Source: a phage
Sequence record: PZ445440.1
Reading direction: 5' to 3' (one strand)
DNA length: 64,000 bases
This document shows positions 1 to 64,000 of this stretch, in pieces. Under the pieces are notes generated by a model that worked only from the letters and a program-made list of their open reading frames with translations, was not told the DNA's origin and made no database searches. A program made the translations under genes and the position numbers. How positions within the stretch are numbered: position 1 is the first letter of the stretch; every line of letters starts with the position of its first letter.

Positions 1-315
1 TGACCAAAGATACTGAACATAATCCTGAATAGCTTTCTTCTTCCACTCAACTAGTTCTCTTTTTGAACCAGGATTTATCGTGTTGAGTGTATAGTTAAAG
101 CAAATACCTAATTCGTTACAACGTTTAACGTAATCTTCTAACATCTTTTTGTCAACGTCAGGAAGCCTAAAATCAGGTCTGGCTGCTACAAAAGCCATTT
201 CTCTTGTAGAGCCGTATACTTCATTTATCAAGCTATTAGGATAAGTTTTATTGAGCTCTACGATTTTATCAAGAAGAGCTAAATCAAAATTCGTTCCGAT
301 TTTAAAAGTATTCAT
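1..315 (-). CDS. hypothetical protein, N-terminal 105 aa only (gene runs past window start); distal member of the sugar-nucleotide cluster
   Basis: ATG at 315 on minus strand, open to position 1 (MNTFKIGTNFDLALLDKIVELNKTYPNSLINEVYGSTRE...); absent from ORF track because truncated; no family recognised. Confidence 0.4.
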   Translation of the reverse strand, partial: MNTFKIGTNFDLALLDKIVELNKTYPNSLINEVYGSTREMAFVAARPDFRLPDVDKKMLEDYVKRCNELGICFNYTLNTINPGSKRELVEWKKKAIQDYVQYLWS

Positions 316-371
316 TTTTTTGCATCTCGCGTTAATTGATGCGATGGTTTTTGCAGGTCTTACTTAAATTA

Positions 372-758
372 TTATAGATTCGGTTTATATGATTTAAATG
401 TTTCGAATTCGCCTTTATTCATAAGAGCTTTGAATTCGTCAGGACGCATAGCTTTGTCGTCGATAATCCAATCATATACTGGTTTATGTGTTAGCAAATT
501 ATGGTACTTCAATCCAATGTTTGCTAAGTTCTGAATCAGACTTGGGAGAATGTCGATTGCTATACGACCAGGACCTACTGACTTCATACCGCGAGCAGTG
601 TAAAGCGTTATGGTATGCCCTGCATCATACAGGGCATTAATGGCAGACACCATTTCGACGTCTGGTTTGAAGTTCACATAATCACGGTTGTTATTCCACT
701 CTGTTATACAATCATCGACATCAAAACAAAGATTAAGCATGTTTTCTACACGGTGCAT
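372..758 (-). CDS. small HAD-superfamily phosphatase-like protein
   Basis: LNLCFDVDDCITEW (HAD motif I DxD), TLYTARG, HKP..IIDDK; ATG at 758 overlaps upstream stop (TAATG). Confidence 0.5.
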   Translation of the reverse strand: MHRVENMLNLCFDVDDCITEWNNNRDYVNFKPDVEMVSAINALYDAGHTITLYTARGMKSVGPGRIAIDILPSLIQNLANIGLKYHNLLTHKPVYDWIIDDKAMRPDEFKALMNKGEFETFKSYKPNL

Positions 759-2443
759 TAGATTCGTTCCCATTGATGAGTGATATCGCCACCGATTGGA
801 CGATAGGAAACACCAGTTTCTTTATCAGTTAGTACCCATTTACCAGGATTTTTTGTAATAAGAGTAGCCGTTACAGGTTCTGCTACGTCATAACTAATAG
901 AGCCGTCTTGAAGTACACGGCCCATGTTACGTAATTGCTTAGTCAGAAGTTCCATACCTTTATAATATGCGGCTACCGCTTTAAGTGGATTATTCTTGAA
1001 ATAACCACCTAATGCAATCCAGATAATTGCCACCGCCAAATGATGATACTCGTTAAACGAACTCATCTTTCCATATTTGTAAATTAATGGATTGATGTTA
1101 ATAGTCACATTACAAGTTGTTTCATCAATAGTAAACTGTCCCCAGGTCGGATTAGCATTGAATTCATCATAACCTGAAACAGCGTAAAGCACTTTAGCTT
1201 CATCGTACAATTTTGGCCCGTAAATCTTGGTTTCACCAAAATATCCACGAGGGTCGATAAACTTGACTTCGCCATTATCAGTAATCATAGTATTACTGAA
1301 GTTCGGGTCACCATGAATAACAGAGTACTGTCCCTGAGAACGGTTATGATAACGAATAAGGTGTTCTAAAGCTTGTTTCAACATTGGCTTCAGACGTCCA
1401 ATCTTAGTGTAGTTCACATGTGTGATTTTACCAAATGAATCAATCAATGGTTGAATGCTTTCACAACGATCAATAACTTTCGTATAGAATTCTTTAGTGA
1501 AATCACGACGGACAGTTTCAGGACTTACAAAATAAGTGTCTGTGCTGAATTTCAGTGCATCTAAAATTGCATCAACAATTTGTGGACGAGCAAGACTTGA
1601 TTTGGATTTAATATATTCAAATGCCGGCTTACCTTTAATGCGTTCCATTTCAAAGTTATTTTCATTAACAGAAACTAACTGAGGAACTGAATCTGATTTC
1701 ACTTTCAAGTACCACGAAATCTCATCTTTCTGAAGAGCTCGACCCTGTTCGGTTAATGCGAATTTAGTTACAGTTTCTTCACCAATTTCAACTGCATTAA
1801 AACTACGATTAAGTTCACGAACTTCATGAGCTTTTTCAAGTTTAGGCATATCACCTAAATCAATTAGATTCATAAGCTCTGATTTATTGAATGCGCCGCT
1901 GTAAAGGAATTCTACGAAATCACGTCCTTTGCAGTATTCATGAATTTCCTCATCAGTAGAACCCATATAGAATTCCCAGTCTTTGAACTGATAAATTCCT
2001 ACAACATTACCGCCTGTTGCACCTACATTAGTGATATTTTCACCGTCGAAATTATATCGACATTCGTCACCCTTAACATAGATTGCGTTAACATTCCAAG
2101 ACCATGAACCAAAATCAGGAATAATATCACACCAGTTAACAATTACGTTATGGCCGTCTAAATCTTTGTGTAATTTAGCAAGAGCATAAGCAGAACCATA
2201 CGCTTCATCAACTGTACGAATAGTCACATTGAACCCTTCTTGCTCACAATAAGCTCGAACAGTTTCAGCAAATTTTGAATGAACTACTACAATAATTTCA
2301 TCTGCGCCAAGGTCAGAATAAATTGTATACAAATTGCTCAGAATAGTGTCTTGTTTATAGTTAACAAGCACCTTAGGAATATGATGCGTTATTGGATACA
2401 AACGAGTTGCCAGTCCAGCACCAAGAATAACAGCTTTTTTCAT
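758..2443 (-). CDS. bifunctional sugar-1-phosphate nucleotidyltransferase (N-term) / APH-type anomeric sugar kinase (C-term)
   Basis: N-term MKKAVILGAGLATRLYPIT matches GxGxRLxPxT of RmlA/GlmU-type pyrophosphorylases; C-term VIHGDPNFSNTMI..FIDPRG matches HGDxxxxN and DxG of aminoglycoside/choline-kinase fold. Confidence 0.75.
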   Translation of the reverse strand: MKKAVILGAGLATRLYPITHHIPKVLVNYKQDTILSNLYTIYSDLGADEIIVVVHSKFAETVRAYCEQEGFNVTIRTVDEAYGSAYALAKLHKDLDGHNVIVNWCDIIPDFGSWSWNVNAIYVKGDECRYNFDGENITNVGATGGNVVGIYQFKDWEFYMGSTDEEIHEYCKGRDFVEFLYSGAFNKSELMNLIDLGDMPKLEKAHEVRELNRSFNAVEIGEETVTKFALTEQGRALQKDEISWYLKVKSDSVPQLVSVNENNFEMERIKGKPAFEYIKSKSSLARPQIVDAILDALKFSTDTYFVSPETVRRDFTKEFYTKVIDRCESIQPLIDSFGKITHVNYTKIGRLKPMLKQALEHLIRYHNRSQGQYSVIHGDPNFSNTMITDNGEVKFIDPRGYFGETKIYGPKLYDEAKVLYAVSGYDEFNANPTWGQFTIDETTCNVTININPLIYKYGKMSSFNEYHHLAVAIIWIALGGYFKNNPLKAVAAYYKGMELLTKQLRNMGRVLQDGSISYDVAEPVTATLITKNPGKWVLTDKETGVSYRPIGGDITHQWERI

Positions 2444-2484
2444 GTTGTGGTCCTCATTGGTAAGTAGAAGTATTGTACACTATT

Positions 2485-2628
2485 CTAGTTAAAGCATTCA
2501 TACTTCGCTTGTAGTCCAATCATAATCCATCCAATTACAAGTGTTGGAATCATTACTGGAGCCGTTAAGCTCCAGTAGATAGTCATGACAAGCATCAATA
2601 GTAAAAGTCCTATTGTTATTGTTTTCAT
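2485..2628 (-). CDS. small hydrophobic protein (47 aa)
   Basis: hand translation MKTITIGLLLLMLVMTIYWSLTAPVMIPTLVIGWIMIGLQAKYECFN; ATGA overlap with upstream SIS gene stop. Confidence 0.35.
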   Translation of the reverse strand: MKTITIGLLLLMLVMTIYWSLTAPVMIPTLVIGWIMIGLQAKYECFN

Positions 2629-3260
2629 TGTTCGCCTCGTAACATGGCACCTAGTGCGCCGCCTGGATGGAACTTAAGGAAATCATTAGAGGTAAATCCA
2701 CGTTCAGACGAAAGGTTGATAGCGAACGTATCGATAAGCGCTAACAACAATGTAGTAGACATTGTCGGAGCTAAAGAGTTCTCGTCAACTTCTACCGCGA
2801 TACCGGTACAGAACGTATAATCAAAAAGAGCTTCGTATTCTTGTGGAATGTCAGGGTTACAATGTAACAGAATCTGTTTAACCTGAGGACGAATCATACG
2901 AAGATGTTTAGCAACACCTATCATTTCTTCAGTCTTACCAGAACGACTGATGTGAACTAATACATCATTAGGTGCAATAAATCCTGCGTCGCCATGAGAA
3001 TAATGCCCGGTGTTCAAGTACATACTCGGGATACCTAGTGAAGCAAAAGTCTCGGAAGCTTTAGTTGCGATATTAGCATTCTTACCAACACCTGTAATAA
3101 TTACACGACTTTCGTAATTACTCAGTCCAGGGCGACGAAGAGTTTCAAGAATAGCATTATATCGGGCAGGGTTTTGACTAATTATTTTAGCCATAGTGGC
3201 AAGAGATGAAGCTTGTTTTACGATTGCGTCAATAGCGATAGTGATTGGTGTAGTTTTCAT
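2625..3260 (-). CDS. SIS-domain sugar-phosphate isomerase, KdsD/GutQ (arabinose-5-phosphate isomerase)-like, no CBS domains
   Basis: ITGVGKNANIATKASETFASLGIPS...HGDAG...ISRSGKTEE and LAPTMSTT...FHPGGALG align with E. coli KdsD SIS domain from memory. Confidence 0.8.
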   Translation of the reverse strand: MKTTPITIAIDAIVKQASSLATMAKIISQNPARYNAILETLRRPGLSNYESRVIITGVGKNANIATKASETFASLGIPSMYLNTGHYSHGDAGFIAPNDVLVHISRSGKTEEMIGVAKHLRMIRPQVKQILLHCNPDIPQEYEALFDYTFCTGIAVEVDENSLAPTMSTTLLLALIDTFAINLSSERGFTSNDFLKFHPGGALGAMLRGEQ

Positions 3261-3300
3261 ATTTCTCTCATTTAATTAGTTGGCCATCCTTGGCATTATA

Positions 3301-6012
3301 TCAAAAATCAAACATATCGAACAGAGATGCTTTCTTCTCGTAATCGAGTTTCGCTGCTGATGTGAATCCTTCAAGTGGTTTAATAAATGTCTTCTCAAGG
3401 AGAACAGTGTAGTCCATCCAATGAAGTACATCATCTTTGATTAAATCAGTGATTTCCGTACCAGAAGGCCATGCGATACATTTATCACCGAACGGGTTTC
3501 CATCACGTAAAGGCAGAACGTATACCTTTTCGCCTTCTACAACTTGTGGAGCATCAATATTACCTTTGATAGCTCGGTTATATGTCAGAATTCCACGAAT
3601 ATGGAATGGGCATTTAGGTCCTGGATATCCACCTACATCATATTTAGCAATGTTATTCGCAGAAGATACCGACGCGATGCTAATATAATTCAATTGACGG
3701 AATTCTTTTTCAAACTCTTTAAAATATTCTTGTAATGATTCTTCACCTTCTTGAAGCATACGACGAATACATTCTTTAAGAGCTTTCTGTACTGCTTTAG
3801 GGGTCGAAGATTTCTGAGTTTCTAGACCCATGATTTTGAGTTTAGGCTCAGCGTAACGAGTACCTTCCATATCCCACACGTTTAATGCATAACGTTTCTT
3901 ACCAGTCCAGAATCCACCAATACCTTTAGAACCGAGCGGAGGACCAGCGATAGCTTCTCGGTCCATGAACATTAAGTGTTGTTTATTGTTCATGTATTCA
4001 CACATTTCACGGAAACCTCTATCAATAGCAGGTTCCATACGTTCACGTGCAAACTTATCTAAGAAGTCTACCCAATGGTTGGTATCACGGAATTTAGATT
4101 CACCAACCTTATCGATAATTTTATCAGCAGATACGTAAATAGAGTCGGTATCACCATAAAGAACGAAAGCTTCACCTTCTGTACCACAAACTTCATTCAG
4201 ATATTCATTAACTTTACGTTCAATCCACTGTAAAGCCATTTGCCCAAATGTTGTGATTGCAGTAGCATTACGCAAATCATAATAACGGAACCAAACGTTT
4301 CCAAGTGCACCATAAAGTGAGTTGATAAGCAATTTACGGTTAATTTGTGCAGTCATACCTGCAACTTCAGTACGTTGAGCTCTAAACAACATTTCATTAA
4401 GAGATTTAGCAGACAACTTTTTAATCTTTTCTTTAATCTCATCACTGAAGTCGAAACGATAATCAACATCTAATGGTTCGTCAACAGAAAGATTAGGATT
4501 ATGCAATGCCTCTTTAATTATTTCACCATTACGTTGAGCTGCAAGCATGTAACCTTTATGTTCTTTACGTTGATTAAAGACCTTAGTGATTTCAGTTGGA
4601 ACTACACCATCACGGTCTTTATAATACATCATGCCGTTAGGAGAGCAACTGTACACATCTGAAGGACGTTCAGCGATTGCGTTAATATAATCATGCAGTG
4701 GAGCTACTTTAAACGTTCCTGCTATTGTTTCCGGGCTAATATTCACTTGGCGAATAATACTTGGATACAGAGATGTAAGGTCGAAACTCATTACATATTT
4801 GTATCGATTTGGAATAGGTTCCTTAACAAAAGCGCCAGGATAAGGTTGAACCGGATGAGAACGACCTTGTGGAATCACCTTGTTCTGCTCTTTAAGGCTA
4901 TTAAAAATAATAGCATCCCATGTTTTAATTGGGCTAAACACAGATTGAATCTGTATCTTAGCATAATAACCCATGTCCAAACTCAAGTTGATGAACTGAC
5001 GCTTAGCATCAATTTGCAATACACGATACACGTCGATAATGTTATAAGAAATATATCGTTGGTGATTGCTTTCACGAAGCTTAGAAATAGGGCCGTCATA
5101 TTTCAGTTTACCGACGTTCAATTCAAATTCTGAAATGTAATCCAGAGAATACGACGGTTGATTGGTAAAAGAGAATTTTTTGTAAAGGTCAATGTAATCA
5201 AGAACAGAGATACCGAACAATGTAATGATTTCACGAGAACCATACATGTTTTCGATAACTTTAACACGAGTTTTACGATGTGGTGATAAACGTTTCGCAG
5301 TAGATTCGCCAAAAATATTCTTGATTCTGTTATACACATATGGAATATCAAATGACTCAACGTTCCATCCAGTCAAAATGACAGGAGTTTTCTGTTGCCA
5401 GAAGTTGAGATATTCCATCAACAATTCTTTTTCGTTATCGAACGGCATATAAACAATTTTGTCGATAATTTCGGATGGAACTTCATCACCGCCTTGTTCT
5501 TGAAGCTTAGCAGCGATTTCAATAGACCATTCTTCTACATTACCATATGGAGAATTCAATAGATCAAATACGTAGAACCTGTCGTCAATTGAGTCATAAT
5601 GGGTGATAGCATCAATCGGATGTTTTGCTTGTGACGGCTCAGGGAACCCATCCGGAGATGTTACTTCGATGTCGAAGTTAGCCACACGAATTTTTGTATG
5701 GTCGTATTTGATTTCATAGTTATAAGTGTCAGACAAATACGCTAATTTGAAATCGTCCATGCCAAGTGCTTCAAGTCCGATATCTTCCATGCGTTTAATC
5801 CATTGTGAGGCATCACGCATATTAGCGAACAACTTACGAGTACACGGCTTACCGTAGATATCGAAATATTTCGTAGCCTGACTTTCTGGACAATGAGCAA
5901 ACAGTGATGGTTTATATTCTACTTCACGAGTACGTTCACGGCCATTAGAATCGATGTAACGTTCAAAAATTGAATCACCAATCTGTTCAACCGTTAAGTA
6001 AAATTCTTTCAT
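3301..6012 (-). CDS. 43: DNA polymerase (family B), gp43
   Basis: 903 aa; MKEFYLTVEQIGDSIFERYIDSNGRERTREVEYKPSLFAHCPESQATKYF..., DIE exo motif, YGDTDS polymerase motif; matches RB69 gp43 from memory. Confidence 0.98.
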   Translation of the reverse strand: MKEFYLTVEQIGDSIFERYIDSNGRERTREVEYKPSLFAHCPESQATKYFDIYGKPCTRKLFANMRDASQWIKRMEDIGLEALGMDDFKLAYLSDTYNYEIKYDHTKIRVANFDIEVTSPDGFPEPSQAKHPIDAITHYDSIDDRFYVFDLLNSPYGNVEEWSIEIAAKLQEQGGDEVPSEIIDKIVYMPFDNEKELLMEYLNFWQQKTPVILTGWNVESFDIPYVYNRIKNIFGESTAKRLSPHRKTRVKVIENMYGSREIITLFGISVLDYIDLYKKFSFTNQPSYSLDYISEFELNVGKLKYDGPISKLRESNHQRYISYNIIDVYRVLQIDAKRQFINLSLDMGYYAKIQIQSVFSPIKTWDAIIFNSLKEQNKVIPQGRSHPVQPYPGAFVKEPIPNRYKYVMSFDLTSLYPSIIRQVNISPETIAGTFKVAPLHDYINAIAERPSDVYSCSPNGMMYYKDRDGVVPTEITKVFNQRKEHKGYMLAAQRNGEIIKEALHNPNLSVDEPLDVDYRFDFSDEIKEKIKKLSAKSLNEMLFRAQRTEVAGMTAQINRKLLINSLYGALGNVWFRYYDLRNATAITTFGQMALQWIERKVNEYLNEVCGTEGEAFVLYGDTDSIYVSADKIIDKVGESKFRDTNHWVDFLDKFARERMEPAIDRGFREMCEYMNNKQHLMFMDREAIAGPPLGSKGIGGFWTGKKRYALNVWDMEGTRYAEPKLKIMGLETQKSSTPKAVQKALKECIRRMLQEGEESLQEYFKEFEKEFRQLNYISIASVSSANNIAKYDVGGYPGPKCPFHIRGILTYNRAIKGNIDAPQVVEGEKVYVLPLRDGNPFGDKCIAWPSGTEITDLIKDDVLHWMDYTVLLEKTFIKPLEGFTSAAKLDYEKKASLFDMFDF

Positions 6013-6094
6013 TTAATTTCCTTTAGACGAGTTATTGTCTTTTGTTTGTTGGATGAACTTATTATACTCCAAATGGGACCGAAGTCCCATTGCT
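6013..6094 (-). promoter_or_regulatory. gene 43 leader: hairpin 6073-6090 (ATGGGAC-TTCG-GTCCCAT) after regA stop, -10-like TATAAT (6061-6066), SD AAGGAAA before ATG
   Basis: read from sequence; T4 gp43 is autogenously regulated at a leader operator (established). Confidence 0.4.
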
Positions 6095-6463
6095 TTAATT
6101 ACCAATTGTATATTTTGCTTTCAAAGTCCAGTCATCTTTCTGTTTAAAAGAGATAACACGGAAGTTATTAGTCAGGCTAAATAGATCTTCACGAGCAGAG
6201 TCTTCAATAACAATCAATCCCCAGTCTTCAAGCAACTGGGCAATCGAATCACGTCGCTGATAGTCTTCACCATCGATATCAACTTGACGTCCGTCCATAC
6301 GCAACATTTCTTTAAAGTGGACGATGTAGTATTTACCTTGCTTTTGGAGGATATGACAGGACTGATAAAGAACTTTATCCTTGTTATTAGCGATGCCCAT
6401 ACGGGTCAGAGTCTCTTTGACTTTCAGAAAATCTTCTGGGTTCTTCAATTTAATTTCGATCAT
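6095..6463 (-). CDS. regA: translational repressor RegA
   Basis: MIEIKLKNPEDFLKVKETLTRMGIANNKDKVLYQSCHILQ...NNFRVISFKQK matches T4 RegA; ATG at 6463 (track start 6472 is an upstream in-frame ATG). Confidence 0.9.
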   Translation of the reverse strand: MIEIKLKNPEDFLKVKETLTRMGIANNKDKVLYQSCHILQKQGKYYIVHFKEMLRMDGRQVDIDGEDYQRRDSIAQLLEDWGLIVIEDSAREDLFSLTNNFRVISFKQKDDWTLKAKYTIGN

Positions 6464-6465
6464 TT

Positions 6466-7029
6466 TTACCATTCCAATGCTAATTTTTTAAATTGTTTTT
6501 GTTCTTTCACATTTTTTGTAACTTCTTTGAGAAACTCATCAGTGACCATTGCCTTCAGTTCTTTAAGGACTATTGGCAGCTTGTTATTTTTTTCAAGGAG
6601 CCGTTTATACTCGGTGGCATCATTCATGTTGATTGTGTAATGTTTCATCAACAGTTTGATAACTAGTAACTCTGAAGTGTCTTCGACTAGTTTAGCCCAT
6701 TTAGAGAATCGTCGACCACGCGGAATTGCCGCCATCATATAGTTGAAGTGCGCTTCATCACTTAATTCAGAACCGACCAAGTTCATCATGTAAACTGCGG
6801 GCATACATTCTGGAAACTGGGACAATGAGTTCTCAACCATAAATTTTGAGTAGTCGACCTGAGCAATTGACATAGATTTCTTTTCATTAATAGCATTAAT
6901 GATTTTAAAGAATTCGTTCTCAGGTTTTTCTTTAAACATGTCAGCACATTTTTGAATCGCATCAGCGTCATTAGACTTCCATGCGATTTGGTGCTCGTTA
7001 AGTTGGACGTCATCATCAAATAAGTTCAT
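6466..7029 (-). CDS. 62: clamp loader small subunit gp62
   Basis: 187 aa, T4 position between 44 and regA. Confidence 0.8.
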
Positions 7030-7030
7030 A

Positions 7031-7993
7031 TTATTTCCAAGTCAATTCACAAGTCAATTGAAGAAGCATATACATAACATGTAATTCAATATTACTAGCT
7101 AGCCCATGAAACTTATTATTTTCGCCTGCAATTTCGTAAAGCGAAATAATACTTTTACCAGGTGCAACTTTGTCATAACACTCAGAAACTAATTTATCTA
7201 TGAACCATGAATAATCAGCGGCATATTTTGGAGCTAATGCACGAAGCTGTTTGATATCTTTATTTTTCATTGCTTCTATGACATCATCTACCGTGCCACG
7301 ATCATTGGTTACAATCGACAAAATACCTGCATCAAGAACACCTTTAGACGAGTACTGGTCTAATTGTCCAATTGTACGACGAAAGTCCGGGAAGTTCTTT
7401 TTAACAAGAGCTGCAACAACTTTCATATCAGCGATTTCAATATTTTCGTTCTTACAGATTTCAACCATACGATGAATCATTTTCTTCATCATCGAGATTT
7501 TATCTTCTTCGGTTGGACGTCCGAATTCGATAACTCGACAACGACTACGCAATGGTTCAATAATTCCATCGATGTTGTTAGCAGTAATAATAATAGAACA
7601 GTTACTAGAGAATTCTTCCATGAATGTACGAAGGTGTCGTTGTGATTCAGCAAGGCCACTACGGTCAAATTCATCAATAACAATAACTTTAGGCTTGCCT
7701 TCCATTGAGACTGAACGAGCAAATGCAGTTAACGGGCCGCGTACAAAATCAATCTTACAATCGGAACCGTTGACAAACATCATTTCGGCATTGATATCAT
7801 TACATAATGCTTTTGCTACGGTTGTTTTACCTGTGCCAGGAGAAGGAGAGTGCAAAATAATATGAGGAAGTTTTCCTTTAGATACTAAAGACTTGAATGT
7901 TTCATGGTCATACGCAGGCAGAATACATTCGTCAATGGAAGAAGGACGATATTTCTGTTCTAGAATGTGTTCTTTGGAATTGATAGTAATCAT
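7031..7993 (-). CDS. 44: clamp loader ATPase gp44 (AAA+)
   Basis: 320 aa, Walker [11 protein letters not shown], Walker B VIVIDEFD. Confidence 0.9.
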
Positions 7994-8019
7994 GTAATTT
8001 TCCTCATTATCATTAAACT

Positions 8020-8064
8020 GGAGGATTTCTCCTCCATAATCGTATCACAATAAACGTAAAGCTT
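8020..8064 (-). promoter_or_regulatory. gene 44 upstream: MotA-box-like AAGCTTTAC (8056-8064), -10-like (8039-8044), leader hairpin GGAGGA-TTTC-TCCTCC (8020-8035)
   Basis: read from sequence; middle-promoter architecture by analogy to T4. Confidence 0.35.
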
Positions 8065-8068
8065 TGAC

Positions 8069-8755
8069 TTAGAAGTCGTGGGTAGAATCGGCTTCCATCG
8101 CAATAACATAACTTACTTGAGAGCTTTCAAACTTGGCTGCAACTTTATCACCAGCTCCCCACAACATTACTTTATAGTTACCTGGCTGGATTTTCATATT
8201 AGCCATATTGATTACGAAGTTAAAGTTGTTAGAACCATCATAATCGGTAAGAGTCAAAGAATACTTAGGACGAGTTAGTCCAGAATCTTCAACTTTATTA
8301 TAGCCATTGATAACAATTTTACCATCTTTATTTGTAATAGCAATTGTATCAATCTGAAGACCACGTGAAACTCGAAGCAATTGTTGAAGGTCTTCGGCTT
8401 TAATTTCAGTAATCACAGAAGCCACTGGGAATTGAATTGGCTTATTAGGAAAAACAATGGTGCTCTTGTCAGCGGCAGGCCAATAAACTGTGGAACGTGT
8501 ATCTGCAATTTTAATATTGCCATCAGTGTGCATTGAAATTTCAGCATCATCAGACACTAGACTCAAAATGCTTAAGAAGCTATTCAAATCATAAAGTGCT
8601 ACGTCAAAATCAATTTCATCAGAGATATTTGCTTCCGCATAAGTGGTGCCATTAACTGCACGAGTCATAATAAATTTACCTTGACTCAGCAGAATACCGG
8701 AGTTAATAGAGGCAAAGTTTTTCAGAATAGCGATAGTATCTTTAGACAGTTTCAT
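8069..8755 (-). CDS. 45: sliding clamp gp45
   Basis: MKLSKDTIAILKNFASINSGILL... 228 aa from ATG at 8755; matches T4 gp45. Confidence 0.95.
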   Translation of the reverse strand: MKLSKDTIAILKNFASINSGILLSQGKFIMTRAVNGTTYAEANISDEIDFDVALYDLNSFLSILSLVSDDAEISMHTDGNIKIADTRSTVYWPAADKSTIVFPNKPIQFPVASVITEIKAEDLQQLLRVSRGLQIDTIAITNKDGKIVINGYNKVEDSGLTRPKYSLTLTDYDGSNNFNFVINMANMKIQPGNYKVMLWGAGDKVAAKFESSQVSYVIAMEADSTHDF

Positions 8756-8797
8756 TTTATTTCCTTTCAAGACAATTCAAAGTTTATAACAAATTTA

Positions 8798-9214
8798 TTA
8801 TGCAGCAACCATCTGCTTTTTAATAGCTTCAGGCAGCGATTCAATATATTCTGGAATTTTAGAAGCAACAATTTCGCCAGCTGCAATTAGTTGTTCGTCG
8901 GCATCAACACAGTAAAAATCTTCAAGGCGTTCAGAACCGTCTTTATCAAGAACGATTTTAGCACCTGCTTCGATAGAATCTTTATAGTGCTTACGCATCA
9001 AATGAATCCACATATCAGACACATCGTTATCAATAAAACCATAAATCATAAAACGAGTTTCTTGTGGCAAAGATTGGAGTTTTTTAGCACTTGCGTCATC
9101 ACAATGCAGGACCCATGCTTTACGAACACGATTATGGTTATGTGGGTTAGCGTCAGTACGGATAGAAGTAACTTTCAGATCAGCAGCAGTGAAACCTTTA
9201 GCAGTAGTAAACAT
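8798..9214 (-). CDS. rpbA: RNA polymerase-binding protein RpbA-like
   Basis: position between 45 and 45.2/46 as in T4; size 138 aa; no motif check possible. Confidence 0.5.
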   Translation of the reverse strand: MFTTAKGFTAADLKVTSIRTDANPHNHNRVRKAWVLHCDDASAKKLQSLPQETRFMIYGFIDNDVSDMWIHLMRKHYKDSIEAGAKIVLDKDGSERLEDFYCVDADEQLIAAGEIVASKIPEYIESLPEAIKKQMVAA

Positions 9215-9226
9215 ATTATTTCTCTC

Positions 9227-9415
9227 TTATTCGTAGAAGTCGGTAACTGTCCATGCGGAATTGCGATTAGACATTATTTTATTATACTCATCTTTAAAAG
9301 CAGATTTGAGCATTTGTTCAGTAACAATATGTTCTTCACCTGAAAACGTATTGGTCAAAACATATTTTTTAATTTCAGGGACAACGAGAAGATGTTGGCC
9401 GGTTGAATACTCCAT
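9227..9415 (-). CDS. hypothetical protein (45.2-like, 62 aa from MEYSTGQ)
   Basis: track ORF; start chosen at ATG preceded by GGAGAA. Confidence 0.5.
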   Translation of the reverse strand: MEYSTGQHLLVVPEIKKYVLTNTFSGEEHIVTEQMLKSAFKDEYNKIMSNRNSAWTVTDFYE

Positions 9416-9433
9416 GTTGTTCTCCATTTAATT

Positions 9434-9470
9434 TGATGTGGTCATTATAACCACATCATGTTAAAGCGTT
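9434..9470 (-). promoter_or_regulatory. middle-type promoter: MotA-box-like AACGCTTTAAC, -10 TATAAT (9444-9449) inside inverted repeat TGATGTGG/CCACATCA
   Basis: read from sequence. Confidence 0.45.
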
Positions 9471-11158
9471 TATGAAACAGTCATTACAGTAAATCGTCCA
9501 ACTTTGCTCATCTGAAGATGTTGTCCATAAGCTTGTGGGTCATGGTCTCTGTGACTAATTATAAACACGTTTGCATTGGTTAGAGAGTTAAGAATTGTTG
9601 AAATAGCTTTAATACCTTCAGAATCAGTCGCGGAATCCATGACTTCGTCCATAATTAATGTATTGATTCTAACACCAGAAACCTTTTCAGCAATATCTCG
9701 CCATGTAAACAACAACGCGATATCGATACGTGCTTTTTCACCTTGACTAAATGAAGCATAACTGAACTCTTCACGACCACGTGATTTTATAGATTCATTG
9801 AATTCTTCGTCAATAGAAAACACGTAATCGGCTTCCATGATTTTAAGATAATGGTTAATCTGCTTATTGAACAAAGGCACGTATTTTTTAATGATAGCAC
9901 CTTTAATACCAGAATCTTTTAACATATCTGTGATAATACCACGGTGGTATTTTTCAAGAACGATGTCTGATTTTGTTTTAATGATTTTATCAAGTTCTTT
10001 TTGAAGCAAAGCTATCTCATCGGCATGGTCGATAAATTCCGCCGAGGCTTGTTCTATTGCAGCTTTAACTTTCTTAGCTTTATCAATAGTGGCAATCATT
10101 GCTTGTTTCTTGGTACGAATATCAGATGCAAGGTCCTGTTTAGTCTTAACATTAGCTCTGTATTCGTCCACTAGGACACTCAGATTATCTCTGTGACATG
10201 TAAGTTGCTCGAATGAGTGATTACATTCGTGAAGCTTATCGGTAATCTTAGAGACAATAGGATCACCCTGGTGCAACTGTGATGCGCAAGTAGGACACGT
10301 ACCGCCATCATGATACATCTTAATAACTTTGTTATATGAGTCGATTTTAGATTTAATCAAGAATGCTTCTTGTCCTATCTTGTTGAATGCCTCAGTAGGG
10401 TCTTCATCAAGAACGATATTAAGTAGTCGCTCATTAGCTTCTTCGATTTCTGCTTTTAATGAACGAGCTTCTTTGGCTAGGTCGTCATACATATTCTGTA
10501 GACGCGCTACATTATCGCCAGATAATTTCTTTTGACGTTCGATATTCTCGTTATAAATCTTAATTTGTTGGATAACACCATCTTTCTTGGCATCGAGAAC
10601 TTGCCCTTGGGAATTAAGTTCTCGAACTTGAGACTTATTGATTTTATCCATTTCAGCGAGTGTGCCAACTTCTAAAAGGTCTTCGACAAGTTTTCTACGA
10701 GCAGGGGTGCTAAGAGCCATGAAAGGGGTATACCCTGCCGTCCCAAGCACAACGATTTGTTTAAAAGACGCGTATGACATTCCGATGCTACGTTCAAATT
10801 CTTCTTGGAAGTCACGACTGCTGGCAGATTCATCGAGACGAACACCGTCAACGGAGATTTCGAAAATATTGGGCTTTTGGCCACGTCTAATGAAGTATTT
10901 TTTATCATCGAATTCCATCCAAAGCTCAACTAAGAGCTCTTTCTTGTTCGTGCTATTAATGATTTGTCCTTTCTTAACATCACGAAATGGTTTACCGAAA
11001 AGTCCGAAAGTAATGGCTTCTAACATCGTAGATTTACCACCGCCATTTTTACCAGTGATTAATGTCTTTTGGACTTTATCTAATTGGATATCAATAGGAT
11101 TCCCACCTACCGACATGATGTTTTGATAACGAACACGATTTAATTTAAATGATTTCAT
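9470..11158 (-). CDS. 46: recombination endonuclease subunit gp46 (Rad50/SbcC-like ATPase)
   Basis: 562 aa, Walker A GKNGGGKST, long coiled coil, C-terminal ATPase half. Confidence 0.9.
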   Translation of the reverse strand: MKSFKLNRVRYQNIMSVGGNPIDIQLDKVQKTLITGKNGGGKSTMLEAITFGLFGKPFRDVKKGQIINSTNKKELLVELWMEFDDKKYFIRRGQKPNIFEISVDGVRLDESASSRDFQEEFERSIGMSYASFKQIVVLGTAGYTPFMALSTPARRKLVEDLLEVGTLAEMDKINKSQVRELNSQGQVLDAKKDGVIQQIKIYNENIERQKKLSGDNVARLQNMYDDLAKEARSLKAEIEEANERLLNIVLDEDPTEAFNKIGQEAFLIKSKIDSYNKVIKMYHDGGTCPTCASQLHQGDPIVSKITDKLHECNHSFEQLTCHRDNLSVLVDEYRANVKTKQDLASDIRTKKQAMIATIDKAKKVKAAIEQASAEFIDHADEIALLQKELDKIIKTKSDIVLEKYHRGIITDMLKDSGIKGAIIKKYVPLFNKQINHYLKIMEADYVFSIDEEFNESIKSRGREEFSYASFSQGEKARIDIALLFTWRDIAEKVSGVRINTLIMDEVMDSATDSEGIKAISTILNSLTNANVFIISHRDHDPQAYGQHLQMSKVGRFTVMTVS

Positions 11159-11409
11159 ATGTATTCTCTTCGAATGAAGTCCTCTACATATTTTAACATG
11201 TCATCTCTATCAGCAAAATATTCATCTAGTTCTGCATACATAACAACACCTGGTGCGTACTCACAGGTAACATACATTGTTCCAAAGAAACGAGGAGTTG
11301 ATTCCTCGTAATTCTCAGTCCATTCAACGATACCAATATAACCGTCACCAATACTAAATTCATGACGATGGATTTCATAATCAGTCTTCGTCATTATACG
11401 CATCCTCAA
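11155..11409 (-). CDS. hypothetical protein
   Basis: track ORF, translationally coupled between 46 and 47. Confidence 0.5.
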   Translation of the reverse strand: MRMRIMTKTDYEIHRHEFSIGDGYIGIVEWTENYEESTPRFFGTMYVTCEYAPGVVMYAELDEYFADRDDMLKYVEDFIRREYI

Positions 11410-11638
11410 TACACGCTTCAGCCATTTTAAGAATAGAGCCGGGAGTATCGTTGTCCATTATATTAAAGCTAAATTCAATAGCCCAGTCGGTGCAGACATG
11501 AACTGCTTTAACTTCATTGCCTTCAACGCGTAATGGCTCAATCCAATACTTGATAGTGTTCTCGAATCCATCATCATCTTTAACGTCTATTTCAACTTCA
11601 AGCCTGAGTCCAGCATTGTTAAATTCATCTAAAGTCAT
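11381..11638 (-). CDS. hypothetical protein
   Basis: track ORF, acidic small protein. Confidence 0.5.
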   Translation of the reverse strand: MTLDEFNNAGLRLEVEIDVKDDDGFENTIKYWIEPLRVEGNEVKAVHVCTDWAIEFSFNIMDNDTPGSILKMAEACIEDAYNDED

Positions 11639-12654
11639 TGTGTTGCCTCAATATAAAGTTCGTTGGAATATTTGACCAGCGCTTCTCTGTCTTCGTCTGA
11701 GATATCTGGAATCGCGTCAATATATTCTTTAATGATATCTTGAAGTGATTTAATCTCGATTTCCTGGTCGTCATCAGATTCAACACTGTTATCAACTTTA
11801 GAAACCATACGAAGAGAGTGAACTACTTTTTCAAGTTCAGATTCAAACTTAGTCAACTCTGAATCAATTTCTGATACTATAACACGTACGGCTAGATTGG
11901 TATAATCAGAATAATTGATTTTGCCTTTAAACGGATAAGTGATTCGTCGATGCCATGTTGTTTCATTAGGAATAAATTCCATACGTTCAACATCAGTGTC
12001 AAATACCCAGAATCCACGAGGATCATTCTCATCGCCTGCAGTAAGGGTCCATGGTGTCCCAATATATTTGACGTTAGCAGCTTCAGAGATTGTGTGGAAG
12101 TGGCCAGACCAGACTTGTTTATAGGTCTTTAAGAAATCAGGTTCAAGCCCATGAGACTTCATTCCTTTATAGAAATAAAAACCATTCAGTTCCCAGTGCC
12201 CAACACAATACGCTGCAGAAGAAGTCTTGATGTGCTCTAAGATTTCACCTGTATTTTCTTCACACATCCATGGAACGATATCAATCAGACATCCGTCAAA
12301 ATCTACAGTAGTTGGATGCTCGTAAATAGTAAAGTTTTCAAATTGAGTTAACAATTCAGAAACAGTGTTAGGTGTTATGGTATTCTTAAACGCCATGTCA
12401 TGATTTCCTATCGTGACATGAACGTGAATGCCTGCTTTAGAAATCATATCAACGATTTCACGATTGAATTCCATTGTACGATGTGTTATTGCTTTACGGA
12501 CGTCAAACCAATCACCGTACTGAATCCAAGTTTTAATCCCGTGTTTCTTAGAGTATTCAATTGCTTGACGAATACCATCACGTTGAATATCTTGAACCCA
12601 TGGGTCGTCTTGTTTGACTCCGATATGGAAGTCGCCTAAGTGCAAAATTTTCAT
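11635..12654 (-). CDS. 47: recombination endonuclease subunit gp47 (Mre11/SbcD-like phosphoesterase)
   Basis: 339 aa, MKILHLGDFHIG...GNHD calcineurin-like motifs. Confidence 0.9.
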   Translation of the reverse strand: MKILHLGDFHIGVKQDDPWVQDIQRDGIRQAIEYSKKHGIKTWIQYGDWFDVRKAITHRTMEFNREIVDMISKAGIHVHVTIGNHDMAFKNTITPNTVSELLTQFENFTIYEHPTTVDFDGCLIDIVPWMCEENTGEILEHIKTSSAAYCVGHWELNGFYFYKGMKSHGLEPDFLKTYKQVWSGHFHTISEAANVKYIGTPWTLTAGDENDPRGFWVFDTDVERMEFIPNETTWHRRITYPFKGKINYSDYTNLAVRVIVSEIDSELTKFESELEKVVHSLRMVSKVDNSVESDDDQEIEIKSLQDIIKEYIDAIPDISDEDREALVKYSNELYIEATQ

Positions 12655-12677
12655 ATTATTTCCTCATTAGTTAATTC

Positions 12678-12724
12678 ATTCTATCATCCGTTTATAAAGC
12701 AAAAAAGGAACTCCGAAGAGTTCC
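12678..12724 (-). promoter_or_regulatory. terminator hairpin (12707-12724, GGAACTC-TTCG-GAGTTCC + U-tract) overlapping MotA box TTTGCTTTA (12695-12703) and -10 TAGAAT (12678-12683) upstream of gene 47
   Basis: read from sequence; MotA box matches T4 middle-promoter consensus. Confidence 0.5.
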
Positions 12725-12936
12725 TATCCACATAGTACACCGTACAGAGGCTCATTTGAACTTTTAAATCGAATGGGCTTGTATGTAATAGTTCCTTCGG
12801 CTTTAGCTTTATCATAAGACTCTTTAAAACGTCTCATTCTTTCTGCTTTGCCTTTACGGATTTTATCGAAATTTTCAGAAGTCGGGATGTTCGTCATGCA
12901 TAAGCACCTCTCAGAAAATGCCTAAATCAATTTCTC

Positions 12937-13158
12937 TCATCGTTTCCACCATTTCTTAACTTGAAATGAATCGACCCACACGAGTTGTTTTGGGTCTGCC
13001 TTTACAATAGGCGGACAAATTTCTGTAATAGAACCGTCGTGATATTCCTTTTCAGAAATTTTAACACAAAGAGGACCTCCCAATTTAAGGGTGAACCCTG
13101 CGTTCAGCTTCAGACGTTTAAACTTTATTTGAACTAGCGCCATTAATGATGTCCTCAA
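12937..13158 (-). CDS. hypothetical protein
   Basis: track ORF at the position where T4 has alpha-gt; no glycosyltransferase features. Confidence 0.4.
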   Translation of the reverse strand: MRTSLMALVQIKFKRLKLNAGFTLKLGGPLCVKISEKEYHDGSITEICPPIVKADPKQLVWVDSFQVKKWWKR

Positions 13159-13441
13159 TAGCCTGACGAGTAGTAACCCACTGGATTTTAATTAACTTGT
13201 CATTGTATGGTTGTCGTAGAATATCCCGAGATTTCTTAATAGCATATTCGTAAGCTTCGAAGTTGTTTTGAATTGCTGCTTCTTGAGCATGAGCATAAAG
13301 ACGGTTTAGTTCAAAACGATTCTTTTTAAGAATCTTTTCGGATTTTTTACGTGCTTCAGCTTCATTTTTCTTTTGGATTTCTTGTAGCATTTTAGCTACT
13401 GCATCTTCTGCTTCTTTATTTTCAATAATCTCGGTAGTCAT
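13118..13441 (-). CDS. hypothetical coiled-coil protein
   Basis: track ORF. Confidence 0.5.
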   Translation of the reverse strand: MTTEIIENKEAEDAVAKMLQEIQKKNEAEARKKSEKILKKNRFELNRLYAHAQEAAIQNNFEAYEYAIKKSRDILRQPYNDKLIKIQWVTTRQAIEDIINGASSNKV

Positions 13442-13442
13442 A

Positions 13443-13658
13443 TTATCTCATTAAATTAAAATAAAAACGTCCATCCTCTTCAATACAGAACTCGTACTCA
13501 ACTGGAGTTCCATTTATCGAAAATGACACGTCATGTGGGTTCAAAGGGTCGATGTCAAAATTAATTTTAAATTCTCGACCCAACAGTTTTACCAAATAAG
13601 GGATTGCTTCGTCAAAAGGTTCTTCTAAGTAGTTAGAGATGTCAATTGTCATCCTCAT
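13443..13658 (-). CDS. hypothetical protein
   Basis: track ORF trimmed to internal ATG to limit overlap with gene 55. Confidence 0.45.
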
Positions 13659-14199
13659 ATAAAAAATCCAAACTAGGCGAATCGCTAACAACTTCCTTCT
13701 TTTCAGCCCCAGGAGCTTTATAAGCGGATTCTTCATAATGCGTCATTTTATCGTAGATGTCTTGAATAAACGTTTCATCTACCAACGCTACCATATCATC
13801 GTCATGACTGTCGTAGACATTATGAACGAAGTAACTATATTTCTTTGCAACTTCCTTACGTTCTTTTTTGATACGTTGGACAAAAGCATTAAAACAAGCT
13901 CGAGTTATGTATGCATGTGGGTTATTGTACTTAGTTTCGTCGAAATTATGAAGTCCCTTAATAGAGGCTTCAATCCCATCTGCAATCATCTCCTGCTTCC
14001 AAGACTGGGTATATCCTGAAAAGTTGAAACGTTTGGACAGGCCTTCGGCGATAAGCATAATTGCTAAACCGATGGTATCATTCTGACGAATAATTTTGTT
14101 TGGGTCTTTATTATTTAAGAGCTCCTTTTTCCACTCGATTATAGCGGCGAGAAGCTCTTTATTATTCACATAGTTATTTTTAGGTTTTTGTTCAGTCAT
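13642..14199 (-). CDS. 55: late-transcription sigma factor gp55
   Basis: 185 aa; [67 protein letters not shown] matches T4 gp55. Confidence 0.95.
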
Positions 14200-14220
14200 A
14201 AGTACCTCTTAGCTCAATTC

Positions 14221-14265
14221 ATAGGTCTATTATATCATAATATTTAGAGACCTATCTTAAAGCAC
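14221..14265 (-). promoter_or_regulatory. gene 55 promoter region: MotA-box-like TGCTTTAAG, -10 inside inverted repeat ATAGGTCT/AGACCTAT
   Basis: read from sequence. Confidence 0.4.
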
Positions 14266-14274
14266 GAGATACTA

Positions 14275-14541
14275 TCAGAGCAAACAATAAGCCTGAAACA
14301 CTTTTTCCATTAAACGTTTGAACTCATGGATATCGATATAAAGCTCAGTAAGACCGGCATTATAAAGAAAATCTAAAAAGTTCTCATGTGTTTCGTTATA
14401 GACGCCTTCGTTTAATTGAGATACATGAGTTTCCCAAAAACCAACACCTTTAACGAATGGAAAATACGTGACTTTCATGTATTCGTCAACATAAAATTCG
14501 CCCAGCTTTTCTTCAGTTATACTGATTCGAGTTAATTTCAT
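14275..14541 (-). CDS. hypothetical protein
   Basis: track ORF. Confidence 0.5.
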   Translation of the reverse strand: MKLTRISITEEKLGEFYVDEYMKVTYFPFVKGVGFWETHVSQLNEGVYNETHENFLDFLYNAGLTELYIDIHEFKRLMEKVFQAYCLL

Positions 14542-14765
14542 TCTAGTTCCTTTGCTGCTTCAAGAGCAGCATCCAGCGAATCAAATTGGTCAACGAAATC
14601 AATATTCAACGCATCGTCAACCGTAGCATATAACCACCATTGTTTGAATTCGTATTCTAGAATAAATCCAGGACCTTCAATCTGAGGAAGACCTAGGCTA
14701 TTTGTACCAACTTCGTAACCAGCTAGACGCAGGTCATTAATCAAAGTTTCTGTTAATACGCTCAT
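14538..14765 (-). CDS. hypothetical protein
   Basis: track ORF, ATGA-coupled. Confidence 0.5.
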   Translation of the reverse strand: MSVLTETLINDLRLAGYEVGTNSLGLPQIEGPGFILEYEFKQWWLYATVDDALNIDFVDQFDSLDAALEAAKELE

Positions 14766-15142
14766 TTTACCGCCTTAACAATTTTCAGATCAACGAATTT
14801 TTTCTTACGTTGATTTTTCATACGACGGATAGTCTTTTCAGAGATTTCATGTTTCTGATAAGCTTTAGATTCAACACCAAATGCAGCAACGTCAAATTCA
14901 GAAAGAATATATTGTACTAGAATTTCGCGAATAGAATTACGTCCAATTTTCTGGTCGTGTTTTTGCATGATTTCATAAAGACGGAATTCCCACGCGTCAA
15001 GAACTTGAGGAGTAACAATATTGCCGGATTCCAGAAGAGCAACAACTTTATCGAAAGCGAAAGAATTAACTACGTTTTTGATTTTAGTAGACATATTATT
15101 TTCCTCGGTTATTTTATTATCCAACGAGAGAATTATATTCAT
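14762..15142 (-). CDS. hypothetical protein
   Basis: track ORF. Confidence 0.5.
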   Translation of the reverse strand: MNIILSLDNKITEENNMSTKIKNVVNSFAFDKVVALLESGNIVTPQVLDAWEFRLYEIMQKHDQKIGRNSIREILVQYILSEFDVAAFGVESKAYQKHEISEKTIRRMKNQRKKKFVDLKIVKAVK

Positions 15143-15160
15143 CTCTCAAGAGTTTGTATA

Positions 15161-15400
15161 CTATTTTTTAAGCATGAAAAGTAAGTAATTTGTATCACGT
15201 GGAGTAATATCAACACCCATATCAAAGATGCCTTTATAGATTGGGTATTTGTTTTCGGTTGTATCGAAGCTGAAACTATTTCCATCACAACTAACAGTAA
15301 TAGCATCTGTTAAAATGTCATACTCAATCCTAACAATTGAATCCCCAATTTTAACGTCGAGGTGTTTTTTGAATTTGATAAAATCTAATTCTTGGGCCAT
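15161..15400 (-). CDS. hypothetical protein
   Basis: track ORF. Confidence 0.5.
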   Translation of the reverse strand: MAQELDFIKFKKHLDVKIGDSIVRIEYDILTDAITVSCDGNSFSFDTTENKYPIYKGIFDMGVDITPRDTNYLLFMLKK

Positions 15401-15423
15401 GATATTTTCCTCATTTTAAGACG

Positions 15424-15460
15424 ATAGGAAGATAATAACATGTCTTCCTATCGTTGTACA
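15424..15460 (-). promoter_or_regulatory. early-type promoter with -10 TTATTAT flanked by perfect inverted repeat GATAGGAAGA/TCTTCCTATC
   Basis: read from sequence. Confidence 0.45.
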
Positions 15461-15463
15461 TTA

Positions 15464-15664
15464 TTAACCGAACTTTTTAGCGCCTTTCCAGCCTTCGTAC
15501 ATAACTGCACAAGTCAATAGCACAGCATGTTGGCATTCTTTGTATTTGTAAATCCAGAACCAGCGTAAGAAGTCTTCATCCTCAACACCGTTGAGTTTCA
15601 TATTGGCAAAGAATTCGGCACGTTCTTCACGAAGCTTTTGCGATAACATAGTTTCAGGATTCAT
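15464..15664 (-). CDS. hypothetical protein
   Basis: track ORF. Confidence 0.5.
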   Translation of the reverse strand: MNPETMLSQKLREERAEFFANMKLNGVEDEDFLRWFWIYKYKECQHAVLLTCAVMYEGWKGAKKFG

Positions 15665-15889
15665 TTAAATTTCCCAATTGCCATTTTCATCAATAAATTT
15701 AATCCAGTCAGTTACTGACCACTTAGTTGTATCGCCTTTTGGAGTAGCATTTAAAGTGTAGAACCCTTGCTTAAAAAGCCAGCGTTTGATATTCATAATT
15801 TCCTCAACTGTAACGATAACATTCGTTAGCTTTACGTTTGGCTTCAGTATGAGAAGTATTATAATCATAATCTTCTTTACTGTAAACAT
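15665..15889 (-). CDS. hypothetical protein
   Basis: track ORF. Confidence 0.5.
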   Translation of the reverse strand: MFTVKKIMIIILLILKPNVKLTNVIVTVEEIMNIKRWLFKQGFYTLNATPKGDTTKWSVTDWIKFIDENGNWEI

Positions 15890-16125
15890 CTTTTTTTCAA
15901 CTTACGAACTTCTTTGCGGAGTTGTCGATTCATTTCATTCTTGACTTCAGAATCAACGCCTTTCATACGTTTCCATTTATCTGAGCGGAAAATGTTTTCA
16001 ACCATGTCTTTGTGGCTAACACCGTCAGGAGCTTTACGCTTACCAAAATAGTCGTAATCGCGAACTTTCAAATCTTTACGACGATATGTTTTACCCATAA
16101 GTACCTCAGAGGTTGATTGATACAA
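15877..16125 (-). CDS. hypothetical basic protein
   Basis: track ORF; start uncertain. Confidence 0.45.
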   Translation of the reverse strand: MYQSTSEVLMGKTYRRKDLKVRDYDYFGKRKAPDGVSHKDMVENIFRSDKWKRMKGVDSEVKNEMNRQLRKEVRKLKKRCLQ

Positions 16126-16354
16126 TGCGTTTGATAAAATTCACTTCACTTACTGAAAGGTCTTTAAGACCGATTGATTCTAAACGCTGAGTAAGCGTCA
16201 ACATCGGGATATAATCCCAATGAGTTTTATTTGCTTGATAAGTACGAACGCCGTTAGCAATTTCAACATGCAAATCGGAAATGGTAATGAATATCGGACG
16301 TTCGTCATTAACTTTAAGGGTTAGAACAACTTTCTTTGAATCTAAACTAATCAT
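16106..16354 (-). CDS. hypothetical protein
   Basis: track ORF. Confidence 0.5.
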   Translation of the reverse strand: MISLDSKKVVLTLKVNDERPIFITISDLHVEIANGVRTYQANKTHWDYIPMLTLTQRLESIGLKDLSVSEVNFIKRIVSINL

Positions 16355-16533
16355 GGCTTAATTTCCTTCGCAATTGAACAGAAGATACCACGGTCACAAA
16401 GCATTTCACCAATTTCTGGATATTTGATTGAACGGTACCAAACATCCAGGCTTGAAACTCTGGTTATCTGTACTGCGTTACCGTTGACAGAATAGTACTG
16501 GTCAACCTTAATTTCTTTATCTTCAATTGTCAT
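16351..16533 (-). CDS. hypothetical protein
   Basis: track ORF. Confidence 0.45.
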   Translation of the reverse strand: MTIEDKEIKVDQYYSVNGNAVQITRVSSLDVWYRSIKYPEIGEMLCDRGIFCSIAKEIKP

Positions 16534-16681
16534 TTTATTTTCCTCTATAGTAGATGGTTTAATCTTAACACATCTATTGAGGATGTAAACTGTTTTATGA
16601 AAATATTTTCAATTTGAGAGGGGCACAAGGAGATAGTGAAGTGAAGATTCCAATGGATTATATTAGAAACGAGATAAAGAA

Positions 16682-16700
16682 GACCAGGCGGCACCTGGTC
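16682..16700 (-). terminator. hairpin GACCAGG-CGGCA-CCTGGTC overlapping nrdH stop, followed by U-rich tract
   Basis: read from sequence. Confidence 0.45.
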
Positions 16701-16992
16701 AATCTTCTATGATATCAGAGTCATATCCTAATGAAATCAAGGACTTTTTAAACTCTGCAATATTCTTTTGTTTCTTATCATTTAAAAATATGACAGGATA
16801 ACGAATATTAAGTGAAGTGAATCCTGCACGTTTAGCAAGAGATACGATTAAAGGACGGTCATATTCAATCTTACCATTATTAGTGAGGACTTTATAAAAT
16901 GTATAAGGAGCATTGAGCTCCTTTAAAAGTTTTGTAACAGTATAACATCCTGGACAACGTCCAACTTCTTCAGGGATGCCATAAACTTCAAT
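16699..16992 (-). CDS. nrdH: glutaredoxin/NrdH-like redoxin (CPGC); start codon uncertain (no in-frame ATG, possibly GTG/ATT)
   Basis: C-terminal part of track ORF 16699..17196: KIEVYGIPEEVGRCPGCYTVTKLL... thioredoxin-fold CxxC; N-terminal part of the track ORF overlaps a better ORF in another frame. Confidence 0.55.
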   Translation of the reverse strand: MEVYGIPEEVGRCPGCYTVTKLLKELNAPYTFYKVLTNNGKIEYDRPLIVSLAKRAGFTSLNIRYPVIFLNDKKQKNIAEFKKSLISLGYDSDIIED

Positions 16993-16993
16993 T

Positions 16994-17305
16994 TTATTCT
17001 TTGGGTTCGAGTTTTGTTCCACGAGAAATAATTCCTTGATAAGCCCAGTACGGCGGGTTAACAGAATCATCACCAGAATTTTCTTCAGGGAAATAAACCT
17101 GAATAACGAATCCGGATTCGTCAAAGGTAAAATACACTGTAGGCAGTTCACCAAGCAATTCGGAACGAGCGTTAATTTCTTCGAGGTCTTGCTCACGTCC
17201 AGCCCAAAAACTAGGATTTAAACTACATTCGTAAAAATAATAGTCATTACCGAACATATCAAAACCCTTCCAACTCTCTACCACGTACCGCTCAAAACTA
17301 ATCAT
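16994..17305 (-). CDS. hypothetical protein
   Basis: track ORF. Confidence 0.55.
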   Translation of the reverse strand: MISFERYVVESWKGFDMFGNDYYFYECSLNPSFWAGREQDLEEINARSELLGELPTVYFTFDESGFVIQVYFPEENSGDDSVNPPYWAYQGIISRGTKLEPKE

Positions 17306-17307
17306 AA

Positions 17308-17523
17308 TTAAGCCTTTTTATCAAGAACAGAATTCAGTTTATTAGTAATTTTGTCCAAACGTTCATTGAATTCGCTGGAGGATAAACCCTTTTCTGGAGA
17401 AATTAAACTAATCACGAAAAATACACCAGTAAAAGGAATAAGAAAAATAGCTCCAACTGCCATAAACAAAAAGAACGTTACAGTTGTAAGAAAATCAGCT
17501 AAACCTTTACGAAATTTGTACAT
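17308..17523 (-). CDS. small membrane protein
   Basis: track ORF, one long hydrophobic segment. Confidence 0.5.
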   Translation of the reverse strand: MYKFRKGLADFLTTVTFFLFMAVGAIFLIPFTGVFFVISLISPEKGLSSSEFNERLDKITNKLNSVLDKKA

Positions 17524-17633
17524 ATTTACCCTTAATTAACTAAGCATTGATAATCATTAAACTATATTGCGAATAAAATTCTGGACCAAAACGAAAAATC
17601 ATATCATTTATAGTATCCATAATGTAATTCAAT

Positions 17634-18104
17634 TTAATCATGTTTCCACACCCCATCGGTATTTGACCAAAGTCGCTGATTATCTGATCCTCGCCACAGC
17701 TTTTTAGTCGGAAGATTTTTCTCATACTTCCCATCAATAATAACATCAACATATTTAAGCATTTCTAGTTGTTTAATATCTTCAAACTTATATCCTGTCC
17801 ACAACCAAATGCTTTTATTGGGATAAAGATTTTTTACTGTTTGAGCAATGCGATGAATAACATCTCGGTTATCAGGATAGAGAGGGTCACCTCCGGTTAT
17901 AGTTAATCCTTCTATATAATCATTATTCAAACATTCAATTAATTGTTCTAGTGTTTCACCGGTGAATGGAACACCATTTCTAGCATTCCATGTTGATTTA
18001 TTATAACACCCTTCACATTTATGCAAACAACCTGTAACGAAAAGAACGACCCTGCAACCAGGGCCATTCACAAAATCGCAAGGATAAAATCTATCATAAT
18101 TCAT
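17634..18104 (-). CDS. nrdG: anaerobic ribonucleotide reductase activating protein NrdG (radical SAM)
   Basis: CDFVNGPGCRVVLFVTGCLHKCEGCYN cysteine cluster. Confidence 0.9.
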   Translation of the reverse strand: MNYDRFYPCDFVNGPGCRVVLFVTGCLHKCEGCYNKSTWNARNGVPFTGETLEQLIECLNNDYIEGLTITGGDPLYPDNRDVIHRIAQTVKNLYPNKSIWLWTGYKFEDIKQLEMLKYVDVIIDGKYEKNLPTKKLWRGSDNQRLWSNTDGVWKHD

Positions 18105-19918
18105 TGGTGTTTAACCCTATGCATGATTTCTTTATTTTTGCCTAGATTAAATCCGCGTTCGTTTGGATTTCCCAAATAACCGCATGTTCTTCTTATTGTG
18201 TTCATCTTTTTAGGATCAGTTTCTCCGCAAACTGAACAAACAAATCCATTTTCAGTAGGAGTCATTTCATGAGTACTTCCGCATGTAAAACATTTATCTA
18301 CTGGCATATTAACACCAAAATAATCTAAATGTTGTGCAGCATAATCCCAGACAGCCTCAAGTCCTTTTAAGTTATTTTTCATATCAGGAAGTTCAACATA
18401 AGAAATGTGACCACCTGTCGCAATGAAATGATATGGCGCTTCACGAGAAATCTTTTCAAACGGAGTAATATTTTCTTCTACTGAAACATGGAAACTATTA
18501 GTGTACCAGCCTTTATCGGTAACATCTTTTACGCTTCCATATTTTTCTGTATCGAGTTTACAAAAGCGATAACAAAGGTTTTCAGCAGGAGTAGAATATA
18601 AACTAAAAGCAAATCCGGTTCTTTCAGTCCACTGTTTAAGATGAGCATTCATTTTAGTTAAAATTTCTTGTCCAATATCACGACCGACAAGAATATTCAA
18701 TTCGTGAATACCGATGTATCCCAAAGACACTGAACTTCTACCATTTTTAAATAACTCAATTATGTCATCATCAGGTTTAAGACGAACCCCGAATGCACCT
18801 TCTTGGTAAAGAATAGGAGCAACAGTAGCTTTAACTCCTTTTAAGGAACTAATTCTACACATCAAGGCTTCAAAACACAGGTCCATTCGCTCGTCGAACA
18901 ATTCAGTAAATTTCTGTTCATTGAACTGTGTTCCAATATAAGAATCTAATGCGATACGAGGAAGATTCAGTGTTACAACACCGAGATTATTACGTCCATC
19001 AAGAATTTCATTACCAGTCGAATCTTTCCATACGCTCAAGAAACTACGGCAGCCCATTGGAGAAACTGGAACTGAAGAACCGGTAATAGCTTTATTATTC
19101 TTAACCGAAATAATGTCAGGATACATTCTTTTGCTTGCACATTCTAACGCAAGTTGTTTAATATCATAGTTCGGATCATCTTTATAAAGATTAACACCTT
19201 CTTCAACAAACATAACAAGCTTAGGGAAAATAGGAGTTATTCCATCACGACCAAGACCTTTAATGCGGTTTTTAAGAATTGCCTTCTGAATCATTCGTTC
19301 AGTCCAATCGGTTCCCGTACCAAATGTAATTGTTACAAAAGGAGTTTGTCCGTTTGAACTAAAGAGAGTATTTACTTCATATTCATAAGCTTGGAATGCG
19401 TCATAGACATCTTTTTCTGTTTTAGATTGAGCATAATTCAGAATGTCTGGTATTTGCCATTTTTCTGCATCTTCAACATGTTTAGCGTATGTGCGTTTAA
19501 CATAAGGAGAAAGAACTTTATCGACATTCGCAAATGTAGTTCCGCCATACTGGTGTGAAGCAACTTGCGCGGTAATTTGTGCCATAATTGCAGTAGCAAC
19601 GCCAATTGATTTAGGAGTTTCAATCTGTGCATTACCAAGCTTAAATCCGTTCTCAAGCATTCCTTTTAAATCTACTAAACAGCAATTAGTAAATGGAAGA
19701 GCAGGAGAATAATCAATATCATGCATGTGAATGATTCCGCTTTCATGCGCATTCATAATAAAAGACGGGACCATATTTTTGGCAATGTGCTTAGACACAA
19801 TACCAGCCATAAGGTCCCGTTGAGTTGGAAAAACACGAGAATCTTTATTAGCATTCTCGTTCAAAAGATCTTTATTAGTTTTATGAATTAATCCTTCAAT
19901 TTCTTTTTCAATTTTCAT
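18101..19918 (-). CDS. nrdD: anaerobic ribonucleotide reductase NrdD (glycyl radical enzyme), uninterrupted
   Basis: 605 aa, C-terminal RRTCGYLG glycyl-radical motif and CxxC zinc ribbon. Confidence 0.95.
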   Translation of the reverse strand: MKIEKEIEGLIHKTNKDLLNENANKDSRVFPTQRDLMAGIVSKHIAKNMVPSFIMNAHESGIIHMHDIDYSPALPFTNCCLVDLKGMLENGFKLGNAQIETPKSIGVATAIMAQITAQVASHQYGGTTFANVDKVLSPYVKRTYAKHVEDAEKWQIPDILNYAQSKTEKDVYDAFQAYEYEVNTLFSSNGQTPFVTITFGTGTDWTERMIQKAILKNRIKGLGRDGITPIFPKLVMFVEEGVNLYKDDPNYDIKQLALECASKRMYPDIISVKNNKAITGSSVPVSPMGCRSFLSVWKDSTGNEILDGRNNLGVVTLNLPRIALDSYIGTQFNEQKFTELFDERMDLCFEALMCRISSLKGVKATVAPILYQEGAFGVRLKPDDDIIELFKNGRSSVSLGYIGIHELNILVGRDIGQEILTKMNAHLKQWTERTGFAFSLYSTPAENLCYRFCKLDTEKYGSVKDVTDKGWYTNSFHVSVEENITPFEKISREAPYHFIATGGHISYVELPDMKNNLKGLEAVWDYAAQHLDYFGVNMPVDKCFTCGSTHEMTPTENGFVCSVCGETDPKKMNTIRRTCGYLGNPNERGFNLGKNKEIMHRVKHQ

Positions 19919-20388
19919 TTTAAACTCTTTCTAAGCTGCTTTTTGAATGAAGCTATTAATTGTGTTTTAGTATCAGATTCATTATATTCAAATCCTCTTT
20001 GAAGCATCTCGACCATCATTTCCTCTTTACCTAGTCTTGAGAACTCTTTAGTTTTGTCTGGAACAAAATTAGGATGGATATTATTAGCAGAATAATCTTG
20101 TTTCAAATAAGCAAGAAGAGCTTCAAGCCATTCGAGGTAGTCGACATCACGTCCTTTAAGACCAGAACGGTTGAACTTATGCTTCATTTGGCCTTCTGCT
20201 GCGTTGCACAGAGAACAGAGTAACCCACGAACCTTACCAGCTTTTGGCCCGTTTAATTCATGGTCGTGGTCAAGATGGTTACCTTGAACATCAGGGTCTA
20301 ATTCACGGTGGCAAATAGGACACTTACCGTTCTGTGCATCATAAAATTTTTGTTTTTCTTCTTTATATTTTGCGCCTGATAATAACAT
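19915..20388 (-). CDS. 49: endonuclease VII (Holliday junction resolvase) gp49
   Basis: 157 aa, QNGKCPICHREL...HLDHDHELNGPKAGKVRGLLC matches T4 endo VII. Confidence 0.95.
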   Translation of the reverse strand: MLLSGAKYKEEKQKFYDAQNGKCPICHRELDPDVQGNHLDHDHELNGPKAGKVRGLLCSLCNAAEGQMKHKFNRSGLKGRDVDYLEWLEALLAYLKQDYSANNIHPNFVPDKTKEFSRLGKEEMMVEMLQRGFEYNESDTKTQLIASFKKQLRKSLK

Positions 20389-20423
20389 GATAAACCCTTA
20401 CCTTAAATAGATAAGGGTATTTA

Positions 20424-20849
20424 TTAACTTAAACGTCTTTCTAAATATTCAATGTATTCCGCTGCGGCTTGCATCAGATTACCTTCATAACCATCATTAT
20501 TTTCTTGACCGGCTAATTTAGCTAATGCATAAGAAATTCGTTCACCTTCGAATTCGCCAAGTTTACTACCTAGCACATCCGCAATATCAGCCGAATCAAT
20601 TTCTTCGAGTTCATCTATTGAATGAGATTCCCAGAAGCACCAAAGAGAAGTATCACGGTCATAGATGCAAAGTTTCTCACCTGTGTTCAACATCACTTCG
20701 TTAATGCCATGGTCGCCATAACCATCTTCGGTAGTAGTACCAATTACCTTGATGATTGTTCCTTTCTTTAATTCAGGAAACTTGACTTGTAGTTCTTCAT
20801 CTTCTTTAACAATCTTGAACCATTTACCGCGAGTTTCAGAAATATTCAT
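20424..20849 (-). CDS. hypothetical protein
   Basis: track ORF trimmed to internal ATG (MNISETRGKW...). Confidence 0.5.
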   Translation of the reverse strand: MNISETRGKWFKIVKEDEELQVKFPELKKGTIIKVIGTTTEDGYGDHGINEVMLNTGEKLCIYDRDTSLWCFWESHSIDELEEIDSADIADVLGSKLGEFEGERISYALAKLAGQENNDGYEGNLMQAAAEYIEYLERRLS

Positions 20850-20850
20850 A

Positions 20851-21048
20851 TCAATATTCTCTATAAAAGTTACGATGAGAACGTTTAGCTTTGCGAAGCT
20901 GACGTTTAGTAGGACGAACTGTAAATGGTTGTCCAGAGAAAAAATTCGGATCGGTTTTAATAAGCAAATACCAATCATGTTTGCCATTTTTTAATAAACG
21001 GTACAATAATTTAACTTGCATAATAATCTCTTCCCATTTCCATATCAA
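20851..21048 (-). CDS. hypothetical basic protein
   Basis: track ORF. Confidence 0.45.
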   Translation of the reverse strand: MIWKWEEIIMQVKLLYRLLKNGKHDWYLLIKTDPNFFSGQPFTVRPTKRQLRKAKRSHRNFYREY

Positions 21049-21149
21049 TTAATTCATTTATTGAAGGTTCATCATAACATGGTTCTTCGTCGTTGTAAAC
21101 TGTTTCGACGTCTGGCTCGACTGTCTCCCATCGAGCAGAATACCACGGT

Positions 21150-21506
21150 TTAACCCCGGAGTTTATTGAGCTCTTCATAATCAATCCAGGATTCTAGCCC
21201 TGATGGCAGGTCACATTCAATGTTCCACAGAAGCTCTTCAATGGCTTGCAGGCGATTATATTCTTCAACGGTAATGGTAACCATTGGTGCAACCGGTTCT
21301 GCCTTTTTAACCATCATATCGTTCATCAGGACGTAAAGGTCATCACGAACGACAGTGTCGTTCCATCCCCATGATTTGGCTTCGTAAGCTAATGATGAAG
21401 GGAGCACATTTAAAACTTCAATAATAGTTGGAGCATCAGGACCAAGTTCATTGGCACAAACTTCGTATACATCTTGGAAATCTTTAAGATTTAATGAATA
21501 TGTCAT
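21150..21506 (-). CDS. hypothetical protein
   Basis: track ORF. Confidence 0.5.
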   Translation of the reverse strand: MTYSLNLKDFQDVYEVCANELGPDAPTIIEVLNVLPSSLAYEAKSWGWNDTVVRDDLYVLMNDMMVKKAEPVAPMVTITVEEYNRLQAIEELLWNIECDLPSGLESWIDYEELNKLRG

Positions 21507-21524
21507 TTAAAATTTTCTCGCAGG

Positions 21525-21821
21525 TTATTGTTCTACCCATGAACAAGAGACTTCAAAATCAGGACCACCGTATTCCCAGTGATATTCACCAACAGGAATC
21601 CAGTCACCGTGCTCGTTTTCTTCATAGTCCTCAGGCTCAAGGCCAACGAATCGCCATTGGACACCGATGATTCGATTACCCATCATTACTCGAAATTCGC
21701 CCCATGGATTATCGATAGCATACTGAATATCGTTCTTGGCACGAGAGCACATTTCTTGATATAATAAAGCTTCTAATTCACCCTGGTCATAAGGGCCAGG
21801 GAAAGTTAAATCAATACTCAT
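21525..21821 (-). CDS. hypothetical protein
   Basis: track ORF. Confidence 0.5.
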   Translation of the reverse strand: MSIDLTFPGPYDQGELEALLYQEMCSRAKNDIQYAIDNPWGEFRVMMGNRIIGVQWRFVGLEPEDYEENEHGDWIPVGEYHWEYGGPDFEVSCSWVEQ

Positions 21822-22081
21822 TTAAAATATTCTCGTAGTTGGTCAAATCCACCAATGTGACTTCCATCAGGAGCAAACACTTGAGGCATAGTCAATCCGA
21901 CTTGTGATTCACGTCCAAGCTTAACCAGAAGCTCAGCAATTTTCTCATCATCAAAAACACCTTTTTCTGGCATAACATTAATGAATTCGAACGGCTGTTT
22001 CTTAACAGTCAGCAATCGTTTCGCATTATCACAATAAATGCATTTATGAATAGTAGAGTCATACCCGTACACTTTAAACAT
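21818..22081 (-). CDS. nrdC: thioredoxin NrdC
   Basis: MFKVYGYDSTIHKCIYCDNAKRLL...GGFDQLREYFK matches T4 NrdC. Confidence 0.9.
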   Translation of the reverse strand: MFKVYGYDSTIHKCIYCDNAKRLLTVKKQPFEFINVMPEKGVFDDEKIAELLVKLGRESQVGLTMPQVFAPDGSHIGGFDQLREYFK

Positions 22082-22487
22082 TATTTTTCCTTTCATCGAT
22101 TAAATATGCAATGCCAAATACAATACATGTAATAAAACCTGTGATACAGATAGAAACCAACAACACCGTACCAAAGAACCAAATCAAGTTATCTTTAGTA
22201 GTTTGTTTGATATCCATCTCACGAATTTCTATAGCTATCGTATCACCTTTATTCAGAAGCGTATAAAACGACGGTGATACACGCCTGTCAAAAACTCGTC
22301 CTTGTTCATCTTTATAAACTGCAATAAATTCTAATTTAGAATATTTTCCTGTAGATTGGCCTGAGATTAATTCCACTACCTCCACAGGAATTACTTTAGT
22401 TTCCATGTAAGTATTCTGGCTGTTCCAAATGAATGGAATGATGGCAAAAACTAAAGCTGCAATAAAACAACGAAGGCTATATCTCAT
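22074..22487 (-). CDS. membrane protein (N- and C-terminal TM segments)
   Basis: track ORF. Confidence 0.5.
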   Translation of the reverse strand: MRYSLRCFIAALVFAIIPFIWNSQNTYMETKVIPVEVVELISGQSTGKYSKLEFIAVYKDEQGRVFDRRVSPSFYTLLNKGDTIAIEIREMDIKQTTKDNLIWFFGTVLLVSICITGFITCIVFGIAYLIDERKNNV

Positions 22488-22792
22488 TATAATGTTCTCT
22501 CAAATTTGTGGAAGCATTTACGGCATTTCAATTTCAAGTTATCAGTGGTCCAGTTAACCAGTTGGACTTGGATAGTTCCACATTCCGGACATGGATGTTT
22601 TGCTGCCGATTTGGCAGCATTTTCACGTCGTTCAACCATTTTCATGATTTCGTTCCATGCCGGAGGAACGAACTCTTCTTCACTATGAATTTTATCTCGT
22701 TGAACAAATTCAATCTTTGAACTATCGTCAATAAACTTAACCAAGCGGTGATTAGTGTTCATATCAATATCTTCTAAAAGACGTAGTTTCAT
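22487..22792 (-). CDS. zinc-ribbon protein
   Basis: CPECG...CRKC. Confidence 0.5.
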   Translation of the reverse strand: MKLRLLEDIDMNTNHRLVKFIDDSSKIEFVQRDKIHSEEEFVPPAWNEIMKMVERRENAAKSAAKHPCPECGTIQVQLVNWTTDNLKLKCRKCFHKFERTL

Positions 22793-23742
22793 TATAACAC
22801 CTCAATGGCATTTCGTAAACCATCCGCTTTAGCATTCAGAGCTTTTAACGATTTAGTTTGTTCTGCAATCTGGGCTTCGACTTCTTTCAGACGAGATTTG
22901 AGATATTCGCGTTCTTCTCTTAAGTTATCAACTTTTTCTGCTTTAGGCTCTTTAATAGACTTAGGTTTATATGTATTAGGGTTCTTCAACTTAATTTGAA
23001 TGCGAGAACTGAATAACATCGAACCGTTATCTTCGGTTTCACTGTGCATTTCTACCACATCCATGATTCTTAACATCATGCGAAGTTTATAAGACAGCGA
23101 ACGAACGGTTTTATTGTGCTTCTTAATTTCTTCAGCTTTCATGGTGCCGAGATTACGTGAGTAGTAATAAGGAACCTGGATATCAATTGATAATGATGCG
23201 TTACCATTACCAGTTGGTTTGAATACTGCAGTAACCCAATCTTTAACATGAACTTTATTTGTACGATCATCGCCGCCTGTGAATAATTTACAAGAATGTT
23301 TAAAAAGCATATTCACTTGGTTATTGAATTCACAAGCAAATTTATCAGCAAATTTAGTTTCAGGAATGGTAGTTAACCATTCAGCCAAATGAGTCTTTTT
23401 AACATCATTAACAATAGTGAATTCAACCAAATCGGTTTTAGTTGTCACAGATTTAATAAAGCTCGGCTTCATAAAGTTTTTAATGTTATCGCGAGCTACA
23501 GTAGAAGATAATAAACGAGAACGTTTGAACCATTGAAGCAACGTCCCTAACGAATGAGAATACGCATTTTGAGTATCTTTACAGATATGATTTTCTTGGC
23601 CTATGTATGTACCAAAATCGCGAAGAATACCACTTACTACATCTCGGTGTGGAACATCAAATCCTAGTGCACCAGAAGCACGTTGGGCATGAACGTTAGC
23701 GATAAGACCTGCAAAGTATTCAATGTAATGTGAACGTGTCAT
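22792..23742 (-). CDS. hypothetical protein, 316 aa, C-terminal coiled coil
   Basis: track ORF; preceded by promoter cassette 23770-23799. Confidence 0.55.
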   Translation of the reverse strand: MTRSHYIEYFAGLIANVHAQRASGALGFDVPHRDVVSGILRDFGTYIGQENHICKDTQNAYSHSLGTLLQWFKRSRLLSSTVARDNIKNFMKPSFIKSVTTKTDLVEFTIVNDVKKTHLAEWLTTIPETKFADKFACEFNNQVNMLFKHSCKLFTGGDDRTNKVHVKDWVTAVFKPTGNGNASLSIDIQVPYYYSRNLGTMKAEEIKKHNKTVRSLSYKLRMMLRIMDVVEMHSETEDNGSMLFSSRIQIKLKNPNTYKPKSIKEPKAEKVDNLREEREYLKSRLKEVEAQIAEQTKSLKALNAKADGLRNAIEVL

Positions 23743-23769
23743 AATATTTTCCTCTCGTTAAGATAGATT

Positions 23770-23799
23770 CATTATACTCCAACCATCCTTGGTTGTAAA
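23770..23799 (-). promoter_or_regulatory. early promoter GTTTAC-N18-TATAAT with palindrome AACCAAGGATGGTT in the spacer
   Basis: read from sequence; near-identical copy at 24783-24811. Confidence 0.5.
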
Positions 23800-23804
23800 C
23801 TATT

Positions 23805-24764
23805 TTATGATTTTAATGCATTCATTGCGTTAAAAAGTTTAGAATACTGCAACTGGAGATTCGTTACAACACTTTGAGCATCACGAAGCTTAGCTTGTGC
23901 TTTGTCAAGTTCAACAGACAGTTGGTCTACAGTAGCCTTGATTTGGTTGTAATGATAATCTTCGGCTGGAAGAAGGTCATTAGAAACATTTAGTTTTACT
24001 GCAGACAGTTTGCACACATTTGGTAAACCTTTAAACATTGATTTACCTGAAGTAGAATAAGCACTTAGGACTTCAGCCTGTTCAATTGGGGTCCCAGTAA
24101 GCGATGCTTCGAACGTTGCATTTTCCTTTTTAAGATTTTGATAGTATTCAGAGTCTTTGTGCCACCATGGCGCAGGAACCTTTTTACCAATAGATACACG
24201 AGCCTGGATAGCGATATGGCCCTTATTCTTGATAGGGTCGATAATATTAAGCTCACGAGAATAAATTGCTTTAATCTCATGGATATTATCGCCTAACACT
24301 TCTAGCGCTTGGTGGAATACACGAGCAACGTTATCATTCTTAGGTTTATACGTAAGAGTGAACTCGTTCTCACTGATAACCATGATTTCTAACTTATCGT
24401 AAGTGTACTTAAGATGCTTCATGTTAACCGCTTGAGGACGAATACGAGAAGCAATGGCCATCAGATTGTTAAGGTTATTCCGGAACTGCTTAGCGAAATA
24501 TTGTCCTTCACCACCAATACAAAAATTACGAAGTTTCTGTTTGGCTAATAAACGGCTGAACTCACCATTTTTAATGAACTCTTTAACGGGTGTGTTAGTA
24601 ACGCATTCAAATTGAGTAAACTTACGAGAATTAATCCCATAATACGAACAGATTTCCTCAATCTCTTCAGGAGTCTTTACAGGCATACGGATAGGATTAG
24701 GTCCTGGAGTATATGCGTTCGAGGTAAATTCTTTGATAAGTTCTTTACGTGTAATAAAAGCCAT
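23805..24764 (-). CDS. hypothetical protein, 319 aa, C-terminal coiled coil
   Basis: track ORF. Confidence 0.55.
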   Translation of the reverse strand: MAFITRKELIKEFTSNAYTPGPNPIRMPVKTPEEIEEICSYYGINSRKFTQFECVTNTPVKEFIKNGEFSRLLAKQKLRNFCIGGEGQYFAKQFRNNLNNLMAIASRIRPQAVNMKHLKYTYDKLEIMVISENEFTLTYKPKNDNVARVFHQALEVLGDNIHEIKAIYSRELNIIDPIKNKGHIAIQARVSIGKKVPAPWWHKDSEYYQNLKKENATFEASLTGTPIEQAEVLSAYSTSGKSMFKGLPNVCKLSAVKLNVSNDLLPAEDYHYNQIKATVDQLSVELDKAQAKLRDAQSVVTNLQLQYSKLFNAMNALKS

Positions 24765-24782
24765 TTTATATTCCTCATGTTG

Positions 24783-24811
24783 AAAAATTTATTATACTCC
24801 AACCATCCTTG
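24783..24811 (-). promoter_or_regulatory. early-type promoter (TGTACA -35-like, TATAAT) with spacer palindrome AACCAAGGATGGTT
   Basis: read from sequence. Confidence 0.45.
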
Positions 24812-24819
24812 GTTGTACA

Positions 24820-25656
24820 TCATTCCTTAAGAAGTTTTACTACCTGAATAAGATTAGCTCGTTCTGTTTTATTTTTACCGTTTAAGCCTGCTAATCGTGA
24901 GATTTCATCGTCAGTCTGTTGAATAGTTACATTAAGTTCGTTAATCAAAGCTTCAAAGTATTTGATTTGCTCAGCATGTTTTGATTCAAATTTCTGAACC
25001 GGAATAACGTCTTGGTTTAGTTCATCAATAAGGTCTTTAAGAGCATCTTCTTGGTTGATATCATATTCAACTTCTTTTATTTCTTCAACGAGCTCGTCTT
25101 TATATCTAACGTCTTTTAGTCCTGGTGCTGGTCCTGAAATCTCTTCTTTAAGAGTACAAACATATCCAATACGGTATCCAATGCCGGCTCGCTTGATATC
25201 AACTTCGTCGATAAATCCACAATGTTTAAGCCCGGAGCCGATTAGGTCAAAATATCCTTGACGTCGTCCTTCAAACGTTACATGAACTACTAAGACAGTT
25301 TTACCTGCAACCTTTTGAAGCTCACATTTATAAAAGTCAGTTGAACCTGAATAACGTGGATGAGTTTTAAAGTTCATCTGACGATCTAGGCCCATTTGTA
25401 AACGCGCTGTTACGGCCAGAAAACGTGTTTGGTTCTCGTTAAGATGAGCAACAATCCATTTCAAAGGCATTTTACATTGGTCACGACAGAACAAATCAAC
25501 ATATCCAAGATTACGAAGGATATTGTTAGAGTTAATCATCGACAGAACGTTAAGTTTATTCAGCGCGCTGAAGATTCCATCAGCCATTGATTTTCCGTAA
25601 CCTTTACACGCTTTAATAAGTGCTCGCGGCAGATTAGTATAGATTTCAGACGGCAT
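24820..25656 (-). CDS. hypothetical protein, 278 aa, C-terminal coiled coil
   Basis: track ORF. Confidence 0.55.
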   Translation of the reverse strand: MPSEIYTNLPRALIKACKGYGKSMADGIFSALNKLNVLSMINSNNILRNLGYVDLFCRDQCKMPLKWIVAHLNENQTRFLAVTARLQMGLDRQMNFKTHPRYSGSTDFYKCELQKVAGKTVLVVHVTFEGRRQGYFDLIGSGLKHCGFIDEVDIKRAGIGYRIGYVCTLKEEISGPAPGLKDVRYKDELVEEIKEVEYDINQEDALKDLIDELNQDVIPVQKFESKHAEQIKYFEALINELNVTIQQTDDEISRLAGLNGKNKTERANLIQVVKLLKE

Positions 25657-25853
25657 ATGAAAATCAAATTTACTCTAACCAGTAATTGATGAACTTGGAT
25701 AGCAATTTGTTCATAATTAAGTGCTCTGCGATCATTATGGTCTTTAAACCACACTTTAATCTGTGAAGCACATAAACCGTTAATTTCATGTTTTACCGCA
25801 TCAGATGTAATGCTCATAACTATTTCCTCAGATTGAATTGGAACTCAAAACCA

Positions 25854-25880
25854 TTATAACCCGTCCTTGGGTAAAGCGTT
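25854..25880 (-). promoter_or_regulatory. middle-type promoter: MotA-box-like ACGCTTTAC, 13-nt spacer, TATAAT
   Basis: read from sequence. Confidence 0.4.
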
Positions 25881-26407
25881 TATGCGTGAACCGTCTTTAA
25901 ACGTTCTTCAAATTTCCGAAGAGTACTAATACGTTCTGCTTTCTGTTTTGTATAGTTTGCAATACGTTCTGAAGTGAGAGCGTATCGTTCGTTTACTGTT
26001 TCTTTCATGAAGTCAGTGATTTCACGAGAAGCTTTAATTTCATCAAACTTATCGAGTACTGCCTGATCTTCAGCAATTAAATTTTCGTACATCTCGATAT
26101 CTTTCTTGATGAAGTCGATATCTTCCTGGGTTACTTTGGATAAACGAGATGCTTTATCCTTTTTGTATTGCTCGTTAGTTTCACGAGACCAGAATAATGT
26201 ACGGTTTTTGTTGGTGTTTTTGTAGACTTCCACAATTCCAACTGAATCGATGATAACAATCCAATTCCAGCGAGATTTGAAAATCTGACCTCCGTCCACG
26301 GTAATCTCGTTACCATAAGCAACATCATTAAAGAACTTGCTTTGTGCTTCAGATTTAAATTTACCGTCGTTATAATTTACCAGGTTGAAAATATCTTTAG
26401 CGTTCAT
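25880..26407 (-). CDS. hypothetical protein
   Basis: track ORF. Confidence 0.55.
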   Translation of the reverse strand: MNAKDIFNLVNYNDGKFKSEAQSKFFNDVAYGNEITVDGGQIFKSRWNWIVIIDSVGIVEVYKNTNKNRTLFWSRETNEQYKKDKASRLSKVTQEDIDFIKKDIEMYENLIAEDQAVLDKFDEIKASREITDFMKETVNERYALTSERIANYTKQKAERISTLRKFEERLKTVHA

Positions 26408-26426
26408 GTTTTACCTCCAGTAGTTG

Positions 26427-26463
26427 ATAGGTCTATAATAACATAACCATAGACCTTGTAAAC
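26427..26463 (-). promoter_or_regulatory. early promoter GTTTAC/TTATTAT with inverted repeat ATAGGTCTAT/ATAGACCT around -10
   Basis: read from sequence. Confidence 0.5.
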
Positions 26464-26465
26464 AA

Positions 26466-26753
26466 CTAAAAGAAACTTTTTTCGGTATTTTTTCCACTGA
26501 ACCAAACCGACTTCGGGATTTTTTGTAATTTTTCAGATTTAAGTTTCTCTTCCTGTTCTTTCTTATATACACCCTTGTCGTACTGGAGCATCTCTATGGC
26601 ATTCTTTTGCAAACGATCTAAGGTAATTAAGGCTTTAGTTTTTCCTTTCAAGGAAGAGTCCTGGCGAACCTCCTCACTATATTGCATCGTAGAACTAACC
26701 ATACGATGAGCATACAGTTCGACTGCGGCTTTAATTTTTTGCATAAAATCCAT
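26466..26753 (-). CDS. hypothetical protein
   Basis: track ORF. Confidence 0.45.
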   Translation of the reverse strand: MDFMQKIKAAVELYAHRMVSSTMQYSEEVRQDSSLKGKTKALITLDRLQKNAIEMLQYDKGVYKKEQEEKLKSEKLQKIPKSVWFSGKNTEKSFF

Positions 26754-26891
26754 AACATATCCTCTTTGATTTGTACATCATTATTTTTAAATATTTCTAT
26801 GCCCTCAGTAGGTTCCTGGTGTCCTTCTTTGAGGTAAGCCATATGATTATTCATCTTTATGGCTTTTGTTACCTCAGAACTTCCTATAAGC

Positions 26892-27872
26892 TTATTTCAG
26901 TAAAGTTACTTCAGAGATTTCCTCCCAACCATCTTTATCAGTTGAAATAAAATCTGCTACATAAAGAGCCGTACGTAATGATACATTGCGAAGACGAGAT
27001 ACGTTAGCCTTCATCCAAGATAATGCTTTATACGTTTCTGCATCAGTCAGACCACGTTTCTGCATCATGTCAGTAGATAATATTACATCTTCAACTCGAA
27101 CCATAATCTCTTCATTAGAGTGTACTCCAAGGTCAAGATACACTGAACGAGATACTAAAGCTTGAAGGTGTGGAGCAAGTTTAGAACCGCGTTCTAACTC
27201 TTTATCGATATCAACGTTTGTAATGAAAACGATAGTACCTTCAAACTCAAATTCTTTATCGATACCCTTATCATCAAGATAAGATGATGCAGTGCTCCAA
27301 CAAACTTTGCGTTTATCACCGGTATCTAATGCGGCTTTAAGAAGGTTCAAGATGTCCATATCTGAGAATACGTCAACGTCGTCGATTAAGAGAACGCTGT
27401 CTGCATCACGGTTGAGCCAAAGTTGTTCGTAAAGGCCAATACCAGAGATTTTACCATTAATACTTTTGTATTTGATGAAACCATTATCATTAGCATTATT
27501 AAGTGCTTTATCCAGAGAATACGTCTTACCAATACCTGCTGCACCTGAAATAATGAGTGAACGAATTTTGCCATCGATAATGCCATTCGTCATCATGTTC
27601 ATTACTTTAAAGCGTTTGTTGATACGAGTTTTCATATCTTCAGTGCTTTCAATAACTGCAACTGGTGACGTCTCAACTCCTTCCATTACGATGTCTGATT
27701 TGAAGACCCATACTCCACGTTCAGAGCCATCAATCATAACGAAAATTTTACCATCACCTAAGTGGGAACATTCAGGATTAAGCTTTGCCGGGAACCATGT
27801 CTTTGTGGCAACATAAGAACCAGAGATTTCGTTATTACGATAGATACCTTTTTTGATTTGAACGTTGAACAT
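26892..27872 (-). CDS. AAA+/P-loop ATPase of unknown function
   Basis: Walker A SGAAGIGKT, Walker B VLLIDDVD, IVFITN; start at ATG preceded by GGAGAA. Confidence 0.65.
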   Translation of the reverse strand: MFNVQIKKGIYRNNEISGSYVATKTWFPAKLNPECSHLGDGKIFVMIDGSERGVWVFKSDIVMEGVETSPVAVIESTEDMKTRINKRFKVMNMMTNGIIDGKIRSLIISGAAGIGKTYSLDKALNNANDNGFIKYKSINGKISGIGLYEQLWLNRDADSVLLIDDVDVFSDMDILNLLKAALDTGDKRKVCWSTASSYLDDKGIDKEFEFEGTIVFITNVDIDKELERGSKLAPHLQALVSRSVYLDLGVHSNEEIMVRVEDVILSTDMMQKRGLTDAETYKALSWMKANVSRLRNVSLRTALYVADFISTDKDGWEEISEVTLLK

Positions 27873-27903
27873 TTTATTCTCCAAATTTACTCATTTCGTT
27901 TCG

Positions 27904-27939
27904 ATAGGTCTATAATAACATATCCTAAAAGCATGTACA
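27904..27939 (-). promoter_or_regulatory. early-type promoter (TGTACA, TTATTAT) with GATAGGTCTA element
   Basis: read from sequence. Confidence 0.4.
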
Positions 27940-27968
27940 CTACTTTTTAAAAATATTTTGACCCCCTA

Positions 27969-27986
27969 AAGGGCCCGAAGGCCCTT
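27969..27986 (-). terminator. hairpin AAGGGCC-TTCG-GGCCCTT downstream of 27988 gene
   Basis: read from sequence; U-tract not immediately adjacent. Confidence 0.35.
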
Positions 27987-27987
27987 A

Positions 27988-28977
27988 TCATTTATAGTAC
28001 GAATTGTGGTTTTCTAAGTAGACTTGTTCAAGGAAGTCATCCCAGAAACTCATATCTACTTTTTGTTGCATACCATTCTTAGCAGCTTGTTCTGCTGCAT
28101 GTTCAACTTGGTCAACGATATCTTCTAGGAATTCCTGTATGGTTTTAAACGTATGTTTACCAAGCTTAACATCGAGAATAAATGGAGCATCCTGAAGCGG
28201 GTAAACCAGGTCGCCGGTTTTGTAAATTTCTAGGAGCTGAAGTCCACCACGGCATGCATGACTCAATGCTTTCCAATCAATACCTTCATTGGCTTCTGCC
28301 TTACGAGCACGTTCACCGTAGTTCTCTTCAAGTTTAACCAGGATGGCATTGAACTCTTTATTGGTTAACGTGTCTTGGAATTTACGGTCCAACAGACTAT
28401 AGAATGTTTGCTTACCTGTTTTCTCATTTTCGGTTTCAACCCACGAAGCAAATTCACCTACAGGCAGAACATTCTTCATATGTGATAAACGAATTACTGC
28501 ACCATTATCAAAGTATCGTCCCCATTCATTAGAACGTTTAAGGGCTTGACGAAGAACAGCCAGTCGAGAACCCTTGACACCGTATTTAGAAGCTTGCTTA
28601 CGGACATACCCTAAATAAGATTTCATGTTAGTGGTATAGAAACGAGACCTGTTATCTTGAATATACTTCCATACATCAGGCAAATCAGATTTAACTACTA
28701 GACTTTGTGGAGTGTGAAGCATATCTAATGCGACGGTTTCACCATCAGCAGCTAGTTTAAAGAAATATTTGAGACTATACAACTCATGGTCCACGTCGTC
28801 TTTTGTGTTCTTAGAAGATGTGTTATTCGTGTTCTTGCTCATGTGTTCTTTAACGTTACCGGTCAAGATATCACGAGCATGAGGGACATAAATTTCTTTA
28901 AAATCGACGTCAGATTCAGGAGTAGACGTTCCATAAAGGTGGCTACCAAAGTAAGCCTTAACAATCGTTTTCATCAT
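27988..28977 (-). CDS. polymerase-beta-superfamily nucleotidyltransferase-like protein
   Basis: FGSHLYGTSTPESDVDF matches hG[GS]x9-13Dh[DE]h nucleotidyltransferase-fold signature (MNT/OAS/cGAS class); C-terminal helical region. Confidence 0.55.
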   Translation of the reverse strand: MMKTIVKAYFGSHLYGTSTPESDVDFKEIYVPHARDILTGNVKEHMSKNTNNTSSKNTKDDVDHELYSLKYFFKLAADGETVALDMLHTPQSLVVKSDLPDVWKYIQDNRSRFYTTNMKSYLGYVRKQASKYGVKGSRLAVLRQALKRSNEWGRYFDNGAVIRLSHMKNVLPVGEFASWVETENEKTGKQTFYSLLDRKFQDTLTNKEFNAILVKLEENYGERARKAEANEGIDWKALSHACRGGLQLLEIYKTGDLVYPLQDAPFILDVKLGKHTFKTIQEFLEDIVDQVEHAAEQAAKNGMQQKVDMSFWDDFLEQVYLENHNSYYK

Positions 28978-29447
28978 TTAGCCTTATATTCAAGAGTAGG
29001 ACAGACTTTTTCTTTACGAGCTTTAAGGTATCCACCTATTAATGATTTCTTACGTTCAATAGGCTCAAGTCCATTTTTAATTCGTTCTTGGTTTTGCGCA
29101 ATGAGCTCAATTTCTTTATAATATTTTCTGTCGTTATATTTGTCTAACAGCCAAGACGGACCAATTACTAACCCGGTAGCAATAAAAGCCATGACTGCTA
29201 CAATTAAAATGCCTACACCAATTGAGGCTGGAACTAATGTCCATAGACTGCTAAAAACAAAGAATTTAGTTAAAATTTCCTGGCCAATGATTGTGACTGC
29301 TGCTAAAATCGCAAATCCAATAATTGAAGCAGCCAATACCGGGATTAACGTTTTCCAAAAATAAGCACACAACGTTTTCGGACGATTCCATGTACTATTG
29401 AACGCGGCATAAATTTTAAAGTGCCAAGAGTTTTCATTGATAATCAT
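28974..29447 (-). CDS. membrane protein (3-4 TM)
   Basis: track ORF. Confidence 0.55.
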   Translation of the reverse strand: MIINENSWHFKIYAAFNSTWNRPKTLCAYFWKTLIPVLAASIIGFAILAAVTIIGQEILTKFFVFSSLWTLVPASIGVGILIVAVMAFIATGLVIGPSWLLDKYNDRKYYKEIELIAQNQERIKNGLEPIERKKSLIGGYLKARKEKVCPTLEYKAK

Positions 29448-29456
29448 AATAATTCC

Positions 29457-29987
29457 TTATTTCAAAGTTGGGATAATGGAATCGAGATAAGCTTTAAGAG
29501 CTACAGCTTCGTCTTTGGTAAATGTAGTAACATGTGAACGTAAATCATCATTTTGGCGAATAGTTACTACATCACCATCTTCATAAGAATTCATGACAGC
29601 CAAAGTCGTGGTATAGTTTGGAGCTATTGGATTAATAATGTAAGCACCACGACTGATACCCCATTTAAGTTTAGCCTTTTCAGGTGGTTCGGATTCCAAG
29701 AATTCTTTCACCTTAGCAACGAATGTTTTCCAGTTATCGATAGAAAGGCATTTGTCTTCAGTTTCGATATTAGCACCGTTATAAAGCCCATGATAAAAAC
29801 GAGCCTGAAGGTCTCCACCAATATTAATTGCCGATGCATGACCAGGCGGATTGAGTTTCAAAATCTCGTCTAGTTCCATAGGACAAATAGTAATACCATC
29901 ATCTTCCTGAGTCAGAACGTATACATTACCACGTTTTTCGATAGTCAAATCACCGAACAGTTCGGTTGTTTCAATTACAGTTTTCAT
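29457..29987 (-). CDS. hypothetical protein
   Basis: track ORF trimmed to ATG (MKTVIETTELFGD...). Confidence 0.55.
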   Translation of the reverse strand: MKTVIETTELFGDLTIEKRGNVYVLTQEDDGITICPMELDEILKLNPPGHASAINIGGDLQARFYHGLYNGANIETEDKCLSIDNWKTFVAKVKEFLESEPPEKAKLKWGISRGAYIINPIAPNYTTTLAVMNSYEDGDVVTIRQNDDLRSHVTTFTKDEAVALKAYLDSIIPTLK

Positions 29988-29988
29988 A

Positions 29989-30168
29989 TTATTCACCAAT
30001 TAAAGTTTCAACAAAATTCACCAAATCATTCTGACGAGCATCAACTTGTTTTTCATAAAAGTCTCCACAGTCATTTACTGCATGATAAGCTACATCATTT
30101 AAATCTGAATCAGCTTCACGTAAGTCATGGATAAGGTCCATCAATTTATTAGCTTGTTCACGGGTCAT
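29989..30168 (-). CDS. hypothetical small acidic protein (59 aa)
   Basis: hand translation MTREQANKLMDLIHDLREADSDLNDVAYHAVNDCGDFYEKQVDARQNDLVNFVETLIGE, codon-by-codon checked. Confidence 0.4.
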   Translation of the reverse strand: MTREQANKLMDLIHDLREADSDLNDVAYHAVNDCGDFYEKQVDARQNDLVNFVETLIGE

Positions 30169-30275
30169 TTTACCATACTCGTTTCAATAAGATTCACTAT
30201 GCCGTTTACCATGTTATAAGTAAACATCGGATAATTGTATTGTATCACAACGTATACGATAAGCAAAAGTTTCAT
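30165..30275 (-). CDS. hypothetical small hydrophobic protein (36 aa from MKLLLIVY)
   Basis: hand translation; ATGA coupling to downstream ORF; SD GGAGAA. Confidence 0.3.
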   Translation of the reverse strand: MKLLLIVYVVIQYNYPMFTYNMVNGIVNLIETSMVK

Positions 30276-30294
30276 TTTGTTCTCCATTTGTTTT

Positions 30295-30333
30295 GGTAGG
30301 ACTACTATAACATAGTCCTACCAAGATGTAAAC
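30295..30333 (-). promoter_or_regulatory. early promoter GTTTAC-N17-TTATAGT with perfect 10-bp inverted repeat GGTAGGACTA/TAGTCCTACC around -10
   Basis: read from sequence. Confidence 0.5.
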
Positions 30334-30566
30334 TACCGATTGTGTTTTAAATGTTGATAAAGTTCTTCAACTTGTTTAGGGTCCAAAACAATTAGGTCAT
30401 TTTCTTGGCGAAGATAAATCCATCCCTTATCCCCAGGACCATTTTTACAAAACATCACCACCATATCATCATCTTCAGCGCTTTCAGGTAAAAGTTCAAG
30501 TACGCCGTCTTCAGATTTTTCAGTATAATCGTAAAGCATAATATCCTCACATAATCTCGTTAACAT
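30333..30566 (-). CDS. hypothetical acidic protein
   Basis: track ORF. Confidence 0.5.
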   Translation of the reverse strand: MLTRLCEDIMLYDYTEKSEDGVLELLPESAEDDDMVVMFCKNGPGDKGWIYLRQENDLIVLDPKQVEELYQHLKHNR

Positions 30567-30726
30567 ACATTTGCAATTCGGTGTGGGCGTCAGCCATCTT
30601 TTTCATAGCTCTGTTAATGTCGATGTCTCCATCTTCGCAACCATGAGCATTTTCCCAATCAGATACCGCATTAGCGTACTCTTCAATCAAAAACATTAAC
30701 TTAGAAATTTTTTCTTTACGTGACAT
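30547..30726 (-). CDS. hypothetical protein
   Basis: track ORF trimmed to ATG downstream of promoter 30731-30782. Confidence 0.5.
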   Translation of the reverse strand: MSRKEKISKLMFLIEEYANAVSDWENAHGCEDGDIDINRAMKKMADAHTELQMYVNEIM

Positions 30727-30730
30727 AACG

Positions 30731-30782
30731 TTCTCCTCTAGTAAGTAAGGTTTACTATAACACAACCTGAGGAGAAGTAAAC
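30731..30782 (-). promoter_or_regulatory. early promoter GTTTAC/TTATAGT; spacer arm TTCTCCTC complementary to downstream arm GAGGAGAA that is the SD of the 30726 gene
   Basis: read from sequence. Confidence 0.5.
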
Positions 30783-30793
30783 TGATAGATGCC

Positions 30794-30820
30794 AAAAAGC
30801 CCCGACCTTTCGGAAGGGGC
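30794..30820 (-). terminator. rho-independent terminator (GCCCC...GGGGC hairpin + UUUUU) after rI
   Basis: read from sequence; near-identical architecture to 47475-47501. Confidence 0.6.
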
Positions 30821-30827
30821 TAGTAAA

Positions 30828-31130
30828 TTAGATAGATGTAGGCTCTAATTTTATTTTCATGAACTCGGCAAATTGTCTGGCAGTTTTTATGCCTTGTTCA
30901 TGACATTCAAATGCATCATCACAGGGGCTATTTTTGTAATGCTTTGCCATATACTTATAGAATTTTTCAGAATTCTCGACATTTTGAATTTCAAACAAAG
31001 TATATACGTTTTTAATCCCTGATTCCATAAAGTTATCAAAGTATGGGTCAACATATGCAGTGCCAACAATAGGAGTCGTTGCTGCAAAAAACCCCAGCAT
31101 CGCCACAATGACTATCGCTCTTAAGGCCAT
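30828..31130 (-). CDS. rI: lysis-inhibition antiholin RI (signal-anchored periplasmic)
   Basis: MALRAIVIVAMLGFFA...DPYFDNFMESGIKNVYTLFE...CDDAFEC resembles T4 RI. Confidence 0.8.
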   Translation of the reverse strand: MALRAIVIVAMLGFFAATTPIVGTAYVDPYFDNFMESGIKNVYTLFEIQNVENSEKFYKYMAKHYKNSPCDDAFECHEQGIKTARQFAEFMKIKLEPTSI

Positions 31131-31142
31131 ATAGGCCTCCTG

Positions 31143-31355
31143 TTAATTTTGGCCAGTATTTATTTTTCGCCTTTGGACGGCATTAACATCTGCGAGGTAT
31201 TTTTCCAGCTTGCGCTTGCGTGTATAATCAGCTTTAGAACCAGTTTGACGGATATCCTCGTTTAAATGAGAAATAGAATGTCCTAATTCTCTTCGGATTT
31301 CATCCAATTGGGTTACAGTAAGATTACGAAGTTGTCTTTCGTTTAATTGCTGCAT
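31143..31355 (-). CDS. hypothetical protein
   Basis: track ORF. Confidence 0.5.
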
Positions 31356-31382
31356 ATATACCTCTTGGTTAGATATTAGTAT

Positions 31383-31964
31383 TTATAACAACCCTGTCAA
31401 ATCGTTCCAATGCTTCCGGCATAATGACACATATCTATCGGTATCACCAATTTCAATTTGACTGCCATCTGTAATTGGAAGTCCGTCTTCCGTGACTCTA
31501 GCTACCATTGTGGCCTTTTTACCACAATGACAGACACCTTTAAGTTCAACAAGCTTATCGGCAATAGCCATTAATGCTTGAGAACCTTCAAATAGATTAC
31601 CTTTAAAATCTGTTCGTAGTCCGTATGCCATTACCGGCACATTGTATACGTCAACAATACGACTAAGTTGATACACCTTTTCAGTAGTTAAGAACTGAGC
31701 TTCGTCAACAAATACACAGTGAATATCCTTTTGTGCTGCAGCCCATTTATAGAATTCAAAGATATCCATGTCTTTTGTAATTATATTGGCGTCCTGACGA
31801 ATACCAATACGAGAGACTATTTCACCTTTTGAATCACGAGTATCAATAGCCGGTTTAAGAACTAATACACCCATGCCACGTTCTTTATAGTTATGTGCGG
31901 CAGTAAGTAATGAAGCAGACTTACCAGCGTTCATAGCGGCATATGTAAAAATTAAACTAGCCAT
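31383..31964 (-). CDS. tk: thymidine kinase
   Basis: 193 aa, P-loop MNAGKS, VDEAQF, C-terminal CxxC...C...H zinc site. Confidence 0.95.
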   Translation of the reverse strand: MASLIFTYAAMNAGKSASLLTAAHNYKERGMGVLVLKPAIDTRDSKGEIVSRIGIRQDANIITKDMDIFEFYKWAAAQKDIHCVFVDEAQFLTTEKVYQLSRIVDVYNVPVMAYGLRTDFKGNLFEGSQALMAIADKLVELKGVCHCGKKATMVARVTEDGLPITDGSQIEIGDTDRYVSLCRKHWNDLTGLL

Positions 31965-31973
31965 AAGAGTCCC

Positions 31974-32156
31974 TTATAGTGAATTCACGTAGTCAATGAG
32001 TTCTTGTTCTTTCCTGTCAAATGATTCCAACAATGCTTGATATTCTTCATCTGTTAAAGGAGCATATTCATCATACGCATTGGTGGCCGCTTGCTCATCC
32101 AATAGGTCGTGGATAAGTTCGAACAGTTTAGTTTTCTCTTCTTTAGTCAATTTCAT
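31974..32156 (-). CDS. hypothetical acidic protein
   Basis: track ORF. Confidence 0.5.
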   Translation of the reverse strand: MKLTKEEKTKLFELIHDLLDEQAATNAYDEYAPLTDEEYQALLESFDRKEQELIDYVNSL

Positions 32157-32647
32157 TTAGGTTCCCAATCAACAATCACAATTTCTAGTTTAGTGGAATA
32201 CGTATCTAAAATCTCTTCGATGACATCCCAGTTTCCACCACCAATACCTGCACCAATTCTTGGCATATAAATTACAGGCTTTGTTATCTTATTCTTTCCG
32301 AATTCATTTAATTCTATTATACAATTCATTAAAGCATAGTACTCAAAATTAGGTCCAGGCTCAAACTGTGTATAAAGATTAAAGCAATAAGCTTTATGGG
32401 TCTTAAAATATTTTTCATAAACCGAATAAGTCCCGAGTTTAGACTCGTCTCCGAATTCGGTTTGAAGTTTATCGGCTTCCAGAATTTTTGGATAAGCCTT
32501 TGCTAATTGTCCTGCTACACCGGCACCCATTGTATGAAAACAATTACACCCATGAGCAATATTATTACCTTTAGAAAACAGGGCGACAATATCGCCCTTG
32601 ATATAGTTTTTAATCACTTGCTGCAAGTCCTCTAGTATAAGAGTCAA
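32153..32647 (-). CDS. macrodomain protein, TARG1/OARD1/DarG-like
   Basis: KGDIVALFSKGNNIAHGCNCFHTMGAGVAGQ and YMPRIGAGIGGGNW parallel human OARD1 GDLF..SLAHCISEDCRMGAGIA and SMPRIGCGLDRLQW from memory. Confidence 0.6.
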   Translation of the reverse strand: MTLILEDLQQVIKNYIKGDIVALFSKGNNIAHGCNCFHTMGAGVAGQLAKAYPKILEADKLQTEFGDESKLGTYSVYEKYFKTHKAYCFNLYTQFEPGPNFEYYALMNCIIELNEFGKNKITKPVIYMPRIGAGIGGGNWDVIEEILDTYSTKLEIVIVDWEPK

Positions 32648-32957
32648 CTAGACGGTCCACCATAGAATTGCATGCTGCCTTATCTTTAGGTTCCGCCACC
32701 GAGCATTCTAATATTTGCCATTTTTTATGATATCGTTTAATTAAGGTAGACGCCTTGAACCTACTAGACGCCCCATCTTTTTCTCCGTCTTTATATGCGT
32801 ATAACAATTTTTGTGAAAAATCTACTTTACACTCTTGACTTTTACCACAATAATCAGACGCCGTTCTGTTTGTATACTCCGTTACATCAGTATATGTAGT
32901 ATTAGCAAGAGCGTTAAATGAAACCAAGCCAACTATTAAAGCCAACATTTTGGTCAT
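32610..32957 (-). CDS. secreted small protein (signal peptide, 4 Cys)
   Basis: N-terminal hydrophobic leader MTKMLALIVGLVSFNALA; overlaps macro gene 3' end by 38 nt. Confidence 0.5.
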   Translation of the reverse strand: MTKMLALIVGLVSFNALANTTYTDVTEYTNRTASDYCGKSQECKVDFSQKLLYAYKDGEKDGASSRFKASTLIKRYHKKWQILECSVAEPKDKAACNSMVDRLVDSYTRGLAASD

Positions 32958-33496
32958 TCTTTTATTTCCAGTAGTTTATTTGATTTAAGGTAATTAGCCT
33001 TTTCTAGGACTTCAGAAGCATATTTACTTCCAGCACTTGTCTTCCATCCAGCATTATATGAGGATATAGCTTTTCTTATATCCCCGTTATGTATATTTAA
33101 CCAATAAGAAAATTCGATATAAGCCCATCTGGCTGAATTAGACCGCTTAGATAGCATTTTCTTAATTTGGGCATCAGTCATATTATAACCAAGCTGGTTA
33201 ATTCTTGCCCTCATTGTTGGTAGATAATTTTGGAACATTCCATACGCATGGTGACCTTTCTTATCTTTAAGATTAATACCGGCAGATGATTCCTGCCATA
33301 GTATTGCGGCCATTATGTATCCAAGTCCTTTCTTATGCATATTTTCATGCGTTTTAAATTTTCCGTCCTTAGAAAACTGTTCCCCAAACTGATAAGCATA
33401 ATTCAAGTTATCGAGTTGGACATTACTAAAAGTATGCTCGGAGCTATGTGCTGATAATGAAAGAGCAAATAGACCAGCGAGTAGTGCTTTTCTCAT
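32954..33496 (-). CDS. periplasmic lytic-transglycosylase-like protein (signal peptide + SLT-like)
   Basis: signal peptide MRKALLAGLFALSLSAHS; WQESSAG...YGMFQ resembles SLT catalytic E-S and GLMQ motifs. Confidence 0.5.
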   Translation of the reverse strand: MRKALLAGLFALSLSAHSSEHTFSNVQLDNLNYAYQFGEQFSKDGKFKTHENMHKKGLGYIMAAILWQESSAGINLKDKKGHHAYGMFQNYLPTMRARINQLGYNMTDAQIKKMLSKRSNSARWAYIEFSYWLNIHNGDIRKAISSYNAGWKTSAGSKYASEVLEKANYLKSNKLLEIKE

Positions 33497-33504
33497 GTTT
33501 ACCT

Positions 33505-33963
33505 CTAGATTTTAATCACTGCTTTAGAAGCTTTTCCTGGTAGTCGTTTACTGTTAATAATAGCCATTCTGCATTGAAGAGTCTTCATTTTGAATGCTGG
33601 ATTTTCGCGACAAACTGTAAGTCCTAACCAAAGATTTCCATCGGTTATTTCTAAACGGCCTGGACGGTATTCGACGCCTTCGACAAAATCTTCATCAACG
33701 TCCGGACGAGCCGGCATTGATAAAAATTCTGCAACTTCTTTAACATGATTTTTTACTTTATGAAATAATTCAAAAACGTAATTCTCATCTATTTCTCTCT
33801 GGATGGCACGATCTAAGAGATGCTGAGAATACTTGATATGAAAGCCTGGTAGTCCAAGAGACTTTGCAGCATCTTTTATACCGGCATTTATTTTGCGGAA
33901 CTCCGTTTCAAAGATTCGACGGAGTTTATTACGGCGGATAAAAACTTCCGAATTGATAGTCAT
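33505..33963 (-). CDS. regB: endoribonuclease RegB
   Basis: MTINSEVFIRRNKLRR...HLLDRAIQREIDENYVFELFHK...RLPGKASKAVIK matches T4 RegB. Confidence 0.9.
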   Translation of the reverse strand: MTINSEVFIRRNKLRRIFETEFRKINAGIKDAAKSLGLPGFHIKYSQHLLDRAIQREIDENYVFELFHKVKNHVKEVAEFLSMPARPDVDEDFVEGVEYRPGRLEITDGNLWLGLTVCRENPAFKMKTLQCRMAIINSKRLPGKASKAVIKI

Positions 33964-33970
33964 TTTGATT

Positions 33971-34020
33971 TCTCCTCTAGTTGACAAGTCTATAGTAACA
34001 CAACTAGAGGAGAAGTAAAC
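33971..34020 (-). promoter_or_regulatory. early promoter GTTTAC/TTACTAT with 13-bp inverted repeat TCTCCTCTAGTTG/CAACTAGAGGAGA; downstream arm contains regB SD
   Basis: read from sequence. Confidence 0.55.
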
Positions 34021-34024
34021 TACT

Positions 34025-34240
34025 TTATTGATAAAACGGAGTTAAAGCCCAAGATTCTTTAGATACCATATTGGCGAAATGCCTCATCTCTTCGATTTGG
34101 CGACGACGCTGGTCAGCATAGTCTTCTTCGCCTTCTTCCTTACAATCTTCAAGGTCTTCTTCAAGATACTTTAAGTATTCACTACAAATTTTGTTGACCT
34201 TTTCTTGGAAGTCCAATAACCCAGTAATAGTAGAAGCCAT
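34025..34240 (-). CDS. hypothetical acidic protein
   Basis: track ORF. Confidence 0.5.
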   Translation of the reverse strand: MASTITGLLDFQEKVNKICSEYLKYLEEDLEDCKEEGEEDYADQRRRQIEEMRHFANMVSKESWALTPFYQ

Positions 34241-34506
34241 TAGTATTTTTCCTCAGGACGAAATACTGCACGACATGCCCACATGCTGGCTTCTTTTAGA
34301 TGTTGCTTAGCATACTTAAGAGCCTGCACTGCATCCATATCTTCTTTGGTTTGTTGCTCTGTTTCGTTTTCTTTCAAGATATATGCTTCTTCAATCAGAG
34401 CATCAAACAACAATCCAAGACGGACTTCGGCATCTTTAATAGCGTTCACTTTACTGATTTTATCATCGGTATGCGGCTTGTAGCCTTTGATGTCTTCAAT
34501 CGACAT
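34240..34506 (-). CDS. hypothetical protein (88 aa from MSIEDIKGYKPH)
   Basis: track ORF trimmed to internal ATG. Confidence 0.45.
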   Translation of the reverse strand: MSIEDIKGYKPHTDDKISKVNAIKDAEVRLGLLFDALIEEAYILKENETEQQTKEDMDAVQALKYAKQHLKEASMWACRAVFRPEEKY

Positions 34507-34720
34507 AAGGAATTTCCTCATCGGTGGCAAGGTCGTATTCGACCAATTGGATAGGCTCATTAATACCATATCCACGTACAGTGATATCAGTTGTCGGATA
34601 GTTTCCAGTAATATCACCCATTCTAAATGATTCAATGAATGATTGCTCGCCTGAGCAACTAAACCAGGCGGCAAAACATTTTAAAACATCTTCAGACCCT
34701 TCTATAATCAATTTAGCCAT
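34496..34720 (-). CDS. hypothetical protein
   Basis: track ORF. Confidence 0.45.
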   Translation of the reverse strand: MAKLIIEGSEDVLKCFAAWFSCSGEQSFIESFRMGDITGNYPTTDITVRGYGINEPIQLVEYDLATDEEIPYVD

Positions 34721-35082
34721 TATAGACTCTCAGTAAAGGTACGAGCGATAACGTCGCGCTGCTGTTCCGGAGTCAGAGAGTTAAAGCGAACTGCATAACC
34801 TGATACACGGATGGTCAGCTGCGGATATTTTTCTGGATGCTTAACTGCATCTTCCAGAGTTTCGCGACGCAGAACGTTAACGTTCAGGTGTTGACCACCT
34901 TCAATTTTAACTTTAGGTTGATGTTCAATTTCAATTTCACGGGCATTCAAACCGTAGAAAATTTCCGGGTCTACAATAGCGTCTTCTTTAAAAGTCTTAG
35001 AGACGATAATCCTGGCTTGAGTACCGTCTTCAAAATAAATAGTGCCTTTATGTGCACCTTCAAGAATTTGATATGCTTTCAT
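34720..35082 (-). CDS. autonomous glycyl-radical cofactor (GrcA/YfiD-like)
   Basis: C-terminal [55 protein letters not shown] matches E. coli YfiD C-terminus. Confidence 0.85.
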
Positions 35083-35088
35083 ATAACC

Positions 35089-35397
35089 TCAATTAGAAAA
35101 TAAATTTATCCAAGTTTTTTCTTTAATCAAAAATGGGTCGGAATTAAACGCCATTAAACTTTGAGTGATTAATCCCTTAAATGGCCCATCAATAAATTCC
35201 ATTTTGAAATGCGGAATACTAGTCATCAACCGTGCATTAGGAGCAGTACAAAGAACCTGCTGCCCTGCGAACGGACCTTTAGTCAAACGGTATCGTTTAG
35301 GTTTAAAATGGTAAATCTCGTAATTTTCTACAAGGGCCCTTTTATTGCATACTGGGCTGTTATAACAATATTCAAAAACTTCAATAGTGGTCATCAT
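35089..35397 (-). CDS. hypothetical protein
   Basis: track ORF. Confidence 0.5.
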   Translation of the reverse strand: MMTTIEVFEYCYNSPVCNKRALVENYEIYHFKPKRYRLTKGPFAGQQVLCTAPNARLMTSIPHFKMEFIDGPFKGLITQSLMAFNSDPFLIKEKTWINLFSN

Positions 35398-35936
35398 TGC
35401 ATTCCAATCACAAAAAATTGAGGACGAACCGTTTCACCTGTGTCCGCGTTATGGCTTCGACAACAGTGTTGTATTGTTTTGATATGGATGTCGTAAATCT
35501 TATCCATATCAGGAGCTTTAATAGGTTCATCAATTATATACAAGATACGAGAAAGCGATAATCCACGGAATTTATGACCTTCATTACCGATAAAGCTACG
35601 TAACGAATCGTGCCACAGACGGAATCGGATATCTTCGTCACTAAAACGAATAAAATCATTTTTGATAGAATCGGCTGAAATTCTCGCATACGCCGAGGTA
35701 TTAGACAGGACAATTACTGTACCACCGTCATAAAGCCAATTAGCCGCAAAATTAATTACTGCGGTAGATTTGCCTGATTGACGTCCACCGTCTATACGAA
35801 GCGTACAGTACTGCTTGAGCAAGTCTTCAATCGGTGGGACATAACCGTTCTTACAAATTTCTTCTACTCTAGCATCAGAATGGTGTGTAAAAGCATTCAT
35901 CAGGGATAGATAAGGCCCAGTTAAAAATGTTCTCAT
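35394..35936 (-). CDS. P-loop NTPase of unknown function
   Basis: Walker A GGRQSGKST, Walker B LYIIDE. Confidence 0.55.
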   Translation of the reverse strand: MRTFLTGPYLSLMNAFTHHSDARVEEICKNGYVPPIEDLLKQYCTLRIDGGRQSGKSTAVINFAANWLYDGGTVIVLSNTSAYARISADSIKNDFIRFSDEDIRFRLWHDSLRSFIGNEGHKFRGLSLSRILYIIDEPIKAPDMDKIYDIHIKTIQHCCRSHNADTGETVRPQFFVIGMQ

Positions 35937-36114
35937 ATTATTTCTCTTAAGGTTTGGGCCATTCCGTGGCACATGAATTGTCCATTTCTGTATTTACCCA
36001 TTACCGCACTTGGGCTCGACCTTATTACAGGTTGGCGGGAATCCCTCATAGAATCATGAGGTCCAGGTTGTTCCCATTTTATTTGAAGGTAAATAGGCCT
36101 AAGTATAGGCCTAT

Positions 36115-36693
36115 TTAATTACCACGGGCTGCATTAGCAACGGCGTAAGCGTACTGAACATTAGCGTCTTTAAACGTACCTTTAGAGGTATCTATTTCCG
36201 CCTTAAAGCCACCTTTAGCCATAACATCGGCAAATTCTTTACGGAAAGCCATTGCATCAAGACCTTTCCATGATGATTTATGCTTGGCAAATTCAAGACC
36301 GGCGTAGTTGACAGCCTTAGCTAATTTATTATCAATAACCCATTTACCTGCTTTAGGCACAAACTTCGGGCCTTTTTGTTTAGAGAACAGTTTTAAATTC
36401 CAGCGACGAAGGTCACTGTCGGCTTTAACAAAAGCTGCGTCTAAGTTACTAGCAACAACATCTTCAATATGAGCAAATTTAAGTCCGTCAACTTCAATAT
36501 TTAGATCGTTACGCCAGCGTAGTCCTTCCCAAGCGAAGGCTTTAAAATCAGAAGCTTTTGTGGCTAGATATCGTTCAAGTGGAGCAGTTTTAGGGTCAAA
36601 GCCGTTTCCGCCACGATAATTCCACTCGTCCTTATTAATGCCTTGAGCTTTTCCTGCAAAGGCCTCGGCGATAAATTCTTTATATGTTTTCAT
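36115..36693 (-). CDS. internal-protein-like capsid-targeted protein (CTS MKTYKEFIAEA)
   Basis: N-terminus matches T4 internal protein capsid targeting sequence. Confidence 0.65.
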   Translation of the reverse strand: MKTYKEFIAEAFAGKAQGINKDEWNYRGGNGFDPKTAPLERYLATKASDFKAFAWEGLRWRNDLNIEVDGLKFAHIEDVVASNLDAAFVKADSDLRRWNLKLFSKQKGPKFVPKAGKWVIDNKLAKAVNYAGLEFAKHKSSWKGLDAMAFRKEFADVMAKGGFKAEIDTSKGTFKDANVQYAYAVANAARGN

Positions 36694-36718
36694 TTTGTTC
36701 CTATTGATTTAATTTATG

Positions 36719-37033
36719 TTATTCTTTAGGGAAGTTTTTAGAGTATGCATCATAAAGTTTATTACCAATACGGCGGAAGACTTTAGCTGCAAAACGGTTT
36801 TCAGGGTTTTTAATCATGATTTGCATCATGTAAGTTCCTGCATCCGAAAGAGCTTCTTCGTAGTACCCATTAATTTCTTTAAGAGTCCTACGTTTACCGC
36901 CAGGACCATCAACAGTAATTTTCCATTTACCAGTAGAAGTGCGGCTCGGTGGTTCAACTTGTTCAATCCAAATATAACCACCTTCAACGCGTTGGTTGGC
37001 GGATTCTGCAATAAATTCTTTATACGTTTTCAT
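36719..37033 (-). CDS. internal-protein-like capsid-targeted protein (CTS MKTYKEFIAES)
   Basis: CTS N-terminus. Confidence 0.65.
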   Translation of the reverse strand: MKTYKEFIAESANQRVEGGYIWIEQVEPPSRTSTGKWKITVDGPGGKRRTLKEINGYYEEALSDAGTYMMQIMIKNPENRFAAKVFRRIGNKLYDAYSKNFPKE

Positions 37034-37096
37034 TTTTGTTTCCTTGTTTGTTTTGATAGAGTAATTATACCATATTAATACTTAAGCGTAAACAAT

Positions 37097-37357
37097 TTAA
37101 GCTTGACCGCCAGAAATAATTCCGAAGTTGTTAAAATCATGTCCAATATCGTCAACATCTACTTTAGGACTTGCTACAACATAAGCAATTTCACTACGTT
37201 TTGCATAGGTGTTGATTTCTTTACCATCGCCACCTAAAAAAGAATACCCATTACGTTTTAATGAGCCAAAGTCTTCGGCATCACCAACGAAAGCTTTAAC
37301 TTTAAATTTAGGACCTTTGGCAACTGCTTCAGCGATAAATTCTTGATACATTTTCAT
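37097..37357 (-). CDS. internal-protein-like capsid-targeted protein (CTS MKMYQEFIAEA)
   Basis: CTS at internal ATG with SD AAGGGAAAA; track start is upstream extension. Confidence 0.6.
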   Translation of the reverse strand: MKMYQEFIAEAVAKGPKFKVKAFVGDAEDFGSLKRNGYSFLGGDGKEINTYAKRSEIAYVVASPKVDVDDIGHDFNNFGIISGGQA

Positions 37358-37364
37358 TTTTCCC

Positions 37365-37778
37365 TTAGTAAATTGATTTACCATAGTATTTGTACCAAGT
37401 CGGACGTTGAGCAATTTTTTCATCTAAGCGTGCTTGACTTATCGCGATGGATGCTTCGGACGGGACGTAATTATTACGAAATTCTACAGGGATGTCGGAA
37501 ATATCCTGGACTGTCGTGTCCTTGATTTTGAAACCACGTTTCAAACATTCAGCGATTAGCTCGATTTGACGTAAACGTAAAAATTCGAGTTTGTCGTAAA
37601 AGAATGTTACGTGACCTGTGCCTAAGATAAATGTTGGAGAGATTTTAAAATCCTTTACACGTTTACCGTTTTGAACATGTTTACGGACTGCACCAAATAT
37701 GCGTGGTAATTCACGATACTCAGCCATAAGATGTTGGTCGGTCAGTTCAGAAACAAGTGTTAAATTGATACGGGTCAT
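37365..37778 (-). CDS. denV: endonuclease V (pyrimidine dimer DNA glycosylase) DenV
   Basis: [35 protein letters not shown]... matches T4 DenV. Confidence 0.95.
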
Positions 37779-37781
37779 AAT

Positions 37782-37835
37782 TTCCTCCAAGTAGTTGATG
37801 AATGTATAGTATCAAAACCCTTGGAGGAAGTAAAC
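37782..37835 (-). promoter_or_regulatory. early promoter GTTTAC/TACTAT; spacer arm TTCCTCCAAG complementary to downstream arm CTTGGAGGAA that contains denV SD
   Basis: read from sequence. Confidence 0.5.
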
Positions 37836-37836
37836 A

Positions 37837-38118
37837 CTATTTTTCTGAAGCGCCTGAAATATATTTTTCAAGACGTTGTTTCATCAACGAGCCGTTCTTA
37901 GCGATTTCTTCCGGTTTATCGCACATACGCAACAATGCTTCAAGCTTAGCGATATCGCTGGTACGTTCAAATTTGCGAGTATCTATCTTACTAGCAAGTT
38001 CAGAAATACGTGCTAGTAGACTTTCGGCTTCAACCAAAGCTGCACCTAGCTTAGTTGCAAATGTGTCAGTAGCTTCGTTAAGAATAGATTCTGATAAAAA
38101 TTCACTATATGTTTTCAT
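37837..38118 (-). CDS. internal-protein-like capsid-targeted protein ([14 protein letters not shown])
   Basis: CTS N-terminus; position denV-e as T4 ipII/ipIII. Confidence 0.6.
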
Positions 38119-38603
38119 ATATACGCTTTCCAAGTTCCTGTTTTAAATGTTGAGATTACGCGTTTCGCGCGATTAGGTGTCTGACGATACCATTTAGATT
38201 GGGCTAGATTTACTGCCGCTTCATCCCAACGTTTCTGTTGAAGCATACGAAGAGAATTAGTAAAACCAGCGACGCCTGCTACACCCATTTGGAAGACCAT
38301 ATTGACCAATGCACATCGACGAACCGCATCTAAAGAATCATATACCGGTTTAAGTTTAGCATTACCCAAGATTCCGCGAACGGCTTTATCAACGTCTTCA
38401 TTAAATAGCTTTTCAGCCTCATCAAGGGTAATTGTACCGTTGCATTTACGTCCGATCATTCTGTCAAGTTCAGCTTTAGCTACGGCTAAAGACGGGTTCT
38501 TTGTTACTAAATGGCCTATGCCAATCGTCCAAAAGCCTTCGGTGTCTTTGTATAAAGTCAGTCTAAGACCTTCGTCATTACGAAGCATTTCAAATATATT
38601 CAT
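38115..38603 (-). CDS. e: lysozyme (endolysin) e
   Basis: [35 protein letters not shown]... matches T4 lysozyme; catalytic E11, D20, T26 present. Confidence 0.97.
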
Positions 38604-38606
38604 AAT

Positions 38607-38628
38607 ACCTCCCACGTTTATAGGAGGT
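38607..38628 (-). promoter_or_regulatory. lysozyme leader hairpin (ACCTCC-TATAAACGT-GGGAGGT) sequestering the e SD; late-promoter-like TATAAA in loop
   Basis: read from sequence; same arrangement as described for T4 gene e. Confidence 0.6.
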
Positions 38629-38637
38629 ATTTATTAC

Positions 38638-39096
38638 TTATAGGAGGGTAGTGAGCACCTTATATAATGATTTACCCATTACATATTCCCATTGAGAAGG
38701 TTTAATTAAAGCGAATGCATCAAATTCAGGAATCTGTCGTCCGTCCGGGAATGTATGATAGGAATTACAAACACTGTTTCTGAATTGCTCGTGCTCTACA
38801 GGAATGGTATATTGGAACAGATGAATATTCTTATTGTCTGAGTAATGATGTTCGCCTAGGTCTTTCAGGAAGGCAGGGTCATATTGTGTAAACCCAGTTT
38901 CTTCTTCGCATTCACGAATAGCGGCTTCAATAGGAGATTCGCCGGGTTCGACACGACCTTTAGGAATATCCCACCGATGAGCTAATGCACCTTTAGGACG
39001 AGAACCAGTTACACGCCCCATGAATAATTCTTTATCTTCGGTAAGGAAAATAATACCGGCTGATAGTTCTTTCACTTTATTTTTCTTACTCATCAT
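38638..39096 (-). CDS. nudE: Nudix hydrolase NudE
   Basis: Nudix box GRVEPGESPIEAAIRECEEETGF. Confidence 0.9.
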   Translation of the reverse strand: MMSKKNKVKELSAGIIFLTEDKELFMGRVTGSRPKGALAHRWDIPKGRVEPGESPIEAAIRECEEETGFTQYDPAFLKDLGEHHYSDNKNIHLFQYTIPVEHEQFRNSVCNSYHTFPDGRQIPEFDAFALIKPSQWEYVMGKSLYKVLTTLL

Positions 39097-39337
39097 CTCG
39101 GTCCCATGATTTGGCCATTAATTCGGACATAAATTCTTCAATGCGCGTTTCTTTAGATGGACTTTCACTATTAGAGACCGCAAGTTTGTAATCTGCAATA
39201 GGACAAAACATATCAAGGTCCATATTAAGATCGTCTTTGATTTTTTCTTCTGACACATCTTTATCGTATGTGTACAGATAACTATCACATGATTCTGATT
39301 TAATGTAAATTGCTATACTCATCTCAAATTCCTGCAT
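39086..39337 (-). CDS. hypothetical protein
   Basis: track ORF. Confidence 0.5.
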   Translation of the reverse strand: MQEFEMSIAIYIKSESCDSYLYTYDKDVSEEKIKDDLNMDLDMFCPIADYKLAVSNSESPSKETRIEEFMSELMAKSWDRDDE

Positions 39338-39810
39338 TCGGTAATAAAACGTTCAACTTCATTATTCTTGGCCTTTATCTTGTCTTTACGTTCCTGTAAA
39401 CTACTTTTAACAAGATTAATAATGATGCCTACAGTACCTCCACCAATGATGCCACCAACAACACTTATGATACTAGATGCTAATAAGATAGCAATAATAT
39501 CAACAAAACCGAAAGAACTCACCTTAGTACTAAAAAACCACACTGACGGTACAAATATAATCCATCCTGTTATCCATTGGCACTTATTGAAAAACTTTTC
39601 AAGCTCAGCTTGAGTTGTTCGTATTACTTCATCGATAGGTTGATATCCATTAATGTATCTGTTCACGATAATACCTGCTGGCTGGTTGATTTTAAATTCT
39701 TGGCAAATATGTTTCACTAAGTAGGACGGACATCCTGTCCAATCTACTGAATAATACGAAATACCTTCGTTGCCATCGTCTATATTAGACCAATATGTTT
39801 TGTTAATCAT
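39319..39810 (-). CDS. membrane protein with C-terminal ERFITECR tail
   Basis: track ORF; two TM segments; shared C-terminal motif family. Confidence 0.55.
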   Translation of the reverse strand: MINKTYWSNIDDGNEGISYYSVDWTGCPSYLVKHICQEFKINQPAGIIVNRYINGYQPIDEVIRTTQAELEKFFNKCQWITGWIIFVPSVWFFSTKVSSFGFVDIIAILLASSIISVVGGIIGGGTVGIIINLVKSSLQERKDKIKAKNNEVERFITECRNLR

Positions 39811-40496
39811 TACCAGCCTTCCATAGGGAATTCCAGATAAACTTGGGCATTGACACGAATTTCATTGGTAATCTTTTTAACTCGGTCTGTATTACGAGAT
39901 ACACGTCCGAACCAACGCCATCCGTTACTAATTGCACGAGAACCAGTGTGCCATGTTTGCCAATCAAACTGAAGAAGAGTACGGTCTGGAGCTTCCCATT
40001 TCTCTAGTTCACCTTTTTCGATTTTTTCGAGGACTTCTTTGTGCCACTGGCGATAGATAAGTTCGCCATCAGGAATCTGACTGAACTCTGCAGTTCCTGT
40101 TGCAAAATGAGTAGGACACACATCAGAGTTAACAAGACCAAGAATATGTTCAGAATGGTAACGAGGGTTGTCATAGTCAGGTTGTCCTGCAGTAATAAAG
40201 TGTTGACCAACTGGAATATCCGGGCGTGGTACATCGTCATGGTGATAACCTGGGATAGCAGGGTACCAACCAGGCATCAGCATGTGGACTCGTGAATCAA
40301 ATACAACCTGGTCGGTGTTCCAATCATCCGGCAAGTTCATGATGAAGCTGCGAGTAATAGGACCGCCGTTATTATAAGCAAATTCTAAACTACAGTTAAA
40401 GAACATCGGTTCGTTCTTGATTTTATCATTAGAAATGCTACCGGCAAAACCACCTACTGCACGAGCTTGGCTATTAAACACTTTAGAACTATTCAT
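39810..40496 (-). CDS. hypothetical protein (228 aa)
   Basis: track ORF. Confidence 0.55.
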   Translation of the reverse strand: MNSSKVFNSQARAVGGFAGSISNDKIKNEPMFFNCSLEFAYNNGGPITRSFIMNLPDDWNTDQVVFDSRVHMLMPGWYPAIPGYHHDDVPRPDIPVGQHFITAGQPDYDNPRYHSEHILGLVNSDVCPTHFATGTAEFSQIPDGELIYRQWHKEVLEKIEKGELEKWEAPDRTLLQFDWQTWHTGSRAISNGWRWFGRVSRNTDRVKKITNEIRVNAQVYLEFPMEGW

Positions 40497-40497
40497 A

Positions 40498-40803
40498 TTA
40501 TTTTCCTCGACATTCTTTAATGAAATTTTCTAGATTGGTAGATTCAATAGCTTTTTTACGAGCTTCTGCGTGTTCTTCTTCGGACAATTTACGTTTATAA
40601 TTGACCCAGACATTATGGTCTAAACCGGTCGTGGCATATAATATCAAAGCTCCGACGAATAATAAAAACGGTGATAAAAATATACAACCAGGAACACCAT
40701 CCATACTGTAAGCCTTTTGTAATACTGCAACAGAAAGAGCTGCGTAAAAAAGCGATGCAAATATTGTAAAAAGACCGATTCGGTTGGTTTCGCCTAATTT
40801 CAT
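40498..40803 (-). CDS. membrane protein with C-terminal ENFIKECRGK tail
   Basis: track ORF. Confidence 0.55.
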   Translation of the reverse strand: MKLGETNRIGLFTIFASLFYAALSVAVLQKAYSMDGVPGCIFLSPFLLFVGALILYATTGLDHNVWVNYKRKLSEEEHAEARKKAIESTNLENFIKECRGK

Positions 40804-40823
40804 AATATTCTCCTCATGTTTTA

Positions 40824-40861
40824 ATAGGACTACTATAACATAGCCCTATAATTGTGTAAAC
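40824..40861 (-). promoter_or_regulatory. early promoter GTTTAC/TTATAGT with inverted repeat ATAGGACTA/TAGCCCTAT
   Basis: read from sequence. Confidence 0.5.
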
Positions 40862-40873
40862 AGTTTTGTGAAG

Positions 40874-41830
40874 TTATTTGAAAGGTTTTACCATATGGAA
40901 ATTTTGTTTGAAACGTTTGACGTAATCGTCGTGTCCTAAGCTTTGGTACATACTTACTACTTTGCTGTAGTTTTCCCAGGCATACTCACGGAACCAACCA
41001 GAGGTGATGCTTGTACAGACCTTTTCCAATGCCATCATGAAACTGGCTTCAGGGTTAATTTTAAAGTCATTAGGAATTTGAGAACGTTCTAATGCTAGTA
41101 CACATGATTCTTCGTATACACCGGCCAGTTTAATCATTTCTGGTAACGATTCGAACTTCTCGCGTGAGGTCATGACTTCAGAACCGTCTTTCATGTAAAA
41201 CGTATAAGCCGGACGGTCTGTTAGTGCAATGGCTTCATGAATAGTATCATGGTCATATGTATAGATGTCATCTTTAAAGAACGCACTTTTAGAAGTGTCA
41301 AGAACCGGGTGAGCATAGTTCAAAGTTTCTTTCTGGCGTTTCAGCATAATTTCAGTAAGTTCATCGTTCAGTGTAACACCTTTACCACGAAGATACTGAA
41401 TATGGTTCATAGTCTTTAAAAAGAATGGATTATTTTTCTTGAAACGGTGAGACATCTTAATTGCAAGACATATCTCAGGAGTTGCCCAGTAAAACCCGGT
41501 CAAACGGTCTTTAGTCAAATTTTTCTTGGCGTATTTTAAAAGGTCATAAGAAGACGTGAAATCTTCAGGAGTGAGTTCACCGACTAGTTCACGGACATTA
41601 GTGATTGCCGGAACAATATACGCTTCAAAATGAGTTTCGCGTCCATTATGGAAGCATTTGAAAACTTGGACATCAGGGTTATCTTGGTGGACATATACAC
41701 CCATCATTTGATTTTTGAATGCATTCCAAGAACATTGGTCCGCAATAAAGTCCCAATCACTATTTTTGATAGCGCTAGAATCAATAAGACCGTGATAGTG
41801 AAGTGCACGAGAACCAATAACTAACAACAT
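40874..41830 (-). CDS. hypothetical protein, possible nucleotidyltransferase fold (weak)
   Basis: N-terminal VIGSRALHYHG...SDWDF loosely fits GSx..Dx[DE] pattern; uncertain. Confidence 0.45.
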   Translation of the reverse strand: MLLVIGSRALHYHGLIDSSAIKNSDWDFIADQCSWNAFKNQMMGVYVHQDNPDVQVFKCFHNGRETHFEAYIVPAITNVRELVGELTPEDFTSSYDLLKYAKKNLTKDRLTGFYWATPEICLAIKMSHRFKKNNPFFLKTMNHIQYLRGKGVTLNDELTEIMLKRQKETLNYAHPVLDTSKSAFFKDDIYTYDHDTIHEAIALTDRPAYTFYMKDGSEVMTSREKFESLPEMIKLAGVYEESCVLALERSQIPNDFKINPEASFMMALEKVCTSITSGWFREYAWENYSKVVSMYQSLGHDDYVKRFKQNFHMVKPFK

Positions 41831-41858
41831 AATATTTTCCTCGGATTAATTCATTAAC

Positions 41859-42110
41859 TTAAATTTCACGACATGCGATATCATATTCATCCCAGAGGTC
41901 ATCATGTGAAGCCTCTACCAATGGAACGATTGTACCATTTATGTCTTCATTATAAGGGCAAATTGTACAGTGCGCATCTTCGAATCGGATGCCTTTGTGT
42001 TCAGATTTTTTATAACGCATATCGAATATCTTTGCAAACTTTTCACGAGTAATGGTTTTACCAACCACTTTGGTTCCGATACTTTCGTAATAAATCATTT
42101 TGTTCTCCAT
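41859..42110 (-). CDS. hypothetical protein
   Basis: track ORF. Confidence 0.5.
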   Translation of the reverse strand: MENKMIYYESIGTKVVGKTITREKFAKIFDMRYKKSEHKGIRFEDAHCTICPYNEDINGTIVPLVEASHDDLWDEYDIACREI

Positions 42111-42117
42111 TTGTTTT

Positions 42118-42156
42118 GATAGGACTACTATAACATAGCCCTATCTTGTTGTAAAC
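42118..42156 (-). promoter_or_regulatory. early promoter GTTTAC/TTATAGT with inverted repeat GATAGGACTA/TAGCCCTATC
   Basis: read from sequence. Confidence 0.5.
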
Positions 42157-42160
42157 TGTT

Positions 42161-42358
42161 TTAGCAAGAATAACTAGATGATACCCAGCCTTGAACAGTG
42201 ATACTATTGTGGGATAATGAGATCGCGTCCTGGAGATTCAGACCTGCGTTATCTTCAATCCATAATGTAACTTCTTCGCGTTCTTCTGTTGCAATTTGGA
42301 ACAGGTTTTCTAGAGCAGCTACTGCGGTACGTACAGCACAATCTAATTCACGAGACAT
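42161..42358 (-). CDS. small protein, paralogue family ending GWVSSSYSC
   Basis: track ORF; C-terminal motif shared with next two ORFs. Confidence 0.5.
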   Translation of the reverse strand: MSRELDCAVRTAVAALENLFQIATEEREEVTLWIEDNAGLNLQDAISLSHNSITVQGWVSSSYSC

Positions 42359-42367
42359 ATGGTTTCC

Positions 42368-42640
42368 TTAGCAAGTGTGAGAAGATGCAACCCAACCGCC
42401 ATCTTCAAGGCTCAGGTTGTAGTCGTATTGGTAAACGTCAGCCCATTCAGCATAGCCGTTTTTTGTACAACGTTCAAGATCGGCTTTAAGATGTCCGGGT
42501 GAATGATAGGTTCCACCCATACCATAAGCTGGATACAAGTCGAATGTTGTGTTTTGTTTATCAGCAATTTCTTTGGCAGCCTCAATAGCTGCATAGATTT
42601 TTGCTACAGCTTCGGCCAGTTCGGTTTGTTCTTTAGACAT
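42368..42640 (-). CDS. small protein, paralogue family ending GGWVASSHTC
   Basis: track ORF; YGMGGTYHSPG and C-terminus shared with 42650..42955. Confidence 0.55.
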   Translation of the reverse strand: MSKEQTELAEAVAKIYAAIEAAKEIADKQNTTFDLYPAYGMGGTYHSPGHLKADLERCTKNGYAEWADVYQYDYNLSLEDGGWVASSHTC

Positions 42641-42649
42641 AATGATTCC

Positions 42650-42955
42650 TTAGCACAACGCAGAAGACGAAACCCAAGCACCTTCAGTAATAACGTAACC
42701 ATTACCTTCACGCTTAACATCACCACCATTATTTTCAATTTCATCTTTCATCCACTGGGATACGATTTCACCCTTAGGATAATAAGTACGTCCGCTACCA
42801 TAATCACCTACAGAAAATGATACGGCATATTGGTCTGCGATCTTTGTTGCTTCTTCTTCGATACGTTCAGCTTGATTCAGAAGTTTATAAATTGCATCTG
42901 AAGCGGATTTGGCATCATTAAACTCTGGTACTTTAATTTCAATAATCTTACTCAT
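42650..42955 (-). CDS. small protein, paralogue family ending GAWVSSSALC
   Basis: track ORF; YGSGRTYYPKG. Confidence 0.55.
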   Translation of the reverse strand: MSKIIEIKVPEFNDAKSASDAIYKLLNQAERIEEEATKIADQYAVSFSVGDYGSGRTYYPKGEIVSQWMKDEIENNGGDVKREGNGYVITEGAWVSSSALC

Positions 42956-43311
42956 TTTCTACATTCCTTAATAAAGTTTTCGATTGTTTCATTTTCACGT
43001 TTAGCTAGAAGTTCATTATAACTAATCATTTGAGAAGCGTAAACCTTTTTATTTTTCTTGTTATGGTTTATAAAATCGTAGTAAAAATAGACTACAGTAC
43101 AAAATGATGCGATGGATGCAAAGGCTTGGGTATACCGTAAGTCCTGCCATTGGTCTGTGAATCCACCGGTATTCCCTATAAATCCTAACACAACTCCGTC
43201 AATAAGAAATCCAACTAATCCAAAGGCAAATCCCATGCCAATACTCATAATAAAAATTAAAATATTCTCACCAAGAGAAGGCCATACGGTTAAGAGTTGA
43301 GGCTTTTGCAT
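42952..43311 (-). CDS. membrane protein with C-terminal ENFIKECRK tail
   Basis: track ORF. Confidence 0.55.
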   Translation of the reverse strand: MQKPQLLTVWPSLGENILIFIMSIGMGFAFGLVGFLIDGVVLGFIGNTGGFTDQWQDLRYTQAFASIASFCTVVYFYYDFINHNKKNKKVYASQMISYNELLAKRENETIENFIKECRK

Positions 43312-43664
43312 CTTATTTCCTTAACGAATTCCATAGCTTCTTCATATTCATACTTTTTAACAGCTTCATCATACTGAGCTTGGGCTTTTGCGCACTGAAC
43401 TTTCCACTCGCGAACTCGAGCTCTGTGATGACGGCCTTGGTGCCAATATCCTGCCCAATTAATAGGCATTAATAAAAACGGTACAATAAGTGGTGCGACG
43501 AACATTAATGAAAACGCTGCATCAGACGATATAACTTTATTGGAATCTAAAATAGCTCCTATAATCATAAAGATTAAAAATGCTAAAGCTAAAATAGGGC
43601 CAAATAGTACTTCGTTTGGGATTAATTTACGTTTGTATTCGTATGCCCAGGGCTTAATTGGCAT
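43290..43664 (-). CDS. membrane protein (C-terminus EFVKEIRCKSLNS)
   Basis: track ORF trimmed to internal ATG. Confidence 0.5.
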   Translation of the reverse strand: MPIKPWAYEYKRKLIPNEVLFGPILALAFLIFMIIGAILDSNKVISSDAAFSLMFVAPLIVPFLLMPINWAGYWHQGRHHRARVREWKVQCAKAQAQYDEAVKKYEYEEAMEFVKEIRCKSLNS

Positions 43665-44277
43665 GTACAGGGTTGGCTTTGACATATTCTCTACATTCCA
43701 TAATAAATTGCTCAAGGATTAAATTGTTAGTGAAATTAGGACTAACAACCATAGTTTCATAAAGCGCATCAATAGCACTTAAAGCATCAACTCTTTTAAG
43801 CAAAGGCTTGCCTTCATACATAGTTTCAGAATCGACGATTAACGTAAAGTAATATTTTTTATTATCGACTAGAACTTCTGTGTCGATATAAAACATATTA
43901 GACCTCAGAAGCTTATCTCTAAAACCATAATAATCTTCTGAACGTTCGCTGATATATTCCCATTCAGTGTTTAAACAACAAACAGACCACGTAGGAGCAA
44001 CGAAATCAGTGAATCTAATATCATGGTCTGCAACTAGTTTAGCAATAGCTCCGATATCATGAATCATAATACCTGGGGCTAATAAAGATTTTCTGCTATG
44101 GCTAGCCGTTTTCTCAGTGGTCTCATAAGAAGCCGACCAGTACCATTTACGTCCGGTTGCAACATATCGTAATGAATCAACTAAAGACGTAGGTGGATTT
44201 ACCTTATCTCGGAACTCTTCGAACATTGAGTCAATATCATTATTTTGGTTTCGCATGTTAACTCCTTTATCATCCAA
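43654..44277 (-). CDS. hypothetical protein (207 aa) with EQFIMECREY near C-terminus
   Basis: track ORF. Confidence 0.55.
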   Translation of the reverse strand: MDDKGVNMRNQNNDIDSMFEEFRDKVNPPTSLVDSLRYVATGRKWYWSASYETTEKTASHSRKSLLAPGIMIHDIGAIAKLVADHDIRFTDFVAPTWSVCCLNTEWEYISERSEDYYGFRDKLLRSNMFYIDTEVLVDNKKYYFTLIVDSETMYEGKPLLKRVDALSAIDALYETMVVSPNFTNNLILEQFIMECREYVKANPVHAN

Positions 44278-44305
44278 AAGGAGGACCGGAGTCCTCCGTA
44301 TTATT

Positions 44306-44899
44306 TTATTTCAAAGAGTTAATATATTCTTGTACATCAGCAGAAGTGGTTTCGACACCGGCTGGAGTGCCATTGAACGTTTCAACACGAGTCAGAGTGT
44401 CTTCGATATCAACCTTAGTCAGTGCAGCGATTTCAATTACATCATCGGCCGTAGAGATACCAAGGGCATTGGCTGCTCGAGTTTCACGAATGTATTCGAG
44501 TTTGATTGCCAGGTTCTGACGAGCATCATCAAGTTCAACCACCTTACGAGCAATTTCAATTCGCATAGCGGCATACCCGTCAGCTTTTGTATTAAGTTGT
44601 TCTGCAGTTCGACGATACAGAAGACCAAGCTTAGCATGCATGGTAACATCTTGTCCTTCAGCCAAGAGCTTACGAATTTCACGTTCCTTAGAAGCGGCTT
44701 GCTTATTCTTTTCAATAACAAGTTCGCGAATACGTTTTTCTTCATTAATAGATTTAACAGAAGCCGTTTTTAGTTCTTTGATTTGGGTAATCAACTTATC
44801 TGCAGCTGCGTTATACTGTTCTTCGACAGTCAGATTTTTAGCCATAGCAGTACCCAGTTTAGTGCGGATGAATTCAACAAGTTTCTTCAGTGTGTTCAT
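44306..44899 (-). CDS. hypothetical coiled-coil protein
   Basis: track ORF trimmed to MNTLKKLV. Confidence 0.55.
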
Positions 44900-44969
44900 A
44901 TTATTACCTTTCAATTGGTGGTTTATTATCCAATGAGAGCATTATACTCTGCTCTCAAGAGTTTGTAAA

Positions 44970-45197
44970 TTATTTTTTAATCAAATTGACATAAAACTTG
45001 GCGTCTTCCGGGTGCATGCCTTCACAGTATTCTTCAACCATGAACTTCTTAACAGCTTCATAAGGACCACTCAGATTAAGCTCAGTTGTCCAGAACTTGG
45101 AATCTTGGACTGAATCGATACGAACTTCAGGGTGACGGTTGCGAATAACTTCTTCGGTATATTCATAATCAACGACATCAATACTAACTTTAGCCAT
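44970..45197 (-). CDS. hypothetical protein
   Basis: track ORF. Confidence 0.5.
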   Translation of the reverse strand: MAKVSIDVVDYEYTEEVIRNRHPEVRIDSVQDSKFWTTELNLSGPYEAVKKFMVEEYCEGMHPEDAKFYVNLIKK

Positions 45198-45243
45198 TTT
45201 GTTTTCCTCTTGATTTGATGTGATTACTATAACATAAACTTAC

Positions 45244-45408
45244 TTAGATGTAAATTATTTCAACGTCACCTTTAGCGGCTTTATAACCTTCAGCCCAAGA
45301 TACAACAGAGTTTTTATCTGAGGATTCAAATTCAGGCATTGGACTTTCACCAATATTCACACAGTATGTTTCTTCATTTTCATCGAACCAAATAATTAAA
45401 GTAGTCAT
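45244..45408 (-). CDS. hypothetical small acidic protein (54 aa)
   Basis: hand translation MTTLIIWFDENEETYCVNIGESPMPEFESSDKNLVVSWAEGYKAAKGDVEIIYI. Confidence 0.3.
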   Translation of the reverse strand: MTTLIIWFDENEETYCVNIGESPMPEFESSDKNSVVSWAEGYKAAKGDVEIIYI

Positions 45409-45437
45409 TTTGTTTACTCCTCTGTAGTTAATAAGTC

Positions 45438-45466
45438 TATAGTATCACCATCCTTGGTGCTTGTAC
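45438..45466 (-). promoter_or_regulatory. early-type promoter (TGTACA, TACTAT) with spacer palindrome CACCAAGGATGGTG
   Basis: read from sequence; related to 23770-23799 cassette. Confidence 0.4.
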
Positions 45467-45476
45467 ATCATTATTT

Positions 45477-45782
45477 TTAATTTTTCCAACTTAACAACTT
45501 GTAGTGTCCTTCATTCATACGTGGTTTATCCCAAGAAATACTAATATATGATTCACCACCAATAGAAGTCGCCGGGTTTTTCTCTACCGTAAGACCTTCA
45601 CTTTCCAGCCATTCAATAGTATTTGCGCATAAATCAGAAGAACACCTCATCGGGAACCGGCAAGATTTTTCACCTTTATCTGCAGTGTTATACATCTTTT
45701 CTAAAATGCGCTTTTGCACATTTTTAAAAATAGTTTCAGCAGATTCTTCAGATTTTTTATTCAGTTCAGTATAAAGATTCAT
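45477..45782 (-). CDS. hypothetical protein
   Basis: track ORF. Confidence 0.5.
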   Translation of the reverse strand: MNLYTELNKKSEESAETIFKNVQKRILEKMYNTADKGEKSCRFPMRCSSDLCANTIEWLESEGLTVEKNPATSIGGESYISISWDKPRMNEGHYKLLSWKN

Positions 45783-45839
45783 AATATTCTTCTCATTAAT
45801 AGGGCTCGTAATATCTCAATCATAAGCCCATGTACGCGT

Positions 45840-46115
45840 TTATTTCATATTATCGAAATATTCTTCAGCGATTTCGTCATTATCATGGTAAACTTTAGAA
45901 GACAGTTTAACATAACCTTCTGCCGTGAACATATTAATCACAACCTTTATAGTATACCACTGTCCGTCTTCATTACCCATTACTGCGTAAGTTTCAAACA
46001 TCGGATGCTCAGGTCCAATAACTTTAATATCATTCACCGTACGACTGAAATCTTCTGGAACGCATTTCATAAAGAAGTTGAACAGTTCACCGTAATTATC
46101 CATTTCATTCTCCAA
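45840..46115 (-). CDS. hypothetical acidic protein
   Basis: track ORF. Confidence 0.5.
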   Translation of the reverse strand: MENEMDNYGELFNFFMKCVPEDFSRTVNDIKVIGPEHPMFETYAVMGNEDGQWYTIKVVINMFTAEGYVKLSSKVYHDNDEIAEEYFDNMK

Positions 46116-46143
46116 GTTTTTTCTGTATCGGTAGTTGATAGTT

Positions 46144-46175
46144 GTATAGTACCACGGAAGAACAGGGATGTAAAC
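46144..46175 (-). promoter_or_regulatory. early promoter GTTTAC-N17-ACTATAC
   Basis: read from sequence. Confidence 0.4.
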
Positions 46176-46246
46176 AGTTTTGTGAAAAAAAAATTTTAAA
46201 AAAGTTTTGTGGAATTCTAGGGCAGGGAGAGGAAAGGCCTAGATAC

Positions 46247-46274
46247 CAAAAAGCCCTATCTAAATGATAGGGCT
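46247..46274 (-). terminator. rho-independent terminator (AGCCCTATC-ATTTA-GATAGGGCT + UUUUU)
   Basis: read from sequence. Confidence 0.6.
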
Positions 46275-46281
46275 TAAAAAA

Positions 46282-46845
46282 TTATTTACCTAGTTTAGTT
46301 ATTATAGCTTCGGCAGCAGCTTTTAGCTTAGATGCAGTGTTAATACGATTTTTAATTTCAGTATACGCATCGCCAAGAACATCAAGGCTATCAGAATAAA
46401 CACTTACACTATTGCGTTCGCTATTTGAAATAGAACCTTTAGTTTTACGATCAAAATCAGTGTACACGTCTTGAAGATCACGGGCTGCCTTCTTTGCATC
46501 ATCCAATGCATCAAGAGCTTTATTCAAAGCATTGACATATTTTTTAGTGTCAAACATATTCTTAGAAATTTTAACAGGTGCACGTTCAGGAGTAGCTAAG
46601 GCGGATTTAGGAACCTGCGCGCCAGATGCCAGTTTCTTAGAAATTTTGAAAAACGCTTTATTGAAACTATTTTCTTGACTCATCGTAAAAGAACTAGTAT
46701 CGATGTTATACATTTCAATAGCTTTGGCTTTCCACTTAAGAAAATCGCTACGGTCTTTTGGGTCTAAGTGGAAGAATACTTTAGTAAGATCTGCTTCAGA
46801 TGGTAATTTTGCTGCTTCGGTTAAAAATTCGGCGTAGGTTTTCAT
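46282..46845 (-). CDS. internal-protein-like capsid-targeted protein (CTS MKTYAEFLTEA)
   Basis: CTS N-terminus. Confidence 0.6.
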   Translation of the reverse strand: MKTYAEFLTEAAKLPSEADLTKVFFHLDPKDRSDFLKWKAKAIEMYNIDTSSFTMSQENSFNKAFFKISKKLASGAQVPKSALATPERAPVKISKNMFDTKKYVNALNKALDALDDAKKAARDLQDVYTDFDRKTKGSISNSERNSVSVYSDSLDVLGDAYTEIKNRINTASKLKAAAEAIITKLGK

Positions 46846-46931
46846 TTAAAATCCTTGAAATAATTTATCGGTTGGTTATTAATTATTTATCACATTGTTA
46901 TATGTAACAGCATTCTCTGAGCGATTCAAAC

Positions 46932-46959
46932 TAAAAAGCCCCAACAGAAAGGTTTGGGC
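46932..46959 (-). terminator. rho-independent terminator (hairpin + UUUUU)
   Basis: read from sequence. Confidence 0.55.
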
Positions 46960-46967
46960 TAAGAATG

Positions 46968-47432
46968 TTATTTGATTTGTTTAGCAGACCAAATGCGGTC
47001 TTTAATAAGTTTTTGGATATCTTCAACATACTCAAGGCTATGAGCGTGAGGATTATCTTTGAAACTATGTGCTCGTGCCAGTTTCTGGCCTTCTGTTTTG
47101 ATTACTAAAAGCTCTTTAAGAATTGCTTCATACTTAGAAATAATTCCTTTGGCGATATTTTTTTCTTGAGCTGTTTTATGGTCCGCTTTTGGCACAGGTG
47201 CTTTACCTGTAGCTTTCTGGAACAATTCACCTGATGCAGCTAGGCTTTTAAAAACTCGGCTAACAGTATTAGCATTAGTAAAACCTTCGGCTTTAAAATC
47301 TCTAATAAAACGGAAACGTTCTTCATCGGAGGCGTCTTTGTAAGAATATTTACCTGCTTGAATTGCTGCAATCGCAGCGGCTTTTACATCTGAACTAGAT
47401 TGTTCAGTCAAAAATTCAGCGTATGATTTCAT
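46968..47432 (-). CDS. internal-protein-like capsid-targeted protein (CTS MKSYAEFLTEQ)
   Basis: CTS N-terminus. Confidence 0.6.
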   Translation of the reverse strand: MKSYAEFLTEQSSSDVKAAAIAAIQAGKYSYKDASDEERFRFIRDFKAEGFTNANTVSRVFKSLAASGELFQKATGKAPVPKADHKTAQEKNIAKGIISKYEAILKELLVIKTEGQKLARAHSFKDNPHAHSLEYVEDIQKLIKDRIWSAKQIK

Positions 47433-47474
47433 GTTGCTTTTCCTAAGTTAATTAACTTATCTATTTATTATGCC

Positions 47475-47501
47475 AAAAAGCCCCAACCGTAAGGAAGGGG
47501 C
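47475..47501 (-). terminator. rho-independent terminator (GCCCC...GGGGC hairpin + UUUUU) ending the tRNA/small-RNA unit
   Basis: read from sequence. Confidence 0.6.
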
Positions 47502-47504
47502 TAA

Positions 47505-47813
47505 GCCTTGCGGCAACCTTGTCGGGGTTCCACCTGCTAAGGCAAGTGTTTGTACGAAACGCCGGGATTTGAACCCGGTTATCAAGCAGTTGACGCTACT
47601 CAATATTTTTAAAAGGCCATATCTCGACCATATCCGAACGTTCCGTCAAAAACGCTACTCGGCTTACGGCAAAGATATTTCCTCGAATCGATAATTCTGT
47701 GCGCCGTTTCTGCTGTGATGTAAGGGGATATTAACAAATCATAAAGATTTATTAAGACCAGTCCTTACTCAGGGAACATCAGTCCGACGACTTGCCGGTA
47801 GCGACCCGGCTTC
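47505..47813 (-). ncRNA. non-coding structured region downstream of the tRNAs; possible stable small RNA(s) analogous to T4 species 1/2 RNAs; contains a tRNA-like T-arm (47561-47580)
   Basis: no ORF; CCGGGTTCAAATCCCGG T-arm-like element and several stems; between tRNAs and terminator. Confidence 0.3.
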
Positions 47814-48158
47814 TTATTTTGACATATCATCAATTTGTTCTCTACGTCTACGCCATAGATTAATTACTTCATCAACACATTCGGCGTTTGATATATGACG
47901 GCAATAATATAATGATTCGCGTTTCTGGAACCGATGTTGCAATGGGATTTCGTTTAAAAGGTCTTTACGGTCAAAGTATTCAAAACTAGTTAACCCGGAA
48001 CGGTTTTTAATGAACTTCCAATGTCCAAATTCATTTTGAACATAGATGTAATCGGCATGCTGATACAGCGAATTAATCAATCGATGAGAAATAACTGTAT
48101 CATATTCGTTAAAATAAAACGTTAAATCATGAACTACTAGATAAATATTGCCTTTCAT
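47814..48158 (-). CDS. hypothetical protein (115 aa)
   Basis: track ORF trimmed to ATG with SD GAGGAAAA; track start would overlap tRNA-Arg. Confidence 0.55.
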   Translation of the reverse strand: MKGNIYLVVHDLTFYFNEYDTVISHRLINSLYQHADYIYVQNEFGHWKFIKNRSGLTSFEYFDRKDLLNEIPLQHRFQKRESLYYCRHISNAECVDEVINLWRRRREQIDDMSK

Positions 48159-48176
48159 ATTTTCCTCACTTAAAGT

Positions 48177-48253
<77 letters not shown>

Positions 48254-48259
48254 AATATA

Positions 48260-48333
48260 TGACCCAGACCAGATTCGAACTGGTAACCTTTCCCTTATGA
48301 GGGGACTGCTGCTAACCATTGAGCTACAGGGCC
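48260..48333 (-). tRNA. tRNA with CAU anticodon (Met or lysidine-modified Ile)
   Basis: T-arm ACCAG-TTCGAAT-CTGGT, anticodon loop CTCATAA; acceptor has one mismatch, D-arm pairing weak. Confidence 0.55.
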
Positions 48334-48412
48334 TAAATAACTTTCTATTATGAAAGGCACTTTAGAGCACCTTTGGTAATAGAGGGTATGAATTAATAAT
48401 AACACATAATTC

Positions 48413-48928
48413 TTAAAGCAAATCAATCATTTTAACAGTTGGCAAAACGATTTCTTCTTCAATATAAGCAAATTCAACACATTCAACTACACGCAAGAAA
48501 TCATAATCATAATATTCAGAAGCATGGCCAAGAATACCAACGAGACCTTCTGATACTAAATATCCATTCTCACGGAACAGGTCGAATACACGCGATTCGT
48601 CTTCTTCAGATTTATTACCAAGGTCGACTTCAATATCAAAGACCTTTTTAATGAATTCTGGATAAAGCTGGTCTGAGAACAGTCCTTCAACCAAGTATTC
48701 ATAAATTAAAAGCGAGCAATCACTGAATGGTGTATTACCACAGTAACGTTCAGCTTTAGTGCTAGAATGACTGCTCTTAAATTTCTTCAAGAGATATTTA
48801 AACTGTTGGAGCTCATGCTCTTCCACTTCAAACAATGTTTTGGTTTTATAGTTGTCACCATCATTTTCATAGGTAGTGACATCAATTACGTAGCCCTTAG
48901 GAATTGTACTGCCTAAACAAATATTCAT
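48413..48928 (-). CDS. hypothetical protein
   Basis: track ORF. Confidence 0.55.
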   Translation of the reverse strand: MNICLGSTIPKGYVIDVTTYENDGDNYKTKTLFEVEEHELQQFKYLLKKFKSSHSSTKAERYCGNTPFSDCSLLIYEYLVEGLFSDQLYPEFIKKVFDIEVDLGNKSEEDESRVFDLFRENGYLVSEGLVGILGHASEYYDYDFLRVVECVEFAYIEEEIVLPTVKMIDLL

Positions 48929-48932
48929 TTAC

Positions 48933-49223
48933 TCACCGTACCATATTAATGTAATTATATTCAATGCAACGTAATTTCAAAGGATTCTTGAAAATATCAT
49001 ATTCAAGAGGGCCTTTTTCTGTTTCAATAAAGAAATCAAAGTTAACTGTGTTAAATTTATCGTCTTCACAGAGTAATTTAACTTGCGAAGATGAACGGTC
49101 GATGTAAACCTTTTCAACTTCAAAATTAGTTAGAATACCGTAGTCATTAACTAGTGCTTTAGCTGCACGTTGATCGCTTTCATATCCATTCTCGACAGAT
49201 TTTACTTTAGCATAAAGAATCAT
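48933..49223 (-). CDS. hypothetical protein
   Basis: track ORF. Confidence 0.5.
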   Translation of the reverse strand: MILYAKVKSVENGYESDQRAAKALVNDYGILTNFEVEKVYIDRSSSQVKLLCEDDKFNTVNFDFFIETEKGPLEYDIFKNPLKLRCIEYNYINMVR

Positions 49224-49600
49224 GAGTGTTCCACCACTTCAAAGGTATGAGCATCAACAATATGATACCAGTCAAAATTTTCTTCCGCGTTTTTATAAAT
49301 TTCGCGAAGAGCTTCAACAGTTTTTCCTGTAGCAACAAGATCATCAATACCACCAAGAGGATAACAGTCATAACCAGCAAACAGAAGGAAATTAATAGTT
49401 TCTGTAGGGGCCGGATGCAGTGTACCATTGTCATCGACTACTTCAAAGAACATATAACCAGGCGATTTAGATTTAATCCAAGCCCATGCTTGAGCTGCTG
49501 AATCAAATGGTCTGCGTATCAAACGACAATCAGGGTCTTTAGAAGGATTTGCTTCAAAATCCGCGTATACGTGATATTTCATTTTACTCACCTTTTGCAA
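49220..49600 (-). CDS. hypothetical protein
   Basis: track ORF. Confidence 0.55.
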   Translation of the reverse strand: MQKVSKMKYHVYADFEANPSKDPDCRLIRRPFDSAAQAWAWIKSKSPGYMFFEVVDDNGTLHPAPTETINFLLFAGYDCYPLGGIDDLVATGKTVEALREIYKNAEENFDWYHIVDAHTFEVVEHS

Positions 49601-49790
49601 TTTTATCCATAACGATAGCGATTAAGCCGATTAGAAATGCTACTACCAATGAGATAGAGTTTTCAGTTGTTGTCAGTAGTCCGCAAATGAATCCTACAAA
49701 CATCGAAAAACTAAAAGCCATTGAAGCAATTACTACAGCAACATTACGAATCAGTTCAGCGCGTTTCATTTTATTTCTCCATTTACTCAT
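49584..49790 (-). CDS. small membrane protein
   Basis: track ORF. Confidence 0.5.
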   Translation of the reverse strand: MSKWRNKMKRAELIRNVAVVIASMAFSFSMFVGFICGLLTTTENSISLVVAFLIGLIAIVMDKIAKGE

Positions 49791-49798
49791 TTTGTTCT

Positions 49799-49837
49799 GA
49801 TAGGACTACTATAACATAGTCCTATCAGCATGTAAAC
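49799..49837 (-). promoter_or_regulatory. early promoter GTTTAC/TTATAGT with perfect inverted repeat GATAGGACTA/TAGTCCTATC
   Basis: read from sequence. Confidence 0.5.
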
Positions 49838-49840
49838 TAC

Positions 49841-50128
49841 TTACAGAAGAGTTTTTGCAATAATTTTAAGCTGAGCTACAGAAATATGCTTAGCTTTAAA
49901 CAGTGCAGTCTCTTCAGCGGGAGAGATAACAATAGTAGCGCCATCTTTCTTAGCGGACCACCCGTCTCCTAAGTAAACAGTACCTTTTACTTCTTCGCCG
50001 TCAACCAGACTAATCATTGGTTTACCCTCACGTCCTTTATTTGCTTTAATAACTTCGGAAGTAAGGGTTGCTTCGGTCAGAGTAGAAACGTTAGCAACAG
50101 GTGATATAAATTCTTTATAGGTTTTCAT
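49841..50128 (-). CDS. internal protein I-like capsid-targeted protein (CTS MKTYKEFISP), 95 aa
   Basis: CTS N-terminus; position between tRNAs and 57B as T4 ipI; same length as T4 IPI precursor (from memory). Confidence 0.6.
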   Translation of the reverse strand: MKTYKEFISPVANVSTLTEATLTSEVIKANKGREGKPMISLVDGEEVKGTVYLGDGWSAKKDGATIVISPAEETALFKAKHISVAQLKIIAKTLL

Positions 50129-50156
50129 TTTATTTCCTTGAGGTTGTTTATTTGAT

Positions 50157-50192
50157 AGGATGATAGTATCACACCATCATCCTTATGTAAAC
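50157..50192 (-). promoter_or_regulatory. early promoter GTTTAC/TACTAT with inverted repeat AGGATGAT/ATCATCCT
   Basis: read from sequence. Confidence 0.45.
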
Positions 50193-50205
50193 TGTTTTGT
50201 GAAAA

Positions 50206-50891
<686 letters not shown>

Positions 50892-50895
50892 TTTA

Positions 50896-51630
50896 TTACC
50901 TTAAGATTTTTTCAATTTTAGAATAAAGCTCTTCTAAAGAGCCGTCGTTTGTAATAACTAAATCGCCTTCTTCAATAGGCAACCCAGCTTCTGTAATATG
51001 TTTATCAGTGGATTCCGTACCAGAGCGAACCACATGAATAACTGTAGCACCCATCGCTCTAGCGGTTTCCATTTCATGGACTTGGCGTGTATCGGTCACA
51101 ACGTAGTAATCGAAATCACTTCCAATATAATCCATATAGTTTAATGCAAAAAGCTTAACCCAATACATACGGTCAAATAAATTAACGACAACATCCGTAC
51201 CGAGGGCTTGCATAAGACGGCGGATTGACCACGTGTCGTTGTTATTATTTATAGCTTCACGCAGGGCTTCGTACGGTTTAATATCTAGATATGAGTATCC
51301 ACCTTCTAACGATGATAATACTTTAACATTATTAATTGGTAAATATTGACTTTGTAAATAAATTAGCGCTTCTTCCATTAATTCAATAACATCCAACTTA
51401 TTGAGATTTAATGGTGTTTCACGGTCGTATCCAATGCCTTCAAAGTATTCGTATTTCAACTCAGTGAATACATCCGGGTTTTCGGCATGTTTACGCTCCC
51501 AAGCTATTGCTAGAGCGTCTTTAATTGGATATGCTAATTGGTATTTTACGGATTTAAAGTTTGAATTAATGTAATCAGCAGTAGTGTCTTTACCACTACG
51601 TTTGATGCCGCTTAAAAAGATTAGCTCCAT
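50896..51630 (-). CDS. 1: deoxynucleoside monophosphate kinase gp1
   Basis: FLSGIKRSGKDTTADYI, DRMYWVKLFALNYMDY, ARAMGATVIHVVR match T4 gp1. Confidence 0.9.
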   Translation of the reverse strand: MELIFLSGIKRSGKDTTADYINSNFKSVKYQLAYPIKDALAIAWERKHAENPDVFTELKYEYFEGIGYDRETPLNLNKLDVIELMEEALIYLQSQYLPINNVKVLSSLEGGYSYLDIKPYEALREAINNNNDTWSIRRLMQALGTDVVVNLFDRMYWVKLFALNYMDYIGSDFDYYVVTDTRQVHEMETARAMGATVIHVVRSGTESTDKHITEAGLPIEEGDLVITNDGSLEELYSKIEKILR

Positions 51631-51684
51631 AGGTTTTTCCTCATATAATTTATGAACGATTATAACATATGGAGCTAGAAGCGA

Positions 51685-52269
51685 TTAGCGCAAGGAAGGG
51701 TGTCTAGAAATGGATTTAGATTCGGCAGCCTGACGTGGTTGTTGAGATACAATGACTTCGCCATCCTTTTCTATCGTCATATACGCGTAGTGAATAGTTG
51801 CTACGCAAGTAACGGCAGGGTCAGAGTCTTCAGTGTAACTAAATTCAATTTCGCTCAAATCGGAAATCCATGGTTTATAGAAATTTGCTGTCAAAACTAC
51901 TTCTGTCTTATTGTTGTTTAAAATGTGCAAAGTAACAAACTCAGGACCATCGGCATGGGCTGTATTATGACCAGTTATATAGTTATTAGTGCTGAGCATC
52001 CATTTATACATGTTCATCCAGGACGTCATGTCTTCATCAACTATAAATCGTACAACAAAAGGGTCATATTCAAATGTGGTGCCTGCACGCATTGCACGCC
52101 CTAGCCCCATTGTGCCAGTCACAGTTTCAACAACAGGAATTCTCACACCTGGCAATGGAGCCGTTTGGGCATTGAGCACAAAACCTGAAGTTCGTGTACT
52201 ATCCGGGATATCCACAACAAAGTTTGTTATATTTGTTTGGTTAAAAATCTGTCTCGTTGGACGAGTCAT
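51685..52269 (-). CDS. 3: tail completion / sheath stabiliser gp3
   Basis: position between 1 and 2 as in T4; start at ATG. Confidence 0.6.
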   Translation of the reverse strand: MTRPTRQIFNQTNITNFVVDIPDSTRTSGFVLNAQTAPLPGVRIPVVETVTGTMGLGRAMRAGTTFEYDPFVVRFIVDEDMTSWMNMYKWMLSTNNYITGHNTAHADGPEFVTLHILNNNKTEVVLTANFYKPWISDLSEIEFSYTEDSDPAVTCVATIHYAYMTIEKDGEVIVSQQPRQAAESKSISRHPSLR

Positions 52270-52371
52270 AAGCACCTCAAAAACGCTTTAATAAAAATGC
52301 AGTATAATGGTTTTAGGTCTCTTCCATTAATCTGGTTCAACAGAATATCAGAAGAACGGAAGAGAATAGAA

Positions 52372-53193
52372 TTAAGATTTCCAAACAGTATTCGCAGAGA
52401 AACGTTTTCCTTTTGACATAAACTGCTGAGTAGGTAACATGATTATGTTAGCCCAGTCTTTAGGAGCTATTTCTGTTATTGTTCCTCTAATGTGGCCTGG
52501 CAGGTATGCTTTAATCATTTTGTCAGCACCTTGAAATCCTTTCACCTTGCTCCAGTCTATCTTCAACTTTGTGTTATTAGTAATAGTAGTTGTGCTAGCA
52601 TATTGCTTCAGCAATTCTTCAAGAAACTGTTGACGTGCTTTAGGCGGGATATAGTGCAAGTTTAACCCATACATCAAATTATGTTTACCTAATCCTAAAT
52701 AAATAATCAAAGGATATCGGTCCCAATATGGCAGAGTATCTTTATGTTTAGCATCATACATGTAAGTATAAATTTTGCCTGGCGTAGGCTTGACTACTTT
52801 ATGACCTTTTACACTTTTCTTAATTGTTTCAACAAACCACTTAGATGATTTGTTGTTTACTGCTGCGCCTTCATTTCTAATCTTTTCTCGTATTGAACTG
52901 CGAAACGAGTTTATCATCAGAAGTTGACGTTCTTGCTTATTGAGTTTATTTTTAGGTTTAGATTCAAGCGTTTCAATTTTCTGTGCAGTCTTAATAGATG
53001 ATGCATATCTAGACATTGCAGATGTAAACGACGAGTATTTTATTCCTTTTGATTCTGCAAATGCTTTTGCAGTGATTCCTTTCTCTTTAGCTTTCTTGTA
53101 TTCTAATCCTATCTCAATCCATTTTCTTTCATTCATAGACTGAGCAATCTTAGGGGCTTGTACGCCTTCAGATATAATTTGGAATATGCTCAT
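52372..53193 (-). CDS. 2: DNA end protector protein gp2
   Basis: 273 aa basic protein at T4 gene 2 position. Confidence 0.65.
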
Positions 53194-53840
53194 TCAACTT
53201 TCCTCATTTTACAATTATCACCATGCCAACGTTTATAAGGCGCAGGTTTACATTCTATACCGCAGTATTGGCATATCTTATTAGGAGTATTTAAGTATCC
53301 TAATCTCATGTTTTCCTTTTCTTCAGGAGTTCTATTTCGTCCCGTAAGAGTATTTTTTATTTTGTCTCTAATCTCTTTAGGCATTATCCTGCCTCGGCCT
53401 GCTTTACCTATTTTAGCTTTATGCTCTTCGGATAATTTCTTACCCTTCTTAGCTAAACTCATTTTCTTTTTAGATTCTTCGGAAATAGGACCTAATTTTC
53501 TACCTCTGGATGAATCGCCTATTCTTTTTCGCACATCGATAGAACGGCCTCGTCCTCCCTTTCCTCCTAGGTCTATATTATATGTATCTTCTCTATCCAC
53601 AAAAGATTGATCAACTAATTCTGCTTCCTTTTGGAAAGCCATTTCTTCATTTAGTAATTCGTCACCGGTATCATACACATATAATACTTCTTTTACAAAA
53701 TTATCTAATCCGTATTTAGCATGGGCTTTTAAGATAATTTTACCTGTTCCTTTATAAGAATCATCCGGGTTATTAGTTTTATGAACACCTATATAAATTT
53801 TATTATTTACGATGTTAGTTATTTTATATACAGTATACAT
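53190..53840 (-). mobile_element. free-standing GIY-YIG homing endonuclease (Seg/I-TevI-like) with NUMOD3 repeats, inserted between genes 2 and 4
   Basis: MYTVYKITNIVNNKIYIGVHKTNN...YKGTGKII (GIY-YIG), repeated G+xxSEE.K.K motifs. Confidence 0.8.
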
Positions 53841-53841
53841 A

Positions 53842-54291
53842 TCATCCCTTATATCCTAAACGACGTAAACCGTCTTCTGTGAGAATTCTGAATTTAATAT
53901 TTCTTTTAGCCGCTAATGCTGACGCAGCTTTCCATTTGTCGCAGTTCACAGACCACACGTAGATCTCGTTCATATAACGTTTCTTTGCTGCAGTCGTAAG
54001 ATTTGCAGGCTTAATAGGTGGTTGAGTTTCTTTCTTTGGTTTTATTTCTACAAAGAACTCTTGACCTGATGCATCTTTCATCCATATATCCATAAAGTAT
54101 CTACGTTTTTTACCTTCTGCGTTACAGAAATATGGAATTACTGCTGTTTCGCTGCCCCATGCAATAATTTCTGGATTTTTATCTAACCATTCGAAAAAGA
54201 ATTTTTCCCAGTTTGAACGATACGTTATTTTGGTATGGTCTCCACGGTATTTTTTTAAATTTTTTGGGACCCATTTACCAGAGTAGGCCAT
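53842..54291 (-). CDS. 4: head completion protein gp4
   Basis: MAYSGKWVPKNLKKYRGD...YRSNWEKFFFEWLDKNPEIIAWGSE matches T4 gp4. Confidence 0.9.
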   Translation of the reverse strand: MAYSGKWVPKNLKKYRGDHTKITYRSNWEKFFFEWLDKNPEIIAWGSETAVIPYFCNAEGKKRRYFMDIWMKDASGQEFFVEIKPKKETQPPIKPANLTTAAKKRYMNEIYVWSVNCDKWKAASALAAKRNIKFRILTEDGLRRLGYKG

Positions 54292-54302
54292 GTTGTCCTC
54301 CT

Positions 54303-54325
54303 TATAAATAGTATTATTATTTATA
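54303..54325. promoter_or_regulatory. divergent late promoter pair: TATAAATA on plus (54303-54310, gene 53) and on minus (54318-54325, gene 4)
   Basis: exact T4 late-promoter consensus on both strands. Confidence 0.7.
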
Positions 54326-54352
54326 CCAATTTCATATTGGAAGGAGACTATC

Positions 54353-54928
54353 TTGTTATTTACATTCTTCGACCCAATAGGATATAGTGCTAAAACCATT
54401 AATAAGAATGCACCTACTATTCCTATGACAGACATATTTCGTAACTATAAAGAGTACTTTAAGCGTGTTGCTGCCAATTATAGATTACGTTCTTATTATA
54501 TTAAAGGCTCTCCGCGTCCTGAAGAACTAGCAAACATAATTTATGGCAACCCTCAATTATACTGGGTCCTTTTGATGTGCAACGATAACTACGACCCGTA
54601 TTATGGTTGGATTACATCTCAGGAAGCAGCGTATCAAGCTTCTATTCAGAAATATGCAAATGCAGGTGGAGACCAAATTCTTTATCATATTAACGAAAAA
54701 CGCGAGAAATTTTATAACTTAGTTTCATATCCAGATGAGCCATTAGTATGGTATGATAAAGGCGATAAAGCTCGTAAGTATCCACAATATAAAGGACCTT
54801 TAGCTGCAGTAGATACTTATGAAGCGGCAGTATTAGATAATGAAAAACTTCGTAAAATAAAAATTGTTGCAAAAGAAGATATAAACTCGTTTATCACAGA
54901 TTTGATTCGTGAGATGGAGATTGCATAA
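54353..54928 (+). CDS. 53: baseplate wedge protein gp53
   Basis: MLFTFFDPIGYSAKTINKNAPTIPMTDIF matches T4 gp53; apparent TTG start 6 nt after SD AAGGAG. Confidence 0.9.
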   Translation: MLFTFFDPIGYSAKTINKNAPTIPMTDIFRNYKEYFKRVAANYRLRSYYIKGSPRPEELANIIYGNPQLYWVLLMCNDNYDPYYGWITSQEAAYQASIQKYANAGGDQILYHINEKREKFYNLVSYPDEPLVWYDKGDKARKYPQYKGPLAAVDTYEAAVLDNEKLRKIKIVAKEDINSFITDLIREMEIA

Positions 54929-56661
54929 TGGAAATGATTAGCAGTAGCCTTAATTGGTTCGTGGGTGTTGTCGAGGACAGAATGGACCCATTAAAACAAG
55001 GGCGAGTTCGAGTGCGAGTAGTTGGTCTTCATCCGGCACAGAGAGCACAAGGTGATGTACAAGGTATTCCTACAGAAAAACTTCCATGGATGACTGTTAT
55101 TCAACCTATTACGTCTGCATCAATGTCAGGTATTGGTGGTTCTGTTACAGGTCCTGTTGAAGGAACTCGAGTATATGGTCATTTCTTAGACAAATGGAAA
55201 ACAAACGGGATTGTACTTGGTACATACGGCGGAATCGTACGTGAAAAGCCTAATAGACTTGAAGGTTTTTCAGACCCGACAGGCCAGTACCCGCGACGTT
55301 TAGGTAATGATACGAACGTATTAAACCAAGGTGGTGAAGCTGGTTATTATTCAAACTCTAATGTAATTCAAGATAACAACTTGGATTATGGTATAAACCC
55401 AGATGATACAGATTTAGCAAATATTCCAGAAGATGATGACCCTAATTTTACAATAACAGAAATGTTACGTCGTGACGAAGGTCTTCGTGATAAAGTGTAT
55501 TGGGACCATCTCGGGTATCCTACAGTAGGTATTGGACACCTTATCGTAATGGAAAAGACCCGAGATATGTCTCGAATTAATAAATTGTTATCCGATCAAG
55601 TAGGGCGTGAAGTAACAGGAAATCCGGGAACTATTACATTAGAAGAAGCAACAGCGTTATTTGAGAAGGACCTTGCTAAGATGCAGAAAGACATTCGTTC
55701 TAATTCTAAAGTAGGTCCTGTTTATGCTAAAATGAACAGATCTCGCCAAATGGCATTAGAAAACATGTGCTTCCAAATGGGCGTTGGTGGTGTAGCAAAA
55801 TTCAATACTATGCTTAAAGCAATGGCCACAGGTGATTGGAAAACCGCATACAAATCTGGACGCGATTCGTTATGGTTCCAGCAGACTAAAGGGCGTGCTT
55901 CACGTGTAACAACAATTATTTTAACCGGTAACATGGAATCATACGGTGTTCCTGTTAAAACACCACCTTCACCAGGAGTTGGTGCTGATTTAGTTACTAG
56001 AAATACCGATCCAGAAGACCCGGCTGGTCCTCCTGTTCCATTAGATTCACGCATCCTTTTTAAAGAACCGGAATCAAGTTATCGTGGTGAGTACCCATAT
56101 GTTCATGCTATGGAAACAGAAAGTGGTCATATCCAAGAATTTGACGATACTCCAGGTAATGAACGTTATCGCTTAGTTCATCCAACAGGGTCATATGAGG
56201 AAGTTTCTCCATCTGGGCGTCGTACTCGTAAAACTGTAGAAGACCTTTTTGACATCACTAATGGTGATGGGAACTTCTTGATTTCCGGTGATAAGCTTGT
56301 TAACGTTGGTGCTAATGAAATATATTATAACATGGCGGACCGCCTCCATCAAATAGACGGCAATGACACAATCTTTATTCGTGGCAACCAAGTTAAAACT
56401 GTTGAAGGTGATGGAACTCTTTACGTTAAGGGCAATATCAAAATAGTCGTTGACGGGAATGCAGATATTCTTGTTAAAGGTGATGCTAAGACTCAAGTTG
56501 AAGGGAATCATGACTACACTGTCAATGGTAATGTTAAATGGACTGTCAATGGTAATGTTGATATGACTGTTGCTGGCAATTGGTCGGAGACAATGACTAC
56601 AATGAGCTCAATAGCTTCAGGACAATACACTGTTGACGGATCTCGTATTGATATTGGGTAA
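54928..56661 (+). CDS. 5: baseplate hub spike protein gp5 with lysozyme domain
   Basis: 577 aa; N-terminal OB domain, central T4-lysozyme-like domain, C-terminal VxGxxxxx beta-helix repeats. Confidence 0.97.
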   Translation: MEMISSSLNWFVGVVEDRMDPLKQGRVRVRVVGLHPAQRAQGDVQGIPTEKLPWMTVIQPITSASMSGIGGSVTGPVEGTRVYGHFLDKWKTNGIVLGTYGGIVREKPNRLEGFSDPTGQYPRRLGNDTNVLNQGGEAGYYSNSNVIQDNNLDYGINPDDTDLANIPEDDDPNFTITEMLRRDEGLRDKVYWDHLGYPTVGIGHLIVMEKTRDMSRINKLLSDQVGREVTGNPGTITLEEATALFEKDLAKMQKDIRSNSKVGPVYAKMNRSRQMALENMCFQMGVGGVAKFNTMLKAMATGDWKTAYKSGRDSLWFQQTKGRASRVTTIILTGNMESYGVPVKTPPSPGVGADLVTRNTDPEDPAGPPVPLDSRILFKEPESSYRGEYPYVHAMETESGHIQEFDDTPGNERYRLVHPTGSYEEVSPSGRRTRKTVEDLFDITNGDGNFLISGDKLVNVGANEIYYNMADRLHQIDGNDTIFIRGNQVKTVEGDGTLYVKGNIKIVVDGNADILVKGDAKTQVEGNHDYTVNGNVKWTVNGNVDMTVAGNWSETMTTMSSIASGQYTVDGSRIDIG

Positions 56662-56664
56662 TAT

Positions 56665-57180
56665 ATGGCACAAATACTTCCTTTAAATACCGACTTAGGA
56701 GAAGACATGGAAGGGGCGTCTATTGACGTCCTTTTTACTCCACAGTTAGAAACAACCGAAACTTTAGTGTCAATAAATATAACAGATTATGAGCCGACAC
56801 AAGGCATTACGGTAGATGGTAATCGTTTATATGGAACATATGAAAGTGTGTTTAGCTTTTCTTCGGATGCATTGAAATACCGATTAAATGATGATTTTGA
56901 AACCGCATCTTCATGGGATGATTTACCAAAAGATGAGTCCACACAGTTATATTTGTGGAGAGCTCCTCAGAATCTTCGTAAAGTGTTTAGTTATACGGTT
57001 GAAATGATTTATAACTACCAAGAAGAAAGTTCATCAGGCGGTTCTAGAAGTGACTCTGGTACAGAACCTCCGCCAGCTCCGATACAAAAAACTCTTACTA
57101 AGGTTTATACAAAAACTATAGTAGGAAATTGGAGCAAATGGGCTCAACAATTACGAAACTATGTTTATGCGAGGCCGTGA
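56665..57180 (+). CDS. 5.1: gp5.1-like protein
   Basis: position after gene 5. Confidence 0.6.
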
Positions 57181-57182
57181 AA

Positions 57183-57476
57183 ATGTCTGGCTTAAGTTAC
57201 GACAAGTGCGTTACAGCAGGTCATGAAGCATGGCCTCCTACTGTAATAAATGCTTCCCAATCTAAAGTGTTCACCGGCGGTATTCCTGTTCTTGTGGCAG
57301 GAGACCAAATAACACCTCATACAGAAATTAAAAAACCATACGAGACTCATGGAGGTGTTACTGAACCTCGTACATCTAAAGTATACGTCACCGGTAAAAA
57401 GGCCGTTCAAATGGCTGACCCAATTTCATGCGGGGATACTGTTTCTCAGGCCTCGTCAAAAGTCTTTATAAAATAG
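57183..57476 (+). CDS. 5.4: PAAR-repeat spike-tip protein gp5.4
   Basis: 97 aa from MSGLSYDKC; length and position as T4 gp5.4. Confidence 0.7.
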
Positions 57477-57484
57477 GAATTAAA

Positions 57485-59455
57485 ATGGCAAACACTCCTG
57501 TAAATTATCAGTTAGTCAGAACAGCGAATGCTATTCCCGAGATTTTTATCGGGGGCACATTTGCCGAAATCAAACAAAACATTATCGAATGGCTCAATGG
57601 GCAGAATGAATTTCTTGATTATGATTTTGAAGGTTCACGCTTAAATGTATTGTGCGACCTTTTAGCATATAACACTCTTTACATCCAACAGTTCAGTAAT
57701 AGTGCGGTGTATGAAAGCTTTATGCGTACTGCTAACTTGCGCAGTTCCGTTGTACAAGCGGCTCAGGATAATGGATATCTGCCTGCATCTAAATCGGCAG
57801 CACAAACAGAAATTATGCTCACATGTACGGATGCATTAAATAGAAACTATATCACTATTCCACGTGGTACTCGTTTCCTGGCGTATGCTAAAGGTACTTC
57901 TGTAAATCCATATAACTTTGTTTCCACCGAAGACGTCATTGTAGTTAAAGACAAAAATAATCAATATTTCCCACGTCTTAGGTTAGCTCAGGGACGTATT
58001 GTTCGCACTGAATTAACATTTGATAAATTAAAACCTATCATTATTCGTGATAAGAACATCGACCGTAATTTGGTTAAATTGTATGTTGACGGAGCAGAAT
58101 GGATTAACTGGACTCGCAAATCGATGGTTCATGCTGGTTCTACTTCAACCATTTATTATATGCGAGAAACTGTTGACGGGAACACTGAATTTTATTTTGG
58201 TGAAGGTGAAATCTCTATTAGCACATCAGAAGGTGCTTTAACATCCAACTACATTGGTGGCCTTAAACCTGTCCAGGGTTCTAAAATCGTAATTGAATAC
58301 ATTTCTACTAATGGTGCTGAAGCAAATGGTGCAGTAGGATTCTCTTATGCTGATACATTAGCTAATATCACAGTTATTGGAATTAATGAAAACCCAAGTA
58401 ATAACCCTGACTTCGTTGGTGCGGATGGTGGTGGCGACCCTGAAGATATTGAACGTATCCGTGAATTAGGTACAATTAAACGCGAAACTCAACAACGATG
58501 TGTGACTGCGACTGATTACGACACATTCGTCTCTGAACGATTTGGTTCTATTATTCAAGCGGTTCAGACATTTACAGATTCATCTAAGCCTGGATACGCA
58601 TTTATTGCTGCTAAACCTAAGTCTGGGTTATATTTGACTTCCGTCCAACGAGATGATATTAAAAATTATCTTAATGAGTATAACTTAGGGACGATAACTC
58701 CTGTTGTTATTTCTCCTGATTATTTGTTTATTAAAATGAATATTCGCGTTACGTATGCATTGAACAAATTACAGGAATCTGAACAATGGTTAGAAGGCCA
58801 AATTATTAATAAAATCGACCGGTATTATATTGAAGACGTGGAAATTTTTAACTCGTCATTCGCAAAATCTAAAATGCTAACGTATGTCGATGACGCAGAT
58901 ATTTCTATCATTGGTTCGTCTGCGACTATTCAAATGGTTCGCGAGGTACAGAACTTCTACAAAACACCTGAAACAGGTATTAAATACAATAACCAGATTA
59001 AAGATAGAACATTAGAATCTAACGTGTTTTCATTTGATAGTTTACGCGTTGACCCTGAAACGGAAGCTACTATTAAATACGACGTTCGCATTGTAGGTTC
59101 AGATAGAAATGACCGCGGCATTGGACAAGTTATTATTGGTCCGTTTGCAGATGGCGACGTTATAGAAAACGCTTATATTCAACCATATACTGGTGACGAT
59201 TTTAATAAACTTCATGTTACGGACGGAAGAAACAAATATTACTCTATAGGTGAAGTAAATTATCCGGCTGATTCAATTTATTGGAATATAGCTAAAATTG
59301 ATTTAACTTCTGATAGGTTTGAAGTTCAAACTATTGAACTCTATTCAGACCCAGCTGATGATGTTATCTTTACTAAAGACGGGTCATTAATTGTATTTGA
59401 AAATGACTTACGTCCACAATATTTAACCATAGATTTGGAGCCTATTTCACAATGA
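57485..59455 (+). CDS. 6: baseplate wedge protein gp6
   Basis: MANTPVNYQLVRTANAIPEIFIGGTFAEIKQNIIEWLNGQNEFLDYDFEG matches T4 gp6. Confidence 0.95.
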   Translation: MANTPVNYQLVRTANAIPEIFIGGTFAEIKQNIIEWLNGQNEFLDYDFEGSRLNVLCDLLAYNTLYIQQFSNSAVYESFMRTANLRSSVVQAAQDNGYLPASKSAAQTEIMLTCTDALNRNYITIPRGTRFLAYAKGTSVNPYNFVSTEDVIVVKDKNNQYFPRLRLAQGRIVRTELTFDKLKPIIIRDKNIDRNLVKLYVDGAEWINWTRKSMVHAGSTSTIYYMRETVDGNTEFYFGEGEISISTSEGALTSNYIGGLKPVQGSKIVIEYISTNGAEANGAVGFSYADTLANITVIGINENPSNNPDFVGADGGGDPEDIERIRELGTIKRETQQRCVTATDYDTFVSERFGSIIQAVQTFTDSSKPGYAFIAAKPKSGLYLTSVQRDDIKNYLNEYNLGTITPVVISPDYLFIKMNIRVTYALNKLQESEQWLEGQIINKIDRYYIEDVEIFNSSFAKSKMLTYVDDADISIIGSSATIQMVREVQNFYKTPETGIKYNNQIKDRTLESNVFSFDSLRVDPETEATIKYDVRIVGSDRNDRGIGQVIIGPFADGDVIENAYIQPYTGDDFNKLHVTDGRNKYYSIGEVNYPADSIYWNIAKIDLTSDRFEVQTIELYSDPADDVIFTKDGSLIVFENDLRPQYLTIDLEPISQ

Positions 59456-62400
59456 CAGTAAAAGCGCCAGCAGTCACGAGTCTCAGATTATCTAAATTGT
59501 CCGCAAACCAAGTTCAAATTCGCTGGGATGAGGTTGGCGCTAATTTCTACTATTTTGTGGAAATAGCTGAGACCAAAACAGCTAATGGGGAAGCAATTCC
59601 CCGTAATAGCTATAGATGGACTAATTTAGGATATACCGCTGATAACAATTTCTTTGAGTCTGGTTTAAATTCATTAACAACATATATGATGCGTGTGGCT
59701 ACAGCAGCGGAGGGATTTGAGCAGTCTGATTGGAGATATACCGAAGAGTTTGAAACATTTGAAATAAACGCTTATACATTCCAACATATGATTGAAATGC
59801 AATTAGCTAACGAGTTTATTTCTGAAAAATTTACAAAAAATAATACCAACTACGTTGATTTTAATAATGACACGATCATGGCAGCACTGATGAGCGAGTC
59901 GTTCCAATTTAGTCCTGCATACACCGATGTGTCATCGATTAGAAATTTTATAATTGGCGAAAATCAGTATCATGAAATCCAGGGGCATATCCAGGACGTA
60001 TGTAAAGATATAAATCGAGTATATCTAATGGAATCTGAAGGAATTCTTTACCTTTTTGAAAGATTCCAACCTATTGTAAAAGTGTCTAATGATAAAGGCC
60101 AAACATGGAAAGCGGTTAAATTGCTTAATGACCGTGTAGGATATCCACTTTCACGAACCGTATATTACCAATCAGAATATACGACGTATTTGCTCGGCTA
60201 TGATAAGATTTTTTACGGGCGTAAATCATCCGATATTCGTTGGTCTGCTAATGATGTTCGTTTCAGTTCACAAGATGTAACATTTGCTAAAATCGGGGAC
60301 CATTTAAATTTAGGTTTTGATGTAGAGATTTTCGGTACATACGCGTCATTACCAGGAAACGTATCACGTATTGCAGAAGCTATTACTTGTAATGATGACT
60401 ATGTTTATATTGCGGCCAGAGATAAAGTTCGCTTCGTTAAAACCAGTAACGCTCCTATTGATTCAAATCCATTATCTCCGACCTATTCCGAACGGTTGTT
60501 TGAACCTGAGACGTTTACAATAACAGGCAACCCTAAAGCAGTTTGTTATAAAATGGATTCTGTTGGTGGAAGAATATTCGCTCTTATTATTGGTGAAGTC
60601 GAAAACGTTAATGACGACCCAAGAACAAAGCCTATTTTGGATTCCGTTGATAAAGGTGTATACGTTTTAGACCATGACGCTGGAACATTTAAAAGGATAT
60701 TTGGTAACACAGAAGAAGAACGCCATCGTATAGAACCGGCTTTCACCAATATGTCTACTGATGGTGTTGAGCTTTATATCTCTTCTAGTAATTTTAAATT
60801 TTTAGAATCTGATATTGTTGACGACCCAGAAACGCAATCTAAGTATGGACTTTTAGGAGCAGTTAAGTATGAATATCCTAGAGAATGGCTCGCAGATAAA
60901 CATTACCATATGATGATTTTCGCATCAAACGAAGAAAGTAATTGGGAAACTTTTTCACCAACTCCTATGCAGTATTATGCAGAACCTTTCTTTAGTTATT
61001 CTAGAAAATCAGGCACACGTTCTTGGATTAATAACTCTGATAGAGCGGTAGTGATTTATTCTGATTTGCTTTACACAAAGGTAGTGGAAGGCCACCCTAG
61101 CACTTCACCTGATCGTAAAGTTCATGAATACTGGAATGATGGTGATTGTAAGATTGTTATGCCGAATATAGAATTCACCGGATTTAAAAAATACGCATCT
61201 GGTATGTTGTTTTATAAATCATCAGGTGAAATAATTTCATATTACGATTTTAGTTATCGTGTTAGAGATAACGTTTCTATAATTTGGAAGCCCACTAACG
61301 TATTCTTGACCGCCTCATTACAAAACCAAGAAAAAGAAACTTCTTGGGTTCCTGTTGAAGAGACAGGTCTAGCTGACCCGGATTTACGCCCATTACTCAC
61401 TACAATGATGCCAGAGTCTTATCTGTTGGATAATACAAACTTTGAAGCATTTTGTGAAGCGTATATTCAATATCTTTCTGATGGATACGGGACTCATTAT
61501 AATAACTTATTGAATTTGATTAAAAATAAATACCCACGAGAAGAACACGCATGGGAATATCTTTGGTCCGAAATTTATAAACGGAACATTTATTTGAATG
61601 CTGAGAAACGTGATTTAGTTTCTAGGTTCTTTGAGTCCAGAAGTTATGATTTTTATTCTACTAAAGGAACTGAAGCGTCGTATAAGTTTTTGTTTAAAGT
61701 TCTTTATAACGAAGACGTTGAAGTGGAAATTGAGTCATCTGCTGGAACAGAGTACGATATCATAATTCAATCTGATTCTATAAGTGAAGATTTGGTTGGG
61801 CAAACTATATACACCGCTACAGGTAGATGTAATGTTACATATTTAGAAAGAAGCTATTCTAAAGGTAAATTACAATGGACTGTGACTATTCATAACCTTT
61901 TAGGTAGGCTTTTAGTCGGTCAAGAAGTAAAAGCCGAAAGACTAGCAGATTTTGAAGGTGAAATAGTTCGCGGTATTAAAGGTAAAGAACTTGCCCAAAA
62001 CACTATCGATTATTTTAATCGTGGTAGAGCTTATTACGTCATGAAAATAAAGTCAAATCTTCCGTCCTCTCGTTGGAAATCTGACGTACTACGTTTTGTA
62101 CATCCGGTAGGATTTGGATTTATTGCAATAACCTTATTAACAATGTTTATTAATACAGGATTAACGCTTAAACATGTTGAAACTATTATTAATAAATATA
62201 AAAATTATAAGTGGGATTCCGGACTGCCTACGGAATATGCAGACCGCGTCGCTCGTTTAGACCCTCAAGGTAATGTAGAATTCAATCCTGTTACAGGTGA
62301 AGTAATTTATGATGCTGGTCCTTATGCTGGTATCGAATACCCTTTACCTGCAAATTATAACGAAGAAAATGATAACTCTATTTTCCAAGGACAATTACCG

Positions 62401-62550
62401 TCTGAACGACGCAAGCCAATGAGCCCATTATTTGATGCATCAGGTACAACGTTCTCTAGATTTAGAGAGCTTGTTAATGAAAGATTGTTAGATAACGTGG
62501 GAAATCCTAGAGACCCGATTAATCCACCACAGGTTAAATTAGATGAATGA
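59452..62550 (+). CDS. 7: baseplate wedge protein gp7
   Basis: 1032 aa, same length and position as T4 gp7. Confidence 0.9.
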   Translation: MTVKAPAVTSLRLSKLSANQVQIRWDEVGANFYYFVEIAETKTANGEAIPRNSYRWTNLGYTADNNFFESGLNSLTTYMMRVATAAEGFEQSDWRYTEEFETFEINAYTFQHMIEMQLANEFISEKFTKNNTNYVDFNNDTIMAALMSESFQFSPAYTDVSSIRNFIIGENQYHEIQGHIQDVCKDINRVYLMESEGILYLFERFQPIVKVSNDKGQTWKAVKLLNDRVGYPLSRTVYYQSEYTTYLLGYDKIFYGRKSSDIRWSANDVRFSSQDVTFAKIGDHLNLGFDVEIFGTYASLPGNVSRIAEAITCNDDYVYIAARDKVRFVKTSNAPIDSNPLSPTYSERLFEPETFTITGNPKAVCYKMDSVGGRIFALIIGEVENVNDDPRTKPILDSVDKGVYVLDHDAGTFKRIFGNTEEERHRIEPAFTNMSTDGVELYISSSNFKFLESDIVDDPETQSKYGLLGAVKYEYPREWLADKHYHMMIFASNEESNWETFSPTPMQYYAEPFFSYSRKSGTRSWINNSDRAVVIYSDLLYTKVVEGHPSTSPDRKVHEYWNDGDCKIVMPNIEFTGFKKYASGMLFYKSSGEIISYYDFSYRVRDNVSIIWKPTNVFLTASLQNQEKETSWVPVEETGLADPDLRPLLTTMMPESYLLDNTNFEAFCEAYIQYLSDGYGTHYNNLLNLIKNKYPREEHAWEYLWSEIYKRNIYLNAEKRDLVSRFFESRSYDFYSTKGTEASYKFLFKVLYNEDVEVEIESSAGTEYDIIIQSDSISEDLVGQTIYTATGRCNVTYLERSYSKGKLQWTVTIHNLLGRLLVGQEVKAERLADFEGEIVRGIKGKELAQNTIDYFNRGRAYYVMKIKSNLPSSRWKSDVLRFVHPVGFGFIAITLLTMFINTGLTLKHVETIINKYKNYKWDSGLPTEYADRVARLDPQGNVEFNPVTGEVIYDAGPYAGIEYPLPANYNEENDNSIFQGQLPSERRKPMSPLFDASGTTFSRFRELVNERLLDNVGNPRDPINPPQVKLDE

Positions 62551-63547
62551 TTCAAGTGTTGTCTATCGTTCGATAGTTACTTCAAAATTTAGAACTGAAA
62601 AAATGTTGAATTTCTACAATTCAATAGGTGATGGTGATAATAAAAACACCATCTTTATAACGTTTGGTCGGTCTGAACCATGGGCTGCTAATGAAAATGA
62701 GGTGGGCTTCGCCCCGCCGTATCCAACAGACTCGGTTTTAGGCGTAACAGATATGTGGACTAACATGATGGGTTTAGTTAAAGTTATCCCATCTATGTTA
62801 GACTCGGTTATTCCTAGACGTGACTGGGGAGATATTCGTTATCCGGACCCTTATACATTCAAAATAAATGATATAGTCGTATGTAATACAGCCCCTTATA
62901 ATGCTACTGAAGTCGGGGCTGGATGGTTAGTATATCGTTGCGTAGATGTTCCTGATGTTGGGATGTGTTCTATTGAGTCTCTCGACAACAAAGAAGAATG
63001 TCTTAAATTAGGTGGTAAATGGACTCCATCTGTTAGGTCTTTAACCCCTCCTGAAGGCCGTGGAGATGCTGAAGGGATTATCGAAGTTGGTGATGGATAT
63101 ATATGGGAGTATCTTTATGAGATTCCACCTGATGTGTCTATAAACCGATGTACTAATGAATATATAGTCGTTCCATGGCCGGAAGAAGTTAAAGAAGACC
63201 CTGCTCGTTGGGGATATGAAAACAATCTAACCTGGCAACAAGATGATTTTGGCCTTGTGTATAGAGTTAAAGCAAACATAATTCGTTTTAAAGCCTATTT
63301 AGACTCAGTTTATTTCCCTAATGCAGCACTGCCTGGTAATAAAGGATTTAGACAAATTTCTATTATCACAAACCCGTTGGAAGCTAAACTCCGTCCTAAT
63401 GACCCTAATATAAAAGCTGAAAAGGATTATTATGACCCTAGAGATTTACAGCGTCATTCTGGTGAAATGATTTATATGGAAAACCGTCCACCTATTATTA
63501 TGGCAATGGACCAAACCGAAGAGATCAATATTTTGTTTATGTTCTAA
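62543..63547 (+). CDS. 8: baseplate wedge protein gp8
   Basis: 334 aa, same length and position as T4 gp8. Confidence 0.9.
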   Translation: MNDSSVVYRSIVTSKFRTEKMLNFYNSIGDGDNKNTIFITFGRSEPWAANENEVGFAPPYPTDSVLGVTDMWTNMMGLVKVIPSMLDSVIPRRDWGDIRYPDPYTFKINDIVVCNTAPYNATEVGAGWLVYRCVDVPDVGMCSIESLDNKEECLKLGGKWTPSVRSLTPPEGRGDAEGIIEVGDGYIWEYLYEIPPDVSINRCTNEYIVVPWPEEVKEDPARWGYENNLTWQQDDFGLVYRVKANIIRFKAYLDSVYFPNAALPGNKGFRQISIITNPLEAKLRPNDPNIKAEKDYYDPRDLQRHSGEMIYMENRPPIIMAMDQTEEINILFMF

Positions 63548-63551
63548 TTTA

Positions 63552-63574
63552 GGGAGACTTCGGTCTCCCTTTCG
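63552..63574 (+). terminator. hairpin GGGAGAC-TTCG-GTCTCCC + UUU after gene 8
   Basis: read from sequence. Confidence 0.55.
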
Positions 63575-63576
63575 TG

Positions 63577-63584
63577 TATAAATA
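63577..63584 (+). promoter_or_regulatory. late promoter TATAAATA for gene 9
   Basis: exact consensus 26 nt upstream of gene 9 ATG. Confidence 0.7.
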
Positions 63585-63609
63585 GTATAAACTATTAAGG
63601 ATTAGCCAC

Positions 63610-64000
63610 ATGTATATTCAAACTCCAAAACAATTGATTGACGTTGGCGAAATTGGTAACGCTTCTACAGGCGATATCCTTTTTGACGGCGGTGTTAAAA
63701 TAAACAATGATATAAATGCTATTTACAATGCGTTTGGTGACCAACGAAAAATGGCAACTGCTAATGGGACAGGACCAAATGGACAAATAATCCATGCCAC
63801 TGGATACTACCAAAAAGGAGGCCCTACTGATTATTTCACCCCTGTTCCAGTAGGAAGTAGACACGACATAGATGCTTCTACCGGTGGTGTTATTGTTACT
63901 GTTGCTAGAGGTGAACTCGGCGATTCCGTGGAATTTATAAATTCAAACGGGTCAATTTCTGTAAACAACCCATTAAGTATCCAAGCATTAGATTCTATTA
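63610..64000 (+). CDS. 9: baseplate wedge / long-tail-fibre attachment protein gp9, N-terminal 130 aa (continues past window end)
   Basis: hand translation MYIQTPKQLIDVGEIGNASTGDILFDGGVKINNDINAIYNAFGDQRKMATANG matches T4 gp9 N-terminus. Confidence 0.9.
   Translation, partial: MYIQTPKQLIDVGEIGNASTGDILFDGGVKINNDINAIYNAFGDQRKMATANGTGPNGQIIHATGYYQKGGPTDYFTPVPVGSRHDIDASTGGVIVTVARGELGDSVEFINSNGSISVNNPLSIQALDSI

What the first reader, a model, noticed from the sequence alone, without database searches (positions are those of the whole stretch)
1..3260. Nucleotide-sugar (probable NDP-arabinose) biosynthesis module downstream of DNA polymerase, where T4 carries imm/42/beta-gt
Five co-oriented, translationally coupled genes (TAATG/ATGA overlaps) follow gene 43: a KdsD/GutQ-type SIS isomerase without CBS domains, a 47-aa membrane peptide, a fusion of an RmlA-type nucleotidyltransferase with an APH-fold anomeric kinase, a small HAD phosphatase, and a truncated unknown ORF. 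The parsimonious pathway is ribulose-5-P to arabinose-5-P (SIS), dephosphorylation (HAD), C1 phosphorylation (kinase) and activation to NDP-arabinose (nucleotidyltransferase). That donor would glycosylate 5-hmC in phage DNA. I recall arabinosyl-hmC being reported for RB69-type phages, but I cannot confirm that these specific enzymes have been assigned.
Basis: partly seen in the sequence, partly recalled or inferred. Interest (0 to 1): 0.85.

Follow-up and report, generated by a model that had tools for sequence, protein, structure and literature searches.

The report
Known phage UDP-arabinose DNA-modification genes
These genes are the already characterised pathway by which RB69-type coliphages make UDP-arabinose to sugar-coat the modified cytosines of their DNA; the one piece nobody has explained in the papers I could read, a cut-off 'U32' gene at the window edge, may be an oxygen-independent back-up hydroxylase.

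Summary
The window is phage ChristianSchoenbein (BASEL Bas46, Mosigvirus, RB69-like), 100% identical over 1-3300. The five minus-strand ORFs downstream of gene 43 are real, and the family calls hold: a single-domain SIS arabinose-5-P isomerase, a 47-aa membrane peptide, a nucleotidyltransferase fused to an APH/choline-kinase-fold kinase, a small HAD phosphatase, and a truncated ORF.

The module is already known. It was predicted for RB69 in 2018, annotated in this very GenBank record, and characterised biochemically in phage HY126 (proteins 96-100% identical). AfhE phosphorylates arabinose-5-P at C1 and later makes UDP-arabinofuranose. AfhF removes the 5-phosphate.

- The kinase acts before the phosphatase.
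- The acceptor base is 5-hydroxycytosine, not 5-hmC.

The 47-aa peptide is a T-even backbone gene. T4 has an unannotated homolog between imm and gene 42.

The truncated ORF is a U32-family protein with no assigned role in the papers I could read. It is the most conserved gene of the cluster. It is often followed by a chorismate mutase, which makes prephenate. It is absent from Acinetobacter phages. In uncultivated phages it sits with the glycosyltransferase and UDP-arabinose genes, with no thymidylate-synthase-like hydroxylase nearby. I propose it is an O2-independent cytosine 5-hydroxylase. This is untested.

The parts
3301..6012 (-). Gene 43 DNA polymerase (RB69-type). It is the upstream landmark, not part of the pathway.
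   Evidence: 903-aa ORF; annotated as DNA polymerase in MZ501056.1.
2625..3260 (-). Single-domain SIS arabinose-5-phosphate isomerase (RB69 gp55 homolog). Converts ribulose-5-P to arabinose-5-P.
   Evidence: Pfam SIS 9e-10; NCBIfam KpsF/GutQ 8e-32 and KdsD 4e-30, SIS half only; PDB 3etn 1e-24, 5uqi, 2xhz. 97.2% identical to the HY126 protein. Function assigned in PMC13326640.
2485..2628 (-). 47-aa two-helix membrane peptide, ATGA-coupled to the SIS gene. A conserved T-even backbone ORF, probably not a pathway enzyme.
   Evidence: phrog_3610 1e-26. 57% identical, with the same length and position, in Serratia phage LC53. 580 phage records by tblastn. Homologs in T4 (unannotated 49-aa ORF between imm and gene 42) and JS10. 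No match in the fetched DLP3, Klebsiella and Thanatos loci.
758..2443 (-). Bifunctional AfhE homolog (RB69 gp52:53). The N-terminal domain is a sugar-1-P uridylyltransferase. The C-terminal domain is an APH/choline-kinase-fold arabinose-5-P 1-kinase.
372..758 (-). AfhF homolog (RB69 gp51). A small HAD Mg-dependent phosphatase that removes the 5-phosphate of arabinose-1,5-bisphosphate. The start is taken at the TAATG overlap; the GenBank record uses the upstream ATG at 773.
   Evidence: Identical to PDB 9iqw over residues 5-133, with the construct starting at MHRVENML. 100% identical to HY126 AfhF. PDB 1xpj 5e-10; NCBIfam TIGR01689 4e-13. DxD motif FDVDDC is visible in the sequence.
1..314 (-). 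First 104 codons of a 386-aa Peptidase_U32-family protein (RB69 gp50 homolog). No role is assigned in the accessible literature. Proposed here to be an O2-independent, prephenate-dependent cytosine C5-hydroxylase.
   Evidence: Full-length protein from MZ501056.1: Pfam U32 7e-11. An AlphaFold model of an 87%-identical homolog (pLDDT 94.2) has 5d88 as its top PDB match. Nine invariant Cys in 76 homologs. Comparative genomics.
371..398 (-). Promoter-like site (TTTAAA-16-TATAAT, 10 of 12) at the end of the HAD gene, upstream of the U32 gene. Weak evidence only.
   Evidence: The number of such sites in the region is not above the shuffled expectation (10 found against a mean of 12).
50896..51630 (-). 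dNMP kinase (RB69 gp159 homolog), the kinase co-expressed with the 5hodCMP synthase in the published in vivo assay. Belongs to the wider modification pathway.
   Evidence: PMC13326640.

Best explanation
Window 1-3260 is the sugar-donor half of the known arabinosyl-5-hydroxycytosine DNA-modification cluster of Mosigvirus (RB69-type) phages.

The pathway runs as follows:
1. The SIS enzyme diverts ribulose-5-P to arabinose-5-P.
2. The C-terminal kinase domain of the AfhE homolog phosphorylates C1 of arabinose-5-P. This locks the furanose form.
3. The small HAD phosphatase (AfhF homolog) removes the 5-phosphate.
4. The N-terminal nucleotidyltransferase domain of AfhE condenses arabinofuranose-1-P with UTP to give UDP-arabinofuranose.
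5. Glycosyltransferases encoded just outside the window (the 299-aa protein next to the gene-42 homolog) and, per the literature, elsewhere in the genome (the RB69 gp3 homolog, not located here) transfer one and then a second arabinose. The acceptor is 5-hydroxycytosine, made as 5-hydroxy-dCMP by a flavin- and O2-dependent thymidylate-synthase homolog.

Basis of each part:
- Shown here: gene content, domain folds, motifs, and near-identity to the characterised proteins.
- Taken from the literature: enzyme activities, step order, UDP as the carrier, and the di-arabinosyl-5hoC content of Bas46 DNA.
- Inferred here, about 0.55: the truncated U32 gene supplies an O2-independent route to the same 5-hydroxylated base.
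For: - The window is 100% identical to MZ501056.1, whose annotation already reads 'putative enzyme involved in UDP-arabinose biosynthesis', 'phosphosugar isomerase' and 'phosphatase'.
- AfhF is identical to PDB 9iqw. The neighbouring TS homolog is about 98% identical to PDB 9iqc/9ir2/9iqu.
- Identity to HY126 proteins is 96-100%.
- PMC13326640 gives the pathway, the HY126 AfhE/AfhF activities and the 5hoC chemistry. PMC6024577 predicted the module in 2018. PMC13390438 confirms ara- and ara-ara-dC in a Mosigvirus. bioRxiv 10.64898/2025.12.19.695335 states that Bas46 DNA carries 5-arabinose-arabinose-hydroxy-cytosine.
- Four-domain HAD-SIS-NTase-kinase fusions exist in cellular organisms.
Against: - The two primary papers (He et al. 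2026, Nat Chem Biol; Mahler et al. 2025, Cell Host Microbe) are not held in the library. Step order and UTP specificity therefore rest on a secondary account.
- Table 1 of PMC13326640 still lists the alternative order, phosphatase first.
- The kinase domain stays below Pfam gathering scores and has no sequence match in the PDB.
- The SIS gene is missing from related clusters in JS10, Klebsiella and Thanatos phages. It is therefore a booster of a host activity (KdsD/GutQ), not an indispensable step.
Confidence: 0.92

Rival explanations
1. One reading: the HAD enzyme first dephosphorylates arabinose-5-P to free arabinose, the kinase then phosphorylates C1 of the free sugar, and the NTase activates it.
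For: The same enzymes allow it on paper. Table 1 of PMC13326640 still labels RB69 gp51 as 'dephosphorylates Araf5p to Ara' and the C-terminal domain as 'phosphorylates Ara to Araf1p'. APH-fold anomeric kinases such as glucosamine kinase and maltokinase, which are structural neighbours, act on free sugars.
Against: [quoted passage not shown] Free arabinose would equilibrate mostly to the pyranose form, whereas the donor that worked in vitro was UDP-Araf. The closest structural match of the phosphatase reported there is a heptose-1,7-bisphosphate 7-phosphatase.
Confidence: 0.07
2. The truncated U32 gene is not a hydroxylase. It is an accessory redox protein for the flavin-dependent 5hodCMP synthase or for sugar chemistry ('sugar or heterocycle reductase'), or a peptidase.
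For: PMC13326640 Table 1 labels RB69 gp50 that way. In T4-like phages it always co-occurs with the TS homolog. The second Cys of the canonical U32 four-Cys motif is missing. Similarity to RlhA, TrhP and UbiU is remote: pairwise E 0.05-0.6 and hhalign probability 5-15%. E. coli Dhakavirus phages make do without it.
Against: - In 37 of 38 divergent viral loci the U32 gene has no TS-superfamily ORF within 10 kb, so it cannot be a partner of that enzyme there. In 26 of them it lies within 4.6 kb of the base-proximal-type glycosyltransferase.
- It is followed by a chorismate mutase in 54 phage records, and preceded by a DAHP-synthase::chorismate-mutase fusion in L050.
- The characterised U32 proteins are all linked to prephenate-dependent, O2-independent hydroxylation, including C5 of cytidine in rRNA.
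Confidence: 0.35
3. The module is a host-takeover or 'moron' cassette that changes host capsule or LPS sugars, as several GenBank annotations suggest (capsule biosynthesis protein, GlmU, phosphoheptose isomerase).
For: Those names appear in related phage records. The NCBIfam hit of the HAD protein is to a capsule-biosynthesis phosphatase family.
Against: The names are transferred by homology only. The cluster always sits with the cytosine hydroxylase, a nucleotide kinase and a DNA glycosyltransferase. Arabinose is found on the virion DNA.
Confidence: 0.02

Closest known systems
Afh cluster of coliphage HY126, and RB69 gp50-gp55 (arabinosyl-5-hydroxycytosine pathway; He et al. 2026; Mahler et al. 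2025; Lee et al. NAR 2026)
   Same: Same genes in the same order. Proteins are 96-100% identical. PDB entries 9iqw and 9iqc match at 98-100%. This is the same system in a sister phage.
   Different: Nothing of substance. The 79-aa ORF between the U32 gene and the TS homolog is intact here and frameshifted in HY126.
ADP-heptose pathway of Gram-negative bacteria (GmhA, HldE, GmhB); recalled from established knowledge, not tested here
   Same: Same logic: a SIS isomerase makes the sugar phosphate; a bifunctional kinase/nucleotidyltransferase phosphorylates C1 and later activates; a small HAD phosphatase removes the distal phosphate from the bisphosphate. The published Foldseek match of the phage phosphatase is to a heptose-1,7-bisphosphate 7-phosphatase.
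   Different: The sugar is different (C7 against C5). The kinase and NTase folds of HldE are unrelated to the APH-fold and RmlA-fold domains found here. The product goes to LPS, not DNA.
AmgK-MurU and LicA-LicC pairs (APH-fold kinase plus nucleotidyltransferase)
   Different: They are separate proteins, and the kinases act on unphosphorylated substrates. Neither an isomerase nor a phosphatase is needed.
T4 glucosyl-hmC system (gene 42, alpha-gt, beta-gt)
   Same: Same genomic slot between gene 43 and uvsX. Same strategy of hypermodifying every cytosine through a TS-superfamily enzyme followed by glycosyltransfer.
   Different: T4 uses host UDP-glucose and needs no donor pathway. Its base is 5-hydroxymethyl-C, not 5-hydroxy-C.
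U32-family hydroxylation factors RlhA (ho5C2501 of 23S rRNA), TrhP (ho5U34 of tRNA) and UbiU/UbiV (anaerobic ubiquinone)
   Same: Pfam U32 domain above the gathering score and the U32 TIM-barrel fold. Conserved Cys clusters. A genomic link to prephenate supply. The expected product, a 5-hydroxylated pyrimidine, matches the chemistry linked to RlhA and TrhP.
   Different: Only remote sequence similarity. The second Cys of the canonical motif is replaced, and there is an extra C-terminal CX4CX3CX2C. It lacks the long C-terminal regions present in E. coli RlhA (653 aa) and TrhP (453 aa). The presumed substrate is a deoxynucleotide or DNA, which no U32 protein is known to use.

Membership tests
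Phage UDP-arabinofuranose / arabinosyl-5hoC pathway (HY126 Afh, RB69 gp51-55) | Orthologs of the isomerase, AfhE and AfhF in one co-oriented cluster next to gene 43 | tested here: met
   same order, 96-100% identity to HY126.
Phage UDP-arabinofuranose / arabinosyl-5hoC pathway (HY126 Afh, RB69 gp51-55) | Linked 5hodCMP synthase (TS homolog with Asn at the ThyA D169 position) | tested here: met
   Just outside the window in the same record: HMRSQNCAVVMQLDF. About 98% identical to PDB 9iqc.
Phage UDP-arabinofuranose / arabinosyl-5hoC pathway (HY126 Afh, RB69 gp51-55) | Enzyme activities (A5P 1-kinase, 1,5-bisphosphate 5-phosphatase, UDP-Ara pyrophosphorylase) and arabinosylated 5hoC in virion DNA | not testable with these tools
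   Taken from PMC13326640 and bioRxiv 10.64898/2025.12.19.695335. The primary papers are not held.
KdsD/GutQ/KpsF arabinose-5-phosphate isomerases | SIS domain with the GxGK and HGD catalytic motifs | tested here: met
   GVGKNANIA and SHGDAG align with 3etn and 2xhz. NCBIfam KpsF 8e-32 and KdsD 4e-30.
KdsD/GutQ/KpsF arabinose-5-phosphate isomerases | C-terminal tandem CBS domains | tested here: not met
   The protein is 211 aa. Matches cover only profile positions 2-153 of 268 (KpsF) and 47-202 of 328 (KdsD), and scores are below the full-length cut-offs. It resembles the single-domain type (3etn).
Sugar-1-phosphate nucleotidyltransferases (RmlA/GalU/MurU/LicC) | N-terminal GxGxRLxP...PK signature and the Rossmann-like NTase fold | tested here: met
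APH / choline-kinase-like (eukaryotic-like) small-molecule kinases | Brenner motif HxDxxxxN plus a downstream metal-binding Asp, and the bilobal kinase fold | tested here: met
APH / choline-kinase-like (eukaryotic-like) small-molecule kinases | Pfam family score above the gathering threshold | tested here: not met
   APH 14.4 bits (cut-off 23.2), Fructosamin_kin 17.1 (22.4), EcKL 16.2 (22). Several homologs do carry a precomputed PF01636 hit.
HAD phosphatases (EcbF/BcbF, 1xpj type) | Motif I DxD nucleophile and similarity to the family | tested here: met
   FDVDDCIT is visible in the sequence. 1xpj 5e-10 and identity with 9iqw. TIGR01689 4e-13 but below the curated cut-off (49 against 162 bits). 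No Pfam hit.
Peptidase_U32 family (prephenate-dependent hydroxylation factors) | U32 domain and TIM-barrel fold | tested here: met
   Pfam 42.2 bits against a cut-off of 22.4. Foldseek top hit 5d88, E 6.5e-8.
Peptidase_U32 family (prephenate-dependent hydroxylation factors) | Four-Cys motif that binds the [4Fe-4S] cluster | tested here: inconclusive
   C192, C203 and C209 align with Cys 1, 3 and 4. Cys 2 is replaced. C158, C233 and a C-terminal four-Cys cluster are invariant and could substitute.
Peptidase_U32 family (prephenate-dependent hydroxylation factors) | Functional dependence on prephenate | tested here: inconclusive
   Genomic association only. A chorismate mutase (Pfam CM_2 1.7e-11 and 8e-8) lies next to the U32 gene in 54 phage records. 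A DAHP synthase::CM fusion lies beside it in L050. This phage itself has no CM.
Peptidase_U32 family (prephenate-dependent hydroxylation factors) | O2-independent hydroxylase activity on a pyrimidine | not testable with these tools
   Needs anaerobic genetics or biochemistry. Even for RlhA, TrhP and UbiU/V, direct activity has not been shown in vitro.

The most novel reading that the evidence does not exclude
The cut-off gene at window 1-314 (386-aa U32 protein, RB69 gp50 homolog) encodes an O2-independent, prephenate-dependent pyrimidine C5-hydroxylase.

It would make 5-hydroxy-dC(MP) when the flavin- and O2-dependent thymidylate-synthase-like 5hodCMP synthase cannot work, as in the anoxic gut. 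RB69-type phages would then have an aerobic/anaerobic enzyme pair, like TrhO/TrhP, UbiIHF/UbiUV and NrdAB/NrdDG.

In many uncultivated phages that carry glycosyltransferase - SIS - AfhE - (DAHP synthase/chorismate mutase) - U32 clusters with no TS homolog nearby, it would be the only hydroxylase. It would also be the first U32 enzyme acting on DNA precursors.
Probability: 0.55. Interest if true: 0.8.

Novelty: already known. Interest (0 to 1): 0.3.

Why it matters
The finding as written matters little. It rediscovers a pathway that was predicted in 2018, annotated in this phage's own GenBank record, and worked out biochemically and structurally in 2025-2026.

The value of the re-analysis lies in three things:
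- It corrects two points of the interpretation: the kinase acts before the phosphatase, and the acceptor is 5-hydroxy-C, not 5-hydroxymethyl-C.
- It removes the 47-aa peptide from the pathway.
- It singles out the one gene of the cluster with no assigned function in the papers I could read.

If the U32 protein is an oxygen-independent cytosine 5-hydroxylase, three consequences follow. It would explain how these gut phages keep their DNA fully modified without O2. It would extend prephenate-dependent hydroxylation from RNA and quinones to DNA precursors. It would also give a small soluble U32 protein on which the still-undemonstrated U32 hydroxylase chemistry could be reconstituted.

Tried and rejected
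- The 79-aa ORF after the U32 gene as a chorismate mutase. It has no Pfam hit and no similarity to the LC53 or Thanatos CM. It is frameshifted in HY126. Rejected.
- The 47-aa peptide as T4 Imm, or as a component specific to the module. It is not similar to Imm. It is homologous to a small ORF present in T4, JS10 and 580 phage records. Rejected as pathway-specific.
- Direct sequence links between the phage U32 protein and E. coli RlhA, TrhP, UbiU or UbiV. Pairwise BLAST gave E 0.05-0.6 and hhalign gave probability 5-15%. Only the Pfam profile and the fold establish family membership.
- AFDB fold search for the nearest U32 subfamily. The library was unavailable.
- Reading He et al. 2026 and Mahler et al. 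2025. Neither is held. I therefore cannot exclude that they discuss the U32 gene. No held paper contains 'U32' together with RB69, Thanatos, 5hoC or Mosigvirus, or chorismate mutase, U32 and phage in this sense.
- PDB sequence search with the kinase domain alone gave no match even at E 10. The fold search was needed.
- Promoter and terminator scan. Counts are not above the shuffled expectation.
- A strict rule that phages of facultative anaerobes have the U32 gene. Acinetobacter phages fit it (0 of 57). About 40 Escherichia phage records (for example Dhakavirus JS10) carry the 5hoC-type synthase without U32. The correlation is only partial.

Full report
IDENTITY OF THE WINDOW. Window 1-3300 is 100% identical to Escherichia phage ChristianSchoenbein (BASEL collection Bas46, MZ501056.1 positions 96479-99778; genus Mosigvirus, the RB69 group). 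About 150 related coliphage records are 95-99% identical. The deposited annotation of these genes already reads 'putative phosphosugar isomerase involved in UDP-arabinose biosynthesis', 'putative enzyme involved in UDP-arabinose biosynthesis' and 'putative phosphatase'.

THE OBSERVATION. All five ORFs lie on the minus strand, downstream of gene 43 (3301-6012).
- SIS protein, 211 aa (2625-3260).
- Peptide, 47 aa (2485-2628).
- Fusion protein, 561 aa (758-2443).
- HAD protein, 128/133 aa (372-758 or 372-773).
- An ORF that starts at 314 and runs off the window.

Only two junctions overlap: ATGA between the SIS gene and the peptide, and TAATG between the fusion protein and the HAD gene. The other two junctions have spacers of 41 and 57 nt. 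The TAATG start of the HAD gene is the one used in the HY126 annotation and in the crystallised construct, PDB 9iqw, which begins MHRVENML. T4 does carry imm.1, imm, 42 and beta-gt in this slot.

FAMILY TESTS.
- SIS protein. It matches Pfam SIS (9e-10), NCBIfam KpsF/GutQ (8e-32) and KdsD (4e-30), but only over the SIS half of those profiles. It also matches the single-domain isomerase structures 3etn, 5uqi and 2xhz, with the GxGK and HGD motifs kept. 'KdsD-type without CBS' is correct.
- HAD protein. It has no Pfam hit. It matches NCBIfam TIGR01689 (4e-13) and 1xpj (5e-10), and is identical to PDB 9iqw.
- Independent support that the four activities form one pathway. Distant homologs of about 900-950 aa in cellular organisms fuse HAD, SIS, NTase and kinase in one polypeptide.

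WHAT IS ALREADY KNOWN.
- Thomas et al. 2018 (PMC6024577) found arabinose in RB69 DNA. They named ORF055c and ORF53_52c as candidates for UDP-arabinose synthesis, within a module between gene 43 and uvsX.
- Lee et al., NAR 2026 (PMC13326640), showed that RB69 DNA carries mono- and di-arabosylated 5-hydroxycytosine, not 5-hmC. The 5hoC is made as 5-hydroxy-dCMP by a thymidylate-synthase homolog that binds a flavin and takes its oxygen from O2. They assigned gp55, gp52:53 and gp51 as isomerase, NTase/kinase and phosphatase.
- The same paper relays He et al. 2026 on phage HY126. [quoted passage not shown] AfhF is a Mg-dependent phosphatase that converts arabinose-1,5-bisphosphate to arabinose-1-P.
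- The window's proteins are 96.4% (AfhE), 100% (AfhF) and 97.2% (isomerase) identical to those of HY126.
- The gene-42 homolog just outside the window is about 98% identical to PDB 9iqc/9ir2/9iqu and carries the RSQN signature.
- A Fineran-lab preprint states that Bas46 DNA contains 5-arabinose-arabinose-hydroxy-cytosine. An AEM 2026 paper reports the same chemistry for another Mosigvirus and calls the older ara-hmC assignment erroneous.

The finding is therefore already known. It is wrong in the order of the two middle steps and in the acceptor base.

THE 47-AA PEPTIDE. It is a real gene. It matches phrog_3610 (1e-26), and Serratia phage LC53 has a copy of the same length and position at 57% identity. 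It is not specific to arabinose phages: tblastn finds it in 580 phage records, including glucosyl-hmC Tequatroviruses. T4 itself has an intact but unannotated 49-aa homolog. That ORF overlaps the imm stop by ATGA and ends 8 nt before gene 42. JS10 has one next to imm. No match was found in the fetched loci of Acinetobacter phage DLP3, a Klebsiella phage and Shewanella phage Thanatos. I treat it as a T-even backbone membrane peptide of unknown function.

THE TRUNCATED ORF. Its full length (386 aa, taken from the GenBank record) is a Peptidase_U32 protein (Pfam 7e-11, above the gathering score). NAR 2026 lists the RB69 homolog gp50 only as 'sugar or heterocycle reductase'. That paper's discussion mentions the two RNA pyrimidine-hydroxylation pathways without connecting them to gp50. 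No paper in the held library links U32 to these phages.

The characterised U32 proteins are these:
- RlhA, needed for 5-hydroxycytidine at position 2501 of 23S rRNA. It requires prephenate and Fe-S clusters.
- TrhP, for prephenate-dependent 5-hydroxyuridine in tRNA. It is paired with the O2-dependent TrhO.
- UbiU/UbiV, for anaerobic ubiquinone hydroxylation, with prephenate as the oxygen donor.

Five observations made here point the same way:
1. Conservation. The U32 protein is the most conserved gene of the cluster. It is 81-89% identical between Bas46 and LC53, Klebsiella and Shewanella phages. The figures for DNA polymerase, the TS homolog and AfhE are 66-74%, 68-80% and 45-72%.
2. Chorismate mutase. 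In LC53 and Thanatos the next gene is a chorismate mutase (Pfam CM_2 1.7e-11 and 8e-8). tblastn finds this CM in 54 phage records. In all 40 rows listed the hits are T4-like phages, and where annotation is present they sit beside the U32 (peptidase) and/or TS-homolog genes. Mosigviruses, including this window, lack it; E. coli supplies prephenate itself.
3. Host distribution. The 5hoC-type synthase occurs in 346 phage records and the U32 gene in 222. No Acinetobacter phage appears in the U32 hit tallies or listed rows, although 57 Acinetobacter records have the synthase and AfhE. Acinetobacter is a strict aerobe (my knowledge). About 40 Escherichia records, such as Dhakavirus JS10, also lack it, so the correlation is partial.
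4. Wider family. The protein belongs to a large, mostly metagenomic family: 268 hits, at 48-58% identity outside the T4-like phages. Nine Cys are invariant in 76 aligned members. An AlphaFold model (pLDDT 94.2) has the only solved U32 structure, 5d88, as its best PDB match.
5. Gene neighbourhoods. I fetched 47 IMG/VR loci with a U32 profile, added six metagenomic loci, and scanned them with HMMs built here.
   - All 15 T4-like loci have U32, TS homolog, glycosyltransferase, kinase, AfhE and AfhF; 13 also have CM.
   - Of the 38 divergent viral loci, 26 have a homolog of the base-proximal glycosyltransferase within 4.6 kb on the same strand, often adjacent to or overlapping U32. Seventeen have AfhE, 10 have the SIS isomerase and 4-6 have CM.
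   - Only one of the 38 has any TS-superfamily ORF within 10 kb.
   - Several of these loci are near-duplicates, so the counts are not independent.
   - One 199-kb contig (L050) reads: glycosyltransferase, thymidylate-kinase-like, SIS, AfhE, a DAHP synthase::chorismate mutase fusion (5.9e-24 and 2e-24), HAD, U32.

In these phages the U32 gene occupies the slot of the hydroxylase, with its own prephenate supply.

PROPOSED MECHANISM FOR THE U32 GENE (inference, about 0.55). It would be an Fe-S, prephenate-dependent, O2-independent C5-hydroxylase of dCMP, or of another cytosine-bearing precursor. It would back up the O2-dependent synthase during anoxic infection. The phage also carries the anaerobic ribonucleotide reductase NrdD/NrdG in this window, so it is equipped for such conditions. 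Points against:
- Similarity to the characterised U32 proteins is remote.
- The second Cys of the canonical four-Cys motif is replaced.
- Some enterobacterial phages lack the gene.
- No U32 protein has yet been shown to hydroxylate anything in vitro.
- I could not read the two primary 2025-2026 papers.

VERDICT. The module is an already known system and this copy is a near-identical member, so interest is low for the finding as written. The lead worth following is the U32 gene that the window cuts off.

Noticed in passing
window 2485-2628 (-); T4 NC_000866.4 26227-26376 (-) = L016 5228-5377: The 47-aa membrane peptide has an intact, unannotated 49-aa homolog in T4. That ORF is ATGA-coupled to imm and ends 8 nt before gene 42. 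The family is present in 580 phage records. Its function is unknown.
   Followed up: partly
window 17634-18104 and 18101-19918 (-): The anaerobic ribonucleotide reductase genes NrdG and NrdD lie in the same window, so the phage is equipped for anoxic infection. This bears on the idea of an O2-independent hydroxylase.
   Followed up: no
L001 4919-5158 (-), i.e. MZ501056.1 95397-95636, just left of the window: The 79-aa ORF between the U32 gene and the TS homolog sits where other lineages carry a chorismate mutase. It is unrelated to that enzyme and is frameshifted in HY126, so it may not be a functional gene.
   Followed up: partly
L050 4414-11083 (IMG/VR UViG_3300011005_000048, 199 kb): An uncultivated large phage carries glycosyltransferase, Tmk-like kinase, SIS, AfhE, a DAHP synthase::chorismate mutase fusion, HAD and U32 in one run. 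No thymidylate-synthase homolog lies within 10 kb.
   Followed up: partly
P0204, P0208, P0209, P0212, P0216, P0228 (homologs of window 758-2443): Cellular proteins of about 900-950 aa carry the Pfam NTase, HAD and SIS domains in one chain; a similar eukaryotic-transcriptome protein (P0211) carries HAD and SIS. In the two sequences I read (P0204, P0212) the order is HAD, SIS, nucleotidyltransferase, kinase. This suggests the same NDP-pentose pathway exists outside phages.
   Followed up: no
L011 8001-14360 (ENA scaffold, 86 kb): A bacterial-looking contig has two U32 genes among NT5C, an NMN transporter, a deoxynucleoside kinase, a radical SAM/SPASM protein and a nucleoside deoxyribosyltransferase. 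This may be a nucleoside-modification cluster.
   Followed up: no
L004 11440-11940 (JS10) and L002 3088-3507 (LC53): Related phages carry a lipoprotein-like gene (signal peptide followed by Cys) between gene 43 and the arabinose genes. This window has no such gene.
   Followed up: no
L005 (Klebsiella phage Clarke_MM3), L004 (JS10), L006 (Thanatos-2): Several related clusters lack the SIS isomerase. The phage copy therefore boosts a host activity rather than providing an indispensable step.
   Followed up: partly

Follow-up and report, generated by a model that had tools for sequence, protein, structure and literature searches.

Phages RB49 and phi1 carry promoter-early stem-loop (PeSL) cassettes, whose stem-loops lie most often between the -35 and -10 elements or overlap the -10 (PMC2839356), and a hairpin in the leader of gene e has already been described for T4-type phages (PMC3014915). 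The window analyzed here, the whole 64,000-nt stretch of record PZ445440.1, belongs to Escherichia phage ChristianSchoenbein (Mosigvirus, RB69-like), a relative of T4. Its own gene e leader hairpin, our reference case (38604..38631, on the minus strand like all the features located below; AAUACCUCC-UAUAAACGUG-GGAGGUAUU, z = -4.2), holds a late-promoter-like box in its loop, and its 3' arm contains the Shine-Dalgarno sequence (SD). The majority of the early promoters in the window are also enclosed by inverted repeats around the predicted -10; all these promoters are consensus predictions. A sequence-only reading had listed 13 such cassettes and likened them to PeSL, aptly, since the commonest stem-loop positions in RB49/phi1 agree (PMC2839356). 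Sequence inspection and a scan for perfect inverted repeats (IRs) found a repeat of 8 to 14 bp around the -10 in 12 of the 13. The exception, at 27904 (27902..27930), has only about four complementary bases and an intrinsic terminator ahead of its promoter, whereas its orthologues in other phages have strong stems of 8 to 11 bp. The list was also short by three copies (44934-44957, 15126-15147 and 16541-16583). Some 40% of the promoters in the window (23776, 24796, 37069, 45231, 45444, 46151 and 27917) have no such repeat, so it is not obligatory.

The cassettes fall into two types. The SD itself forms the 3' arm in type B, and in type A the hairpin ends ahead of the SD. Type B comprises regB, denV, two small ORFs (30547 and 16351) and, through an outer helix, gene 55, with arms separated by 17 to 30 nt. 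At the regB promoter (33970..34014), a 14-bp helix (UUCUCCUCUAGUUG/CAACUAGAGGAGAA) sequesters the SD in the predicted fold (-21.6 kcal/mol, z = -4.4; local leader, -3.4 kcal/mol), and the 10-bp helix of denV (37782..37829; UUCCUCCAAG/CUUGGAGGAA) does the same (-19.1 kcal/mol, z = -4.6; local leader, -1.6 kcal/mol). The gene 55 promoter has a nested structure (14201..14273; -24.3 kcal/mol, z = -3.45), with an inner 8-bp IR around the -10 (AUAGGUCU/AGACCUAU, 14221-14255) and an outer helix that hides the SD (AGUAUCUC/GAGGUACU, 14266-14273 with 14201-14208). The 5' arm of this outer helix lies upstream of the MotA box, and the leader from the predicted promoter itself folds at -1.4 kcal/mol. The SD-hiding helix is retained in gene 55 orthologues of five clades, in other sequences with co-varying arms. 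In the 55.6 homologue (16541..16583, z = -2.4), an anti-SD in the spacer (UCCUCAAUAG) pairs with the SD (CUAUAGAGGA) in a helix of nine pairs and one A·A mismatch (TCCTCAATAG/CTATAGAGGA), and predicted SD accessibility is 0.49 in the read-through RNA versus 0.85 in the local one. In the mobD.2a homologue (30731..30776, z = -1.15), UUCUCCUC, directly after the -35, pairs over 8 bp with the SD (GAGGAGAA) across a 30-nt loop that contains the -10 and the predicted start site (accessibility 0.29 versus 0.55). Overall, predicted SD accessibility in type B is 0.29 to 0.49 in read-through RNA versus 0.52 to 0.85 locally. The comparison of leaders that the sequence-only reading had proposed came out as it expected, with SD-paired read-through leaders at -19 to -24 kcal/mol (z = -3.5 to -4.6) versus about -1.4 to -3.4 for promoter-initiated ones.

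Type A hairpins stop 7 to 18 nt 5' of the SD, which is left unoccluded, and the predicted SD accessibility is unchanged by them. The first, upstream of the 45.2 homologue (9434..9458, 9 bp, z = -4.5; UGAUGUGGU-uauaaug-ACCACAUCA), encloses the -10 of a MotA-box (middle-type) promoter that corresponds to RB69 Pm:36813 of Nolan 2006. Three hairpins have 12 bp: 15421..15454 (ACGAUAGGAAGA/UCUUCCUAUCGU, the loop containing the -10 UAUUAU, z = -4.3), 30293..30324 (UUGGUAGGACUA/UAGUCCUACCAA, z = -4.6) and 49797..49828, at the tRNA.4 homologue promoter (CUGAUAGGACUA/UAGUCCUAUCAG, z = -6.1). The second has its T4 orthologue in the mobD.2 promoter, where the repeat is 14 bp long and four positions are doubly compensated. 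The hairpin at the nrdC.8 homologue promoter (26429..26456, z = -2.3) has 8 perfect bp, or 11 with G·U; the orthologues of this promoter in T4 and another clade carry an anti-SD helix of type B instead. One sense-strand G·U (G·T) accompanies eight Watson-Crick pairs at 40823..40850 (AUAGGGCUA/UAGUCCUAU, z = -2.9) and nine at 42118..42145 (GAUAGGGCUA/UAGUCCUAUC, z = -5.4). The e.6 homologue promoter (44934..44957; UGAGAGCA/UGCUCUCA, arms TGAGAGCA/TGCTCTCA, z = -3.0) has a paralogue in the weak repeat of the 55.2 homologue early promoter (15126..15147; GAGAGA/UCUCUC, in DNA GAGAGA/TCTCTC, z = -1.06), and the ipI promoter has an 8-bp type A-like hairpin (50157..50183; AGGAUGAU/AUCAUCCU, z = -3.4).

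A second class of mini-hairpin, built on the palindrome CCAAGGATGG, had been reported in the spacer itself; the palindrome occurs in four exact copies and one with a single mismatch, always minus-strand and within promoter regions, and its flanks co-vary across phages. AACC-AAGGAU-GGUU lies wholly inside the early promoter spacer of the nrdC.3 homologue (23766..23794) and again inside that of the next early promoter (24787..24814), and CACC-AAGGAU-GGUG in another early promoter spacer (45446..45459). The variant ACCC-AAGGAC-GGGU is found in a MotA-box promoter spacer (25859..25872) and GCC-AAGGAU-GGC just 3' of a TATAAT box (3283..3294).

The repeats are in clear excess over chance. With loops of 3 to 30 nt, the window contains 10 perfect IRs of at least 10 bp where dinucleotide shuffles give 2.0, and five of at least 12 bp where they give 0.07; four of these five flank a -10. 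When downstream regions are exchanged among 23 promoters defined independently of the repeat, the spacers pair less well than with their own, and none of 20,000 permutations scores as high (p < 5e-5). The RNA fold z-score is -2.9 or lower in 10 of 15 cassettes; those of 15137 and 30731 are individually non-significant, and that of 14221 is significant only with the outer helix counted. Stems of at least 8 pairs are found at 64% of the window promoters versus 13%, with the same trend at RB69 promoters predicted by others (40% versus 16%), and stems of at least 10 pairs at 27% of T4 promoters versus 1%. In a set of 124 orthologue groups drawn from 55 sources, stems of at least 10 pairs amount to 16.5% versus 2.0% after swapping the 3' half, and anti-SD runs of at least 6 are present in the spacers of 9.8% of groups versus 0.8 to 4.2% in controls.

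The repeat is also present, with different arm sequences, at orthologous promoters of T4 and of at least five further T-even clades. Orthologous cassettes differ by many double compensatory changes, with G·U intermediates present and few A·C. The regB inner arms are UAGUUG/CAACUA in the window, UUGACUG/CAGUUAA in T4 and, in other versions, UUUAUG/CAUAAA and UGUAAG/CUUACA, and the denV arms given above correspond to UCUCCUGUAG/CUACAGGAGA in an orthologue. The arms thus vary across copies and orthologues while pairing is kept, as expected from the earlier proposal of selection for pairing and not for one binding sequence. Covariation beyond chance was likewise found on alignment, with double changes in 11 of 12 stem columns and 87 double-changed cells versus 26 after shuffling. 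In one type A alignment (A2), 3 of 13 pairs have double changes and 1 of 91 cells is broken. In another (A3, 32 sequences selected for stem presence), covariation is 0.671 versus 0.289 when shuffled (0/500) and 0.09 to 0.25 in slid registers; kinship among the sequences inflates the shuffle statistics. The inner eight pairs hold 17 G·U versus 3 A·C cells (7 versus 2 as distinct events) and all stems 27 versus 12 (p = 0.024), and the sense RNA is more stable than the antisense by 1.5 to 1.9 kcal/mol (p = 0.004). Compensated arms with G·U and few A·C therefore point to a single-stranded sense molecule as the selected species, most likely read-through RNA. In single-stranded DNA, G·T is the least destabilizing mismatch, so the asymmetry is no strict criterion for RNA as opposed to a hairpin of the non-template DNA strand. 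The earlier reading had overlooked this asymmetry, which speaks less for a symmetric DNA element than for RNA or a single DNA strand, as well as the conservation across T-even genera, T4 included, and the identity of the 3' arm with the SD in regB, denV and others.

We consider it moderately likely that the repeats are RNA hairpins existing only in upstream-derived transcripts, with type B silencing read-through and type A acting as a barrier or attenuator. The start sites, the read-through RNA and all the functional consequences that we infer would fit together as follows. The 5' arm sits in the -35/-10 spacer, on which there is no other constraint (in gene 55, it lies 5' of the MotA box), the loop contains the -10, and the 3' arm would be at or 3' of the start site. 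As had been proposed, the hairpin would be confined to read-through RNA, since any start at the embedded promoter would come after the 5' arm; mRNA begun there would lack this arm and have an open leader. Because the type B 3' arm is the SD, read-through copies should be untranslatable, and the protein would be produced solely from transcripts of its own promoter. RegB needs GGAG in single-stranded form (single-stranded GGAGAAUAAAA in PMC1702504), a target that the type B SDs match, so read-through copies should also resist RegB. For type A, with predicted SD accessibility unaffected, the function is a guess: most likely an intercistronic barrier that either shields the 3' end left on the upstream message once the downstream SD has been cleaved or attenuates read-through. 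As a side effect, the repeated cassettes could provide homology for ORF swapping.

It seems rather unlikely that the cassettes are mainly DNA modules of the PeSL kind, i.e., preferred crossovers (cruciform, hairpin or plain homology) for insertion, deletion and swapping of small ORFs, possibly with a structure-specific protein such as endonuclease VII or gp46/47. PeSL mini-circles have been demonstrated experimentally in RB49/phi1 (PMC2839356), and here alignment to RB69 and seven related contigs gives 42 breakpoints, 9 of them in cassettes, which make up 3% of the bases (p = 3.5e-6). However, 9 of the 18 intergenic breakpoints fall in cassettes versus 42.5% expected (p = 0.34), and intergenic position suffices. 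The recombination-site idea is thus weakly supported, although both the extra ORF102c and the extra internal-protein gene of RB69 have cassette copies at their borders (HSPs overlap at 27868-27933 and 50106-50160); in addition, two relatives have the ipI gene replaced exactly between cassettes 49813 and 50168. Homology-driven exchange, though, requires conserved sequence and not pairing, and would homogenize the arms instead of yielding lineage-specific compensated ones. A symmetric duplex element predicts equal G·T and A·C mismatches, against the 17:3 found, and cruciform extrusion is disfavored by loops of 8 to 30 nt such as those of the cassettes.

We also find it unlikely that the hairpins act on transcription, as attenuators or terminators of upstream transcripts that insulate each cassette (the role ascribed to PeSL stem-loops), although the RB49 PeSL211/210 stem-loop cut downstream lacZ as strongly as rrnB T1 (PMC2839356). 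Stems are weaker behind a canonical upstream terminator (at least 8 pairs in 15% of promoters with a terminator within 110 nt versus 40%, p = 0.023), as expected if hairpin and terminator were interchangeable. Yet none of the window hairpins is followed by a T-run; A-rich leaders follow, and a terminator scan called none of these hairpins, type A included, whose transcripts have no U-tract. The stems are also AT-rich, and type B helices include the SD and track its variants, neither of which termination needs.

Quasi-palindromes are well-documented sites of templated mutation in T4, and 30295, 40824, 42118 and 49799 are obvious paralogues, so the repeats might be a functionless by-product of quasi-palindrome "correction" by intrastrand template switching in replication, plus cassette duplication. 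This is quite improbable, as it leaves unexplained the recurrence of repeats at one promoter position among distant genera whose sequences are unrelated, the SD as so frequent a partner of the spacer, the persistence of G·U but not A·C intermediates and the weaker stems behind terminators. Most remote is a palindromic operator for a dimeric DNA-binding protein over -10/+1, e.g., a factor for early-promoter shut-off, a mechanism incompletely understood (PMC3014915): GATAGG...CCTATC is common to many copies and the symmetry center is fixed at -12/-11 in 44 to 47 distinct cassettes, but this center follows from a short loop packed around the -10, CCTATC is accounted for by the start-site consensus (C at -3 to -1; Nolan 2006), the arms are not conserved (GAUGUGGU, AGGAUGAU, UGAGAGCA, UUCUCCUCUAGUUG and GACAAGAUUA all present, 11 of 12 stem columns co-varying) and type B arms are 17 to 30 nt from each other.

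Among known elements, the PeSL cassette is the closest kind, and the window seems to apply a PeSL-like design to early genes. The barrier or attenuator role proposed for type A is that of the PeSL "stem-loop," with AT-rich stems here in contrast to the G/C-rich stems of RB49. Type B cassettes would follow the same logic as the T4 switch of gene e, soc, 49 and I-TevI, which operates at late promoters, whereas the cassettes described here belong to early and middle ones.

The window is identical (100%) to positions 96479-160478 of Escherichia phage ChristianSchoenbein (MZ501056.1), a Mosigvirus, i.e., an RB69-like T-even phage. From about 370 to 54,290 it carries minus-strand genes exclusively, and every feature discussed here lies on the minus strand. 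The early and middle region runs from the DNA polymerase through gene 55, nrdD, regB, denV, e, the tRNAs and ipI to genes 1, 3, 2 and 4. Downstream of the DNA polymerase (1-3260) are genes whose annotations name enzymes of UDP-arabinose biosynthesis, in line with the DNA modification that RB69-type phages are reported to have, arabinosyl-hydroxymethylcytosine. A sequence-only reading had listed promoters along this region in which inverted repeats flank the -10 and co-vary between copies. Inspection of its 16 quoted sites on the minus strand, together with a scan for perfect inverted repeats, bore the repeats out. Stems of 8-14 bp are present at 12 of the 13 first-class sites, the exception being 27904, with about four complementary bases in this genome, and three more copies were found (44934-44957, 16541-16583 and a weak one at 15126-15147). 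In each of these promoter-hairpin cassettes the 5' arm lies inside the promoter spacer and the 3' arm directly after the -10. The promoters, all of them consensus matches, are early-type (GTTTAC or TGTACA -35, a spacer of 16-18 nt and a TAnnnT -10, often with TGn) or, alternatively, MotA-box promoters, with an A-rich region upstream and an SD and ATG within 22-48 nt. The stem around the -10 measures 6-14 bp in fifteen cassettes, and for 10 of them the RNA folding z is -2.9 or lower, with 0-1 of 200 shuffles equally stable. Perfect repeats of at least 10 bp with loops of 3-30 occur 10 times in the window, against 2.0 +/- 1.2 in dinucleotide shuffles, and those of at least 12 bp five times, against 0.07; four of these five flank a -10.

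A generic sigma70 scan, in which the cassettes are the top minus-strand matches, was not above chance (69 sites versus 66.6 expected) and is thus uninformative, so that the promoter calls are based on the T4-type consensus and on agreement, at the consensus level, with the RB69 Pe predictions of Nolan et al. 2006. The T4 records NC_000866 and AF158101 contain no promoter features. Rfam 15, searched at gathering score across the whole window, matched two tRNAs only and has no family for the cassettes. An intergenic gap of 381 nt on the minus strand (47433-47813) has no annotation, and 318 nt of it, chiefly 47497-47813, match the T4 rnaC/rnaD region at 92% identity. That region encodes the stable "species 1 and 2" RNAs beside tRNA-Arg, which are unannotated in the GenBank record and have no Rfam family. 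The GTG start recorded for gene e at 38615 is probably wrong, because the ATG at 38603-38601 follows an SD and gives MNIFEML, as in T4 lysozyme. Likewise, the gene at 49584-49790 has its annotated start (ATGAGT at 49790) upstream of a GGAG SD, and its T4 orthologue begins at the second ATG (MKR...), so the recorded start is probably 21 nt too early.

The complementarity is specific to each copy. We picked 23 promoters by criteria independent of the repeat (20 of early type in intergenic DNA plus 3 of MotA type, distributed across 9-51 kb of the window, mostly before hypothetical ORFs) and compared the pairing of each spacer with its own downstream 34 nt and with those of the other promoters. 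The mean longest Watson-Crick run was 6.65 for the own arm and 4.76 for the others, and the duplex energy -11.1 versus -7.6 kcal/mol, a value reached in 0 of 20,000 permutations. This excess means that the repeats are more than a shared palindromic consensus. Nolan et al. 2006 had already observed C at -3 to -1 in RB69, so the CCTATC that recurs in the 3' arm is most plausibly the portion of the promoter consensus at the start site, and the side that has evolved to fit is the spacer.

Two kinds of cassette can be distinguished by where the hairpin ends. In type A (9434, the inner repeat at 14221, 15421, 26429, 30293, 40823, 42118, 44934, 49797 and 50157, all minus strand) the loop is the extended -10 (e.g., UGUUAUAG), the 3' arm covers about -7 to +5, and the helix stops 7-18 nt ahead of the SD. 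In type B (16541, 30731, 33970 before regB and 37782 before denV, also minus strand) the 5' arm is a pyrimidine-rich anti-SD right behind the -35 (UUCUCCUC..., UUCCUCC...) that pairs with the SD itself (GAGGAGAA, GGAGGAA), enclosing a loop of 17-30 nt with the -10 and the predicted start. The gene 55 cassette is nested, with a type A repeat inside an SD-hiding outer helix, AGUAUCUC/GAGGUACU, whose 5' arm lies upstream of the MotA box. The SD is therefore part of the 3' arm at 16541-16583, 30731-30776, 33970-34014, 37782-37829 and in the outer helix of 14201-14273, and not in the type A cassettes. By geometry, given the predicted -10 and a start about 7 nt downstream, transcripts initiated at these promoters would lack the 5' arm, and they were folded for comparison with read-through RNA from upstream, as had been proposed. 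In read-through form the gene 55, regB and denV leaders have folding energies of -24.3, -21.6 and -19.1 kcal/mol (z -3.5 to -4.6), the SD being paired in each, and the same leaders from the predicted start have -1.4, -3.4 and -1.6 kcal/mol (z near 0). For type B, the partition function places the accessibility of the segment from SD to AUG at 0.52-0.85 locally and at 0.29-0.49 in read-through RNA. For type A it gave no consistent change in SD accessibility, and we have dropped the idea that these hairpins mask the SD.

The helices were followed into relatives by comparing IMG/VR loci around regB, gene 1 and gene 55 with T4 (1-80 kb) and RB69 (35-80 kb), the promoters being predicted as in the window and grouped by the N-terminus of the downstream protein. 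The position of the helix is conserved and its sequence is not. At regB the arms are UUCUCCUCUAGUUG/CAACUAGAGGAGAA in the window, UUUUCCUCUUGACUG/CAGUUAAGAGGAGAA (with two G.U) in T4, UUUCUCCUCUUUAUG/CAUAAAGAGGAGAAA in a third clade and UCUCCUGUAAG/CUUACAGGAGA in a fourth, and a fifth combines an inner GGGCCAU/AUGGCCC with an outer UUUCCUU/AAGGAGA. The denV arms are UUCCUCCAAG/CUUGGAGGAA in the window, UCUCCUGUAG/CUACAGGAGA in T4 and UUCUCCUGUAGAUG/CAUCUACAGGAGAA in a third version, and those of gene 55 are CCUCU/AGAGG in T4 and elsewhere UGCCUCUU/AAGAGGCA, GGCCUC/GAGGCC or CUUCCG/CGGAAG. T4 itself thus carries the helices. The T4 orthologue of the type A cassette 30293, the mobD.2 promoter (AGUUGACAAGAUUA/UAAUCUUGUCAACU), differs from it at four doubly compensated positions, with G.U intermediates in other isolates, and RNAalifold on these orthologues gave 13 pairs, three with double changes, and 1 broken cell in 91. 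The regB leaders of nine lineages (MAFFT plus RNAalifold) yielded no consensus structure because differences in loop length misaligned the arms, which were therefore taken from single-sequence folds. The T4 orthologue of the 9434 cassette (33246-33302 in our T4 comparison sequence, L019, upstream of gene 45.2) folds differently, with a helix of about 15 bp joining the MotA-box region to the -10 region (-21.7 kcal/mol).

The excess of pairing holds beyond individual genes. Across 124 orthologue groups, stems of at least 10 pairs occur in 16.5% and stems of at least 8 pairs in 35%; exchanging 3' halves among the groups brings these shares down to 2.0% and 12%. By clade, the values are 64% versus 13% for the window (at least 8 pairs) and 27% versus 1% for T4 (at least 10), with an excess in the same direction in five further clades. 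In the independent set of RB69 early promoters that Nolan et al. predicted, the share with at least 8 pairs is 40% versus 16%. This best-stem test was preferred to one fixed register for all 281 predicted promoters, where pairing was weakly above controls (35-39% versus 27-30%), the signal being diluted because only some cassettes share that register. In an ungapped alignment of 32 distinct type A cassettes, 11 of the 12 stem columns show double changes; the sequences are related and were selected for having a stem, and among them 87 cells are doubly changed versus 26.2 after shuffling (0/500). The covariation score of these related, stem-selected sequences is 0.671, against 0.289 shuffled and 0.09-0.25 in slid registers. 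The covariation of the arms first noticed within the window is thus real, as compensated changes between copies and between orthologues, and the pattern points to early- and middle-promoter helices kept by compensatory evolution across genera, those of regB, denV and gene 55 including the ribosome-binding site.

A symmetric duplex element, either a cruciform or a protein site, should tolerate G.T and A.C equally, while a sense-strand RNA should tolerate only G.U. Among the inner eight pairs of the type A alignment, the non-Watson-Crick cells are 17 G.U and 3 A.C (7 versus 2 as distinct events), and all stems of at least 8 pairs give 27 versus 12 (p=0.024). The sense strand also folds 1.5-1.9 kcal/mol better than the antisense (group-averaged p=0.004). 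Promoters with a terminator-like site within 110 nt upstream have at least 8 pairs in 15% of cases versus 40% (one-sided p=0.023), a difference to be expected of a hairpin with a role only where transcription comes in from upstream. The G.U bias, the sense-strand stability and the terminator effect jointly favour a molecule that is single-stranded and of the sense strand; read-through RNA is the simplest candidate, and a hairpin of the non-template DNA strand a less likely one. A terminator would likewise be a stem between genes, but no U-tract follows the cassette stems, whose tails are A-rich, and a terminator scan called none of the cassettes in 26-46 kb, so that a reading as canonical terminators was rejected. 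A protein operator was rejected, as the arm sequences are not conserved.

The second class, described beforehand as promoters with a palindrome in the spacer, proved to be recurrent as well, with flanks that co-vary. Its mini-hairpin, CCAAGGAUGG, has the motif CCAAGGA(U/C)GG in four exact copies and one with a single mismatch (3283-3294, 23783-23792, 24803-24812, 25861-25870 and 45448-45457), all of them on the minus strand and within promoter regions, whereas we estimate about 0.1-0.2 exact copies by chance. Conservation of the motif extends to T4 and other genera, where it accompanies early, middle and possibly late promoters. The flanks appear as AACC/GGUU, AUCC/GGAU, CACC/GGUG, AGCC/GGCU, UACC/GGUA and ACCC/GGGU and extend the stem by 2.69 pairs on average, versus 0.72 with swapped flanks. 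The sequence would thus form a small hairpin with a conserved SD-like loop, AAGGAU. It lies wholly upstream of the -10 and would therefore be present in read-through RNA only.

Cassettes had also been proposed as recombination sites. In the alignment of the window to RB69 and seven related contigs, 9 of 42 breakpoints fall in cassettes, which occupy 3% of the bases (p=3.5e-6), but the enrichment is gone once the comparison is limited to intergenic DNA (9/18 versus 42.5% expected, p=0.34). Exchange at cassettes clearly occurs: the extra ORF102c and the extra internal-protein gene of RB69 are each bounded by cassette copies, and in two relatives ipI has been exchanged exactly between two cassettes. 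A preference for cassettes beyond their intergenic position was not shown in this set. Two similar terminator hairpins (AGCCC...GGGGCTTTTT; 46846-46967 and 47433-47480) flank the gene at 46968-47432, which is absent from RB69, and this suggests deletion or insertion by exchange between terminators, not promoters. At 36035-36696 an internal-head-protein gene (36115-36693) is replaced in RB69 by unrelated sequence, and a perfect 12-bp palindrome, TAAATAGGCCTA-agta-TAGGCCTATTTA (36090-36117), sits at its boundary. Genes 2 and 4 are separated by a putative homing endonuclease gene (53190-53840) that a 97-98% identical relative (L021) lacks, as expected of a mobile gene.

In type B, read-through copies would fold and mask the SD, and transcripts from the internal promoter would be open. 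With an early or middle promoter embedded in the hairpin, translation would be tied to the gene's own promoter, without delay. Same-strand genes adjoin the cassettes, with few terminator-like sites between them, and upstream transcription may read through. RegB/S1 acts on GGAGAAUAAAA and needs it in single-stranded form (PMC1702504); the SDs of type B and gene 55 (GGAGAAAUCAAAA, GGAGAACAAAA and similar) fit this target, and masked read-through copies should therefore also escape RegB. Type A hairpins could be an intercistronic barrier that shields the 3' end of the upstream message once cleavage has taken place at the following SD, or they could act as an attenuator, a role claimed for the stem-loops of PeSLs (the promoter-early stem-loop cassettes of RB49-type phages). 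We tentatively propose, at somewhat less than even confidence, a general early/middle isoform switch in T-even phages, by which regB, denV, gene 55 and about a tenth or more of the early ORFs would depend on transcripts of their own promoters for translation and also be exposed to RegB in these alone, the read-through cistron being silent and RegB-resistant. If true, it would provide a sequence-encoded basis for the difference between immediate-early and delayed-early expression and explain why co-transcribed early genes have private promoters. If confirmed, one DNA segment would give two mRNA isoforms whose translation and decay are set by the transcription start alone. T4 is the reference system for phage gene timing, and published summaries limit hairpin masking of the ribosome-binding site to late genes, with promoter-associated stem-loops (PeSLs) viewed as terminators and recombination linkers. 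There is also a bearing on the annotation and engineering of therapeutic T4-like phages, in which a gene moved without its spacer would be expressed differently.

Among known elements, the cassettes belong with the PeSL-type promoter/stem-loop cassettes. The PeSL of RB49/phi1 comprises an AT-rich region, an early promoter, a stem-loop, an SD and the ATG (Arbiol et al. [quoted passage not shown] Comeau et al. 2014 (PMC4122927) later applied the term to PST/T4 and nt-1/KVP40, drawing the PST/T4 stems just upstream of the promoter. The cassettes fit this description (an early promoter, a stem-loop at or over it and many copies among small ORFs), so the comparison made by the sequence-only reading was apt. 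Both are intergenic composites repeated in small-ORF regions, and in the present comparison some ORF insertions are bounded by cassette copies. PeSLs of RB49/phi1 also give mini-circles through recombination of neighbouring cassettes (PMC2839356). However, RB49 stems are G/C-rich (GGGG...CCCC), relatively conserved and beside near-perfect TTGACA/TATAAT promoters, while those of the window are AT-rich, copy-specific and co-varying and include the SD in a subset. The RB49 stems were interpreted as terminators, with activity in lacZ fusions, and recombination linkers (PMC2839356); neither this paper nor PMC4122927 mentions translation, SD occlusion or covariation, and RB69-type phages were outside their analysis. 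PeSL-like elements with T4-type early promoters, weaker AT-rich stems and variable size were described at T-even internal-protein loci (Repoila et al. 1994, as relayed in PMC2839356). The ipI-region cassettes 49797 and 50157 belong to this kind; that account describes such elements solely at internal-protein loci and solely as aids to shuffling. Regulation may be the primary reason for which PeSL-type cassettes are conserved, with gene shuffling secondary.

Intercistronic stabiliser hairpins (REP-type 3' protection) and intrinsic terminators are likewise stable stem-loops between cistrons of a polycistronic RNA, and a protective role of type A would be analogous to the former. The N4 virion-RNA-polymerase promoters are DNA hairpins with a 5-7 bp stem and a 3-nt loop, read as structure by the phage polymerase. 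They share with the cassettes an inverted repeat associated with a promoter, but the cassettes have loops of 7-30 nt and ordinary -35 and -10 boxes of the type that the host polymerase uses.

The closest precedent for type B is found in the same genome. The gene e leader (38604-38631) reads AAUACCUCC-UAUAAACGUG-GGAGGUAUU-AUG, its loop holding a late-promoter-like box and its 3' arm the SD; long transcripts of gene e mask the SD, and the promoter inside the hairpin yields open ones (PMC3014915). T4 e, soc, 49, I-TevI and related endonuclease genes all have a late internal promoter in a leader hairpin that sequesters the ribosome-binding site (PMC3014915, PMC2988022), and a 2010 review states that the genes under such regulation "are all late genes" (PMC2988022). 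We found no description of an early- or middle-promoter version in the searchable literature, and older sources may note individual early-promoter hairpins. By analogy with this well-studied group, from which the type B mechanism is a direct inference, a substantial subset of the cassettes would work as the same kind of switch, with early or middle promoters. As in that group, the 5' arm of type B lies upstream of the predicted internal start and the SD in the 3' arm, and long transcripts are predicted to be silent and short ones open. Type A cassettes differ in leaving the SD unoccluded. The embedded promoters are sigma70 early or MotA middle ones, with GTTTAC -35 or MotA boxes, and the late-type box (TATAAATA, gp55) is present only at the gene e copy. 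The expected timing would therefore be the opposite of that of e, soc, 49 and I-TevI, i.e., an early burst instead of a delay to the late period.

Follow-up and report, generated by a model that had tools for sequence, protein, structure and literature searches.

T4 DNA carries glucosyl-hydroxymethylcytosine, produced via a-gt and b-gt. The initial annotation of the DNA described here correctly placed the T4 a-gt gene in the interval from gene 47 to gene 55, where the gene order is 47, 47.1, a-gt, mobB, a-gt.2, a-gt.3, a-gt.4, a-gt.5, 55. In RB69 there is no homologue of a-gt, b-gt or ba-gt, the DNA contains arabinose, and ORF003c, which profile methods place as a very distant GT-B relative of a-gt, was proposed as the transferase (Thomas et al., 2018, PMC6024577). 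RB69 DNA has since been reported to contain arabinosylated 5-hydroxycytosine (PMC13326640). The base is 5-hydroxycytosine with one or two arabinoses in ether linkage; gp48 makes 5-hydroxy-dCMP, while gp51, gp52:53 and gp55 are assigned to UDP-arabinofuranose synthesis (Lee et al., 2026, PMC13326640), the gp52:53-type enzyme making UDP-arabinose (PMC13326640). Mosigvirus DNA had already been described as arabinosylated in the BASEL paper (PMC8594841), and the same arabinosyl-5-hydroxycytosine chemistry is found in Mosigvirus NP (PMC13390438). The DNA of Bas46 and Bas47 contains arabinosylated 5hodC according to PMC13326640, which cites Mahler et al. (2025) and He et al. (2026). Bas46 itself is among the phages studied by Mahler et al. 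(2025) (PMC13326640, PMC13216743), with no substantive difference from the system described below. In phage HY126, the Afh pathway uses the same enzymes (He et al., 2026, as cited in PMC13326640 and PMC13216743), and the PDB entries 9IQC/9IR2, 9IQZ/9IR0 and 9IQW match Bas46 proteins over their full length.

Here we describe the junction between genes 47 and 55 in a 64-kb stretch of phage DNA (the window, taken as a whole). The window is an exact substring of MZ501056.1 (positions 96479-160478, 100% identity), the genome of Escherichia phage ChristianSchoenbein (BASEL collection Bas46), an RB69-like coliphage of the genus Mosigvirus; megablast of 11600-14300 also led to MZ501056.1 at 100% identity. 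We hold with high confidence that this is an ordinary Mosigvirus 55-to-47 junction without a-gt, in a phage that arabinosylates its DNA instead of glucosylating it, and no observation in the analysis was found to contradict this explanation. The absence of a-gt and the arabinosylation are already published for Bas46 and its close relatives and are ordinary features of the group. That RB69-like phages have no T4-type glucosyltransferases has been on record since 2018 (PMC6024577); publications from 2025-2026, with Bas46 among the phages investigated, described the arabinosyl-5-hydroxycytosine chemistry and its enzymes, together with several crystal structures. Our results are mainly confirmatory, with corrections to the earlier description of the junction: four conserved genes (a-gt.2 to a-gt.5) are present, the absence of a-gt at this site is the norm in the family and tells little about the sugar, and the base is 5-hydroxycytosine, not hydroxymethylcytosine.

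Gene content of the junction between genes 47 and 55

The interval between genes 47 and 55 covers 12655-13641 (987 bp). Both flanking genes are on the minus strand, as are the four small genes in between, all of them annotated in MZ501056.1:

11635..12654, minus strand: gene 47, SbcD-like recombination nuclease subunit (339-aa ORF; left border of the interval)
12724..12897, minus strand: a-gt.2 orthologue, 57 aa, DUF5486 (bas46_0160)
12937..13143, minus strand: a-gt.3 orthologue, 68 aa from the ATG at 13143 (bas46_0161)
13118..13441, minus strand: a-gt.4 orthologue, 107 aa, DUF2654 (Pfam PF10849, E 1e-27)
13443..13658, minus strand: a-gt.5 orthologue, 71 aa, DUF5491 (Pfam PF17595, E 6e-13)
13642..14199, minus strand: gene 55, late sigma factor (185-aa ORF; right border of the interval)

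The gene 47 product is 76% identical to T4 gp47 and 100% identical to RB69 gp47, and the gene 55 product is 91% identical to T4 gp55. The initial annotation had described three small unrelated ORFs in the interval. It missed the 57-aa gene at 12724-12897, and the label "unrelated" is wrong, since all four genes have orthologues in T4, namely a-gt.2 to a-gt.5, with identities from 76% for a-gt.2 (tblastn, E 3e-24) through 71% for a-gt.3 (E 7e-30) and 58% for a-gt.4 (E 2e-32) to 47% for a-gt.5 (E 1e-14). The ORF listed there at 73 aa begins at an upstream TTG; the ATG at 13143 yields the 68 aa that align with T4 a-gt.3. The a-gt.2 orthologue matches Pfam PF17588 (E 4.5e-28) and phrog_2140, the a-gt.3 orthologue matches phrog_1648, and all four genes fall in PHROG families of unknown function. 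A scan against Rfam, with E up to 1, returned no structured RNA family in 12300-14300.

In RB69, the junction has the same order as in the window (55, a-gt.5, a-gt.4, a-gt.3, a-gt.2, hairpin/promoter, 47), the junction proteins are 95-100% identical (95% for a-gt.2, 100% for a-gt.4), and a single base distinguishes the two intergenic modules. The names a-gt.2 to a-gt.5 have been in place in the RB69 GenBank record since its deposition. T4 shares with the window the flanking genes 47 and 55 and the block a-gt.2 to a-gt.5. Between the a-gt.5 orthologue and the 3' end of gene 55 there is an overlap of 17 nt, identical to that of T4, and the 26-nt overlap of the a-gt.4 and a-gt.3 orthologues is also much like that in T4. 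Unlike the window, T4 has in addition 47.1, a-gt, the homing endonuclease gene mobB and a second copy of the hairpin-promoter module. As 55-to-47 junctions of RB69-like T-even phages go, that of the window is ordinary and has the conserved small early/middle gene block a-gt.2 to a-gt.5.

A hairpin and predicted middle promoter upstream of gene 47

Only 69 nt separate the stop codon of a-gt.2 from the start codon of gene 47. Two adjoining features were recognized here:

12700..12725, minus strand: C(UUCG)G tetraloop hairpin followed by UUUUUU, just past the a-gt.2 stop codon (terminator scan)
12678..12704, minus strand: middle-promoter-like site with MotA box TTTGCTTTA, 11-nt spacer and -10 hexamer TAGAAT (direct reading and pattern match)

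On the coding strand the hairpin reads AGGAACUC-UUCG-GAGUUCCU, followed by UUUUUU and running into TTTGCTTTA. The terminator scan puts the hairpin at 12725-12706. Its fold energy is -13.9 kcal/mol (z-score -3.2), a value that none of 200 shuffled sequences equalled, and it is a putative terminator or mRNA-stabilising hairpin. T4 middle promoters have the consensus MotA box (a/t)(a/t)(a/t)TGCTT(t/c)A about 11-13 bp upstream of a TAnnnT -10 hexamer. The predicted site, some 24 nt ahead of the ATG of gene 47, fits this MotA-dependent consensus with TTTGCTTTA, 11 nt and TAGAAT, and MotA is encoded by Bas46 (bas46_0089). The terminator/middle-promoter element proposed in the initial annotation is thereby borne out at the level of prediction. 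By its sequence, the module would end the upstream transcript at the hairpin and restart transcription from a MotA-type middle promoter into genes 47 and 46.

Other promoter types were also sought. The late promoter TATAAATA is absent between 12655 and 13660, and a sigma-70 promoter scan gave matches no more numerous than in shuffled sequence. A loose MotA-box pattern has 27 matches in the window, is not enriched, and most of its matches are clearly spurious. The idea that the window contains many hairpin-plus-MotA copies was rejected, with the match at 12701 the only one to have a strong adjacent coding-strand hairpin.

The hairpin is kept in RB69, and analogous hairpins occur in T4, RB27, dhaeg, CC31 and Roth79; in T4 the module is of the same UUCG hairpin and MotA-box type. 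A module of hairpin, MotA-like box and -10 is also found ahead of gene 47 in RB69, dhaeg, CC31 and Roth79. In T4, RB27 and Roth79 two module copies bracket a-gt. Composite promoter/stem-loop (PeSL) motifs have been reported to mediate gene shuffling in T4-type phages (Arbiol et al., 2010; Comeau et al., 2014; PMC2839356, PMC4122927). The module resembles a PeSL in that an intergenic stem-loop stands directly before a promoter, and in its repetition at the borders of a variable cassette, i.e., around a-gt in T4, RB27 and Roth79. It differs in that PeSLs were defined with early (sigma-70) promoters, whereas the promoter half of the module looks to be of the MotA-dependent middle type, and in that only one strong copy of the exact module type is present within the window.

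Distribution of a-gt among Straboviridae

Using gp55 as an anchor, we surveyed the junction in other genera. In Dhakavirus dhaeg, the four small genes recur without a-gt. The junction of Karamvirus CC31 holds a-gt.5, a-gt.4, a-gt.3 and one other ORF, again with no a-gt; CC31 nevertheless has b-gt and ba-gt homologues (PMC6024577). In Lazarusvirus DLP2 and Krischvirus MIZ3 there are two small ORFs and no a-gt. Among the genera surveyed, a-gt was found at the junction only in Tequatrovirus (T4, RB27) and in Klebsiella phage Roth79. When T4 a-gt was used as query of a phage collection, 657 records matched, and the carriers among the matches listed were Tequatrovirus-type coliphages (at least 90% identity) and a group of Klebsiella/Raoultella phages (about 66%). 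The absence of a-gt from this junction is the commoner state in Straboviridae and probably the older one. Because it is common, this absence is by itself weak evidence on the identity of the sugar, and the argument of the initial annotation, which took the missing a-gt as support for a non-glucose modification, is weaker than it seems; CC31, with its b-gt and ba-gt homologues, is among the phages without it.

Judging from a compared stretch of about 20 nt, recombination between repeated regulatory modules may have added or removed a-gt as a cassette, as with the PeSL motifs of T4-type phages (PMC2839356, PMC4122927), and the distribution among genera would favour a gain in the lineage of T4 and the Klebsiella phages. 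In T4-like and some Klebsiella phages, a-gt is an extra junction cassette bracketed by two hairpin-promoter modules. We suggest, tentatively and with more doubt than conviction, that the single module upstream of gene 47 is the empty target of a mobile a-gt cassette, and that the a-gt of T4-like and Klebsiella phages was inserted together with a duplicated module copy. If this is true, recombination at these regulatory repeats swaps whole DNA-glycosylation genes between T-even genera, with the 47-55 junction serving as a recurrent landing pad.

The opposite course of events, in which a Mosigvirus ancestor lost a-gt through recombination between two direct-repeat hairpin/MotA-box modules and the single module is the deletion scar, appears unlikely. 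It would account for the hybrid look of the window module, which sits right after the a-gt.2 stop codon, the position of the T4 module on the a-gt.2 side. In its spacer and -10, the window module agrees with the 47.1-side module of T4 (upstream of 47.1/47) at 14 of 17 positions and only poorly with the a-gt.2-side one. Composite hairpin-promoter motifs are, moreover, known to mediate such shuffling (PMC2839356, PMC4122927). However, the same hybrid-looking pattern is expected from insertion of a-gt into an ancestral single module, and the stretch compared is only about 20 nt long. Furthermore, four other genera, some of them distant, are also without a-gt at the junction, so a gain in the Tequatrovirus/Klebsiella-phage lineage needs fewer events than a loss.

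Glucosyltransferase search and the arabinose pathway

No tblastn match to T4 a-gt was found in 12655-13641, and at 987 bp the interval cannot hold the 1203-bp gene, in agreement with the initial annotation. The complete Bas46 genome (169,031 bp) was then used to extend the search for glucosyltransferases beyond the window, with phmmer run against all 384 of its stop-to-stop frames of at least 80 aa; none of these gave an E below 0.04. T4 a-gt (about 400 aa) found nothing significant in the 169-kb genome (best tblastn E 0.066, best phmmer E 0.043), nor did T4 b-gt (351 aa; best tblastn E 4.2, best phmmer E 0.88), and with these two queries the tblastn comparison proposed in the initial annotation gave no homologue of the kind that it had named as refuting. 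Also in the whole genome, the best values were tblastn E 0.85 and phmmer E 0.2 for the T2-type ba-gt of RB27 (280 aa) and tblastn E 2.2 for RB27 a-gt. A match of T4 a-gt to bas46_0234 (window 43990-44169, E 0.025-0.066), 69 aa long at 27% identity, was taken as chance: RB27 a-gt, which is 91% identical to the T4 query, does not reproduce it, and bas46_0234 falls in a PHROG of unknown function and in no Pfam family. No glycosyltransferase Pfam domain was detected in ten other larger hypothetical proteins, of which nine are encoded in the window and one is bas46_0141. An a-gt homologue elsewhere in the genome exists only in the loosest sense, that of the ORF003c type, which differs in both sugar and acceptor.

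Conversely, the genes of an arabinose pathway are present. The window contains the following part of the cluster:

1..315, minus strand: U32-family protein, RB69 gp50 orthologue, N-terminal ~105 codons (bas46_0144; the remainder lies outside the window)
372..773, minus strand: HAD-type phosphatase, AfhF-like, RB69 gp51 orthologue (99% identity to RB69p051)
758..2443, minus strand: bifunctional sugar kinase and nucleotidyltransferase, AfhE-like, RB69 gp52:53 orthologue (561 aa)
2625..3260, minus strand: arabinose-5-phosphate isomerase, SIS domain, RB69 gp55 orthologue (Pfam SIS; first sugar-donor step)

The isomerase matches the NCBIfam families KpsF/GutQ (E 8e-32) and KdsD (E 4e-30) as well as PDB entries 3ETN, 5UQI and 2XHZ, and is 96% identical to RB69p055. 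The 561-aa protein has an N-terminal NTP_transferase domain, NCBIfam matches to sugar-1-phosphate nucleotidyltransferases, and a C-terminal kinase-like region with weak kinase-family matches at residues 344-409; it is 98-99% identical to RB69p052 and RB69p053. The phosphatase matches an NCBIfam capsule biosynthesis phosphatase (E 4e-13), a signature of the HAD-like RB69 gp51/AfhF class (PMC13326640), and PDB 9IQW over its full length (E 8e-88). The U32-family protein, taken in full, matches Pfam Peptidase_U32 (E 7e-11) and is 99.5% identical to RB69p050. The hydroxylase and the two arabinosyltransferases of the system are encoded outside the window. Just beyond its edge, the thymidylate-synthase homologue bas46_0142 is 100% identical to RB69 gp48, with a full-length match to PDB 9IQC (E 4.5e-162) and a very strong one to 9IR2. 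The 299-aa bas46_0141, also outside, is 98-100% identical to RB69p046 and RB69p047 (gp46:47). The glycosyltransferase bas46_0103, about 22 kb farther, is the ORF003c/gp3 orthologue (98.9% identity to RB69p003) and has a very strong full-length match to PDB 9IQZ/9IR0. A GT-B fold has been described for the RB69 orthologues of both proteins, gp46:47 and gp3 (PMC6024577, PMC13326640). Overall, RB69 has the same arabinose-cluster genes, and identity to RB69 gp3 and gp45-gp55 is 96-100% at the protein level.

Bas46 carries the genes of an RB69-type arabinosyl-5-hydroxycytosine system, with predicted 5-hydroxy-dCMP synthase, two arabinosyltransferases and a UDP-arabinose donor pathway. By homology, the genes at 372-3260 are those of the donor pathway; their products, 96-99% identical to RB69 gp51, gp52:53 and gp55, bring the sugar module of the initial annotation into line with its suggested role as the modification pathway. 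Chemistry and enzyme activities are taken from the literature. According to the published work, the flavin-dependent thymidylate-synthase homologue makes 5-hydroxy-dCMP; the three enzymes of 372-3260 (isomerase, kinase/uridylyltransferase and phosphatase) turn ribulose-5-phosphate into UDP-arabinose; and the two GT-B arabinosyltransferases from outside the window attach arabinose, singly or in twos, to 5-hydroxycytosine. The absence of all three transferase types from the whole genome, together with the arabinose cluster, points to a non-glucose sugar. The non-glucose hypermodification proposed in the initial annotation agrees with this and with the arabinose reported for RB69, Bas46, Bas47 and NP, for Bas46 and Bas47 as cited in PMC13326640. 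The published base is 5-hydroxycytosine instead of a derivative of hydroxymethylcytosine (PMC13326640). Bas46 has no a-gt because its lineage does not glucosylate hydroxymethylcytosine, and no T4-type glucosyltransferase because this group of phages is known to put arabinose on its cytosines.

A part in DNA modification for the a-gt.2 to a-gt.5 proteins, which would leave the junction a modification locus even without its transferase, is highly improbable. Their names and their position beside a-gt in T4 are all that speaks for it, and those names reflect position. Phages that glucosylate their DNA (T4, RB27 and Roth79) have the genes too, as do CC31 and dhaeg, whose genus, Dhakavirus, is reported to have a 5hoC/arabinosylation cluster (PMC13326640). 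The matches of the four proteins are limited to domains of unknown function, and the arabinosylation clusters in the literature do not include them (PMC13326640).

We give next to no credence to a glucosyltransferase diverged beyond recognition or relocated, with the phage DNA still glucosylated: although the two GT-B-fold transferases bas46_0103 and bas46_0141 match no Pfam or NCBIfam family, so that their sugar specificity cannot be read from sequence alone, they are 98-100% identical to RB69 gp3 and gp46:47, a complete UDP-arabinose pathway adjoins the transferase genes, the DNA of RB69, NP, Bas46 and Bas47 carries arabinose and not glucose (PMC6024577, PMC13326640, PMC13390438; for Bas46 and Bas47, Mahler et al., 2025, as cited there), and Bas46 without the arabinosyltransferase Aat becomes susceptible to a plasmid-encoded defence system (PMC13216743). 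Nucleosides of close relatives have already been reported to contain pentose adducts (+132 Da) only, with no hexose adducts. Arabinosylation as in RB69 also agrees with the annotation of MZ501056.1, where a "putative hmC-arabinosyltransferase" and several "UDP-arabinose biosynthesis" genes are already labelled. Finally, ORFs 46+47 and 52+53 are split in the RB69 record but are single ORFs in Bas46, which agrees with the report that the RB69 split is a sequencing error (PMC13326640).

Hairpin-promoter modules around a-gt

In T4, RB27 (a Tequatrovirus) and Roth79 (a Klebsiella phage), which carry the alpha-glucosyltransferase gene a-gt, the gene is flanked by two modules, each comprising a C(UUCG)G hairpin, a MotA-like box and a -10 element. 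Phages without a-gt have a single module of this kind, upstream of gene 47.

Module pairs bracketing a-gt (coordinates of sequence pieces L002, L008 and L011)
L002:12586-12624 and 14681-14731, T4
L008:14911-14949 and 16153-16218, RB27
L011:6071-6139 and 7337-7406, Roth79

The presence of two modules with a-gt versus one without it suggests that the a-gt cassette was gained or lost at repeated regulatory motifs.

One a-gt candidate was considered:
43654-44256, minus strand, bas46_0234, 200 aa, function unassigned, phrog_2607

Its match to residues 18-86 of T4 a-gt was marginal (27% identity, E 0.025-0.066) and was not reproduced with RB27 a-gt as query; it was judged to be due to chance.

A U32-family gene in the arabinose cluster

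The 5-hydroxycytosine/arabinose cluster encloses a gene of the U32 peptidase family:
1-315, minus strand, RB69 gp50 orthologue, Pfam PF01136 (full gene, MZ501056.1 95633-96793, or L004:45633-46793)

The Pfam match had an E-value of 7e-11, and the match to UbiU was weak. UbiU/UbiV are oxygen-independent hydroxylases. The 5hodCMP synthase known from phages works with O2, and the U32-family gene could therefore provide an anaerobic route to 5-hydroxycytosine, a link not found in the literature searched. The role of the cluster's U32 protein has been given only vaguely, as a "sugar or heterocycle reductase" (PMC13326640). Formation of 5-hydroxycytidine in 23S rRNA requires the U32 member RlhA (PMC5727448), and tRNA ho5U hydroxylation requires TrhP (PMC6599085).

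Gene models and other window proteins

Splits of RB69 ORFs 46/47 and 52/53 have been attributed to sequencing errors (PMC13326640). In Bas46, ORFs 46 and 47 correspond to one unbroken ORF (MZ501056.1 93739-94638, outside the window), as do ORFs 52 and 53 (window 758-2443), with 98-100% identity to RB69. These single ORFs independently support the published claim.

The MZ501056 annotation starts gene 46 14 codons further in than the first ATG, giving 548 aa:
9470-11158, minus strand, gene 46 ORF, 562 aa from the first ATG

The 562-aa ORF agrees with the annotated RB69 gene (1689 bp) and is close to the 560-aa T4 product; the start in the deposited record has probably been placed too far downstream, which truncates the gene.

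Two "hypothetical" proteins of ~330 aa bear no relation to the a-gt finding:
27988-28977, minus strand
26892-27872, minus strand

One carries a nucleotidyltransferase domain of the RlaP type (RNA repair pathway; E 5e-13). For the other, the P-loop NTPase and helix-turn-helix matches were weak, and none reached the Pfam threshold.
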